NCBI GenBank assembly: GCA_041752095.1
Contig: JBGSHQ010000133.1
Span: forward strand, 1 to 36,548
Source of the DNA: Bdellovibrionia bacterium
GTDB taxonomy: Bacteria > Bdellovibrionota > UBA1018
Reading direction: 5' to 3'
Length of the DNA stretch: 36,548 nucleotides
Shown: positions 1 to 36,548 of the stretch, one piece after another
How the letters are laid out: every line of letters starts with the position of its first letter
Position numbering within the stretch: the stretch's first letter is position 1
Translations under genes and position numbers: made by a program
The notes under the pieces: model-generated
What the model saw: only the letters and a program-made list of their open reading frames with translations
Databases searched by the model: none
What the model was told of the DNA's origin: nothing

Positions 1-740
1 GGAGATTGATGGTGTCGACTTCCGAAGGCGAGACTCTCGGGTAAGTAGTGTGCAGTGAGAGATTTTCGTGATCGAAGCGGATCGATCGTGGGACCCGAAC
101 CATGGAGCGTCCAGGAATTCCAGAAAAGCACATCACCTTTCTGCAATATCGGTGAAAAAACTTGATCCCGATTGCTTTCGATAAAAGTATTTAACTTTTT
201 TAGGTATGCGCCATTGGATGTTTTTTCTTCCTCATTGAGTTCGAAATCAACTCGATGGGTTCCCGGCATGACCCAGAAGCGTCCGGCATCCTCATGAATA
301 TCCTCAAGGGCAAACCAACCGGCTAGAAGCTTCCCGTTCGGTAACGAATCCAGGTAGTAGCTGTCTTGATGACCAGGTGTCCCCGTATTCTGGTCGAACA
401 ACATTGATTGCATGACATTAAATTTTGGATCACCCGTTAATTCCGTGAGGGCCTGACGAATTTCTGGTGAACAAATGACATCCATAACGGCTGCACTAAA
501 TGTTGGATGGAGTGGATAAAAGTGTACGTCACGGAAAGACTCTTTCGAGTACCCGTGCTCACTTAGCCGATTTTTTTCCCAGCGGTTGTTCGACTGGCGA
601 AAAAAGTATTCATTTGAAGGCAGAATATCTTTTCGGTATAATTTAAGGAGGTGATCTATACTGGCATCCGGGATCAGTTTTCGAAAAACGTAGAATCCTT
701 CGGCAGAGTAGTATTCGCGAGGTGATTTTTCTTTCTGCAT
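1..740 (-). CDS. Phytanoyl-CoA dioxygenase (PhyH)-family Fe(II)/2-oxoglutarate dioxygenase; 3' end cut by the window edge
   Basis: Absent from the supplied ORF track because it has no stop inside the window. Hand translation of the reverse strand from the ATG (738-740) stays open to position 3: MQKEKSPREYYSAEGFYVFRKLIPDASIDHLLKLYRKDILPSNEYFFRQS...GTPGHQDSYYLDS...GRFWVMPGTHR...GDVLFWNSWTLHGSGP. The HxD motif (H at 369-371, D at 363-365) and a distal His (102-104) fit the PhyH facial triad. Confidence 0.8.
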   Translation of the reverse strand, partial: MQKEKSPREYYSAEGFYVFRKLIPDASIDHLLKLYRKDILPSNEYFFRQSNNRWEKNRLSEHGYSKESFRDVHFYPLHPTFSAAVMDVICSPEIRQALTELTGDPKFNVMQSMLFDQNTGTPGHQDSYYLDSLPNGKLLAGWFALEDIHEDAGRFWVMPGTHRVDFELNEEEKTSNGAYLKKLNTFIESNRDQVFSPILQKGDVLFWNSWTLHGSGPTIDPLRSRKSLTAHYLPESLAFGSRHHQS

Positions 741-867
741 GACGGCTCCAAAGCTATAAGAAATGACGCGAGTTTATCCCGCCTTATTCCTGTAATACCG
801 CAGTTGACCCATTTTTACACTCTTTCGACGCCTTGACACTGGATGCCGAATACGTGAGTTTCACAGA
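741..867. promoter_or_regulatory. Divergent intergenic region (PhyH-like gene leftward, GT operon rightward); promoters presumed
   Basis: Both flanking genes start here, so promoters must lie in or near it. TTGACC is at 804-809 and TTGACA at 833-838. I found no convincing -10 at proper spacing. Confidence 0.3.
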
Positions 868-1794
868 ATGCCTAACTTGAAGACGCCCGTCGTCTTTATC
901 ATCTTTAATCGCCCAGACGTAACGCGTAAGACGTTCCAAGCAATTAGAAGTGCGAAGCCGAAAAAACTTCTCTTAATAGCTGATGGCCCTCGGCCGGAGC
1001 GAATCGGTGAGGTGGATAAATGCATCGAGACGCGAAAAATTTTAGAAGGAGTCGACTGGGACTGCGAAGTCATACGTTGTTTTTCGGAAACGAATCTGGG
1101 GTGCAAGGAGCGAGTTTCAAGCGGAATCACTTGGGCGTTTGAGCAGGTGGAAGAAGCCATTATTCTTGAAGATGACTGCTTGCCTGATCTTTCATTCTTC
1201 CCTTACTGTGACGAATTGCTGGCGAAATACCGAGATAATTCGAACGTGATGGCGATTTGCGGTAGCTCGTTTATTGAATCTGATATTTCTACTAATGAGA
1301 GCTATTATATGAGTCGACTTCCCATAATTTGGGGATGGGCAAGTTGGCGCCGTGCGTGGAAAAAGTATGACCTCAAAATGACGGAATGGCCACGGTACCG
1401 CGACTCCAAAAAATTCCGAGACACCCTTCCTTCATTCGCCGCTCAACTCCACTACCGAAATCAGATGAACCGAACTTACAAAGGTAAGATCGACACCTGG
1501 GATTATCAGTGGATGTTCGCCTTGTGGGACTCTAACGGTCTTTGTGTAATTCCCACTAAAAATCTCGTTCGGAATATTGGTTTCGGACCGGAAGCAACCC
1601 ATACTCTGTTTTATGACCCTTCCTATGATTCCCCGGTATCTTCAATGGAATTTCCGTTGATCCATCCCAGTACTGGAGTCGAAGTGAATGGTGCGTTCGA
1701 TAAGATTTGGTTAAAAAAGCATCATAACCTCTTCAAGAAGGTTAAGCGAAGGATTCATGAGTGGAAGTATCGTCTGTGCGGGTCTACCAGATGA
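868..1794 (+). CDS. GT-A fold glycosyltransferase (GNT-I/HlpA-like family, usually annotated as family 2)
   Basis: 308 aa ORF. VVFIIFNRPD...LLIADGPRP...NLGCKERVSSGITWAFEQVEEAIILEDDCLP...WGWASWRRAW...DTWDYQWMF...RNIGFGPEATHT are the conserved blocks I recognise for this soluble GT-A family. EDD is the acidic motif. Confidence 0.8.
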   Translation: MPNLKTPVVFIIFNRPDVTRKTFQAIRSAKPKKLLLIADGPRPERIGEVDKCIETRKILEGVDWDCEVIRCFSETNLGCKERVSSGITWAFEQVEEAIILEDDCLPDLSFFPYCDELLAKYRDNSNVMAICGSSFIESDISTNESYYMSRLPIIWGWASWRRAWKKYDLKMTEWPRYRDSKKFRDTLPSFAAQLHYRNQMNRTYKGKIDTWDYQWMFALWDSNGLCVIPTKNLVRNIGFGPEATHTLFYDPSYDSPVSSMEFPLIHPSTGVEVNGAFDKIWLKKHHNLFKKVKRRIHEWKYRLCGSTR

Positions 1795-2627
1795 ATGCAC
1801 CTAAAATTAGCATCGTTATTGCTACTTATAATGCGGAAAAAACCTTAGCTGTCTGTTTAGAGAGTATTTTTTCTCAAGTGTATAAAAACTATGAAATTCT
1901 AATCGCGGACGGGGTGTCCACTGATCGTACTTTAGAGTTGATCAAGTTACATAAGGATCGAATTTTTGCCTGGATCTCAGAAAAAGACATCGGAATTTAC
2001 GACGCCTGGAATAAAATCATCCCCCGCGCCACCGGGGATTGGTTTCTATTCTTAGGTGCGGATGATAGTCTTTGGGATGCCGATACGCTGGCTAAAGCTG
2101 CCGCCCATCTTGCACTCTCTGTAGAGAATGTAGTCTACGGAAAGGTGGCAATCACTTTAACTGATGGAAGTATCCTAAATTTCGAAGGCAAGGATTGGGA
2201 GAGAGTCGGGAAAAAGTTCCGACATGAAATGACAATCCCCCATCAAGGAACATTTCATCGACGAGCGCTTTTTTCGAATCACGGTCTATTCGATCCGACC
2301 TTTCGTATTTGCGGTGATTACGAATTTTTGCTTCGAGAATTAAAATCATGTCCAGCTCGATTTCTTCCAGACTTAACTGTTTCGCGTATGGGATTCGGAG
2401 GAGTGAGTGGAACTTTAAAAAATGTTCCGCAGATTCTAGATGAACTCGTCCGAGCTCAACGACAGAACGGTATAGTTCGACCATCGATCTACATTTTATT
2501 TCGTAGATTCCGTTTCTCCTTCCGGAGGGCCTTAAATCATTGTTTCGGCGTTAAGTTTTCAAACTCAATAGCCGATCTTTACCGCCGCATGACGGGAAAA
2601 CCGCGGTTATGGGGGCGTATTAAGTGA
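1791..2627 (+). CDS. Glycosyltransferase family 2 (WcaE-like)
   Basis: ISIVIATYNAEKTLAVCLESIFSQ...ILIADGVSTDRT...GIYDAWNKI...FLGADD. I prefer the ATG at 1791, which forms an ATGA overlap with the upstream stop at 1792-1794, over the track's GTG at 1761. Confidence 0.85.
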   Translation: MNAPKISIVIATYNAEKTLAVCLESIFSQVYKNYEILIADGVSTDRTLELIKLHKDRIFAWISEKDIGIYDAWNKIIPRATGDWFLFLGADDSLWDADTLAKAAAHLALSVENVVYGKVAITLTDGSILNFEGKDWERVGKKFRHEMTIPHQGTFHRRALFSNHGLFDPTFRICGDYEFLLRELKSCPARFLPDLTVSRMGFGGVSGTLKNVPQILDELVRAQRQNGIVRPSIYILFRRFRFSFRRALNHCFGVKFSNSIADLYRRMTGKPRLWGRIK

Positions 2628-3526
2628 AATTCGGAATAGTAACCCCCACTTTCCAAGGAGCACGATTTTTAAGAGAAACTATAGAAAGTGTCCTTTCTCA
2701 GGAGGGAGATTTTAGCATTCATTATCATATCCAGGATGGAGGATCGACCGACGGGTCTTTCGCGATTTTTAAAGAGTATGAAGCGAAGGTAAAACGAGGC
2801 GAGTACTCGGGATGCCAAAAAACTCTCGAGTTTACTTGGCATTCTGAGAATGACTCCGGAATGTATGATGCTATAAACCGGGGATTCAAAAGAATGGATT
2901 GTGATTTCTATGCTTGGATTAACTCCGACGATACTTATACGGCGGGTGCTTTTAACCATATCGCAAATGTATTCCAGGTATTTCCAAAAATAGAATGGTT
3001 AAAAGGAGTTACGGATTACATCGATGAAGATTCAAAACTCCTTGTAGCTGGTCGGTGTTACCTTTATGAAAAAGAATGGATACTGAAGGGTATTTATGGA
3101 AATGAAAGCTACTTTCTAGAACAGGACAGCATGTTCTGGAGAAAATCTCTTTGGAGTCGTGCTGGCCCAATCGACTCTAGCCTAAAACTCGCTGGAGATT
3201 TTTATCTGTGGTTTAAATTTGCTCAGTCGTCCGAACTTTACTCGCTAAACGAGCGTGTGAGTTCCTTTCGAAAAGTTGCCGGTCAGCTCAGTCAGGATTT
3301 GCCCAAGTATCGAAGCGAAATGAACGATATACTCGGTGGTGAGCGCGAGGCATTTCCTGCAATAAAGTTTTTCTTTAAGATATTACGACGGCTTCCGTTT
3401 CAAGTGGGCCAGACCATATTTAGCTCTTTTCGGCCAGGCATATTACCACTACTTGAGCGAGATGCGTCGGGTGTATTTACACTACGTAGGGTAAAAGGTT
3501 TTGCTCGACTGCCCATTCAACGGTGA
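2624..3526 (+). CDS. Glycosyltransferase family 2
   Basis: FGIVTPTFQGARFLRETIESVLSQ...IQDGGSTDGS...GMYDAINRGF...WINSDD. The GTG start forms a GTGA overlap with the upstream stop. Confidence 0.85.
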   Translation: MKFGIVTPTFQGARFLRETIESVLSQEGDFSIHYHIQDGGSTDGSFAIFKEYEAKVKRGEYSGCQKTLEFTWHSENDSGMYDAINRGFKRMDCDFYAWINSDDTYTAGAFNHIANVFQVFPKIEWLKGVTDYIDEDSKLLVAGRCYLYEKEWILKGIYGNESYFLEQDSMFWRKSLWSRAGPIDSSLKLAGDFYLWFKFAQSSELYSLNERVSSFRKVAGQLSQDLPKYRSEMNDILGGEREAFPAIKFFFKILRRLPFQVGQTIFSSFRPGILPLLERDASGVFTLRRVKGFARLPIQR

Positions 3527-4489
3527 AACTTCGATTAGGAAACTATCACCTATTCCGAACAGATCGATAAGGCGCAGGAGTGGAATAAATAGGTATGCCG
3601 TGGCAGTGGACAATTTACGAAAAAATAAAAATTGCCATGAATGAGACGCCTGAGGATTCCAAGTGGGATTAGGAATGCCCGGTTTTGGAGGGTTCAGTAA
3701 ATCCATAATTTGCAGCTTAAACCATTCTGTTGGAGTAACTGTTCTGAGTGAGCGAAGTTCAAATCCCGCTTCGGCTAGCACTTTTTCGAGACTTGCCCGC
3801 GTGAAAAAATGAAGATGATAGGGCACGTGCCAATTTATCCAAGTCCTACCAGCAAGTCGGCAACTGAGTCCGTCTATATTAGGGAAAGCCATAACTACCC
3901 GTCCAGTTTTTTTCAGTTTAGAACGGATCTGAATTAAAAATTCTACGGGATGGGTCACGTGCTCCAGAACTTGGCTTAGCGTGATGCAATCGAGCGAATG
4001 GTCTGGAAGAGGTAATGTTTTTAAATCCCCAAAGTGAATCTTAAGACTTAAAGTTTTTGCAATCGGTTCCACATTCCGGTCGTATTCACTTCCGTACGCA
4101 ATCGCACCTATGTTTTCAAGTTCCAGCAGAGATACGCCTGCCCCACAACCGATGTCGAGTACAGACTCTCCCGTCTTCGCATGAAAATGAGCGTTAATTC
4201 CAAGTCCTTTTAAGAACACTGCGATTTGCTGAATCAACGTGCCCCGATAGCGAGCGAGACTGCGCACGAAATCAGGAGTGAGCGACTTTCGTGGATAATA
4301 ACGAGTGTAAATTTCCGCGAGTTCGACTTCCCCAGGAGAGGGGATGATCGTGCCGTGTCCGCATCTCTCACATCGAAAAACTTTAAAAGATCCAGGAAAT
4401 GCGTGGCGGTCGTCGAAAAGTTTCGATTGAAAGAGGTGGGTCTTACTCTGGCATACCGGGCATAGACATTCTGTTTCTAGATTTTTCAC
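3482..4489 (-). CDS. Class I SAM-dependent methyltransferase with an N-terminal CxxC...CxxC zinc ribbon
   Basis: CPVCQSK...FRCERCGHG is followed by the SAM motif I VLDIGCGAGVSL and a later ITLSQVLEHV. 335 aa. Confidence 0.85.
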   Translation of the reverse strand: MKNLETECLCPVCQSKTHLFQSKLFDDRHAFPGSFKVFRCERCGHGTIIPSPGEVELAEIYTRYYPRKSLTPDFVRSLARYRGTLIQQIAVFLKGLGINAHFHAKTGESVLDIGCGAGVSLLELENIGAIAYGSEYDRNVEPIAKTLSLKIHFGDLKTLPLPDHSLDCITLSQVLEHVTHPVEFLIQIRSKLKKTGRVVMAFPNIDGLSCRLAGRTWINWHVPYHLHFFTRASLEKVLAEAGFELRSLRTVTPTEWFKLQIMDLLNPPKPGIPNPTWNPQASHSWQFLFFRKLSTATAYLFIPLLRLIDLFGIGDSFLIEVSPLNGQSSKTFYPT

Positions 4490-4857
4490 AACGTGGAAAC
4501 TCTGGATTTATTACGATCCTGAAGGAAGTAAATGCGACGCACGATAAAGAACACACCACTTTTTAAGTGATTTAATAGACCGCAACGAAGCCACCATTTT
4601 AAAAAGGAATAAAGTCCTAAAACCATTCTGGGCTTTGGAATGCTTTTAGGCCATCTAAGGTAATACCCACGAGCGACCTCATATGCGTCAATGAGAGCAT
4701 TTCTTTTCCCAGTGGCACCCGCCTGAATAGTAATACTCCTAACTTGATCACAGACTACTACCTCGCAGGGCACGGTTTGTATCAGTGCCGAATCGATCGC
4801 TCGACTGAAAAGTCTTGCATGATTAAATGTGGGAATAACGATCGACGCCTGAGTCAT
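4486..4857 (-). CDS. Degenerate, truncated GT2-like protein (possible gene remnant)
   Basis: Only 123 aa. The N-terminus IVIPTFNHARLFSRAIDSALIQT..EVVVCD is a GT2 opening. The DDGSxD block and the DxD block are missing (YLRWPKS stands where FLDxDD is expected). Confidence 0.45.
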   Translation of the reverse strand: MTQASIVIPTFNHARLFSRAIDSALIQTVPCEVVVCDQVRSITIQAGATGKRNALIDAYEVARGYYLRWPKSIPKPRMVLGLYSFLKWWLRCGLLNHLKSGVFFIVRRIYFLQDRNKSRVSTL

Positions 4858-4865
4858 AATTTCTT

Positions 4866-5618
4866 TTATTCCTTTAAGCGAAATTTATCCCGCAAAACAA
4901 AGGCGATGAATTTAGAATTAGTAATGAGATAGCGTTTCCATAGGCGCTTAGGCTCCTGCAAAAATCGATAAAACCATTCTAGCCCCGTCTTTTGCATCCA
5001 AGCTGGAGCTCGATCCTTCGTTAGAGCAAGGAAATCAAAGGCAGCCCCAACGCCGAAAAAAAGAGTATTGGGCGCCGTGCCACTCACAGTTTCCATCCAG
5101 AGCTCCTGTTTTGGAGCCCCTAGACCGATCCAAACCACTTGGGGTTGTGCTCCTGCGGGAAGTTGAGATTGAAAAGCATTCCAATCTTCAATTGCCCCTT
5201 TGTCGGAAAATGGTCGCATCGGTGGGCTGTAGCAATCCGCATTTAAGGAATATATTCGCTTGAGCGACTCCGCTTGCCCCGGCGCACCACCAATAAAACC
5301 GTGTTGAATGTTCGGAAATTCTTTTAGGAAACGGGCCATAAAATCGGGTCCACAAACTCGAGAAGCAATGGGATGGGGACCAAATTTTGTTAGCCACACT
5401 AACGGAGTACCGTCGGCCAGGGCTAACGTGGCCTTTCCTAGAGCACGGTGTAGAGAGGGGTTTTCTTGGGCCTCGGTCACCGAATGAACGTTTGCGAAGC
5501 ATACAAAGCCCCCCTCTTGGAGCTCGGCTCGTTTGGCGCAAAACGAGACGGCTTCACCCAGTCCCAGACGCGAGATCGGCAAACCTAAAATATGTACGAC
5601 AGGAGGGGTAGGAAGCAC
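4866..5618 (-). CDS. WecB/TagA/CpsF-family glycosyltransferase (GT26)
   Basis: HILGLPISRLGLGEAVSF...FVCFANVHSVTEAQ...LALADGTPLVW...IGLGAPKQELWM...EWFYRFLQEPKRLWKRY are typical GT26 blocks. 250 aa. Confidence 0.85.
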   Translation of the reverse strand: MLPTPPVVHILGLPISRLGLGEAVSFCAKRAELQEGGFVCFANVHSVTEAQENPSLHRALGKATLALADGTPLVWLTKFGPHPIASRVCGPDFMARFLKEFPNIQHGFIGGAPGQAESLKRIYSLNADCYSPPMRPFSDKGAIEDWNAFQSQLPAGAQPQVVWIGLGAPKQELWMETVSGTAPNTLFFGVGAAFDFLALTKDRAPAWMQKTGLEWFYRFLQEPKRLWKRYLITNSKFIAFVLRDKFRLKE

Positions 5619-5672
5619 ATTGTCGAGAGTATCAAACTTCGATAGAAATTAAACCTAGGATGGTAGGACAGG
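5619..5672. promoter_or_regulatory. Short divergent intergenic region between GT26 and the priming transferase
   Basis: Only 54 bp separate two divergent starts, so the promoters must overlap each other or the coding ends. No hexamers were assigned. Confidence 0.25.
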
Positions 5673-7070
5673 ATGCTTAAGCAGAGAAATGAACAGATTC
5701 AAGCAGCGGCTCGTGGACTCGATTTATTTGTTTGCGTCATCGCTTTTTTTGCCGCCTACCACTTAAAGCCAGGCGCCATCGATCCGATTGAAAGCCTCAC
5801 GTGGTTTTTAGGCGCGAGTATAGTTCTTCATTTAGTCATTTATCCCCTGAACCGTTTTTATGAGTCCCTCCGGCTGAAATCGATCACTGATATCGTACTC
5901 ATGGTAATTCGTGCGGGCATCATGGAGTTTTTCATTTTAGGAACCCTCGTCTTTATAGTTCAAGCTAAAACGACTTCACGTTACTTCTTTGGGCTTTTTC
6001 TTCTTATTAACTACGCGCTCGTTCTTGTTGAAAAACTAGGCGTTCGTATTCTTTTAACGGTGATCCGGAAGCGGGGATATAATTACCGACAGCTTCTTGT
6101 CGTGGGTTCGGGACCGAATGCTGACCATGTGATTCGTTCCTTAAAAAGAAATAATCACTGGGGATATGTTCCGATTGGTATTCTTTCATTCAGTGATAAA
6201 GATTCTGAATCACTACATGGCGTTCCTGTACTAGGTCGAGTTTCAGAACTCGAGTCGATCGTTCGTGGCCGTACAGTCGATGAGGTTGTCTTTGCTCTCG
6301 ATCGTTTTAATTCGGAAGAACTGACAGAGCCGATGTTTCTTTGCGAAAGGCTTGGAATTTCAACACGGGTTTCACTCGCTTTTTTTGATTTAACACGCCA
6401 GAAAATTGCTTTTACCCAAATGGAAGAAATTCCCCTTCTCACTTTTTACACTACTCTTCGAACCCCGACTGAAGAGTTCATTAAACGAGTGATGGATATC
6501 TGTGTTTCGGTGATCGGGTTAATGATCACATTGGTTCTAACACCTTGGATTTACTTTAAAATCCAGCGCGAGAGTCCAGGTCCCATCCTTTTTAAGCAAC
6601 CGAGAGTTGGCGAAAACGGAAGAAGTTTTAAGTGCTATAAATTCAGGACAATGTCACTTGATGCTGAAGCCCGAAAACAGGAACTCGCCGATAAAAACCA
6701 AATGGAGGGACCACTCTTTAAAATTGAGAATGATCCTCGAGTTTATCCATTCGGTGCATTCATGCGACGAACATCCATAGATGAGCTTCCTCAGTTTTTT
6801 AATATTTTGCGTGGAGATATGAGTGTTGTCGGAACTCGTCCTCCGACACCCGACGAGGTAAAAAAGTATGAAACTCACTTCCGAAAGCGACTCAGTATTC
6901 GCCCCGGACTCACAGGCTTATGGCAAGTCAGTGGTCGGAACGAAATACGAAACTTCGAAGATGTCCTTAAAATCGACGTCGAGTATATCGAACGTTGGTC
7001 CATCGGTCTCGATATCCGAATCATTTTTAAAACGATTTGGGTAATTCTCTTCCGACGAGGGGCTTATTAA
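5673..7070 (+). CDS. Polyprenyl-phosphate hexose-1-phosphate transferase (large WbaP-type priming phosphoglycosyl transferase)
   Basis: 465 aa with N-terminal TM helices and a central LLVVGSGPNA Rossmann-like segment. The C-terminal bacterial sugar transferase domain reads PGPILFKQPRVGENGRSFKCYKFRTM...DPRVYPFGAFMRRTSIDELPQFFNILRGDMSVVGTRPP...PGLTGLWQVSGR. Confidence 0.9.
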   Translation: MLKQRNEQIQAAARGLDLFVCVIAFFAAYHLKPGAIDPIESLTWFLGASIVLHLVIYPLNRFYESLRLKSITDIVLMVIRAGIMEFFILGTLVFIVQAKTTSRYFFGLFLLINYALVLVEKLGVRILLTVIRKRGYNYRQLLVVGSGPNADHVIRSLKRNNHWGYVPIGILSFSDKDSESLHGVPVLGRVSELESIVRGRTVDEVVFALDRFNSEELTEPMFLCERLGISTRVSLAFFDLTRQKIAFTQMEEIPLLTFYTTLRTPTEEFIKRVMDICVSVIGLMITLVLTPWIYFKIQRESPGPILFKQPRVGENGRSFKCYKFRTMSLDAEARKQELADKNQMEGPLFKIENDPRVYPFGAFMRRTSIDELPQFFNILRGDMSVVGTRPPTPDEVKKYETHFRKRLSIRPGLTGLWQVSGRNEIRNFEDVLKIDVEYIERWSIGLDIRIIFKTIWVILFRRGAY

Positions 7071-7091
7071 GTATTAGAATTTTGTCGGTGA

Positions 7092-8288
7092 TTATTCCTG
7101 AGAGTTTATGAAGTGGCGGGACCTAAGTGCTACCATTCCTACTGTAACTAGAATCATTGCCGAAGGGCGAATAATAAGGCTATCCACCGTTAAACCGGAA
7201 ATAATAAAAAATAGCGGGATAGCGTTCTGTATTGGGTGCAGTTCAAGACGGCGGGTTATCCATGACTTCCAGAGTAAGAATGCCGTCGCTGATGTTAAAA
7301 GAACGCCCCCCCGACTGAAAATGAATAAGTAAATATTATCAGAAAAATGAGGGTGAAACCCCATCCCGAAGATAAGGCGATCTATTCGCGAAACTAAAAA
7401 GTTCCAGTATACAGACCAAAGTCCAAACCTAAAGATAAACGTTTCATATTTAGCGACTACAAAAAAATTATTTCTAAAAATAAATAATACCGTAACAAAA
7501 AAAAGTAAACAGGATGCGACCATAAAGCGACTTCGCATACGGTCCATAGTGCTTAAAAAAACAAGCAATAAAGCCAAAAAAACAGCGATAAATGCAGTAA
7601 TTGTTTTAGAAAGAAAAATTCCGATAATGACGAGTAGATAAATAAACGCCCGCCTGTTTTTTTTAGCCCATCTAGTATCAAAGAGTATAAGCAAGCTTAA
7701 ACTTAGCGAAACCGAAGCTTCGATCGGCGATCGGAAAACGCCGTAGATTCGATCAGCCCACGGCATTGCATCTGGGTCGTACCCATAGATATGACCTAAG
7801 ATCGTTCTAATGTTGGGAGAAATTTTCGCAATCATCATCGATAGCGTAGCCCCGATGCAGCAAGCGGCAAGTGTTCGCATGAGTAATACGGCGTTTAATC
7901 GAGATCTGTAAACAACGTACGCTGCAATAATCCATGTGAAAAAACGAAAAGTGACGATTCCTTCTTTGGAAAATATGAATAAATCATCTTTGGGAGTTTC
8001 GAGATATTTTGAAAATGCATCATGCATGCTCGGGCGATTAAATCCGTGAATGAAGACGATAAAAAAAACAAAAAATACCCCAGAAAAAATTTTAAGATCG
8101 CGCTTCTGCTCGTTCTTAGACGAACCAATGAATAATCTGTATCCGAAATATAATGCCCACACACAAAGCCATAGATCTGAAGCAAATACGAGTCGATCTC
8201 CAAAAGGAATAGGGGGGCAGAAAAAAGTTAAAACGAGCTGAATACAAAGCGCTAAGGTTAGTAATCGTTCAAAAAAAACGGAGTTCAT
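7092..8288 (-). CDS. O-antigen polymerase / O-antigen-ligase-like polytopic membrane protein (Wzy-type)
   Basis: 398 aa, very hydrophobic and very AT-rich, with roughly 10 or more predicted TM stretches. It sits between the priming transferase and the modification genes. No catalytic motif could be verified by eye. Confidence 0.6.
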   Translation of the reverse strand: MNSVFFERLLTLALCIQLVLTFFCPPIPFGDRLVFASDLWLCVWALYFGYRLFIGSSKNEQKRDLKIFSGVFFVFFIVFIHGFNRPSMHDAFSKYLETPKDDLFIFSKEGIVTFRFFTWIIAAYVVYRSRLNAVLLMRTLAACCIGATLSMMIAKISPNIRTILGHIYGYDPDAMPWADRIYGVFRSPIEASVSLSLSLLILFDTRWAKKNRRAFIYLLVIIGIFLSKTITAFIAVFLALLLVFLSTMDRMRSRFMVASCLLFFVTVLFIFRNNFFVVAKYETFIFRFGLWSVYWNFLVSRIDRLIFGMGFHPHFSDNIYLFIFSRGGVLLTSATAFLLWKSWITRRLELHPIQNAIPLFFIISGLTVDSLIIRPSAMILVTVGMVALRSRHFINSQE

Positions 8289-9046
8289 TTTAGAATTACG
8301 GCGATCATATTATTTCCTAAAAAATTAAAGGGTGTCAGAACTGTGTAAATCATTTTAGCGACAGAAAGACGTATGATTTTTGGAAAAAGAATCGTTATTT
8401 TATAAATTAAATAATTATGGTCCCAGATGCGATTCACATATATTTTTTTAAAGTCTCTAAGGAGAAAGCTTTTAACAGTTTGTTCGATCATCTTTTTATC
8501 CCAGCGGTACACATAGTTCGTTGCATCCTCTGTTTTTTCCCACTCAGAACCGAACCAGTTCCCAACGATACCATTATAAGGTTCGATAATAATTGCAGCA
8601 CGCTTAGCGACTCGCAACATCTCGGTTAATCCTAGAGCCGGTCGTGTGAGATGGTGAAGTCCGTCATGGACGATTACTATGTCGAAACTACTATCAGGGA
8701 TATCCATAGACTCAGCGTCTAAGTTTAAAGTAATCAAACGGGTTTCAATTTTTTTGGCTATATTTAATGCATTTATTGAAATGTCGCTTACCGTTATGTT
8801 CCCGAAGCCGTTGCGTAAAAAAAAGGCTCCTTCTCCACCAACCCCTCCACATACGGAAAGTATTTTAAATTTTCTGAGATCGTTTCCGAAGCTTTTTTCT
8901 AAAATCTTTAAGCTGATATTTAGTCGTCTATCGCGAAGAAATCGTGTGAGAGGATCTTTAGTGAAGTGGTAATTAAACCGTTCATGAGCATCTGATGTGT
9001 AGAAAATTTCATGAGCCTTTTTTTGCTCAAGTGTCGGTAGAGTCAT
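8285..9046 (-). CDS. Class I SAM-dependent methyltransferase
   Basis: ILSVCGGVGGEGAFFLRNGFGNITVSDIS (motif I plus an acidic post-I residue) and FDIVIVHDGLHH. It overlaps the downstream start by 4 nt. Confidence 0.75.
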   Translation of the reverse strand: MTLPTLEQKKAHEIFYTSDAHERFNYHFTKDPLTRFLRDRRLNISLKILEKSFGNDLRKFKILSVCGGVGGEGAFFLRNGFGNITVSDISINALNIAKKIETRLITLNLDAESMDIPDSSFDIVIVHDGLHHLTRPALGLTEMLRVAKRAAIIIEPYNGIVGNWFGSEWEKTEDATNYVYRWDKKMIEQTVKSFLLRDFKKIYVNRIWDHNYLIYKITILFPKIIRLSVAKMIYTVLTPFNFLGNNMIAVILK

Positions 9047-9106
9047 TTATATTCACATACATGTTTTATGTTAATTTGGGTTTTTTTATTCATTTATATC
9101 AATACT

Positions 9107-10681
9107 CTACCGACAAAACCGATACTTATTCCATGAAAACGAATGACACCTTAGCTTAGACCAGTCCATCCCTGGAACCTTCGGTTCGTGGCCGACAGGG
9201 GAAAAAATGACATAGTCTCGGCTTTCATTTGTGCGACCGTGAGATACGTATTCTCCGCTTAGAAGGGTTTTCGAGTTCAAATAGATTGGGGAAAATTTTT
9301 CTAGATACCAGCTATGCAACCCGCCAATCCAGTCACCGGAATCGGTCGTGAGTAGTTGTTCACCCACTCCCACACCGACTAGTACCAGCTTTCCTCGATC
9401 AGGAAGCTTTTCATAAAAATTTCGAAACGATACGAAATCGTAATTGATCTTGGCTGGACTCCCACCCTCTATGTTAGAGCGTGCCATTTCGAAGGAATGC
9501 ATGAGTCCAAAGGCAAGAACACCTATTGAGAACGCACATTTGATTAAGAAGGGAGTTTTTAAAAGACTGGACCGAATTCGCGTCGAATAACTAACAACAT
9601 AAGCTACCGCTGCAAATAACACTGGGATGGAAAAAAGGAAGTATCTTCCCATAACAGCGAAATGATTCGCATTCGTCGATAAAAGCATTAGGAAAGGGCC
9701 ACCAAATCCCAAGGACAGTAAAAATATCGCAGAATGCGAGACGACTCGATCTCGAATAAATAGTGTCCTAGTACAGAGACCTAAAAGTGCGACCAGTAAA
9801 ATCGAAAGAATGATCCATCCACCTGTAGTCCCAAAAGGAAGTAAAAGCGAAACTTGTTTCGTAAGCGTTTCTGGTACTTCGAGTATGGTTTTTCCGAGTA
9901 CCTTCCATTTCGATCCATCTGGAATCCATAGGACATAGCGGCACTCGAAAATATAAAATAGGTAAGGAATGACCCCGGGGCTGATATCTTTTAGGAGCTT
10001 AAATGCTTCGATTCCAACCCGGAAGTGGGATCTTTTTTTCCATTCGAGAATTTTATTCAAGATAATCGAAACTGAATAAATTAGTAAGAGGTAAGCTATC
10101 AGTACGAGCGAGATATGAAAAAGTAAACCTAGAGTTGTGACGGCAGAAACGCGAATGAAGTTTTTTTGAGAAAAGTTACTCTTGATGAAAAATAATCCCT
10201 CCCAGGTGGCGAGCGTCATGAAAAATATGGCCCAAGAGTAAAATCGAGTTTCAGTAGCCCAATTAAATGGACCGGGTGCAGAAATAAAAAGACAAAGAAT
10301 GAATGAGCCAACAAGGGTAGAACGACTCCATTTTTCTGCATAAAAATAAGTCGCTATCGCAGAAGCCGCATAAACAAGAATATAGGGCAAACGCCAAAAT
10401 AACTCGGGAGAACTTTCGAGAAGCCAGCGGAGACTTCCGCACTTATAGAGGAGTCGCAGTACCAAGTTTTCTCCAGGTGGATTCGCAACATACTGCCTGA
10501 TTTGCCACCAAAAATTTTTCTCTCCGTGCCAGGGACTAAAAGCAGGAGCAATAGCTGAGATTTCATCTGCCCAAAAACTTAGTTTTGATGCTAAATACGC
10601 CTGAAGTGTCACCACGAAAACGATAACAATTGTAGCGGTAACCCAGCCGAATTTACTCTCTTTTTCGTAATGACTGTCCAT
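9107..10681 (-). CDS. GT-C-like polytopic membrane glycosyltransferase (ArnT/PMT_2-like)
   Basis: 524 aa with many TM helices. An acidic SFWADEISAI motif follows TM1 directly (D39/E40 at 10562-10567), as in GT-C enzymes. A soluble C-terminal domain is present. Confidence 0.6.
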   Translation of the reverse strand: MDSHYEKESKFGWVTATIVIVFVVTLQAYLASKLSFWADEISAIAPAFSPWHGEKNFWWQIRQYVANPPGENLVLRLLYKCGSLRWLLESSPELFWRLPYILVYAASAIATYFYAEKWSRSTLVGSFILCLFISAPGPFNWATETRFYSWAIFFMTLATWEGLFFIKSNFSQKNFIRVSAVTTLGLLFHISLVLIAYLLLIYSVSIILNKILEWKKRSHFRVGIEAFKLLKDISPGVIPYLFYIFECRYVLWIPDGSKWKVLGKTILEVPETLTKQVSLLLPFGTTGGWIILSILLVALLGLCTRTLFIRDRVVSHSAIFLLSLGFGGPFLMLLSTNANHFAVMGRYFLFSIPVLFAAVAYVVSYSTRIRSSLLKTPFLIKCAFSIGVLAFGLMHSFEMARSNIEGGSPAKINYDFVSFRNFYEKLPDRGKLVLVGVGVGEQLLTTDSGDWIGGLHSWYLEKFSPIYLNSKTLLSGEYVSHGRTNESRDYVIFSPVGHEPKVPGMDWSKLRCHSFSWNKYRFCR

Positions 10682-10692
10682 TTGATTTTACT

Positions 10693-11598
10693 TTACTTCG
10701 AGTTATTCGTGCGAGGCAAGAAGTAGGGCTTTTCACTCAATTCCAGTATCAGGGCTTTCGTTCCGAGGATGGCAATATTTGGCGACCGTCTGAAAACCGC
10801 TTTTATTAAAGTATAAATGAATAGTTTTCCTATGAGTGCAGTAAAAACCAGCCTCGGACAGTGCCGATGGAAGAACCGCACCGAATTTCGCATGACGAAT
10901 GAATGGTGTAAGGCTCGGTCATGAACTCGCGCTCCACCTCTCGGCGCCGCGAGGTGTTTTAGGGACGCTTCCGGATCGAAGACGATACCGTTAGGAAACT
11001 CTTTTGATAATCGTAGAGTCGCATCACTCTCGAAGTAGTATCCATTCCCCCCGAACCCTTCATCGAAACCATCGATGTGGAGAAGTTTTTTTCGATCGAA
11101 AGACATATTCGCGCCTTGGGCGAAAACGCAAGTTTGGCGAATCAGGCCGTTAAACCGAAATAGCATTCCGCCGGTCCATCGGTTAAATTTTCCGACTGCG
11201 CGTACCCTTTCGGGCGGGAGATCCCCCGTAGGCTGTTCGACTCTTCCAGCGACCCCGGCGATCATTTTATCGGCGTAATTCTTTAAGTGCGCTTCGACGA
11301 GTCTGGGGGACGGAACGACATCATCATCGATGTAGAGAATCACATCGGACTTCGCCTCCTGGAGCAGTCGATTCATATTAAAGACAACACCTTTCGGTTC
11401 GGTACGGAGATGGCGAATGAGTGGAGATCGTGACTTTAAGTAGGTATCGAGTTCAGGGAGGGGTGGGGAGTTCTGGTCAGATACTAAAATTTCATCGGGC
11501 AGCCTCGTACCCGCTAGAATTCCTTCGATCGTGTCGCGGACTTCTTCGAATCGACCGAGGGTCGGAATGGCTAGGGTGAGGGTGAGGGAATTTCCCAT
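10693..11598 (-). CDS. Glycosyltransferase family 2
   Basis: LTLAIPTLGRFEEVRDTIEGIL...ILVSDQNS...VILYIDDDVVPSP. 301 aa with no TM segments. Confidence 0.8.
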   Translation of the reverse strand: MGNSLTLTLAIPTLGRFEEVRDTIEGILAGTRLPDEILVSDQNSPPLPELDTYLKSRSPLIRHLRTEPKGVVFNMNRLLQEAKSDVILYIDDDVVPSPRLVEAHLKNYADKMIAGVAGRVEQPTGDLPPERVRAVGKFNRWTGGMLFRFNGLIRQTCVFAQGANMSFDRKKLLHIDGFDEGFGGNGYYFESDATLRLSKEFPNGIVFDPEASLKHLAAPRGGARVHDRALHHSFVMRNSVRFFHRHCPRLVFTALIGKLFIYTLIKAVFRRSPNIAILGTKALILELSEKPYFLPRTNNSK

Positions 11599-11827
11599 TA
11601 CTTAACGTTTATATCAGAGGCGGCTGGAAATCGCCTGCTTCGGCATGACACCGCGTATCGCGATGTACGCTATAATGATCAATGTGCGTTGAATTTGTAC
11701 ATCAGAGAGTACATTGTTTGCTTTAGACTGTAGTGGTGCTTGCTTCCCGCGTGGGCGTTGATCGCCGAACCATTAGCCAACTCGAACGGGGTAATCCTAA
11801 ACTTCTAATGGGGTATGAATTCGAAAC
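11599..11827. promoter_or_regulatory. Divergent 229-bp intergenic region (GT2 leftward, GT4/wzx/fcl/galE operon rightward)
   Basis: This is the largest non-coding gap in the window. A perfect TATAAT lies at 11671-11676 on the plus strand. The best -35-like hexamer (ATGACA, 11645-11650) is 20 nt away, which is too far for a canonical sigma-70 promoter. Confidence 0.35.
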
Positions 11828-12823
11828 ATGAAATGGCTCCAGTGGTCTAAAATTAACTTAGAAACCGGTCTGGGCGGCGTGGAAACCCACGCTCGGTCAC
11901 TGGCTCGCGAACTTAAGGCACTCGGAATTTTAGTCGAATTTTCTTCTAAAGATTCCGATCTTAGGAGCGACGAATGGGATGTGATCCATACCCATGGAAG
12001 TGGATTCACTTCGTCCCATTCTCGCGCCGTTTCTGTGCATACTCTTCATGGGACAACCTTCGGTCGAATGGCTGCGTGCGGCGAATGGATTTGGCCGGGG
12101 GGGTATCTCGCCGAAAAAAAAGAAATCGAAGGAGTACTTCGCTCCGATGTAACCCTTTCGGTCCATCCCGGGCTTTCTCTTTATAAACTTGCTCGGGCGA
12201 TCGGGAAATCTCATGCGGTCTGTGGAAATGGATGGGACTCTGCGAGTGAAGCAAGTGACCCTAGTGCGAGTGAAGCGCGAGCCGATATGCCCGCATCTTT
12301 ATCGCGTCTAGACCGAACGCGCCCGTTTTGGCTTTATATCGGCCGGGGAGATGACGTCGTGAAAGGGGCAGACCGAGTAAGGGAATTAATTTCTAAGTCG
12401 AAGGACATACAGCTCGTCGCGGCCCCAGGAACGGGTTTCGAAGGAATAAAAGAAGTCATTCAAACAGGACGCCTGGGTCCCGAACAGATCAGAACTCTTA
12501 TGCGGGAGTCGCATGGCCTTTTAGTTCCATCTCGCTACGAAGGAAACTCGCTTGTCGTACTTGAAGCCTTGTCTCTGGGCTTAAATGTCGTCTCGACCCG
12601 AGTGGGGGCTGCACCGATTTTTCCACCCGGGGTTCAGGGCTTGGAAATTTTAGAATCATCGCGACCGGATGATATGCTCCGAGTGATGAAAAAAACTGAA
12701 GGAGATTTTAAAAATCAGGATGCGCGTAGAATCCGGAGCGAAGCGAATCGAGCGCTTCTCCCGCGCTGGCGTGATGTGGCTCGGATTTCATTAGATGCCG
12801 TCGAAAGCTTTAAACGAAAATGA
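11828..12823 (+). CDS. Glycosyltransferase family 4 (GT-B, group 1)
   Basis: The N-terminus has GGVETHARSLARELKALG. The C-terminus has LLVPSRYEGNSLVVLEALSLGLNVVSTRVGA, the EX7E region. Confidence 0.8.
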   Translation: MKWLQWSKINLETGLGGVETHARSLARELKALGILVEFSSKDSDLRSDEWDVIHTHGSGFTSSHSRAVSVHTLHGTTFGRMAACGEWIWPGGYLAEKKEIEGVLRSDVTLSVHPGLSLYKLARAIGKSHAVCGNGWDSASEASDPSASEARADMPASLSRLDRTRPFWLYIGRGDDVVKGADRVRELISKSKDIQLVAAPGTGFEGIKEVIQTGRLGPEQIRTLMRESHGLLVPSRYEGNSLVVLEALSLGLNVVSTRVGAAPIFPPGVQGLEILESSRPDDMLRVMKKTEGDFKNQDARRIRSEANRALLPRWRDVARISLDAVESFKRK

Positions 12824-13899
12824 AATCGCTCTGGATCGTACCTGAAACTGCCGGAGGAATTCGTAACTACGCTGATGTGCTCGCTCCCGAAATGGGTGAG
12901 GAGTGCCGTGTTGTGTTTAATCTTCCGGAGTGGCGTGAAATCGAAAACGCGGCAGAAAAACTCGTTCACATCCAACACGAGTTCGGACTTTTTGGTTCTA
13001 AGCTTCCAGGTTTTTACATTTTCCCTAAATGGATGAAGCGGATGAAAAAGGCGAACCCGTCTAAAAAATGGATCGTGACTTCGCACACAGTTTTAGGAAA
13101 AGACTGGAAGTATTCGACTTCGGGTCGTGGGATTCGAGCTCTTATTTACCGATTTTTAAATGGGGTAGTTCTCCCTTTTTCTCGGAGATCGTGGATCCAA
13201 GGCACGTGGGGACAGTTCGATGGAGTGATCGTCCATTCTAAACACCAGCTCGAGACCGTGCTAAGTTCGGGATGTCGAATGGTCGAAGTCATTCCGCATT
13301 TTGTCCCGAAGGTTTCGATCGGGGTTTCTTCGGTTTCACGCGACTCCTCTGTTTTACTCTTCGGATATTTTTCCCCAGAAAAAGGGCAGGATATTGCGAT
13401 TCGTGCATGGGCAATACTGGGTCAGGATGCACCGAAATTAGTCCTAGCGGGAGGAGTACGCCGAGAGGAAGACCAGTGGTATTACGATTCCTGCATTCAT
13501 GAAATTTCGAGGCTTGGGCTTAAAGATAAAATCGAGATTACGGGGTATGTGAAATCCGAGGAAGTAGGCGGATTTTTTTCTCGTGCTGGGATCGTACTTG
13601 CGCCTTTCCGAGAAACAAGTGGTTCGGGTTCTCTCGCTACCGCTCTAGGATTTGGATCTGCAGTGCTTGCTTCGGATCTTCCATTAAACTGCGAGATCGA
13701 TGAAAGAGTTCCTGGGAGTATTACTTTTTTTAAATCGAATTCAACGGAATCACTCGCAGCTGAGATTAAAAAATTAATGAACGATGCTTCACGAATCGAG
13801 AAACTTCGTGAATGCGCAAAAATTTATGCGGATAGTGTAACACCTGAAAAAATCGCGCGTCTCCATCACGCGTTTTATCAGAAAGTGGTGCGGTCTTGA
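12820..13899 (+). CDS. Glycosyltransferase family 4 (GT-B, group 1)
   Basis: VHIQHEFGLFG...VLLFGYFSPEKGQD...ITGYV...IVLAPFRETSGSGSLATALGFGSAVLASDLP. The start forms an ATGA overlap with the upstream gene. Confidence 0.8.
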   Translation: MKSLWIVPETAGGIRNYADVLAPEMGEECRVVFNLPEWREIENAAEKLVHIQHEFGLFGSKLPGFYIFPKWMKRMKKANPSKKWIVTSHTVLGKDWKYSTSGRGIRALIYRFLNGVVLPFSRRSWIQGTWGQFDGVIVHSKHQLETVLSSGCRMVEVIPHFVPKVSIGVSSVSRDSSVLLFGYFSPEKGQDIAIRAWAILGQDAPKLVLAGGVRREEDQWYYDSCIHEISRLGLKDKIEITGYVKSEEVGGFFSRAGIVLAPFRETSGSGSLATALGFGSAVLASDLPLNCEIDERVPGSITFFKSNSTESLAAEIKKLMNDASRIEKLRECAKIYADSVTPEKIARLHHAFYQKVVRS

Positions 13900-15194
13900 A
13901 AAAGTGGATCTCTCACGGAGCGTGGAATATTTTAGAGCATGGGCTCACTCGTGGACTCGATGCTGCCGCTACGCTCATCATTCTCTGGTGCGTGCCCACT
14001 GAGGTTTTTTCCCAGCTCGCAATATCCCAGGCTTACGTCGCCCCGATGCTTTTTTTCTTTATCTCTCCCGAAACCGCTTTATATCGCGATTTTGGAAAAT
14101 GGATGGAAGAGGGACCGGCTGCGATGCTCTCTCGGCTTAGGTACTTTAGACGATTTGCTTATTTTAAAGCCTTCGCGGCCATTTTACTCTCTGCCGTCAT
14201 AGCTGCGATCACTTCGAGTCTGCCCGGATCTGATTATTCCTTTAGCGATCGATTTTCAGCTCTCGTCTGGGCTTTTTCACTCCCTCTTATTCCCCAGGTC
14301 TCTGGCCCGGACCGAGAATTTTTACGTCTGAGTCTTGATCTAAAAGTATTAAACCTCGTCACACTTTTTCAGCGTGGGCTTTATTTAGTTCTACTCCTGC
14401 CGATCTTAATATTTTTTCCGGGCTCATTTCCTCTTTTAGGAGTGACCTCGGTCTTAACCCTCATCCTCACGAGCTGGTTTTCGCGTCGATGGGTCGAACG
14501 CCACTTTTTAGGAGTATTATCCCCTCACTTTAATTTTTCAGAATTCGTTCGAGTGAATCGAAATGCGTTTCTGGGTTTTTCACTTGGAAACCACATCAGC
14601 GGCGTCATCATGGGATGGGTCCAAACCCTCGACTTATTTTTCTTAGGATGGTTTAGGCTTCCCGCAGCGGAAATCGGAATCTACAGCGTTGTTTTGAAAC
14701 TTTCTAATTTTACGCTCGCCATTCCTTATGCGGTCTCGAACTTCCATAACGTCGTATTAGGGCGAGGGCGCACGGAGCATGAGGGGCGCAGACTCGTTCT
14801 CCTGTCGGTAGGACTCCTTGCTTTCTGCGGTCTTCAAGCCTGGATTTTTTATCTTTCTGCTCCCTGGATTTTAGAACTCTTTTCACGTGGACGCTGGACC
14901 GCAGTCGACCAAAGCCGAATGCTCGGATGGCTTAGGTTTATTCTTCCTGCGAGCGCAGTATTCGCTTCGACCCTTTTCTGGGGGGGCTGGATGACGATAC
15001 GCAGGTCGTTATCTCGGTTAGTTTATTTCGTCTATGTGCCTTGGGCTGGGGTGAGTGCCTGGATTTATGCGTCGGCGGTATCTTCGGGTGGCGCTGACGC
15101 CGTAGCGCGGGCGAACCTACCCGTTATGGGTGTTTTAGTCGTTTTATTCACGCTCTTTTCTCTATATGAAGGATTCTGTGGAAAAAAACGCTAA
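13896..15194 (+). CDS. Wzx-like oligosaccharide flippase (MOP superfamily membrane protein)
   Basis: 432 aa with about 12 hydrophobic segments. It directly follows two cytoplasmic GTs. The TTG start overlaps the upstream TGA stop (TTGA). Confidence 0.65.
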
Positions 15195-16113
15195 GATTTT
15201 TATCGCAGGGCATCGTGGACTCGTTGGTTCTGCGGTTGTTCGAAGGCTTCAGGCTCTCGGATACTCGAATTTAGTTCTTCGGGGTCGTGCCGAGCTTGAT
15301 CTTTTAAATCAATCCGCGGTTCACACTTTCTTTTCAAGTGAGAAACCCGATTACGTTATCCACGCGGCAGGTAAGGTGGGGGGAATTCACGCGAACTCCA
15401 CTCTTCAGGCTGACTTTCTTTACGAGAATTTAATGGTGGCAGCGAATGTAATCCACGCCGCTGCTGAAAACTCCACGCGTAAGCTCCTCTTTTTAGGAAG
15501 CTCCTGCATTTATCCGAAGTTCGCAAAACAACCGATTCATGAATCGGAACTTTTAGCGTCCCCACTCGAACCGACGAACGAAGGTTACGCCGTCGCTAAG
15601 ATCGCAGGCCTAAAGCTCTGTTCGATGTACCATCGCCAGTACGGAAAAGATTTTATCTCCGCAATGCCAACAAACCTTTATGGGCCGAATGATAATTTCG
15701 ACCTAAATTCTTCTCACGTTCTTCCTGCTCTTCTTCGTAAGTTTCACGATGCGAAGTCTCTCGGAAAAAGCGAAGTCGTTCTCTGGGGAACGGGTAAGCC
15801 CCTTCGGGAATTTCTCCACGTCGATGATCTCGCGGATGGGTTAGTGACGGTTATGGAGAAATATTCTGGCGAGACCACAATTAATGTAGGCTCGGGAACA
15901 GAAATTACGATCGAGGGTCTAGCGCGCGTGATCGGTGAAGTTTTAGGATTTAAAGGTAAAATCGTTTTCGATTCGACGAAACCCGATGGCACGCCCCGGA
16001 AGTTTTTAGATTCAGGCAGGCTACGTGAGCTCGGGTGGAAACCGTCGATCAGTCTCGCGGACGGAATTAAGAGTACTTACGACTGGGCTCTCGCAGAGGG
16101 AGTTTTTCGCTAA
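15166..16113 (+). CDS. fcl: GDP-L-fucose synthase (GDP-4-keto-6-deoxy-D-mannose 3,5-epimerase/4-reductase)
   Basis: Long runs match my recollection of E. coli Fcl: [88 protein letters not shown]. Confidence 0.9.
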
Positions 16114-17148
16114 ATGTCGAAACCGATTCTGATTACGGGAGCGGCTGGGTATATCGGATCGCATGCTCTGCGATTTTTTCTTAAGCAGGGCCGAACCGTC
16201 ATCGCACTCGATGATTTTTCGACGGGTAACCGCTGGGCGGTTCCATCTGATGTCCCCCTTTATGAGGGAGATTTTTCGGATCTATCCCTCGTCGCGAAAA
16301 TTCACCGCGAGACCGGATTCGATTCTGTCATTCATTTCGCAGCGAAAACTTCGGTCGAGGAGTCTGTAAAAAAACCAGGCCTTTATTATACCGAGAACAC
16401 AGCGAAGACGATTACTCTAATCGAGCCGTGTTTAGAGCTTGCAGTTCAGAACTTCATCTTTTCTTCGACCTGTGCTCTTTACGGGACTCCTCGTGAAATT
16501 TCTGCATCCGGTGTGAATGAGTCCACTCCCGTACTTCCCGAAAGTCCGTACGGGTGGAGTAAGTATTTTTCGGAGCGATGTTTAGAAGATATTTCGAAAT
16601 CGGGTAAAATGCGGTTCGCATCCCTCCGCTATTTTAATGTAGCCGGAGCAGAACCTGATGGGTCGCTTGGGGTATCGAATTCTAAGGTAAAAGCGCTCGT
16701 CACTGTAGCGGCCCAGGCAGCACACGATGATTCTAAAATCACTATTCATGGCGATGATTATTCGACGAAGGATGGGACTTGCGAACGGGATTATATCCAC
16801 GTCGTCGATCTCGTCGACGCCCACTATAGGGTTTTAAAATACTTAGAGGCCGGTGGCTCATCTACAGTTTTTAACTGTGGATATGGAAAGTCTTATTCTG
16901 TTCGAGAGATTATTTCGACGATGGAAAAAGTAGCGGGTAAAAAAATTCATACGGAAACCGGTCCTAGGCGAGCGGGAGATTTGAAAAGTATTTTTTCTGA
17001 CTCCACCCGACTTCGCACACTAACGGAGTGGAAACCCCGGTATGACGATATCTTCGAAATCTGTCGAAGTGCGTTTCAGTGGGAGTCAGTGGGCCATAAA
17101 AAAATTTCGTTAGGCGCCACTACTGGCATTTCAGCATCGAAAAAGTAG
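16114..17148 (+). CDS. galE: UDP-glucose (or UDP-GlcNAc) 4-epimerase
   Basis: ILITGAAGYIGSH, the catalytic SPYGWSKYFSE (YxxxK), LRYFNVAGAEPDGSLG and RDYIHVVDL. The ATG follows the fcl stop with no gap. Confidence 0.85.
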   Translation: MSKPILITGAAGYIGSHALRFFLKQGRTVIALDDFSTGNRWAVPSDVPLYEGDFSDLSLVAKIHRETGFDSVIHFAAKTSVEESVKKPGLYYTENTAKTITLIEPCLELAVQNFIFSSTCALYGTPREISASGVNESTPVLPESPYGWSKYFSERCLEDISKSGKMRFASLRYFNVAGAEPDGSLGVSNSKVKALVTVAAQAAHDDSKITIHGDDYSTKDGTCERDYIHVVDLVDAHYRVLKYLEAGGSSTVFNCGYGKSYSVREIISTMEKVAGKKIHTETGPRRAGDLKSIFSDSTRLRTLTEWKPRYDDIFEICRSAFQWESVGHKKISLGATTGISASKK

Positions 17149-18532
17149 ACCCTCGCCAGTAATTTTCACAACCTTTAGGTTCTGGGTAGAGAAGTTTAGT
17201 TTCTCCAACGAGCCACTTCAGTGATTTTTCTTTTATTTCCGAACGTTTTTCGATGTAAGGAGGATTAAATCCCGCCTTATAGATCATCATCGTGTAGGGA
17301 TAAAATTCACGAAGAACTTGGGTGTTTTCAGCTGTCGCCTTCCCCTGTTCTGTGAGGGTTCTCAGTTCGCGATTAATAGCCGACTGTTCTTTTGATGGAC
17401 AGTCGGTTTCTTTTTTTCTTTTAAACTCATGGTGGGCATTTTGCGAAACGGCGAGTGTCCATGTTGCCATAATCGCGATGGTGGCAGTGGCGAGAGTTTC
17501 TTTAGGAAACCATCCCGCAAACCTTCGGGCGATGAGTGCACCCCAGTAGGGCGCAAAGCCGATTAATGTGAAGACGAGGATAGCGCTCCATTGTTTACCG
17601 ACAGGTGTTTTTCCCAAGATCAGAAAATAGGCGACCGAGATGATGAAAAAAAGAAAGGCGGTGATTTGGGAGGTTGGCGCTTTTCGTCTTCGAAATAAAA
17701 ATCCGGCCCCTCCGATAAAGAGAAAGAGCCCTGAAAGGAAGAGTGGAATCATTTCTTTTCCCGAATAATAGGCGAGTAGTGTTCCAGGCGCCGTGTCCTG
17801 AGCGATTCGAGTCGATGCTTTTAAAAATCCATCGAGATACCCTAATACGGTTTCTCCGCGTTCGCTTGCGATCCAGAAGGTATTCGCGAGCAGTGTAACC
17901 CCGATACCTAATCCCGCAAAAATAGCAGAGCGCATCGATACTAGGACTGCGGTGAGTCCGACAGCAGGAATGAGAAAAAGAAAAGTAGGCTTAATAATGA
18001 AGATAAAAACAGAGAGCACGCCAGCGATTAGAAACATTTTCTTATCGAGGATACGGTATAAAAGTGCGCCTATGAAAAATGCGAGACCTTCTCCGAGAAA
18101 ACCGAAGACAAAGTATCCCCCGAATGGAATTTTAGAGAGTCCATAAGTAAAGATCCAGACTCCCAAAGGTACGGCTAACCAATTTCGATCTCGCTCGTAA
18201 CTCGTTCGAGCAAGGGTTACGAGAAGTGCAAAGAAACAAAAATAAATAAACATTCGTCCTGAATGCGCTATGTCTTCGTTCGCAATGCGGCTCACGGCCG
18301 TCGTTCCCCACGCCATAGGAACTCCGGCTGTAATGTTCGGATCGAAGGGTGGCGAATCAGACATCCGGTAGCCTTTTCCTTCCGACCAGTTCTGGGATGC
18401 CTGTGCAAAAAAAGACTCATCGAGTGTGAAATTAAAACAGCTCCAAGGGTTCTGATTTTTTAAGAGATCAGCCGCAGGTAGAAGGAGAGCGATGAAAACA
18501 CTAATGAGGAAAATGATTTTTTTTAGGGACAT
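17120..18532 (-). CDS. GT-C-like polytopic membrane protein with a soluble C-terminal domain
   Basis: The track ORF runs to 18610. I prefer the ATG at 18530-18532 (MSLKKIIFLISVFIALLLP...), which removes the overlap with the upstream gene and starts at a signal/TM helix. LDESFFAQAS follows TM1 directly (D38/E39 at 18416-18421). Confidence 0.55.
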   Translation of the reverse strand: MSLKKIIFLISVFIALLLPAADLLKNQNPWSCFNFTLDESFFAQASQNWSEGKGYRMSDSPPFDPNITAGVPMAWGTTAVSRIANEDIAHSGRMFIYFCFFALLVTLARTSYERDRNWLAVPLGVWIFTYGLSKIPFGGYFVFGFLGEGLAFFIGALLYRILDKKMFLIAGVLSVFIFIIKPTFLFLIPAVGLTAVLVSMRSAIFAGLGIGVTLLANTFWIASERGETVLGYLDGFLKASTRIAQDTAPGTLLAYYSGKEMIPLFLSGLFLFIGGAGFLFRRRKAPTSQITAFLFFIISVAYFLILGKTPVGKQWSAILVFTLIGFAPYWGALIARRFAGWFPKETLATATIAIMATWTLAVSQNAHHEFKRKKETDCPSKEQSAINRELRTLTEQGKATAENTQVLREFYPYTMMIYKAGFNPPYIEKRSEIKEKSLKWLVGETKLLYPEPKGCENYWRGSTFSMLKCQ

Positions 18533-18543
18533 ATATTTTTTAG

Positions 18544-20268
18544 TTAAGGAGTTTTCGTAGCCGTTCCAAGCCGATAGGGACCCACGGTGGTTATCTCTTT
18601 TAGAGTCCACTCGGGACCTAAATCAAGAATAAGGTCGCCACCCGTTTTTAGTATCCCAATAGTTCTCGCATTTTTCAGTCGATTTTCGCCTTCAGTTGTT
18701 TTTAGCCCCGCACCACTCGAGGGGTGAAAAATGATATTCCAATCGGCTAACCATGTAAGGCTATTTGTAGCCTTCCAATAATCATCGGATAAGACGAGGG
18801 TTATATCTTCACTTTTAAAACGATCAATAATTTCTAGCCCCTGTGTCAGCGCAGGATGACTCTTTACGTCTTCGATTTTTTCAATTCGAGTTCTCAGCTG
18901 ATGCATGGAGTGAAATCCAGAGATTAGAACTAGAATGATAATCGCGGATTTTCCTCGATGAATCGCGTATTCCCAGAAAGTTCCAAGAGCAACCCAAAGA
19001 GCGGGTAGAATGGGTAATAGATAGCGTGTATTTGCAAAAGTATAAGTATAAATTCGGCAAAAGGAAAAAACCGATAATCCTATTAGAAGCAGAATGGGTT
19101 GATATCGTTTTGGGTCATTTTTATAAGCCCGAAATAATGCATAAAGGGCGGCACATAGAAGTAAAGTAGAACCTTGGGAAATGATTCCAAAATCGTCCCT
19201 CGCAGGAGGAGACGCTGAAATAATTTCGCGTAATGCACCTGGAACTAATCCGAACGCTTTAAAACCATCTGCTAGCGATGCAAATGACCCACTTCCCCCA
19301 CTCGATAATTTTCCAGCAGATATCGAGTGAATAATTTCTGGCAATAACCCGACCAGTAAACCACACCCAAGACAAATCGATCTTATAAATAAAATTCTAA
19401 AATGGGACTGTAGCCAGGATCGATGCACAGAGGAAGCAAGCAGTGTAAAAACTATAATCGCGATATTAAAATTTGGTTGAGCATGAATTTTAATCGATCT
19501 ACCAGCGAGAGTACCGAGATTAGTCCCGAAAATTTCGAGGTAGAGCCAGAGGGCGATAAAAAAAATGAAAAGATACCATCCAAAGCGTTCAATTTTATTA
19601 CGCGATTTTTTTACGCTAAAAGTATCTTGAATCGCTTTCGTGAACACACCCCAAGGCAGAAATAAAATTAAAACATAAAGTAGAGAAATTCGTGAAGTAT
19701 ATGCCGCTAATCCGCTGATGATACCCACAATAAAGAGGCGTGAAAGTCGAAGATTCCAAAATGGGTTATCTTCATTTCTCTTCCATACTAGAAGCGCAGA
19801 ACTTAAAGTGAGATATGCGAAATAGGCATCATTTCCTGACTGAGAAGACAGAAAATCAAGCCCCACTGCCATGATAATGCCAACGAATAATGCTGCATTT
19901 TTAGAAACATAAGAGCGAATTAGATAGTAACTCGAGAGACTCATCAGTACGGGGCAAAATACATAACTAAATGCACTGTGTGCATTTATGCGTGCGAACT
20001 GAGTTAAATCAAATAGAGTCCAAACCTTATACCAAAGGACTCGCAAGGGCTGGAGAGTCGTTCCAGCGTAGTCCATTCTAAAAAGGAATGCAGTGATATT
20101 ACCATTTAAGAATTCATCTGTTGTTAGCGGTGCTGTTGCATGATCACCATGAGTCCATTCGAATCCATAAGGAATAAGTTGAAAGTGAAAAAAAATAGTT
20201 AAAATTACGCAAATAAATGGCGCAATAATTTCAGATTCGCGAATATTTTTCATTGCGCGTAAGTGCAC
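18544..20268 (-). CDS. GT-C-like polytopic membrane protein (ArnT/PMT-like) with a soluble C-terminal domain
   Basis: 574 aa with many TM helices. The first loop contains HGDH...TTDEFLNG (D51/E52 at 20113-20118). The GTG start abuts the upstream stop. An alternative ATG lies at 20253. Confidence 0.55.
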   Translation of the reverse strand: MHLRAMKNIRESEIIAPFICVILTIFFHFQLIPYGFEWTHGDHATAPLTTDEFLNGNITAFLFRMDYAGTTLQPLRVLWYKVWTLFDLTQFARINAHSAFSYVFCPVLMSLSSYYLIRSYVSKNAALFVGIIMAVGLDFLSSQSGNDAYFAYLTLSSALLVWKRNEDNPFWNLRLSRLFIVGIISGLAAYTSRISLLYVLILFLPWGVFTKAIQDTFSVKKSRNKIERFGWYLFIFFIALWLYLEIFGTNLGTLAGRSIKIHAQPNFNIAIIVFTLLASSVHRSWLQSHFRILFIRSICLGCGLLVGLLPEIIHSISAGKLSSGGSGSFASLADGFKAFGLVPGALREIISASPPARDDFGIISQGSTLLLCAALYALFRAYKNDPKRYQPILLLIGLSVFSFCRIYTYTFANTRYLLPILPALWVALGTFWEYAIHRGKSAIIILVLISGFHSMHQLRTRIEKIEDVKSHPALTQGLEIIDRFKSEDITLVLSDDYWKATNSLTWLADWNIIFHPSSGAGLKTTEGENRLKNARTIGILKTGGDLILDLGPEWTLKEITTVGPYRLGTATKTP

Positions 20269-21201
20269 CTAAAATCCAATCCGCTCTTTCTCAATAACGA
20301 GCGGGCGTTTCAGCACCTGGGTATGGATCGCACCGATATACTCTCCGAGGATGCCGATAAAAAAGAGCTGAACCGCGGCAAAAAGAAAAATCCCGATGAG
20401 GAGTGGAGCGAGACCGAGCTGGAACTGGTTCCAGAAAATGAGTTTCGCGATGAGGTAGAGAAATGCCATTACGAAGCCTAATAGCGACATCCCGAATCCT
20501 GCGATCGTCGCGATACGGAGTGGGACCTTCGAATGGCTCGTGATTCCTAACATTGCGATATCGTAAAGGCGGTAAAAATTATTACTCGTGACCCCACGTT
20601 TTCGCGCGGGTTGACGATACTCGATATGAGATGAGGGGTAACCCAGTTCCGAAATCAGTCCTCGGAAATAGGGGTAAGAATCCCCAATTTTTCGAAGTTC
20701 TTCGATCACGACACGGTCATAGAGTCCGAAGCCCGTATTATTCTTCGTAAGTTCGGTATCAGAAACCCGAGTAACGAAATCATAATAGGCCTTACGAATA
20801 AAGAACATGAGCGACGCTTCTTCACTCGAGGTCTTCACGCCGAGAACGACTTTAAAACCCTTTTTCCATTCTCGGATGAAGTCGAGAATCATTTCGGGCG
20901 GATCTTGGAGATCAGCAACGAGGAGAATAACCGCATCACCCGTAGCTTGGAGAAGTCCGTAAAAGGGTGATCTGATGTGCCCGAAGTTTCGGGTATTAAA
21001 AATAACTTTTACCCTTTTATCTTTAGTGGCCAACCCACGGAGGAGTTCCGGTGTTCGGTCCTTCGAGCAGTTATCGATGAAAATATGCTCGTAACTCGTG
21101 TCTGGGATAGTCGCGAAAGTCTGCTTCACCTTCTCGTAAAGGGCTTCGACATTTCCTTCTTCGTTAAAGCACGGTGTAACGATGCTGATGGTTGGGTTCA
21201 T
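20269..21201 (-). CDS. Polyprenyl-phosphate glycosyltransferase, GT2 (GtrB/ArnC/DPM-synthase-like, two C-terminal TM helices)
   Basis: ISIVTPCFNEEGNVEAL...FIDNCSKDRT...ADLQDPPEMI...GFKVVLGVK. The C-terminal hydrophobic pair is IATIAGFGMSLLGFVMAFLYLIA / LAPLLIGIFLFAAVQLFFIGILGEYIG. Confidence 0.85.
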   Translation of the reverse strand: MNPTISIVTPCFNEEGNVEALYEKVKQTFATIPDTSYEHIFIDNCSKDRTPELLRGLATKDKRVKVIFNTRNFGHIRSPFYGLLQATGDAVILLVADLQDPPEMILDFIREWKKGFKVVLGVKTSSEEASLMFFIRKAYYDFVTRVSDTELTKNNTGFGLYDRVVIEELRKIGDSYPYFRGLISELGYPSSHIEYRQPARKRGVTSNNFYRLYDIAMLGITSHSKVPLRIATIAGFGMSLLGFVMAFLYLIAKLIFWNQFQLGLAPLLIGIFLFAAVQLFFIGILGEYIGAIHTQVLKRPLVIEKERIGF

Positions 21202-21266
21202 TAAGTATTTATTCTGTCGCCACTTCGGGATTAATAGAAGGGGAAATCAAGGAGTTGAGTTCGCTG

Positions 21267-21337
21267 AAAATATTTTATGGAGTACGCCCCATATTCCGGT
21301 CCGAAATATGGAATATGTTCCATAAAATGCATATTTT
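21267..21337. repeat. Composite imperfect AT-rich hairpin in the same intergenic region
   Basis: TTTTATGGA (21273-21281) pairs with TCCATAAAA (21319-21327). CATATTCC (21290-21297) pairs with GGAATATG (21310-21317). An outer AAAATA (21267-21272) pairs with TATTTT (21332-21337). The internal loops are asymmetric. Confidence 0.55.
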
Positions 21338-21351
21338 TTTAGCTAATTTAC

Positions 21352-21410
21352 ACTTTAGCCCACACTGTGGGTCAAATAGGTTGATTTTGACCCACAGTGT
21401 GGGCTAAAGT
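21352..21410. repeat. Perfect 25-bp inverted repeat with a 9-nt spacer (strong hairpin or palindromic operator)
   Basis: The left arm ACTTTAGCCCACACTGTGGGTCAAA (21352-21376) is the exact reverse complement of the right arm TTTGACCCACAGTGTGGGCTAAAGT (21386-21410). The loop is TAGGTTGAT. It ends 7 nt before the ATG of the AAA+ ATPase gene. Confidence 0.9.
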
Positions 21411-21417
21411 AGATATT

Positions 21418-22584
21418 ATGGTAAATCGTCTTTTATATCATGAACTTGATCAGAGTCTTAAAAAGTACGAAAAAAGTATACTAGTCCTCGGACCCAGGCA
21501 GGTGGGGAAAAGTACGCTCCTTAATCATTTAAAACCGACCCTCAGTATTCAGCTCTCAGATGAATCTATTTTCCGCGAACATTTAAACGACCCCGGGTTA
21601 ATCCGGCGTTTAGTCGCGGCACTCCCGCGAGCGAGTCGAATTTTTATCGATGAAATTCAGCGCCTCCCATCGATATTAAATACGGTTCAGTCCCTCGTTG
21701 ATGAAAAAAAGGGGTGGATCTTTTTAATGACCGGATCTTCCGCACGCAAGCTTTCCAGAGGAAAAGCAAATCTTCTACCAGGACGAATTTTTTCATATCG
21801 GATGCACCCCCTTACCTATTGGGAGCTGATGAGCCAGTGGAATCTAGAAAAGGTACTTACACTCGGAACTCTTCCAGAAGTGTATTTAGAGAGTTATGGC
21901 CCGCAGCTTTTGAAAAACTACATCGATACCTACTTGCGTGAAGAAATACAGGCCGAGGCTCTGATAAGAAATATATCTAACTTCTCGCGGTTTCTAAACC
22001 TCGCAGCGGAATCCTCAGGACAAATCATAAATTACTCGAAATTGGCGTCAGATAGCGAAATCCCTAAAGAAACGCTGAGACGATATTTCGATCTTCTCGT
22101 CGAGACACTGATTGTGCATAGATTAAGGGGATATACACATACCGAAGGTAAACGTAAGGCCGCTCAAAAGGAAAAATTCATTTTTTTCGACATGGGTGTT
22201 CGTAATGCCATACTGAAGCAACATACGAATGTATTTTCAGATTTACAAAAAGGACATCTTTTTGAGCAATGGATGTCATTACAGATGATTGCGTTTTCTA
22301 ATTACTATAATAAAGATTGGGATTTTTATTATTATCGAAATGACCTTAAGCAAGAAGTCGATCTTGTTGTCGATCAGGGCGATCATCTTCTTGCGCTCGA
22401 ATTTAAGTATGGTCGAAATATAAAAAAGGAAATGGCAGATGGACTTAGCGCATTTAAAGCGATTTCAAAAAAGCCAGTTATTGCGAGAATAATATATCAA
22501 GGAACAGAAATTCAATCGCTCGGCGATGAAATCGAGGCATGGCCCTACGAAAAATTTTTGGTCGATTTAATGAATCGAAAATGA
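21418..22584 (+). CDS. AAA+ ATPase of the AAA_14/DUF4143 (COG1373) type with a C-terminal PD-(D/E)xK nuclease-like motif
   Basis: Walker A GPRQVGKST (21490-21516) and Walker B RIFIDEIQ. The C-terminal EVDLVVDQGDHLLALEFKYG places D at 22360-22362 and E-F-K at 22399-22407. I prefer the ATG at 21418 over the track's GTG at 21397, which lies inside the inverted repeat. Confidence 0.85.
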   Translation: MVNRLLYHELDQSLKKYEKSILVLGPRQVGKSTLLNHLKPTLSIQLSDESIFREHLNDPGLIRRLVAALPRASRIFIDEIQRLPSILNTVQSLVDEKKGWIFLMTGSSARKLSRGKANLLPGRIFSYRMHPLTYWELMSQWNLEKVLTLGTLPEVYLESYGPQLLKNYIDTYLREEIQAEALIRNISNFSRFLNLAAESSGQIINYSKLASDSEIPKETLRRYFDLLVETLIVHRLRGYTHTEGKRKAAQKEKFIFFDMGVRNAILKQHTNVFSDLQKGHLFEQWMSLQMIAFSNYYNKDWDFYYYRNDLKQEVDLVVDQGDHLLALEFKYGRNIKKEMADGLSAFKAISKKPVIARIIYQGTEIQSLGDEIEAWPYEKFLVDLMNRK

Positions 22585-22590
22585 TCTGAT

Positions 22591-23493
22591 TTAAATCCGG
22601 CTCTCAATGAGCTTCTCGATCTGAGCATTAGTCAGTCCATGCTCGGATAGAGCGTAATCGTGACTCCCGCAGTGTTCTGCGAACTGATCTTTTAGAGAGA
22701 CGGAAAAAAGCCGAGGCGCATTTTTAATTCCCGACTCACAGAGTTCTTCCGCAACCGAAGAAAAAAGGCCGCCTGAACGATGGTGTTCCTCGATTACGAA
22801 TACTTTTTCGTAAGCACTCAGTTCCGAAATCAGATTCTTCGGAAACGACTTAATTCGCATTACACTCGCTGAGTCGAGCTTCAGATTCGTCGCAATTTCG
22901 AGCGCGGTGCTCGACATAGACCCTGTACCCAGAAGGAGCGTCTTAGAGCTATTTTTTTTCGTGAAACTAAATTCATCATTCGCAGGTAGCTTCGTATGAA
23001 CAGGTTTTCGGTCACTCTTCCCGATTCGAAGATAGGTAGGTCCCGTAGGGCTTGTCATCGCTTTTTTAAAGCAAGTTTCGAGTTCGAAAGCGTCTGCTGG
23101 AGAATAGATCGTGATCCCCGGCATCGGCCGAAGTGCTGCGACGTCTTCTCCACACTGGTGGGAAGAGCCCAGCGTCGAATATACGAGTCCGGCACCATCG
23201 CCGAGTAAAAGTACGGGAAGTTTCGAAATGCAGAGATCGAGTTTTATCTGCTCTAAAACCCGAATCGGTAAAAAAGCCGATAAACCGTAAACGATAGGTA
23301 AAAACCCCGTGCGAGCGAGCCCCGCCGCAATTCCGATCATTCCCTGCTCCGCAACACCTGCGTTTATGAACTGGTCTGGCGCCGCTTTCCTAACAGAGTC
23401 GAAAAGCGCATACCCGTGATCGCCCGAAAGAATCACCACTTTAGGATTATTTACGGCGTATTCAGTAATGAGGGAGGAAAGTTTTTCACGCAT
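22591..23493 (-). CDS. Transketolase, C-terminal (pyrimidine-binding) subunit of a split enzyme
   Basis: FINAGVAEQGMIGIAAGLARTGFLPIVYGLSAFLPIRVLEQIKLD...GSSHQCGEDVAALRPMPGITIYSPAD. 300 aa. Confidence 0.9.
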   Translation of the reverse strand: MREKLSSLITEYAVNNPKVVILSGDHGYALFDSVRKAAPDQFINAGVAEQGMIGIAAGLARTGFLPIVYGLSAFLPIRVLEQIKLDLCISKLPVLLLGDGAGLVYSTLGSSHQCGEDVAALRPMPGITIYSPADAFELETCFKKAMTSPTGPTYLRIGKSDRKPVHTKLPANDEFSFTKKNSSKTLLLGTGSMSSTALEIATNLKLDSASVMRIKSFPKNLISELSAYEKVFVIEEHHRSGGLFSSVAEELCESGIKNAPRLFSVSLKDQFAEHCGSHDYALSEHGLTNAQIEKLIESRI

Positions 23494-23495
23494 AA

Positions 23496-24317
23496 CTACT
23501 TCGAAACCTCGGCAATAGCGCGGGTAAACTTCTGCTCATCGAGTCGAGTATAGTGCCAGGTATTATCGTTTTCCATAAACGAAACACCTTTACCTTTTAC
23601 GGTACGGGCAATAATCGCGCGAGGTTTTCCATTCGTCGATGGCCCCACTGATTTTTCGAATTCACGACCGAGAGCCTCAAGCGAATGCCCGTCACATTCG
23701 ACCGCATCGAATCCGAACGCACGAAATTTTTCTACGAACGGTTCCATGCCGAGAATATCCTCGATTTTTCCCATCGCCTGGAAACCATTCGCATCGACGA
23801 TGACGGTTAAATTATCGAGTTTATGGTGGCTTGCGAAAAGCATCGCTTCCCACATCGATCCTTCGTTCATCTCACCGTCTCCGACGATGCAGAACACTCG
23901 TTTAGGGGCTTTACCCGATTTTGCGGCCTCTCGCTTAAATCCGAGAGCAACACCGGTCGCGATAGGAAGTCCGTGGCCGAGAGAACCTGAAGTCACTTCG
24001 AGCCCAGGGATATGGGCTTCACTTAATCCATGAAGAAGGGAGCCGTCTGAAAAATATTTTTCAATCGCTTCCCGAGGCAGCCACCCGATCTGGTGGAAGG
24101 CCGCGTAGAGCGCCATCACACCATGCCCCTTCGAGAGTACGAGGTAGTCGCGATCTTCGGAGCGCGGGTTCTTCGCATCATACCGAAGAAATTTCGAATA
24201 AAGCGAACTCACGATTTCGACGACGGAGAACGCACACGGGATGTGCACGGTTTTACCGAAGTAAGCCATTTCAAGAACGAGCTTACGTAAGGTATTGGGT
24301 GAAAGGTCGGGCTTCAT
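23496..24317 (-). CDS. Transketolase, N-terminal (thiamine-diphosphate-binding) subunit of a split enzyme
   Basis: SVVEIVSSLY...DRDYLVLSKGHGVMALYA...TSGSLGHGLPIATGVALG...CIVGDGEMNEGSMWEAMLFASHHKLDNLTVIVDANGFQ. 273 aa. It ends 2 nt before the C-terminal subunit starts. Confidence 0.9.
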   Translation of the reverse strand: MKPDLSPNTLRKLVLEMAYFGKTVHIPCAFSVVEIVSSLYSKFLRYDAKNPRSEDRDYLVLSKGHGVMALYAAFHQIGWLPREAIEKYFSDGSLLHGLSEAHIPGLEVTSGSLGHGLPIATGVALGFKREAAKSGKAPKRVFCIVGDGEMNEGSMWEAMLFASHHKLDNLTVIVDANGFQAMGKIEDILGMEPFVEKFRAFGFDAVECDGHSLEALGREFEKSVGPSTNGKPRAIIARTVKGKGVSFMENDNTWHYTRLDEQKFTRAIAEVSK

Positions 24318-24412
24318 TTGGGTTCTATAATGTCGTTAATTTTGATGATTGGATAGAGGACTTTTCTAGATTTTTACTTGTGTGTGAGTGACTGTTTCAA
24401 TAAGGTGACAGG
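24318..24412. promoter_or_regulatory. Divergent intergenic region (transketolase operon leftward, membrane-protein pair rightward)
   Basis: Two divergent starts flank it. TATAAT lies at 24326-24331 on the plus strand. No good -35 was seen. Confidence 0.3.
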
Positions 24413-26395
24413 GTGCGCGAATCCTTTTGGAGGCTTCCACGAATACGCCAGGTTCGGGCGACTGATCTTTGGATAGTGGGATTGCCCGTAGCGGTGATAG
24501 CAGTCCTCAGTTCCTACCTCATTGCTAAAATTTTTATTCTTTTTAGCGTTCAACCGAACACCTCAGAAGTCCTAGCGCTATTTCAAGCTGAGCTCACCCC
24601 GAAGCCCGAACAGCAGCTGCGGTATATTCTTCTTCTCCTATTCTGGCCGTTTTTATTTTTGGCTGGAGTCAGCGTGAAAAATCACTGGAAAAAATGGGCT
24701 CGACCTTTTCTCGTAATGACGAGTGTCGCTCTTCCATTGTTTCTCGTCATTAACCTGATTTATCAGGAAGCAGTCGTTCATGCATTTTTCATGACCAAAA
24801 GTGACACGCTTGGATACTCGGTCCTCGCATTCGTGGCAGCTCTCGCCATCACTTACTGGGTTTTAAAATCAGCAGTTTTTTCTGTAAAAAAAACTGTGGT
24901 GATTGCTCTCGGAGTTTCACTCCTTGAACTGATGGTGTGTATCGTCACCGAAGGAAACTATTTAGGAAGTGCAGTCGGTACAGGGACCCATCTTCCATTT
25001 ACGTTCGATGAATTTGCGGCGGTTGTGAATGGACACACTTTAGCTGTCGATTATTTTTCGCAGTACCAACAGTTTTTGCCTTATTTACTCAGCCCGATTT
25101 TTCATGTATTCGGCCTGAGTATTACGACTTATACCGCATCACTCTTAGTACTTTCCGCAAGTGTTCTTGGTTTGGTTTTTATAATTTTAAAAAAAGTTAC
25201 AAGTCGACCCGAGGTAGCACTTCTCCTCTTTATCTCTTGGCTTGGGATTGCGTTTTATCCAATCGAGCTAAATGGTGACTCCCGCTACCTAACGTTTACT
25301 TATTTTCCAATGGGCCCACTTCGTTATTTTGGGTTTTGGTTAGTCGCCTATTTGACGCTAAGGACAGTGACAGGTCCCGCTTCGTTTCGGCGTGAATATA
25401 TCTGTGCTGGAATTTCTGCTCTTTCTGCGATTAATACGCTCGATTTTGGGTTTCCGGCGATGGTGGGTTGTATTTTTGTACTCCTTACTTTTTCTCACCA
25501 ACCTAAGAAAACAGGAATTGCGATTATAGCAGGTGTAACCACCGCGGTCGGGATCTATTTAGGAAATTCATTTCTACGCTCAGGCCATCTTCCAGACTAT
25601 AGTGCGATCACATCCTATATTTTAGCCGTCAGTCGCGTCGGATATACATCGATCATCACACGAAGCCTCGGAATACACTGGATCTTTATCCTAGGACTTC
25701 TGATGAGCCTGATCCTTGGCATTCAGTTCCGCTGGAATGAAAAAAGGAGTGGGGTGGCGCTCAGTTCTCGTCGTCGCTCACTTGCCGCGATTCTTACTTT
25801 TATGGGAATTGCAGGAAGTGGAGTATTTGCATATTTTATGAACCGATCCCACTGGCATGTTCTCATCGTCAGTGCTCCGATCGTTGCTTTTCCTCTTTTT
25901 ATTTTTACAGCCATGTTTTTCGAAAAACGAGTGGTACCTTTCCCATTTCCAAAATTGTACCTAGCACCAAAAATCTTTCTTCTTCTTTTCGTTATTTACG
26001 GACTTTCACTCCATAAAAACTTTCCTAATCCGATCTCTCAGTGGAATCGAATTACAATGGTGGACGACTATTTTTCGAATTCGATGACGACTCTCGCCGA
26101 ACGGATTAGGATGTATGCGTCCCCGGGTGAATCGGTTGGTATTTGTTATCCTTTTGGGCAACTCATTGCCCATCGTGCTCAGGTCACAAATATTTTTCCC
26201 TATCCCCAAGCCTTATCGCTCGTTTTAAAGTCCCAAATCCTTCGTGTGGAGGAAATTTTTCAGAAAAACACCCCTAAATTCCTGTTTGGCAACTTTCCTG
26301 TCGAATTACTTCCGTGGATGAATGAAAATGGATTTATCGAAGTAGAGCGGGTAAATGATTTTACTATTTATCGACGGGGAGAGGTCAGGAAGTGA
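24413..26395 (+). CDS. Large polytopic membrane protein of unknown function (possible GT-C-like glycosyltransferase or polymerase)
   Basis: 660 aa with hydrophobic helices throughout. The only motif I could pick out is FTFDEFAAVVNGH (D199/E200 at 25007-25012). GTG start. Confidence 0.5.
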   Translation: MRESFWRLPRIRQVRATDLWIVGLPVAVIAVLSSYLIAKIFILFSVQPNTSEVLALFQAELTPKPEQQLRYILLLLFWPFLFLAGVSVKNHWKKWARPFLVMTSVALPLFLVINLIYQEAVVHAFFMTKSDTLGYSVLAFVAALAITYWVLKSAVFSVKKTVVIALGVSLLELMVCIVTEGNYLGSAVGTGTHLPFTFDEFAAVVNGHTLAVDYFSQYQQFLPYLLSPIFHVFGLSITTYTASLLVLSASVLGLVFIILKKVTSRPEVALLLFISWLGIAFYPIELNGDSRYLTFTYFPMGPLRYFGFWLVAYLTLRTVTGPASFRREYICAGISALSAINTLDFGFPAMVGCIFVLLTFSHQPKKTGIAIIAGVTTAVGIYLGNSFLRSGHLPDYSAITSYILAVSRVGYTSIITRSLGIHWIFILGLLMSLILGIQFRWNEKRSGVALSSRRRSLAAILTFMGIAGSGVFAYFMNRSHWHVLIVSAPIVAFPLFIFTAMFFEKRVVPFPFPKLYLAPKIFLLLFVIYGLSLHKNFPNPISQWNRITMVDDYFSNSMTTLAERIRMYASPGESVGICYPFGQLIAHRAQVTNIFPYPQALSLVLKSQILRVEEIFQKNTPKFLFGNFPVELLPWMNENGFIEVERVNDFTIYRRGEVRK

Positions 26396-28083
26396 TACGT
26401 AAATATTCGACCGAATTATTTTGGGGATTGCTCACTGCGATTTTTTCTTTAGTACCCTTTTTTCTTATCCAGAAGGGTGGAGGCCCTGTCCCGATCGATC
26501 TTCCTTTATTTCCGATTCATGGGGACTTTCATCTTGTTGCAAATCTCTTTGAAGGTGTCTCTCGCGGGGAAGTTATTCCTTATATTAAGAACGATTTACC
26601 AAGGATGGGGGCACCCTTTGCCCCATTAAATTTATCTGTAGGATTTCCACTTACTGAACAGTTCCAGCTCGCTGTCGTTAAAATTTTTTCTTTTTTCACA
26701 GAAAATTCAACCGAAACCTGGAATCTTTATTTTCTAGCTGGATATTTATTTTCAAGTCTTGCCTTTTTTCTTTCAGCGGTTTTGCTAGGAATTATGCCTG
26801 CAGTCGCCTTCGGATTATCTTTTGCATTTACCTACCTGCCGATGCACTTTATGCGGTACGAGCACATTTTTATTTCACAGTACTGGGTATTAGCTCCATC
26901 TGCAGCAATCATCCTTTCTATCCTTAAAAAGGAACGGCCCGTACCTCGTCGAACCCTATTCCTTTTAGCGGGATCAGTATTTTTTGTAACGCTTTGGCAC
27001 TCCTATTTTGGATTCTTCTATTCGGGTGTTCTCTGCATGGCACTCGTTTTCGATTTTATTCGAAAAAGAAGAAAACAGTTCGTGAGCCTATTTTTAGCTT
27101 CGATCCTTCCCTTTGTTATTGGGATCGTTCTTTCGACGGCACATCATACTTTTGCCTATCGCGAATCCAAGGACCCACCTCCGCCCTTTAAACGTTATCC
27201 GAGCGAAACGCTGTTTTATAGTCTGAGACCTTGGGCGATGCTCCTCCCTATTGATGGTCATCGATTCCAGCCGTTTAAAAAAATGCGTGATTATGGAAAA
27301 ACCCAGGAAAGTGGAATCGAAGGACTTACCGAATCGATCGGAACACTGGGTTTGATCGGATTTATTTTAGGTTTAGTTTCGCTCGTCCGACGAAAAAAAT
27401 TCGAGTCAGGACTTGTGGCTGTATTAGGTACCTTTTTTTCATTTCGAATCGGAATAGCATCTCTCGTCGCTTATACGGTTTATCCAGTTTTTCGGAGCAC
27501 GAATCGAATCAGCCCGATGATCGCCGCTGCGGCGTTGTTTGGCTTAGGGCTGGCACTTAAACCCCTGATAGAAAAATACTGGTTTCCTCGGCACAGAAAA
27601 TGGAGTGTCCCTCTCATTGGCTTTATTTTAGCCTTATTTTCAGTCTGGGATCAGGTCATCCCTGCAGAAAGTGCCGTCACTTCACAGAACGAAGAGTATA
27701 ACGCTCGAAAATTTATTCATGAAATCGAAGAGCGAGTCGGTTCTGGTGCCGTACTCCAGCTCCCTGTCGCTACTTTTCCTGAGCATGGTCCCGTATATTA
27801 TATGGTCGATTATGCCCATTCCGTTGCTCCCCGCTATAGTAAGAATACGAGATGGAGTTATGGGACATGGCGTGGGACCCAGGCGATGAATCAGATTTAT
27901 GGGGCTGCCGCTGACCCAGCTCATTTTAAAAACCTAAAAGCCATGGGTTTTTCAGGTGTTTGGATCGATCGATATGGATACCCGGATCGCGGAGATGCAC
28001 TCATTTCTGAAATTTCACGCCGAACGAACTCGCCTTTTATTTCCTCAGGCGATGGGCGGCGCGTATTCTTTTTCGTTCCTTAA
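26392..28083 (+). CDS. Polytopic membrane protein with a C-terminal soluble domain, function unknown (GT-C-like candidate)
   Basis: 563 aa. After TM1 comes FPIHGDFHLVANLFEG (D45 at 26524-26526), then NDLPRMGAPFAPLNLSVGFP. The GTG start forms a GTGA overlap with the upstream gene. Confidence 0.5.
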   Translation: MIRKYSTELFWGLLTAIFSLVPFFLIQKGGGPVPIDLPLFPIHGDFHLVANLFEGVSRGEVIPYIKNDLPRMGAPFAPLNLSVGFPLTEQFQLAVVKIFSFFTENSTETWNLYFLAGYLFSSLAFFLSAVLLGIMPAVAFGLSFAFTYLPMHFMRYEHIFISQYWVLAPSAAIILSILKKERPVPRRTLFLLAGSVFFVTLWHSYFGFFYSGVLCMALVFDFIRKRRKQFVSLFLASILPFVIGIVLSTAHHTFAYRESKDPPPPFKRYPSETLFYSLRPWAMLLPIDGHRFQPFKKMRDYGKTQESGIEGLTESIGTLGLIGFILGLVSLVRRKKFESGLVAVLGTFFSFRIGIASLVAYTVYPVFRSTNRISPMIAAAALFGLGLALKPLIEKYWFPRHRKWSVPLIGFILALFSVWDQVIPAESAVTSQNEEYNARKFIHEIEERVGSGAVLQLPVATFPEHGPVYYMVDYAHSVAPRYSKNTRWSYGTWRGTQAMNQIYGAAADPAHFKNLKAMGFSGVWIDRYGYPDRGDALISEISRRTNSPFISSGDGRRVFFFVP

Positions 28084-28910
28084 CGTGATTTTGGCATCCA
28101 AGGTGCCTTTTTCTCTGTGATCAGAGATTCGAGATAAATTTTATCTCGTAGAGTATCCATCGGCTGCCAAAACCCGGTGTGATGGTGCATGGAAAGCTTT
28201 CCGTCTTTCGCAAGTTTATTTAAAGGAGTTCGCTCGAGGATGCATTCTGCATCAGTCGATAGGTAGTCGCGAAAGTTTTTCTGGAAGAAAAAGAATCCAC
28301 CATTAATCCAATCGGAGCGGGACTGGGGCTTTTCCGAAAAATCTAAAACGCGCTGGTCTGTATCGACGGTGAGTTCACCAAAACGAGCACTCGGGTGCAC
28401 GCCGAGTACAGTTCCAGTATTTCCCATCTTTAAGTGAGCAGCGAGTTCTTTATCGAGTGCAACATCAGAAACACCGTCTCCATAAGTGACCGCAAAATGA
28501 TCGAATTTTTCACCCTGGATCGAATCAAAAGCACGTGCAACTCGTCCACCCGTCATACAGTCTACGCCGGTGTCGATGACTCGAACACGCCAGTTTTCCT
28601 GCTCACCTTTAGCCCCGAAAGCGTGGGCGGGAGTGTCCGTATTTTTTCTGTGGTCGATTTCGATATGGGTTTTTCGAAATCCATAGGTGAGAAAGTACTG
28701 TTTAATTTCCCAGGAGCGATAGCCGGCACAAATCACAAAATCATTAAACCCGAAACTATAATACGACCGCATAATATGGAGTAGGATGGGTTCTCCGCCT
28801 ACTTCAATCATCGGTTTTGGGCGAAACTGACTTTCTTCGGAAATTCGGGTTCCGAGGCCACCGGCTAGAATAAAGACAGGTACTTGGCTTGGAAGAACTG
28901 GATTTGACAT
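28080..28910 (-). CDS. rfbF: Glucose-1-phosphate cytidylyltransferase
   Basis: VFILAGGLGTRISEES..PKPMIEVGGEPILLHIM...DFVICAGY...MTGGR...TYGDGVSDV...INGGFFFF...GFWQPMDTLRDKIYLESL...KAPW match my recollection of Salmonella RfbF block by block. Confidence 0.9.
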   Translation of the reverse strand: MSNPVLPSQVPVFILAGGLGTRISEESQFRPKPMIEVGGEPILLHIMRSYYSFGFNDFVICAGYRSWEIKQYFLTYGFRKTHIEIDHRKNTDTPAHAFGAKGEQENWRVRVIDTGVDCMTGGRVARAFDSIQGEKFDHFAVTYGDGVSDVALDKELAAHLKMGNTGTVLGVHPSARFGELTVDTDQRVLDFSEKPQSRSDWINGGFFFFQKNFRDYLSTDAECILERTPLNKLAKDGKLSMHHHTGFWQPMDTLRDKIYLESLITEKKAPWMPKSR

Positions 28911-28952
28911 GACCAGAAAATAGCACCTAAAATTAAGTTTCTCGACAGCTTT

Positions 28953-30536
28953 TTATCGTTTCTCATAACGACAGATCACTTCGTGCGGTCCACATTCGAT
29001 CTGAGTCCAGTGCGTCGCAAGCTCTGAACGAGGGTCGATTTTCTGGAGGAAGGCTTGCCTCGCATCGCTGATTAAAAGAGAACTTTTCCCGCTTTTTTCA
29101 GCCCCTGAGAGTCGAAGAGATTCGTGGTCGGTTAGAAGGGGATAGGTGAGTTCATCTCCCAGAAGAACTTCATCCCGGAAGATTTTTTTTAGGCTAGCTC
29201 GGACCCAAAGAACGTCTGAAATTTTACTTGGATCATCGCTGTATTCACGAAAATGAGAAATCGGCCATGTTCCTGATAGAGCGAGCGCAGAGAGAAGACT
29301 GAGTGTAAAAAAACTTCGGGGGATTCGTTGGCGCGATACGAGGGTACGAATGGATTCACATAATCCAAACCCAAAAAATGGAATGAGAAGAATGTCATAA
29401 TGAAACTGCATCATTCGTTGCGTAGCCGCCTCAGAAAGTAGGTTTCCGAAAATCAGGATAAAGCCTGGGATATAATAGGGGTTAAAGGCGCGTAGAGCGA
29501 TGAGTGTAATCGGTGCGGCAATCGTAAAGAGGTATTTAAATCGATCGCGAGTGGCGAGGTGCGAAATTATTTTTGAAATATTATCCAGTGGATGAAAGGC
29601 AAAGTTCTGGATGATTTCGCTGGGTGAGCTGCCTAAGTAAGAAAGGCGTTTAACGAGTTCACTGCCTGAACCCGATGAAGGCGTCCAGTGCGGTAAAATA
29701 TAGAAATAAACTGTGGCAAATACTGAAACACTAAAGGCTCCATACACCATTAAAAGCAGACGTGGGGGGCGAGATGAATTCGCATAAAGACCCCCAATCA
29801 TTGCAAAGGGGAGAAGGATCGCCCCCGTTTCTTTTGAGAGTGCGGCGAGTAGAAATGGAATGAGAGCAAGAATGGGTCTTTTTGCTCTCAGCGTGAGGAA
29901 TGCGAGAACATAAAACACCGCTCCTATGAGATCTTCCCGAAAATCAAAAATAAAACTTTCTCGAATTCCTCGTATGCAGAGGAGAAAGAAAAATATAAAC
30001 GCGAGGTGTTCCTTTTTTATTTCGTTTCGATAAACCCGAAATAGAAGCCAAAAACAAAAAAACCCTAATACGGACTGCAAAAGGGGAACCGCAAAGGGTG
30101 TGCCGAGGAGATTCGTTATTGGCCCAAGAAGAAGGAGGGTGAAGGACGAATGCTCACCGAGATAACTTTCGTTAAAGCAAACATGGCAACTTAATAAAGG
30201 ACTGCTGAAAGCCTTAAAAAGAGACTGATAAACAAATCCTGCATCATAGGCATGAACATTTAATGTGAGAAATCGAATCAAGTGGGCAAGAAAAAGAGAT
30301 CCAAAAATAAAAGAAATAAAGATCAGGGGTCTCTGTGCAATTCGGTTTCTTAACTGAGAAACAGATGGCAAGAGAAGGGTTTGCTTTTGGTAATTAAGGG
30401 CGAGAGCGAAAACGAGTGCAACCGCCATCCACGCGTCGAGCGATAAAAAATCTATTTTATAGAGTCTACCGCCACCTGTAATGAGAATGGCGGCAGAAAT
30501 AAAAAGAAAAAAATGAAGAAGAGATCGAATCTTCAT
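28953..30536 (-). CDS. DUF2079-like polytopic membrane protein (predicted GT-C-type glycosyltransferase)
   Basis: 527 aa with many TM helices. HAYDAGFVYQSLFKAF and GEHSSFTLLLLGP resemble the conserved loop and HFSP-type blocks I associate with DUF2079. It starts 3 nt after the stop of a GtrB-like GT2. Confidence 0.55.
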   Translation of the reverse strand: MKIRSLLHFFLFISAAILITGGGRLYKIDFLSLDAWMAVALVFALALNYQKQTLLLPSVSQLRNRIAQRPLIFISFIFGSLFLAHLIRFLTLNVHAYDAGFVYQSLFKAFSSPLLSCHVCFNESYLGEHSSFTLLLLGPITNLLGTPFAVPLLQSVLGFFCFWLLFRVYRNEIKKEHLAFIFFFLLCIRGIRESFIFDFREDLIGAVFYVLAFLTLRAKRPILALIPFLLAALSKETGAILLPFAMIGGLYANSSRPPRLLLMVYGAFSVSVFATVYFYILPHWTPSSGSGSELVKRLSYLGSSPSEIIQNFAFHPLDNISKIISHLATRDRFKYLFTIAAPITLIALRAFNPYYIPGFILIFGNLLSEAATQRMMQFHYDILLIPFFGFGLCESIRTLVSRQRIPRSFFTLSLLSALALSGTWPISHFREYSDDPSKISDVLWVRASLKKIFRDEVLLGDELTYPLLTDHESLRLSGAEKSGKSSLLISDARQAFLQKIDPRSELATHWTQIECGPHEVICRYEKR

Positions 30537-30539
30537 TCA

Positions 30540-31484
30540 TTATTCTCGCTTCTCGATAAAGTACCGAGGGCGTCGTTTCACTTCTTGATAAATTTTTCCG
30601 AGATACTGCCCGATTACTCCCGTACATAAGAGCTGTACACCGCCGATAAAGAGAAGCGGCATCAGCATGGATGTCCATCCGGCAATCGCTTTTCCCGTAA
30701 TCCACGTAAAGATGACCCAAAGCCCAACTGCGAAGCTGATTAAACAGACAATGAATCCCAGCCACACGATAAAATTAAGTGGCTTCGTACTAAAAGAAGT
30801 TATCCCATCCCAAGCAAAGGCGAGCATTTTTCTGAGTGGATATTTCGATTCTCCTGCCATTCGCGCATCTCGCGCGTAGAAAATCTTTTTCGAGGGGTAA
30901 CCCAAGAGGGGAATGATACCCCGAAGAAATAGATTCGTTTCATCAAAGTGGCTGAGTGCTTCGAGTGCCCGAGTTCCAAGTAATCGACAGTCCGCATGGT
31001 TTTCTACGAGTTCGACTCCGAGTTTTTCCATAAATCGATAAAAAATTTCTGCGCTCCCACGTTTAAATCCTGAATCGGTAGAGCGATCTTCTCTGACTCC
31101 GTAAACAATTTCGTTTCCCTTGAGGAAGGCCTCAATAAACTGGGGAATAGTCGAGGCCGGGTCTTGGAGATCGGCATCTAAAGAGATAAGGGCATGAGCT
31201 TCGTCTCGCATCGACATGAGTCCTGCGAAGAGTGCACGCTGATGACCTACGTTTCTGGAAAGTTTAAGACCGCGATAAAGAGTCCCCTTAGCGATCCAGT
31301 CACTCGTTTTTGCCCATGTCCGATCACGACTTCCATCATCGATAAAACAGACAAAACTCCCCGGATCAATTTTTCCTGAAGTGATCAGTCCTTGGAGTTC
31401 GCTGCCCACGGCGTGAGCGGTTAAATCAAATGATTCTTCTTCATTATAGCAAGGAATGATGACGCCAATACGGGGTGCAGACAT
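30540..31484 (-). CDS. Polyprenyl-phosphate glycosyltransferase, GT2 (GtrB/ArnC-like, two C-terminal TM helices)
   Basis: IGVIIPCYNEEES...FIDDGSRDRT...SRNVGHQRAL...LISLDADLQDP...NEIVYGVRE. The C-terminal TM pair is FIVWLGFIVCLISFAVGLWVIF / LMPLLFIGGVQLLCTGVIGQYLG. It is a paralogue of 20269-21201. Confidence 0.85.
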   Translation of the reverse strand: MSAPRIGVIIPCYNEEESFDLTAHAVGSELQGLITSGKIDPGSFVCFIDDGSRDRTWAKTSDWIAKGTLYRGLKLSRNVGHQRALFAGLMSMRDEAHALISLDADLQDPASTIPQFIEAFLKGNEIVYGVREDRSTDSGFKRGSAEIFYRFMEKLGVELVENHADCRLLGTRALEALSHFDETNLFLRGIIPLLGYPSKKIFYARDARMAGESKYPLRKMLAFAWDGITSFSTKPLNFIVWLGFIVCLISFAVGLWVIFTWITGKAIAGWTSMLMPLLFIGGVQLLCTGVIGQYLGKIYQEVKRRPRYFIEKRE

Positions 31485-31528
31485 GTCAATGAGTGTATGG
31501 AATCTGGCTCGTATTATAAATAGCTATT

Positions 31529-32431
31529 TTACCGGGAGTGAATCGCATCCCGTATGGTCTGCTCGACTGAGATCGTGCGACATTCGCGACCGATTCTATT
31601 TTCGACCTTTGTGGGATCACCGATAATCTCAGGAATATCGTCGGCTCGAGCTGCACCTTCCGTAATCGAGTTGATCAGAGAGTCAGCTTCATTCGGATGG
31701 ATCTCCTTTAAGGCTGTTTCGAGAAGATATGCGATTTCGACTCCTTCGCCTGAGCATAGATTGAAGATTCCAGTAGCAGAAATCGAAGCCAGTCGTAGTA
31801 GCGTCATGCAAACATCGCGCGAGTCGAGGTAGTCTCTTAAATTCGAAAGGCCCGGAACGTCTTTTAAGTCCTTCGATCGCGCACGACGAATGACGGACTG
31901 GAGAACATAATGGGCTGGCTGTTTAGGAGCGATGAGCCCAAAGACTCGAGCTATCGTCAGTGGTGTTTTAGTTTCGGTACAGAGCCGAGCGAGCTCATTT
32001 TCTGCTTCGAGTTTCGTTGAAGCATAAACCGACCGTGGCTTTATAGGGTCCGTTTCTAATATTCTTCCCGATTTAGGCGCATAAATATGTCCGGTGCTGA
32101 CATAAATAATTTTGGGAACTAATTTTTCTTTTTTTGCCGCAGAAATAAATGTGTTTACCGTCGAAACCGTATCGGTAACATTGGTTTGATGGGCGAGTTT
32201 GGGATCTTTTTCGCATCCGGGGACAGAAACCATTGCCGCAAGCTGTAAAAGGACAGCGTATCCCCCAGGATAAACATTCGGCATTTGTTCGGTGAGTTCT
32301 TTAATGAGTCCAGGACTATCTTCAAGTCTCGATTGAATTTTATAGGTTTCAATTCCGAGTCGTTTTGCCGAACCCTCGATATAAGTGCCTAAACTCCCTG
32401 TAGCACCATTATAAAAAACTGCGCCCTTCAT
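31529..32431 (-). CDS. NAD(P)-dependent extended SDR (epimerase/dehydratase/reductase family); candidate 4-reductase/epimerase of the deoxyhexose branch
   Basis: Glycine-rich NGATGSLG near the N-terminus and the catalytic SVYASTKLEAE (YxxxK). 300 aa. It overlaps the upstream GT2 stop by 4 nt. Confidence 0.8.
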   Translation of the reverse strand: MKGAVFYNGATGSLGTYIEGSAKRLGIETYKIQSRLEDSPGLIKELTEQMPNVYPGGYAVLLQLAAMVSVPGCEKDPKLAHQTNVTDTVSTVNTFISAAKKEKLVPKIIYVSTGHIYAPKSGRILETDPIKPRSVYASTKLEAENELARLCTETKTPLTIARVFGLIAPKQPAHYVLQSVIRRARSKDLKDVPGLSNLRDYLDSRDVCMTLLRLASISATGIFNLCSGEGVEIAYLLETALKEIHPNEADSLINSITEGAARADDIPEIIGDPTKVENRIGRECRTISVEQTIRDAIHSR

Positions 32432-33186
32432 GTTTTAGTAACAGGGGTCAGGGATTTAGTATGATGTTCCCAGGCGATCGAAAAAATCCCGAGAAACGCA
32501 CTCGAGACTTCTTTAAAATTCGTATTACTTTCACCACGAACGCGGTTTTTAAAATAAATCGGAAACGTAAGAATCTTCATATTCGACCGTAAGAGCTGAG
32601 ATAGGGATTCGGAAAGATAAATATAACCCTCGTGTTTCTGATCGAGTCTGAGAAGAACTTCGAGAGCGCGAGGAGAATAAAATCGAAATCCATTCGTATA
32701 ATCAGGAATTTTCCAGTCGATGAGGATTCGGGCGAGTAGGTTTGCGCAGAAGGAAAGAATCCACCGTTTAAGCGGCCAACCTTCGATTTTTCCATCGGGG
32801 TAACGACATCCGAGGGCGACATCTCCCTTTTTCAGTAATTCAAGCCCCGTCGCGATTGCCTTCGGCTCATGCGAAAAATCGCAGTCCATTTCGATGTAAG
32901 CTGTGAATCCACGCCCCGAATCCCGTCCCCATTTAAGACCCGTACGCACGGCGCCACCGCGACCATCTTTTTTAGTACGTGTGATTAAATGGACGCGTTC
33001 TGCCCAGTTATTAGAGGCGATCGCATTTTTTATAATCGCTGTCGTTCCATCGGGAGACGAGTCGTCCACGACACAAACTGAAAAACCATCGCCAAGCGCT
33101 AAAAGGGCTTCGATAAGGGCAACAATATTATCTTTCTCGTTATAAGAAGGAAGAACGATGAGGGTGCGTGGTGTAGTGTTCGTCAT
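32428..33186 (-). CDS. Dpm1/Ppm1-like polyprenol-phosphate glycosyltransferase, GT2 (soluble type, no TM helices)
   Basis: LIVLPSYNEKDNIVALIEAL...VVDDSSPDGT...KKDGRGGAVRTG...YIEMDCDFSHEP...GCRY..G...GWPLKR..LS..AN...DYTNGFRFY match the dolichol/polyprenol-P-mannose synthase pattern. Confidence 0.85.
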   Translation of the reverse strand: MTNTTPRTLIVLPSYNEKDNIVALIEALLALGDGFSVCVVDDSSPDGTTAIIKNAIASNNWAERVHLITRTKKDGRGGAVRTGLKWGRDSGRGFTAYIEMDCDFSHEPKAIATGLELLKKGDVALGCRYPDGKIEGWPLKRWILSFCANLLARILIDWKIPDYTNGFRFYSPRALEVLLRLDQKHEGYIYLSESLSQLLRSNMKILTFPIYFKNRVRGESNTNFKEVSSAFLGIFSIAWEHHTKSLTPVTKT

Positions 33187-33193
33187 TTATTTT

Positions 33194-34411
33194 TTAGAGC
33201 TTAGAGAGTTCTGTAAATGCTTTTTCTAAAACCGCTTTGGCTGATGGGTCCAGTACCGGATGGCACCCAATCATAAAACCACGTGAAAGAATTTCATCAC
33301 AAGTTCCAAGCCCAGGTGCGCTTCGAGTTTCCAGCCCCGCGTTCGCCGGATGTCTCGCAAGGTTGCCAGCGATAATCGGTCGAGTAGCAACTCCTGCGGA
33401 TTCGAAAATTTCTTTTACTTTTGCGGCGGTGACAGGAGCCTTCGGGTTAAGTCGAAACGGAAAAGTCATCCAGGAATGACGGCGTTCCCGACGTGTGATT
33501 TTTTTATCCGTAAGATGTTCGGCGCCAATCAGTTTCATCCACGGTGCATTTTTTATCGTCCACTCATTCACGGTTTTTGCGAGTTTTTCTCGCGCTTCCA
33601 GCATTGAATCGAGTTTTCTGAGTTGAACTGACCCAATCGCAGCAGCGACTTCAGTAGGACGAACATTATATCCGGGCATAATAAAAAGAAAACGAGGATC
33701 GAGTTCAGGATTTTTCTTTGCCCACTCTGCGTGATCACTTCGATCCCGAGTCCATCCGTGTGCACGGATACTCTTTAAGTCGTCGTAAATTTCAGAGTCG
33801 TTCGTAGTGATCATTCCACCTTCCATTGTCGAAATGTGGTGGGAGAAAAAGCAGGAGTAGGATCCTGTAACGCCGAAGGTTCCAGCGTGGGTTCCATTGA
33901 AATGTGCGCCTAAGCTTTCACAGTTATCTTCGATCAGATCGAGATCGGCTTCTTCGCAGAACTGGTTTATCTTCGCCATGTCGGCCGCCTGGCCTAAAAC
34001 ATGGATTAAAAACATCCCTTTTGTTTTTTCGGTAAGCGCGCAACGCGCAGATTCAACATCGATTGCAAGCGTCTTCGGATCGACATCAACATAAACAGGA
34101 ACGAGCCCGAGCTGGACGAGTGGCCAGACCGTCGTTGGCCAGGCAAGCGCTGGAACTAAAACCTCGTCTCCCCGTTTCCAAGGAGCAGTTCCTCGCGATC
34201 TGCGAAGCATGAGATCGACCATGAGTAAATTCGAAGAGGAACCCGAATTCACCATGATCGAGTGCTTAGCACCGGTCCACTCAGCAAATTCGCGCTCAAA
34301 TTTACTAACGCGTTCACCCATGGTGAATTGGTTGCTGTCGAAAACCGCTTTTGCGGCTTCAATTTCTTCGGGACCAAAAGTAGTAGAGGCGAGGGGGTAT
34401 GAAGATGACAT
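33194..34411 (-). CDS. colD: PLP/PMP-dependent sugar 3-dehydratase of the DegT/DnrJ/EryC1 fold, ColD-type (GDP-4-keto-6-deoxy-D-mannose 3-dehydratase)
   Basis: YPLASTTFGPEEIEAA...FTMGERVSKFEREFA...MVNSGSSSNLLM...IEDNCESLGA...GTFG...SCFFSHHISTMEGG...IRAHGWTRD...MPGYNVRP. His replaces the Schiff-base Lys (H191/H192 at 33836-33841). The protein lacks the Cys-rich Fe-S insert I associate with RfbH/E1. Confidence 0.8.
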   Translation of the reverse strand: MSSSYPLASTTFGPEEIEAAKAVFDSNQFTMGERVSKFEREFAEWTGAKHSIMVNSGSSSNLLMVDLMLRRSRGTAPWKRGDEVLVPALAWPTTVWPLVQLGLVPVYVDVDPKTLAIDVESARCALTEKTKGMFLIHVLGQAADMAKINQFCEEADLDLIEDNCESLGAHFNGTHAGTFGVTGSYSCFFSHHISTMEGGMITTNDSEIYDDLKSIRAHGWTRDRSDHAEWAKKNPELDPRFLFIMPGYNVRPTEVAAAIGSVQLRKLDSMLEAREKLAKTVNEWTIKNAPWMKLIGAEHLTDKKITRRERRHSWMTFPFRLNPKAPVTAAKVKEIFESAGVATRPIIAGNLARHPANAGLETRSAPGLGTCDEILSRGFMIGCHPVLDPSAKAVLEKAFTELSKL

Positions 34412-34520
34412 TTAGAGTATTTCTTTCATGCGCGGAGAATTTCGTCCACCAGACTCTGTACCGATTTACGAACTTCTTAAGATTGACAACGCAACGCCCC
34501 CTAGTGGATGAAATGAGGAT
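34412..34520. promoter_or_regulatory. Divergent intergenic region between the colD operon and gmd
   Basis: Two divergent starts flank it. TTGACA lies at 34483-34488 on the plus strand. No clear -10 follows at 16-18 nt. Confidence 0.3.
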
Positions 34521-35528
34521 ATGAAAAAGGCGTTTATCACTGGAATTACGGGTCAGGATGGATCTTATCTCGCAGAGCTACTTCTCGAAAAGGGGTACGA
34601 AGTCCATGGCATGATCAGGCGTTCTTCGACTTTTAATCGGGAACGCATCGATCCTCTTTTTTTCTACGAAGGTTCGAAAGTTAAAGATCGCATTTTTCTT
34701 CATTACGGCGACCTCGCGGACGGGTCGGCACTGAACCGCATTCTTCGAACAGTGAAGCCAGAAGAAATTTACCACCTGGGTGCCCAGTCTCACGTACGGG
34801 TGTCGTTTGATGTTCCAGAATATACAGCTGATATCACCGGTACCGGAACGATTCGAATCCTAGATGCGATTTTAGAAACCGGAATTAATACGAAATTCTA
34901 TCAAGCATCGAGTTCCGAAATGTACGGGAAGGTGATGGAAGTTCCCCAAAAGGAAACGACACCGTTCTACCCTCGTTCTCCGTACGGCTGCGCAAAAGTA
35001 TATGCCTACTGGATTACGGTAAACTACCGCGAAGCCTATAATATGCACGCCTCGAACGGTATTCTGTTTAATCACGAATCTCCTCGTCGTGGGGAATCGT
35101 TCGTAACTCGAAAAATCACGAAAACTCTCGCTCGCATTATGGCGGGTAAGTCGAAGGACCTAGCTCTTGGAAACCTCGATGCAAAACGCGACTGGGGTTA
35201 CGCAAAAGACTACGTCGAAGCGATGTGGATGATGCTTCAAGCTCCGACCGCAGATGATTACGTCATTGCGACGAACGAAACCCATTCAATTAAAGAATTT
35301 CTCGATCTTGCGTTTGGGCATGTGGGTCGTGACTGGAAAGAGTATGTTCGCATCGATCCGAAATACTATCGCCCGACGGAAGTGGATCTTCTTATCGGAG
35401 ATCCATCGAAGGCCCGTGAAAAGCTCGGATGGAAACCGAAAACTTCCTTTAAAGAACTCGTACGCCTTATGGTCTATGAAGATTTAAAGGCAGAAGGTCT
35501 CGATCCCGAAAAGCTAATGAAGCACTAA
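34521..35528 (+). CDS. gmd: GDP-mannose 4,6-dehydratase
   Basis: [27 protein letters not shown]...HYGDL...[11 protein letters not shown]...[31 protein letters not shown]...[22 protein letters not shown]...[18 protein letters not shown] are near-identical blocks to my recollection of E. coli Gmd. Confidence 0.95.
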
Positions 35529-36547
35529 GCTTTAGCAGTTTTTCGAAGTAAAAATCCGACCGATGCGACGAGATAGCACCCTTCCGTTAGGAACGGGACC
35601 GAGTAGGGACTCATGAGAGATCCGAGAGATACAGTCGCACCTGCTGCGACTATCAGTGAAAAGAGATCGATTTGGTTCAACTTTTTCATATTGAGTACCG
35701 AATGGATCGAAAGCAGCAGTACTGGAAAGAAAAAAACTCCATTATACGCACTTCGCGGTGATGGAAGAAGAATATCAACGAAATAGACCGAGGAAAAAAA
35801 CCGAAGTGAAAAGATTTCTAGCGATTCAGTGCGGTTCTTCCAGAGTTTCCAGCCCGTGATGAGAGAGGCGAAAAGTACAGAGAGCATTCGAATGGAGTAC
35901 GGAAAAACTCCGAGTCCCATTTTAACGGCATAATGATGGATGATATTTCCAGGCCCACCGAAATTAATCACACCACGAATTACTGGGTCGCCCTCTATGA
36001 TTAACGGAAAGTTAAATGCTACGGGGGGTATGCGTTCATGGCTTTCGGAATATCGGAGATACCAGTCTTTGGCTGATGCTAAATAATCGAGCCACAAGTG
36101 GAAGGGATATTTTAGAAGCGTGGGAAGGACCGCAATGACCCCAACACCTGTAATCAATAAAACAGATCGAATCACTCTCTTTTCTCGAAAACTTAAAAAT
36201 AAAGTGAACCCCAATGTCTGTCGAAATACGACTGAAAGAGCGCTAAAAAATCGACTTGTATTTGAATGGGTAAAAACGGCGAGGGTCAGGGCCAGTGTAA
36301 GAAATGAATACTGCTGACCTCGTTCGAGATGGAAAGCCCACACCCCCGAGACCGCCATCACCCCACTCCCTAAGACGAGTGAAGCGAGAAGAGGGGTTCG
36401 ATTTTTTAATTTTTTTCGTAAACCGAAAAAAATTACTGCAGGGATTAATAGAAAAGCGAACCAGTTTAATAAAAAGTTCCACCACTTCTGAGTGAGCCAC
36501 GGAAGGTCTGCAAATAAACTATGAATCCAAAGCACTGTAGGCGGGGA
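35525..36547 (-). CDS. Polytopic membrane protein (DUF2029/GT87-like candidate); probably 5'-truncated by the window edge
   Basis: The track gives 35525-36535 with a GTG start. The frame stays open to the window end, so the N-terminus may lie outside the window. The protein is hydrophobic throughout. Its stop overlaps the gmd stop by 4 nt. Confidence 0.5.
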
Positions 36548-36548
36548 A

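Follow-up and report, generated by a model that had tools for sequence, protein, structure and literature searches.

A surface-sugar locus as a probable multi-module variant of three-component periplasmic glycosylation, with an unannotated family of predicted GT-C fold

Introduction

The Gtr system consists of a GtrA flippase, the polyprenyl-phosphate-glucose synthase GtrB and a serotype-specific GT-C transferase. A pentofuranose variant of this type of three-component periplasmic glycosylation has been described (Kelly et al. 2024, PMC11127046). The surface-sugar gene cluster of an uncultured bacterium analyzed here, which fills a window of one whole contig of 36,548 bp, raises the question of whether many such transferases are encoded side by side and how their sugars would cross the membrane. 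The original prediction took seven large polytopic proteins (C1 to C7) for candidate GT-C-like transferases that three GT2 synthases could feed, regarded their density as unusual and found no small flippase gene.

Gene content of the locus

All seven ORFs are real and lie where they had been placed (Table 1), and each shows 8–14 hydrophobic segments in a hydropathy scan, in keeping with the polytopic domain of GT-C enzymes, which has about 7–13 or more TM helices. No similarity among the seven was detectable by blastp or hhalign. Their assignment as GT-C-like transferases is supported for C4, by its AlphaFold2 model and Foldseek matches, and for C6, by its DUF2079 match, and it gains no HMM match for C1, C2, C3, C5 and C7. 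Nor is the density of polytopic genes peculiar to this contig, as it is also common to the related contigs L002, L019 and L022. We conclude that the locus probably follows the known scheme of three-component periplasmic glycosylation in a variant with several modules, and that it includes an unannotated family of predicted GT-C fold.

Table 1. Features of the 36,548-bp window (L022 is a related contig)
Feature	Coordinates	Strand	Basis
Initiating phosphoglycosyl transferase (Bac_transf + CoA_binding_3)	5673..7070	+	Pfam 2.4e-65
Polytopic protein, ~10 TM, earlier called Wzy-like	7092..8288	-	hydropathy
C1, candidate GT-C-like transferase	9107..10681	-	TM1, 92-aa loop opening with D39E40, 130-aa soluble C-terminal part
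Polytopic protein, earlier called Wzx-like	13896..15194	+	49%-identical ortholog in L022
C2, candidate GT-C-like transferase	17120..18532	-	D38E39 after TM1; ArnT-like motif
C3, candidate GT-C-like transferase, directly downstream of GT2a	18544..20268	-	D51E52 after TM1
GT2a, GtrB/ArnC-type synthase, C-terminal TM hairpin (residues 226-292)	20269..21201	-	5EKP, ArnC, PgfS matches
Split transketolase-like pair: N-terminal subunit 23496-24317, C-terminal subunit 22591-23493	22591..24317	-	Pfam
C4, predicted GT-C-fold glycosyltransferase, unannotated family	24413..26395	+	AF2 + Foldseek
C5, candidate GT-C-like transferase, start overlaps C4 end	26392..28083	+	acidic D45 after TM1
Glucose-1-phosphate cytidylyltransferase-like (RfbF-like)	28080..28910	-	TIGR02623 2.4e-83
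C6, DUF2079-family polytopic protein, directly downstream of GT2b	28953..30536	-	Pfam PF09852 5.7e-20
GT2b, GtrB/ArnC-type synthase, C-terminal TM hairpin (residues 231-295)	30540..31484	-	5EKP, ArnC, PgfS matches
SDR-type sugar epimerase or reductase, between GT2c and GT2b	31529..32431	-	Pfam Epimerase 1e-16
GT2c, DPMS/PpgS-like synthase catalytic domain	32428..33186	-	5MLZ 5e-21; PpgS 3.2e-11
DegT-family PLP enzyme, best match RfbH (CDP-sugar 3-dehydrase)	33194..34411	-	NF011936 6.6e-78
C7, polytopic, >=8 TM, N-terminus cut by contig end	35525..36547	-	hydropathy; no C-terminal soluble domain

The initiating phosphoglycosyl transferase marks a pathway that builds a lipid-PP-linked repeat unit, and the locus also encodes methyltransferases and further glycan transferases, one of WecG type and others of the GT2 and GT4 families. 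The labels "Wzx-like" and "Wzy-like" given earlier to two further polytopic proteins find no HMM support: the former has no match in the HMM or PDB searches, and the latter none in Pfam, NCBIfam or PHROG. It is quite probable that this surface glycan locus combines a cytoplasmic repeat-unit route with several periplasmic glycosylation modules. In the cytoplasmic route, a lipid-PP repeat unit would be made by the WbaP-type initiator, the WecG-type, GT2 and GT4 enzymes, the methyltransferases and the Wzx-like and Wzy-like proteins. In the periplasmic modules, GT2a, GT2b and GT2c would charge polyprenyl phosphate with sugars taken from nucleotide donors on the membrane's inner face, some component would flip the lipid-linked sugars across the membrane, and GT-C-fold enzymes would pass them to the glycan or another envelope acceptor in the extracytoplasmic space.

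C4 represents an unannotated family with a predicted GT-C fold

C4 has no sequence match in Pfam, NCBIfam or the PDB. Its AlphaFold2 model, built on an alignment of 123 sequences and the only one made among C1 to C7, has a pLDDT of 94.2, a pTM of 0.94 and about 15 TM helices. In a Foldseek search of the PDB, the best 25 matches of this model are all GT-C enzymes (STT3, ArnT, AftA, DPY19, AglB, PglB, AftD, EmbC and ALG3), with E-values down to 1.6e-5 and probabilities of 0.93–1.00 throughout; those at ranks 26–39 are unrelated folds with probabilities of at most 0.60. The TM-scores are only 0.32–0.46, which points to a shared fold class and not to a close relative. C4 is thus predicted by modeling to have the GT-C fold.

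Among the 123 members of the family, position E200 is acidic in 99% and D344 in 98%, and R304, one of three conserved arginines (with R478 and R546), is invariant. E200 sits in a loop that is predicted to face the periplasm, the sidedness of this and the other acidic loops in the GT-C candidates being read from the positive-inside rule only. The family comprises at least 1,376 cluster representatives. Some relatives of C4 end in NPCBM and CHB_HEX_C carbohydrate-binding modules, so that the C-terminus should lie outside the cell.

Three GT2 synthases and the neighborhoods of C4-family genes

Structure-sequence and NCBIfam matches confirm that the three GT2 proteins are polyprenyl-phosphate sugar synthase types, GtrB/ArnC/DPMS-like, as had been proposed. 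GT2a and GT2b align along their entire length with the structures of Synechocystis GtrB (5EKP; 1.2e-48, residues 5–305, and 3.1e-54, residues 6–310, respectively) and of ArnC (3.6e-26 and 1.7e-32), and they carry the C-terminal TM helices that anchor enzymes of this type at the membrane. Both have PgfS of a protein-glycosylation system as their best NCBIfam match (4.8e-58 and 2.9e-62) and ArnC as the second. GT2c matches the dolichol-P-mannose synthase of P. furiosus (5MLZ, 5e-21) and lacks C-terminal TM helices, as do soluble DPM1/PpgS-type catalytic subunits. All these NCBIfam matches fall below the equivalog cutoffs (PgfS, 197–211 vs. 500 bits; ArnC, 117–121 vs. 529; PpgS, 43 vs. 370).

A C4-family gene lies beside a GtrB-like GT2 in the window and in nine other loci (L001, L002, L003, L006, L008, L009, L019, L021 and L022). 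A split transketolase adjoins the C4-family gene in L002, L008, L010, L021 and L022, where the neighborhood of the pair is conserved, and in L024 RfbF-like and DegT genes form one operon with it. The recurrence of the family with GtrB-like GT2s, split transketolase and CDP-sugar genes extends to Solirubrobacterales MAGs, in which C4 paralogs also stand in tandem (three copies in L007 and four in L017). Because C4-family genes recur beside RfbF/RfbG/RfbH-like genes, split transketolase and GtrB-like GT2s, we infer that C4 may transfer a sugar that derives from CDP-glucose and has been altered by the transketolase pair.

Across related contigs, identity is 67–91% for the soluble enzymes and only 34–53% for the polytopic proteins; the counterparts of GT2a in L002, L021 and L022 are 82–91% identical. 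The same pattern of divergence is seen in Gtr systems, where GtrB is conserved and the serotype-specific transferases diverge.

C6 and the remaining candidates

C6 matches DUF2079 (PF09852) with 72.3 bits against a gathering threshold of 28.2, and we take this family to be placed in the GT-C clan of Pfam; we found no characterized DUF2079 member in the literature. C4 and C6 are thus predicted membrane transferases that would use lipid-linked sugars, with their donors, acceptors and all enzyme activities likewise predicted.

C1, C2, C3 and C5 share a layout of TM1, a loop of 69–96 aa and a soluble C-terminal part of 108–140 aa. In most GT-C families a conserved acidic residue follows TM1, in an extracytoplasmic loop close to where the core begins. 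The Asp-Glu pairs noticed after TM1 in three of these proteins are indeed present, 6–18 residues beyond TM1, as D39E40 in C1, D38E39 in C2 and D51E52 in C3. Such a pair is expected by chance within 25 residues past TM1 in about 2–3% of proteins and is observed in three of five, which is well above chance. D39E40 is the sole acidic pair in the 524 aa of C1, a gene placed downstream of another GT2 (10693–11598). The start of C2 at 18532 is supported by an ortholog of 470 aa in L002 that aligns from that Met and by an exact 470-aa product on record. C2 has 53% and 40% identity with its orthologs in L002 and L022, and no part of the protein is better conserved than the D38E39 block, which the L002 ortholog retains. 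For C1 and C3 the homolog search found none, and the pair is known from a single sequence each. All four C5 sequences compared share D45, even at 24% identity.

In principle, GT-C enzymes could be limited to C4 and C6, and the other five could be additional Wzy polymerases, WaaL-like ligases, MOP-type flippases or non-glycan proteins, in which case the locus would hold two decoration modules and not seven, and MOP-type flippases among the rest would answer the flippase question. The profile searches would fit this reading: C1, C2, C3, C5 and C7 have no family, PDB-sequence or PHROG match; C1 to C5 and C7, like their orthologs, have no Pfam or NCBIfam match at E ≤ 1, described GT-C families included; and the PMT, PMT_2, YfhO, GT87 and STT3 models stayed silent at that threshold for C1, C2, C3 and C5. 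It would also accord with the lack of similarity among the seven and with C7, whose N-terminus is missing and which has no soluble C-terminal domain. However, missing profile similarity is hardly informative on GT-C membership, because the deep profile of C4 does not recover E. coli ArnT (hhalign probability 0.5%), yet Foldseek joins the two folds. The strongly nonrandom Asp-Glu pair in C1 to C3, which in C2 sits in the most conserved block, the position of C2 and C3 in one operon behind GT2a, and the adjacency of C4 and C5, which is found also in L019 and the Solirubrobacterales MAG L009 and is thus conserved across phyla, argue against this reading, and we consider it unlikely. C1, C2, C3 and C5 are more plausibly additional GT-C candidates that differ in the acceptor or donor they would use.

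How the sugars may be flipped

No GtrA- or ArnE/F-like ORF occurs in the window, as had been stated: across all six frames, every ORF of 60–250 aa has fewer than three hydrophobic segments, and the same scan found four TM segments in each of the positive controls, E. coli ArnE and ArnF. The sole free small ORF (4486–4857, 123 aa) is an N-terminal remnant of a GT2 without TM segments. The puzzle drawn from this absence was overstated, since the window is a single whole contig and an alternative to GtrA has been published, in three-component systems with a MATE-family flippase (PMC11127046). The only MOP-type lipid-sugar flippase candidate in the window is the protein earlier called Wzx-like.

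The absence may also be an artifact of the contig boundary: another part of the genome would encode a GtrA- or ArnE/F-type protein, and the locus would hold several copies of a standard GtrA/GtrB/GT-C system. The window ends where the contig does; some flippase genes, such as gtcA in Listeria and Bacillus (PMC7389260), lie apart from the genes of their partners; and within 8 kb, a homologous module in L008 combines GtrA (PF04138, 7e-14) with a C4-like gene, a GtrB-like GT2 and the two subunits of the transketolase. Against this, L001, L002, L019 and L022, examined over at most 17 kb per contig, have no small ORF with 3–4 TM segments, and GtrA is absent from the Pfam lists for their genes. On balance, a boundary artifact is a serious possibility that falls a little short of being probable.

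Acceptors and comparison with known systems

As in Gtr systems, GtrB-like GT2s adjoin polytopic transferase candidates, and the modules are set inside a polysaccharide locus, whose own polysaccharide we infer to be the acceptor. Unlike Gtr systems, which have one of each, this locus encodes three synthases, its transferase candidates number up to six or seven, its window holds no GtrA-type gene, and the transferase candidates match no described GT-C sequence family.

Alternatively, the acceptors of the GT-C enzymes could be envelope proteins, as for PMT and the Pgf system of S. mutans, lipid A or core, as for ArnT, or a different polymer, and the clustering of the genes would then reflect common sugar-precursor genes. 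The ranking of PgfS and ArnC among the matches of GT2a and GT2b fits such acceptors, as does the loop of C2 with its Asp-Glu pair, which resembles 'PDETRYAEISREMLASGDW' of E. coli ArnT. The minus-strand order RfbH-like, GT2c, SDR, GT2b and C6 also recalls arnB-C-A-(D)-T: as in ArnB-C-A-D-T-E-F, the pathway that adds aminoarabinose to lipid A, one gene run brings together a DegT-family enzyme, a GT2 similar to ArnC, an SDR and a membrane protein of GT-C type. In contrast to the Arn pathway, the ArnA formyltransferase, ArnD and ArnE/F are all absent, the ArnB as well as the ArnC equivalog cutoff is missed, and the ArnT and PMT_2 HMMs match no candidate. Because the PgfS and ArnC matches lie so far under their cutoffs and the genes are interleaved with those for repeat-unit assembly, acceptors other than the polysaccharide of the locus seem improbable.

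By TM-score, the best structural match of the C4 model is mycobacterial AftA (0.43/0.46). The tandem arrays of C4 paralogs in Solirubrobacterales MAGs are similar to those of the emb genes, and the C-terminal carbohydrate-binding modules of some C4 relatives are shared with Emb and AftD. Unlike the mycobacterial GT-C enzymes of arabinan and galactan (AftA, AftB, AftD and EmbA/B/C), to which C4 shows no sequence similarity, the proteins of this locus would receive their donors via GT2 and nucleotide-sugar genes and not via PRPP/DPA, and they belong to a host that appears to be Gram-negative, given the TonB-dependent receptor carried by the related contig L001.

Seven polytopic proteins and three putative lipid-sugar synthases

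GT-C enzymes set much of the surface antigen diversity of bacteria and are hard to recognise by sequence. The densely coding window is a complete NCBI contig of 36548 bp. Clustered at 90% identity within a collection of 15 billion proteins, its products remain singletons, and exact look-ups of them gave no record by which the contig could be extended. The seven large ORFs proposed as extracytoplasmic transferases (C1 to C7) all exist at the predicted positions (see table); for C2, an ortholog of 470 aa and the product on record both back the start at 18532, and C7 crosses the contig end, so that its N-terminus is missing. A hydropathy scan shows 8-14 hydrophobic segments in each. C1, C2, C3 and C5 share the GT-C layout: only a short N-terminus precedes TM1, a loop of 69-96 residues separates TM1 from many further TM segments, and the C-terminal 108-140 residues are soluble. 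Similarity among the seven was not detectable by blastp or hhalign. The proposal that they are GT-C enzymes is partly supported: it stands for C4 on a fold model (next section) and drew no support from HMM searches for C1-C5 and C7, which match no Pfam or NCBIfam model even at E<=1. The sole candidate matching a Pfam family is C6 (DUF2079, 5.7e-20, 72.3 bits); we take this family to be in Pfam's GT-C clan, and a literature search on DUF2079 (PF09852) found nothing informative. C7 is truncated and lacks a C-terminal domain; the role of a flippase or polymerase is just as likely for it.

The assignment of three GT2 proteins to polyprenyl-phosphate sugar synthase types, on which donor supply would depend, is confirmed at the family level by structure and HMM matches. 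GT2a and GT2b are 30% identical to each other, both have C-terminal TM helices, and both match Synechocystis GtrB (5EKP) over the full length (1.2e-48 and 3.1e-54) as well as ArnC structures; their best NCBIfam models, PgfS and ArnC, score far below the equivalog cutoffs. GT2c has no C-terminal TM helices and matches Pyrococcus dolichol-phosphate mannose synthase (5e-21) and, weakly, PpgS. A fourth GT2 is of the ordinary HpsN/AglG-like kind.

Coordinates of features in the window and in the contigs compared
Feature	Contig	Position (strand)	Remark
Edge stretch	window	1-867	no ORF >51 aa
Soluble ORF	window	868-1794 (+)	308 aa
Free small ORF	window	4486-4857 (-)	123 aa
Wzy-like	window	7092-8288	
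C1	window	9107-10681	D39E40
Fourth GT2	window	10693-11598	
Wzx-like	window	13896-15194	
C2	window	17120-18532	D38E39
C3	window	18544-20268	D51E52
GT2a	window	20269-21201	
AAA_14/DUF4143 ATPase	window	21397-22584 (+)	
AAA_14/DUF4143 ATPase	L002	3500-4660, 8691-10004, 16502-17629	
Split transketolase pair	window	22591-24317	
C4	window	24413-26395	
C4 residues 1-156	window	24413-24880	four TM helices
C5	window	26392-28083	
C6	window	28953-30536	DUF2079
GT2b	window	30540-31484	
GT2c	window	32428-33186	
C7	window	35525-36547	
Transketolase N + C, GtrB-like GT2, C4-family module	window	22591-26395	
Same module	L008	9326-17556	GtrA included
Same module	L021	32-4594	
Same module	L022	8382-14311	
C4 paralogs in tandem	L007	5659-14095	three
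C4 paralogs in tandem	L017	4819-14161	four
Unannotated large proteins	L022	90-1862, 11249-12703	
Unannotated large protein	L019	7108-8340	
Unannotated large protein	L008	7507-9324	
Unannotated large protein	L009	7581-9398	

C4 represents a large family with a predicted GT-C fold

Before testing, C4 was the candidate with the least prior support. A word-indexed protein search with C4 found only four homologs, and a 20-sequence C4 profile returned the same five proteins, whereas exhaustive HMMER with the same five sequences raised the number to 1376 cluster representatives at E<=1e-3, with 300 still passing E<=1e-30. The family thus comprises at least 1376 clusters at 50% identity, most of them full length (about 680 aa). 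An apparent orphan status of hydrophobic proteins in the word-indexed search is therefore unreliable, and many relatives of C1, C2, C3 and C5 may likewise have escaped detection.

An AF2 model of C4 on the five-sequence alignment reached a pLDDT of 44.8, and one with 123 family sequences a pLDDT of 94.2 and a pTM of 0.94. In a Foldseek search of the PDB with the C4 model, ranks 1-25 are GT-C enzymes only (yeast and human STT3, ArnT, AftA, DPY19, AglB, PglB, AftD, EmbC and ALG3), with E-values down to 1.6e-5 and probabilities of 0.93-1.00; ranks 26-39 are unrelated folds, mostly transporters, at probabilities of 0.60 or less, and AftB follows at rank 40. The TM-scores of 0.32-0.46, with AftA the best, indicate a shared fold class of the modelled protein, not a close relative. 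Family members have an acidic residue at the position of E200, the Glu of the DE pair, in 99% of cases and at that of D344 in 98%. R304 never varies, and conservation is at least 94% for R478, R546, Y218 and N341; E200, D344, R304, R478 and R546 are candidate catalytic residues. The model helices, read against the positive-inside rule, predict that the N-terminus is inside and the C-terminus outside and that E200, D344 and R478 lie on the outer side, and C4 relatives with C-terminal NPCBM and CHB_HEX_C modules agree with a C-terminus outside the cell. From the fold model, the conserved residues and the topology we therefore conclude that C4 is a GT-C-fold enzyme, of a family for which no match was found in Pfam, NCBIfam or PDB sequences. 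For this unannotated family, the C4 type, there is now a high-confidence GT-C fold model together with candidate catalytic residues and a recurring neighbourhood, and the recognition of this large family and its conserved gene neighbourhood is the most useful product of the analysis.

Residues 1-156 of C4 hold four TM helices before the helix that precedes the DE loop, and the acidic motif follows about TM5, not TM1. These four extra helices were considered as a fused GtrA-like domain, an idea rejected on finding no similarity to the GtrA of L008 (a Solirubrobacterales MAG contig) and no PF04138 match.

An acidic motif after TM1 in C1, C2, C3 and C5

The Asp-Glu pairs predicted to follow TM1 in three proteins are present in C1, C2 and C3; nowhere else in C1 do two acidic residues stand side by side. 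Shuffled sequences of matched composition have a DE in the 25 residues after TM1 in only 2-3% of cases, and the motif therefore occurs well above chance. An acidic motif follows TM1 in all four proteins and is conserved in the two that could be compared with homologs, C2 and C5. In C2, conservation peaks at the block 'NPWSC..F..DES.FAQASQNWSEGKGYR', which resembles 'PDETRYAEISREMLASGDW' of ArnT, and D45 of C5 is invariant down to 24% identity. C3 and C2 sit behind GT2a in the operon, and the start of C5 overlaps the end of C4. As indirect evidence, the layout, the acidic motif and the operon position suggest that C1, C2, C3 and C5 are each quite probably a GT-C enzyme. If they are, periplasmic glycosylation would serve this lineage as a main way of assembling the glycan, beyond decoration.

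PDB sequence and profile searches with C1, C2, C3, C4 (20 sequences), C5 (4 sequences), C6 and the Wzx-like protein returned no meaningful match. PHROGs gave no match, tblastn of C2 and C5 against plasmids nothing useful, and metagenome scans with C3 and with the C5 alignment nothing. In hhalign comparisons of small profiles of C1-C7, the Wzy-like protein and E. coli ArnT, probabilities stayed below 6% throughout. The method is powerless in this superfamily, and these negatives carry no weight because even the deep C4 profile misses ArnT (probability 0.5%).

C4 neighbourhood and putative donor pathway

In five contigs of close relatives from three sequencing runs (L001, L002, L019, L021 and L022), C4-type genes adjoin GtrB-like GT2s and the split transketolase pair, and also RfbF-like, SDR and DegT genes and polytopic proteins without annotation, DUF2079 members among them. 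On L024, a JGI contig at a greater distance, one operon comprises RfbF-like, dehydratase-like, C4-like and DegT genes. Within GTDB, relatives of C4 were confined to Solirubrobacterales (23-29% identity), where paralogs stand in tandem on L007 and L017, reminiscent of the emb and aft arrays of mycobacteria. GtrB-like GT2s lie near C4-like genes in four Solirubrobacterales MAG loci; in L009 a C5-like gene is directly 3' of the C4-like gene, and in L008 a C4-like gene, a GtrB-like GT2, both transketolase subunits and GtrA (PF04138, 7e-14) all fall within 8 kb. This recurring neighbourhood speaks for C4 acting in a system of the three-component type. For the donor it suggests a CDP-glucose-derived sugar touched by transketolase, a step that we infer; the GtrB-like GT2, split transketolase and CDP-sugar genes point to a testable donor pathway.

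Absence of a small flippase

As predicted, no small flippase is encoded in the window: across all frames, ORFs of 60-250 aa never show more than two hydrophobic segments by a script that finds E. coli ArnE and ArnF as 4-TM proteins, and none was seen in the related contigs either. The only flippase candidate in the window is the Wzx-like protein; neither it nor the Wzy-like protein has Pfam, NCBIfam or PDB support. The absence is less of a puzzle given that the window covers a single contig, that flippase genes can be unlinked (PMC7389260), and that three-component systems with a MATE-family flippase have been described (Kelly et al. 2024, PMC11127046). Since GtrA is kept in the L008 module, the module of the window does differ in lacking it, which does not yet amount to an anomaly.

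The recorded NCBI product of the Wzx-like gene has 382 aa, and a 432-aa form occurs on a Logan contig. The only free small ORF starts like a GT2 ('IVIPTFNHARLFSRAIDSALIQT') and then degenerates, has no TM segment, and is probably a glycosyltransferase pseudogene remnant.

A putative Gtr/Arn-type apparatus with diverging transferases

The locus stacks three lipid-sugar synthases and up to seven polytopic candidates, an unusual design. By analogy, the system would work as a Gtr/Arn-type apparatus for periplasmic glycosylation, present in several copies within a repeat-unit polysaccharide locus. A fuller scenario is tentative and on balance doubtful: at least five GT-C enzymes of several undescribed families, fed by three different polyprenyl-phosphate sugars, would build much of the glycan outside the cytoplasm, the C4 family would deliver a CDP-glucose-derived donor remodelled by the split transketolase, and the lineage would have dispensed with the GtrA kept in the homologous actinobacterial module, flipping donors by another route. 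Such extracytoplasmic assembly would resemble, in a Gram-negative lineage, the way mycobacteria build arabinan.

When the window is compared with L002, L019, L021 and L022, the soluble enzymes prove well conserved (GT2a 82-91%, GT2b 81%, GT2c 91%, transketolase subunits 67-90%, RfbF-like 71-87% identity), whereas the polytopic proteins diverge (C2 40-53%, C4 34-52%, C5 41-52%), and orthologs of C1, C3, C6 and C7 were not found in these four contigs. This mirrors conserved GtrB with serotype-specific transferases. AAA_14/DUF4143 ATPase genes interrupt the glycan loci of the window and L002, the latter also interrupted by HipA and HTH genes, and gene order differs among related contigs. These interruptions and order differences, with the absence of C3 from L002, suggest that the polytopic genes undergo modular gain and loss. 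Related loci encode further large proteins without a Pfam family or similarity to C1-C7 (see table), and the lineage therefore has more large proteins without annotation than the seven of the window.

At the locus start, upstream of two GT2 genes, lies a soluble ORF without a Pfam or PHROG match. The stretch before it, at the contig edge, has no Rfam match and, given how densely the contig is coded, is unusually long for a non-coding one.

Follow-up and report, generated by a model that had tools for sequence, protein, structure and literature searches.

A conserved ColD-like/GT2/SDR gene triad in an uncultivated Bdellovibrionota bacterium and a proposed route to a lipid-linked deoxy-sugar donor

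Could a group of sugar genes near one end of a Bdellovibrionia contig (JBGSHQ010000133.1) serve to load a GDP-mannose-derived deoxyhexose onto a lipid carrier for use outside the cytoplasm? The window, i.e. the whole 36,548 nt stretch analysed, makes up a large glycan cluster that encodes a priming phosphoglycosyltransferase, several glycosyltransferases (GTs), Fcl, GalE and three polyprenyl-phosphate GT2s (loaders), two of them GtrB-like and one DPM1-like. A sequence-only reading had assigned six of its genes to a single Arn-like system. The present comparison points to a smaller core of four or five genes, centred on a ColD-like/GT2/SDR triad, which would make a lipid-linked deoxy-sugar donor used outside the cytoplasm; we judge this to have somewhat better than an even chance of being correct, and the identity of the donor sugar is one that we infer.

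Layout of the locus and its enzyme families

The arrangement first described for the region was confirmed in full (Table 1): six ORFs on the minus strand lie divergent from gmd and, apart from a 4-nt overlap at nt 32428–32431, are separated by gaps of 7, 44, 3 and 42 nt. The six family assignments also hold, according to PDB, Pfam and NCBIfam matches. The spacer upstream of gmd is presumed to carry promoters; a consensus scan reported no promoter-like site within it, and promoter-like counts over nt 27900–34600 were not above those of shuffled sequence.

Table 1. Features of the window referred to in the text
Feature	Position (nt)	Strand	Size or remark
GT2s, Leloir-type	1761–3526 and 10693–11598		
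GT1, Leloir-type	12820–13899		
Fcl	15166–16113		
RfbF-like cytidylyltransferase	28080–28910	-	276 aa
DUF2079 polytopic protein	28953–30536	-	527 aa
GtrB/ArnC-like GT2	30540–31484	-	314 aa
SDR	31529–32431	-	300 aa
Dpm1-like GT2	32428–33186	-	252 aa
ColD-like 3-dehydratase (predicted)	33194–34411	-	405 aa
Divergent intergenic spacer, ColD-like gene/gmd, presumed promoters	34412–34520		109 nt
Gmd	34521–35528	+	divergent from ColD-like gene
GT87-like polytopic protein (candidate), N-terminus cut by contig end	35525–36548	-	beyond gmd

Gmd scores 538 bits against TIGR01472 (cut-off 415), a family that converts GDP-mannose to GDP-4-keto-6-deoxymannose. It supplies the substrate of the ColD-like enzyme, and also feeds Fcl. 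The ColD-like protein gave 281 bits against Escherichia coli ColD (2gms) and 177 bits against a CDP-type dehydrase E1 (3bcx), and is about 50% identical to ColD over the alignment obtained. Its residues 190–192 are S-H-H, with a histidine at the PLP-lysine position that corresponds to ColD His188; this catalytic histidine is kept in 30 of 30 GT2-linked homologues, and none of them has the aminotransferase lysine. The protein is predicted to be a PLP/PMP-dependent GDP-4-keto-6-deoxy-D-mannose 3-dehydratase, with removal of the 3-hydroxyl group ascribed to it because of the identity to ColD and the conserved histidine. ColD chemistry requires no E3 reductase, so a compact module fits.

The extended SDR matches the Pfam families Epimerase, GDP_Man_Dehyd and RmlD_sub_bind, gave no match to the Fcl model, and has as its best PDB matches two Rmd enzymes, 6x3b (GDP-6-deoxy-D-mannose reductase, 50 bits) and 2pk3. 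It belongs to a small subfamily (51 clusters at E≤1e-30), and every triad-linked homologue keeps the motifs GxxGxxG, S-[ST]-x-H-[VIL]-[YF] and YxxxK. We propose that it is the C4-ketoreductase of GDP-4-keto-3,6-dideoxyhexose. As it is Rmd-like rather than ColC/Fcl-like, the colitose-like donor suggested earlier is not established as the product.

The best solved relative of the Dpm1-like GT2 in a PDB sequence search was the dolichyl-phosphate mannose synthase of Pyrococcus furiosus (PfDPMS; 78 bits). Its best NCBIfam match was PpgS, which uses UDP-GalNAc, and the premise that Dpm1-type synthases use GDP-sugars needs loosening, as they are not restricted to these. The top 14 Foldseek matches of the AF2 model (pLDDT 91.9) are DPMS, ArnC and GtrB enzymes, all of them polyprenyl-phosphate GT2s; the soluble GT-A enzymes mannosylglycerate synthase, GpgS and the fucosyltransferase WrtF also match (E 1e-9 to 1e-11). 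Equivalents of PfDPMS E12, D39, G68, D89/D91, H94, R117/R131/S135 and R202 are conserved, so that the protein keeps the DxD motif, the A-loop Arg, the guanine-binding Asp and the three residues that hold the Dol-P phosphate (R117/R131/S135), the last being conserved in 97% of the GT2 clade. Two donor-pocket positions differ from PfDPMS (L69 to R, K178 to I), and both differences are clade-specific. The family retains 58–74% identity across phyla. We propose that this enzyme is a GDP-deoxyhexose:polyprenyl-phosphate transferase, its donor sugar being deduced from its neighbours.

A triad conserved across genomes

The conserved functional unit is the ColD-like gene, the Dpm1-like GT2 and the SDR, not all six genes. 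All 7 of the Pfam-annotated contigs with diverse GT2 homologues have the three side by side. A genome scan, which was seeded with two exact peptide motifs and is therefore a biased sample, yielded 39 clade loci; a ColD-like gene was no more than 6 kb from the GT2 in 30 of them, and gmd was within the same distance in about 13 related loci. Around a quarter of the clade loci (L012, L023, L024, L029, L031, L038) have no ColD neighbour. Synteny in relatives holds for the linkage of the triad; the full six-gene order was not conserved in related loci. The triad occurs, always in uncultivated MAGs or SAGs, in Bdellovibrionota, Myxococcota and SAR11, among others, and in an Elusimicrobia MAG; it spans at least four phylum-level groups, and this recurrence across phyla indicates that the arrangement of triad and gmd is more than chance. 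In most loci the GT2 is wedged between ColD and SDR, with start and stop codons that abut or overlap around it. Members of SAR11 display rearranged orders (GT2-gmd-ColD-SDR, ColD-SDR-GT2, or a GT2 convergent with an SDR-ColD pair), which argues for selection on linkage rather than shared ancestry. As a control, GT2s of Acidimicrobiia (about 36% identity) form a separate branch of the tree, have a ColD or SDR neighbour in 0 of 11 cases, and show Leu at the position of the triad clade's Arg76 and Gly at that of its Ile189.

Several loci are stand-alone islands of ColD-GT2-SDR-GT87 (L003, L005 and L063), Myxococcota-type contigs being among them, and L060 has GT2-SDR-GT87 with a convergent DegT gene of ColD size. 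Locus L012 reads gmd-GT2-SDR-DUF2079, with no ColD within 20 kb, and L029 reads PMT_2-SDR-GT2 with a sugar C-methyltransferase close by. Apart from the GT2 and the GT-C, no glycosyltransferase gene is present in the immediate flanks of L003, L005, L060 and L012. Of 29 loci, 20 have a polytopic ORF no more than 2 kb from the module; the density of such ORFs is 0.285 per kb near the module and 0.051 per kb further off, and all polytopic neighbours above the Pfam cut-off are GT87, DUF2079, PMT_2 or TMEM260-like. The Pfam names of the last two denote dolichyl-phosphate-mannose-dependent or O-mannosyl transferases, and the characterised GT87 enzymes are, to our knowledge, exclusively mannosyltransferases dependent on polyprenyl-phosphate-mannose.

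Membrane partners and loosely attached genes

The sequence-only reading had placed the GT-C partner within the minus-strand run, but a further candidate lies beyond gmd. Its reading frame is open up to the end of the window, and the homologue in L001 (434 aa) likewise abuts gmd. There is no direct Pfam match for this protein; it is a candidate transferase for the lipid-linked sugar, remotely GT87-like by one profile-profile match (hhalign 87.5%, E 3.6e-6, 289 columns) to a profile of the triad's GT87-like neighbours built from two sequences, with two controls at 1.8% and 3%. The DUF2079 protein scores 72 bits against its Pfam family (cut-off 28). Its AF2 model is poor (pLDDT 66.6) and the Foldseek matches weak (E≥0.026), though GT-C enzymes (STT3, PglB, ALG9, ALG6, AftA, ArnT) account for 11 of the top 12. 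It is probably a GT-C transferase, and the partner of the GtrB-like GT2, the Dpm1-like GT2, or both. Either of these two proteins, or both, may be the GT-C partner in the window, and the choice is ambiguous.

The remaining minus-strand genes had been counted as parts of the same system, a view that the related loci do not bear out. The GtrB-like GT2 has two TM helices at its C-terminus and can be aligned from end to end with GtrB (5ekp, 188 bits; ArnC, 116 bits); it scores 210 bits against the NCBIfam model PgfS and 121 bits against ArnC, both under their cut-offs. Among relatives, those from Bdellovibrionota alone have it after the triad (L001, L007, L009), with a different membrane partner each time, and DUF2079 orthologues of about 51% identity are placed elsewhere, adjoining DsbD. 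These two genes are probably a second, parallel Gtr-type hexose-decoration system within the same transcription unit. The RfbF-like protein (TIGR02623, 279.5 bits, just below the cut-off of 300.25; 1tzf, 218 bits) is a neighbour from CDP-sugar metabolism and not part of the conserved module; in related loci RfbF is found not with the triad but in the company of a CDP-glucose dehydratase-like SDR and an E1-like dehydrase.

Alternative readings, known systems and a proposed route

The Dpm1-like GT2 may instead make ordinary polyprenyl-phosphate-mannose for a GT-C mannosyltransferase of the GT87 or another type. The GDP-dideoxyhexose from ColD and the SDR would then be used by a cytoplasmic Leloir GT, encoded elsewhere, that adds the sugar to the same glycan, and the genes would cluster because the two branches share GDP-mannose as their source and contribute to a single structure. 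We regard this as unlikely, if the most serious competitor. Its closest solved relative is mannose-specific, and it keeps the equivalents of Asp89 and His94, the PfDPMS residues in contact with mannosyl O2 and O3 respectively; the His would be dispensable for a 3-deoxy donor, so its retention fits ordinary mannose. Likewise, the commonest partner is GT87, and since characterised GT87s are mannose-dependent, the GT2 and GT87 could be a plain mannosylation pair. The window also has several Leloir-type GTs that could take a GDP-dideoxyhexose (Table 1). However, no Leloir GT occurs in the islands L003, L005 and L012, the GT2 is set between ColD and SDR, the linkage outlasts rearrangement in SAR11, and the GT2s of Acidimicrobiia that lack ColD and SDR belong to a different branch.

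It appears improbable that the GT2 is instead the pathway's own Leloir transferase, a peripheral GT-A enzyme that passes the tailored sugar to some other acceptor, for instance a protein, a lipid-linked oligosaccharide or a small phosphorylated molecule. It has no TM helix and soluble enzymes are among its structural matches, but these rank below polyprenyl-phosphate GT2s, the Dol-P phosphate residues are kept almost throughout the clade, and catalytic subunits without TM helices are familiar from human DPM1 and mycobacterial Ppm1; this reading would also hardly account for the enrichment of GT-C-type membrane proteins next to the GT2. Least credible, and very improbable, is that the six genes are mere neighbours from independent pathways in a mosaic polysaccharide cluster. 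The size of the glycan cluster and the unstable linkage of RfbF, the GtrB-like gene and DUF2079 agree with this, but the triad recurs across phyla and also outside any polysaccharide cluster, and 36–70% sequence divergence together with the rearranged orders argues against a single recent transfer.

The Arn pathway (ArnB/ArnC/ArnA/ArnD/ArnT/ArnEF), which adds L-Ara4N to lipid A, is similar in its logic: a nucleotide sugar is tailored by an SDR and an enzyme of the DegT fold, placed on undecaprenyl phosphate by a GT2 and handed on at the periplasmic face by a GT-C enzyme, all from co-operonic genes. It differs in that the DegT-fold enzyme here is a predicted 3-dehydratase, with His replacing the PLP lysine, and not a transaminase; the precursor is GDP-mannose rather than UDP-glucuronate; formyltransferase, decarboxylase and deformylase are absent; the loader is DPM1-like and TM-less, unlike ArnC; and the transferase would be GT87-like or DUF2079, not ArnT, with no ArnE/F-type flippase found in the window. 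Polyprenyl-phosphate-mannose systems (DPMS/Ppm1 with GT87 of the PimE/MptC type, or PMT) share the closest structural and sequence relative of the GT2, its catalytic, guanine-binding and acceptor-phosphate residues, and the recurrent GT87, PMT_2 and TMEM260-like partners. In contrast, the clade described here has a ColD-type dehydratase and a dedicated SDR on either side, often with gmd, is separate in the tree from GT2s without ColD neighbours, differs in the donor pocket (Leu69 to Arg, Lys178 to Ile), and would use a 3,6-dideoxy- or 6-deoxyhexose, not mannose.

Gtr-type glycosylation (GtrA/GtrB/GtrC) resembles the GtrB homologue followed, after 3 nt, by a polytopic GT-C-like protein, and shares the principle of decoration by a lipid-phosphate sugar and a GT-C enzyme, but here there is no GtrA-like flippase and the window has three loaders. 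A pentofuranose variant of this three-component periplasmic glycosylation has been described (PMC11127046); in the literature consulted, the donors described for Gtr-type systems comprise hexoses, amino sugars, uronic acids and pentofuranoses, but no deoxyhexoses. The GDP-L-colitose pathway (ManB/ManC, Gmd, ColD, ColC; E. coli O55/O111, Yersinia pseudotuberculosis, Vibrio cholerae O139) shares Gmd and a ColD homologue, whereas the reductase here is not ColC/Fcl-like, and colitose is there added by cytoplasmic Leloir GTs, not via a lipid monophosphate carrier.

The central idea of the sequence-only reading, that GDP-mannose-derived tailoring is tied to a Dpm1-like GT2 and a GT-C enzyme, has strong comparative support from synteny and the stand-alone islands; the GT2 also retains the acceptor-phosphate and guanine-binding residues of DPMS. 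In the proposed route, GDP-4-keto-6-deoxymannose made by Gmd would lose its 3-hydroxyl through the ColD-like enzyme, and the SDR would turn the resulting 4-keto sugar into a GDP-3,6-dideoxyhexose by reduction at C4, the configuration being left unspecified. The Dpm1-like GT2 would then load the sugar onto polyprenyl phosphate at the cytoplasmic face, a step proposed because of the gene linkage and the retained acceptor-phosphate site. A postulated flippase, for which no gene was found within the window, would flip the lipid-linked sugar, and a GT-C enzyme (here the GT87-like protein and/or DUF2079; elsewhere GT87, DUF2079, PMT_2 or TMEM260-like) would attach it periplasmically to a surface glycan, lipid A/core or protein. 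A literature search found no published polyprenyl-phosphate-deoxyhexose donor, in agreement with what had been stated earlier. If the proposed route is true, a rare deoxy-sugar would reach the cell surface on a lipid carrier and be attached there from outside the cytoplasm, by a route undescribed for such sugars.

The ColD, GT2 and SDR triad and its locus

A sequence-only reading had proposed that six minus-strand genes load a GDP-derived deoxyhexose on polyprenyl phosphate for use at the outer face of the membrane. All six ORFs are present where it had placed them (see table), with a 4-nt overlap (nt 32428–32431) and gaps of 7, 44, 3 and 42 nt, and its family assignments hold for each in profile and structure-database sequence comparisons. 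They lie in a 36.5-kb glycan cluster (~45% G+C), in which gmd is divergent from the triad operon across a 109-nt spacer. The nearest relative among the retrieved loci is an Oligoflexia (Bdellovibrionota) MAG contig, L025 (GT2 identity 90%). Promoter and terminator scans inside the operon gave nothing above chance level. A promoter-like site (TTCACT, 18-nt spacer, TATAAT; 10/12 matches; regional site count not above chance) spans the 3' end of the SDR gene and the 44-nt gap ahead of the GtrB-like gene, and could drive the GtrB-like, DUF2079 and RfbF genes separately.

Features of the glycan cluster (nt positions in the window)
Feature	Position	Strand	Remark
GT2 fragment	4486–4857	-	123 aa
Fcl and GalE	15166–17148	+	
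Large polytopic protein	17120–18610	-	no Pfam match
Large polytopic protein	18544–20268	-	no Pfam match
Further GtrB-like GT2	20269–21201	-	followed by the two polytopic proteins
AAA_14/DUF4143 ATPase	21397–22584	+	
Transketolase-like pyrimidine-binding/C-terminal subunit	22591–23493	-	
Transketolase-like N-terminal TPP-binding subunit	23496–24317	-	
Two large polytopic proteins	24413–28083	+	660 and 563 aa; stop/start codons overlapping
RfbF-like	28080–28910	-	
Candidate transferase, DUF2079	28953–30536	-	3 nt downstream of GtrB-like gene
GtrB-like GT2	30540–31484	-	
Promoter-like site	31513–31542	-	
SDR	31529–32431	-	triad
Dpm1-like GT2	32428–33186	-	triad
ColD-like 3-dehydratase	33194–34411	-	triad
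gmd	34521–35528	+	
Candidate transferase, GT87-like	35525–36548	-	tail-to-tail with gmd; N-terminus cut by contig end

The best solved relative of the Dpm1-like GT2 is the dolichyl-phosphate-mannose synthase of P. furiosus (PfDPMS), and the protein fits a GT2 of the DPMS/Ppm1 type, with a GT-A fold and with D101/D103 (DxD) and R215 (the A-loop Arg) conserved. An AlphaFold (AF2) model from a 19-sequence alignment had a pLDDT of 91.9. When this was compared with the PDB by Foldseek, ranks 1–14 were all DPMS, ArnC or GtrB, the three types of polyprenyl-phosphate GT2 with a solved structure, and soluble GT-A enzymes ranked lower.

The ColD-like protein belongs to the DegT/aspartate-aminotransferase fold family (Pfam DegT_DnrJ_EryC1, 261 bits). 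Its S-H-H motif aligns with S-H188-H of ColD, giving a His at the position of the PLP-binding Lys; the relevant His was fixed by the ColD H188N mutant entry, 3b8x. The motif S-H-[HQ] with the equivalent of His188 occurs in 30/30 GT2-linked ColD-like proteins, which argues that they are dehydratases and not ArnB-like transaminases. As the cofactor of ColD is regenerated from glutamate without an E3 reductase, such an enzyme suits a compact module. The best NCBIfam name was RfbH (262 bits, under the cut-off of 423), but a CDP-type E1 partnering RfbF was rejected in view of the scores against E. coli ColD (2gms, 281 bits) and CDP-type E1 (3bcx, 177 bits), the adjacent gmd, and RfbF being unlinked in relatives. 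The gmd gene itself passes the equivalog cut-off of TIGR01472 (538 bits vs 415), adjoins the ColD-like gene in the window, and lies within 6 kb of the GT2 gene in about 13 related loci. Elsewhere in the window are genes for Fcl (GDP-L-fucose synthase; 480.5 bits, narrowly missing the cut-off of 500) and GalE and, as there is a single gmd, the ColD branch and a GDP-fucose branch probably both draw on it.

The third member of the triad is an extended SDR, with GDP-6-deoxy-D-mannose reductases (Rmd) as best solved relatives. It has no match to the Fcl/ColC-type model, so that the configuration of the product, and with it the 'colitose' of the sequence-only reading, is at most tentative. Triad-linked SDRs form a small, distinct subfamily (51 clusters at E≤1e-30 among 1.84 billion representative proteins) and have in common GxxGxxG, S-[ST]-x-H-[VIL]-[YF] and YxxxK. 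The invariant His lies two residues after the catalytic Ser/Thr, and in one alignment the same column is occupied by Cys in the Fcl and Glu in the Gmd of the window, residues that act as catalytic acid/base in GDP-fucose synthase and in Gmd.

Several other features of the cluster were observed. The G+C content dips to 0.37–0.40 at nt 7001–9000 and 19001–20000 (window average ~0.45), where unassigned membrane proteins and a methyltransferase are encoded; the dips suggest that parts of the cluster are of mosaic origin. A split transketolase-like pair (nt 22591–24317) may have a role in branched-chain or higher-carbon sugar synthesis. The cluster is broken up by an AAA_14/DUF4143 ATPase gene, and a gene of the same family occurs in the Myxococcota locus L003 (nt 19125–20261), about 8 kb from the module; this may be a coincidence, or may be mobile-element or defence-associated. 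The 660-aa and 563-aa polytopic proteins match no family in Pfam, NCBIfam or elsewhere and are candidates for unclassified GT-C or polymerase-like proteins.

Distribution of the triad

The Dpm1-like GT2 represents a markedly conserved family of ~242-aa proteins that share 58–74% identity across MAGs labelled Bdellovibrionales, Myxococcota and Acidobacteria. In all of the seven contigs with diverse members that were inspected, the gene has a ColD-sized DegT gene and an SDR gene as its neighbours, and in five of the seven a Pfam GT87 gene lies next to or near the triad. Two loci (L003 and L005) carry ColD-GT2-SDR-GT87 alone among unrelated genes, with neither gmd nor a further glycosyltransferase nearby. 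A motif-seeded scan of one genome per species gave 50 loci, whose six-frame ORFs were then searched with the window proteins. A ColD-like gene is beside the GT2 gene in 30 of these, including about 14 Pelagibacteraceae (SAR11) genomes where the order is shuffled (GT2-gmd-ColD-SDR; ColD-SDR-GT2; or GT2 convergent with an SDR-ColD pair). A linkage that outlasts rearrangement across phyla points to functional coupling and not to historical accident. The SAR11 sets (L027, L028, L030, L034–L036, L039–L043, L049, L054 and L055; single-cell genomes and MAGs) show at least three gene orders, and are often beside polytopic membrane proteins without a Pfam family match.

Eleven Acidimicrobiia loci (GT2 identity ~36%) have neither a ColD nor an SDR neighbour, and their GT2s form a separate branch in a neighbour-joining tree, so that they serve as a natural negative control; plausibly they are ordinary Ppm1 enzymes. 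As to the check on gene order in related genomes raised in the sequence-only reading, linkage of the triad extends across phyla, with the order shuffled in SAR11, but the GtrB-like, DUF2079 and RfbF genes are not stably linked to it.

Two loci carry variant sets. An island in L012 (nt 7578–13273) encodes a membrane protein and gmd, followed by divergent genes for the GT2, an SDR and a DUF2079 protein (85 bits), with no ColD gene within the 20 kb of this locus, and is a putative 6-deoxyhexose version of the module. In the Elusimicrobia locus L029 (nt 6683–12697), genes for a PMT_2-type GT-C and an Fcl-like SDR are divergent from the GT2 gene, and a sugar C-methyltransferase (Methyltransf_14) is encoded downstream; this locus may place a C-methylated deoxy-sugar on a lipid carrier. 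From these variants it appears that GT2s of the clade travel with differing GDP-deoxyhexose tailoring sets and a GT-C. Contigs with stand-alone islands include JASJCT010000011.1, CAWBEN010000002.1 and JAIXQO010000001.1. In a further locus, L060, the genes directly upstream of GT2-SDR-GT87 (nt 2555–6864) code for inositol-1-phosphate synthase, a second DegT aminotransferase, an LPG_synthase_TM protein and inositol monophosphatase, a hint that a lipid with inositol may be the acceptor there. The carriers of the module are all uncultivated.

Membrane partners and other lipid-carrier genes

Polytopic neighbours were taken as ORFs of at least 300 aa with at least six predicted TM segments, not more than 2 kb from the module, in loci with enough flanking sequence. 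They are present in 20 of 29 loci, at a density of 0.285 per kb near the module vs 0.051 per kb farther off, and those recognised by Pfam above cut-off are all GT87, DUF2079, PMT_2 or TMEM260-like; Pfam describes PMT_2 and TMEM260-like proteins as dolichyl-phosphate-mannose-dependent or O-mannosyl transferases. Clustering of triad-adjacent membrane proteins by blastp and phmmer gave no clusters, the sequences being too divergent. The GT-C partner envisaged in the sequence-only reading is thus supported in that polytopic GT-C-type neighbours recur, but the window holds, besides the DUF2079 protein, a second candidate that lay outside the six-gene region of that reading.

The DUF2079 protein (Pfam 72.3 bits vs cut-off 28.2) has no sequence match to any solved structure. 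Its AF2 model is of low confidence (pLDDT 66.6) and gave weak Foldseek matches (E≥0.026), 11 of the 12 best being GT-C enzymes. GT-C enzymes have an acidic catalytic residue in the first extracytoplasmic loop, and in the DUF2079 protein an invariant D29 comes after the first TM helix. Seven homologues were found, and the two orthologue contexts retrieved (~51% identity) adjoin DsbD, away from any GT2, giving no support for a fixed GT2 partnership. The second candidate, next to gmd, has no Pfam match and has a 434-aa homologue at the same place in L001, a Bdellovibrionota relative. When aligned by hhalign with a profile of the GT87-like triad neighbours, it gave a probability of 87.5% (E 3.6e-6, 289 columns), compared with 1.8% for the DUF2079 protein and 3% for a 416-aa protein of L001, which were used as controls. 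This 416-aa membrane protein, encoded after the SDR gene in L001 and L009, showed no match to the GT87-like profile or to membrane proteins of the window.

Residues 6–310 of the triad-proximal GtrB-like protein align with GtrB 5ekp (188 bits) and ArnC (116 bits), including the C-terminal TM hairpin, and neither the PgfS nor the ArnC cut-off is reached (210.6 bits vs 500, and 121 vs 529). Judged by these scores, it is a GtrB/ArnC family member and orthologue of neither PgfS nor ArnC. Only three relatives, L001, L007 and L009 (all Bdellovibrionota), have a GtrB-like gene after the triad, and the membrane protein encoded after it differs: DUF2079 in the window, a homologue of the window 496-aa protein in L001 and, beside the GtrB-like gene of L007, a homologue of the 563-aa protein. 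A changing membrane partner is the pattern of a Gtr-type system with variable GtrC, and the GtrB-like and DUF2079 genes most likely form a second, parallel lipid-carrier system. With the further GtrB-like GT2 (PgfS model 197 bits, ArnC 117 bits), the window has three polyprenyl-P sugar loaders.

The RfbF-like protein, a glucose-1-phosphate cytidylyltransferase by its matches (TIGR02623 279.5 bits, just below the cut-off of 300.25), aligns over its full length with 1tzf (218 bits). The partners of RfbF in related loci are an E1-like dehydrase and a CDP-glucose-dehydratase-like SDR, and neither CDP-glucose 4,6-dehydratase nor E1 genes were found among the scanned window ORFs. RfbF was concluded to be a neighbour and not part of the module. 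The idea that the six genes act as one system is therefore not upheld, with RfbF a neighbour and the GtrB-like and DUF2079 genes likely a separate system.

No GtrA- or ArnE/F-like flippase was found in the window. Because the genes are tightly packed, there is no space for a small membrane ORF in nt 28080–34411, and, among small ORFs of 120 aa or more, the window has one without an assignment, which is a GT2 fragment and not a membrane protein (motif IVIPTFN; Pfam GT2 E 0.03 over 33 residues), probably the N-terminal GT2 remnant of a decayed glycosyltransferase gene.

Donor sugar and proposed pathway

Residues of the family were mapped on the PfDPMS structure (PMC5526996) through the GT2–PfDPMS sequence alignment. 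At least 97% of the triad clade (ColD-linked Dpm1-like GT2s) keeps the equivalents of PfDPMS Glu12, Asp39, Gly68, Asp89/Asp91 (DxD), His94 and Arg202. Arg117, Arg131 and Ser135, which in PfDPMS hold the phosphate of dolichyl phosphate, correspond here to R128, R141 and S145, which do not vary in A1 and are kept by 97% of the clade, and Asp39 and Gly68 bind guanine in PfDPMS (PMC5526996). Twelve alignment columns split the triad clade from the Acidimicrobiia GT2s, and two of these are PfDPMS donor-contact positions. The equivalent of Leu69, for which stacking on guanine and sensitivity to the sugar O2 are described (PMC5526996), is Arg in 100% of the clade, and that of Lys178 is Ile in 93%. Both replacements would be compatible with a changed donor. 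Lys178 to Ile was considered as a 6-deoxy signature and dropped, since human DPM1 presumably has Val at this position; it was kept only as a discriminator against the Acidimicrobiia group. His94 contacts the mannosyl O3 in PfDPMS (PMC5526996), and its retained equivalent would count against a 3-deoxy donor.

We infer that the donor sugar of the GT2 is a deoxyhexose. The main alternative, less likely but of appreciable weight, is that the enzyme is an ordinary synthase of polyprenyl-P-mannose serving a mannosyltransferase of the GT87 type, with the dideoxyhexose used by a Leloir glycosyltransferase encoded elsewhere. The retained His94 and Asp89 equivalents speak for mannose, as does the precedent of characterised GT87 enzymes, which use polyprenyl-phosphate-mannose, but this alternative needs an unlinked Leloir enzyme in each of several phyla and must account for a GT2 gene wedged between those for ColD and the SDR, with start and stop codons often abutting or overlapping. 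The comparative signal for the module is strong, and we see about an even chance that the ColD-linked Dpm1-like GT2s constitute a family of GDP-deoxyhexose:polyprenyl-phosphate transferases that spans phyla and has so far gone unrecognised. Such enzymes would make polyprenyl-P-3,6-dideoxyhexose or, where the set is gmd-GT2-SDR, polyprenyl-P-6-deoxyhexose, and in Elusimicrobia perhaps C-methylated forms. With these donors, GT87, DUF2079, PMT_2 or TMEM260-like GT-Cs would modify the envelope on its periplasmic side in carriers that include SAR11, predatory Bdellovibrionota and Myxococcota.

In the deoxyhexose pathway, Gmd, whose family function is established, converts GDP-Man to GDP-4-keto-6-deoxy-Man. 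The ColD-like enzyme, to judge from homology and its catalytic His, would carry out 3-deoxygenation, and the SDR would reduce the 4-keto group. Gene linkage and the acceptor-phosphate site suggest that the GT2 would then transfer the sugar onto polyprenyl phosphate. A putative flippase would turn the product across the membrane, and a GT-C, as the gene neighbourhood suggests, would transfer the sugar onto an acceptor.

The Arn label of the sequence-only reading is apt for this working logic (tailor, load, transfer), but not for membership: the module DegT-fold enzyme has His in place of the ArnB transaminase Lys, the SDR is without a formyltransferase domain and ArnA domains are absent, and the NCBIfam ArnC, ArnB and ArnA models score far below their cut-offs. 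The module also works like DPMS/GT-C systems, although its DPM1-like GT2 belongs to a distinct, ColD-linked clade, and like the Gtr three-component systems, but without GtrA. To our knowledge, deoxy- and dideoxyhexoses are added in the cytoplasm by Leloir glycosyltransferases in every pathway, and the lipid-monophosphate donors described to date carry hexoses, amino sugars, uronic acids or pentofuranoses. In agreement with the sequence-only reading, which knew of no characterised polyprenyl-P-deoxyhexose, no lipid-monophosphate deoxyhexose donor was found in the open-access papers searched, and nothing relevant came up for DUF2079, Und-P-Fuc, Und-P-Rha, or colitose on polyprenyl carriers. The donors treated in a 2024 paper on three-component systems are hexoses (glucose, galactose) and pentofuranoses. 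Dolichyl-P-rhamnose of Haloferax volcanii was rejected as a precedent, as rhamnose is added at the cytosolic face to a DolP-bound trisaccharide (PMC3892788).

If the proposal is correct, these would be the first lipid-monophosphate deoxy-sugar donors, and polyprenyl-P-dideoxyhexose a new donor class for extracytoplasmic glycosylation. Parts of poorly characterised GT-C families (DUF2079, non-mycobacterial GT87) would gain a first testable function. With so few genes, the cassette could be tested directly in a heterologous host and might be of use in rare-sugar glycoengineering. It would represent a compact, portable surface-modification cassette of 4–5 genes in abundant uncultivated bacteria, SAR11 included, in which surface-glycan variation matters for interactions with phages and grazers.
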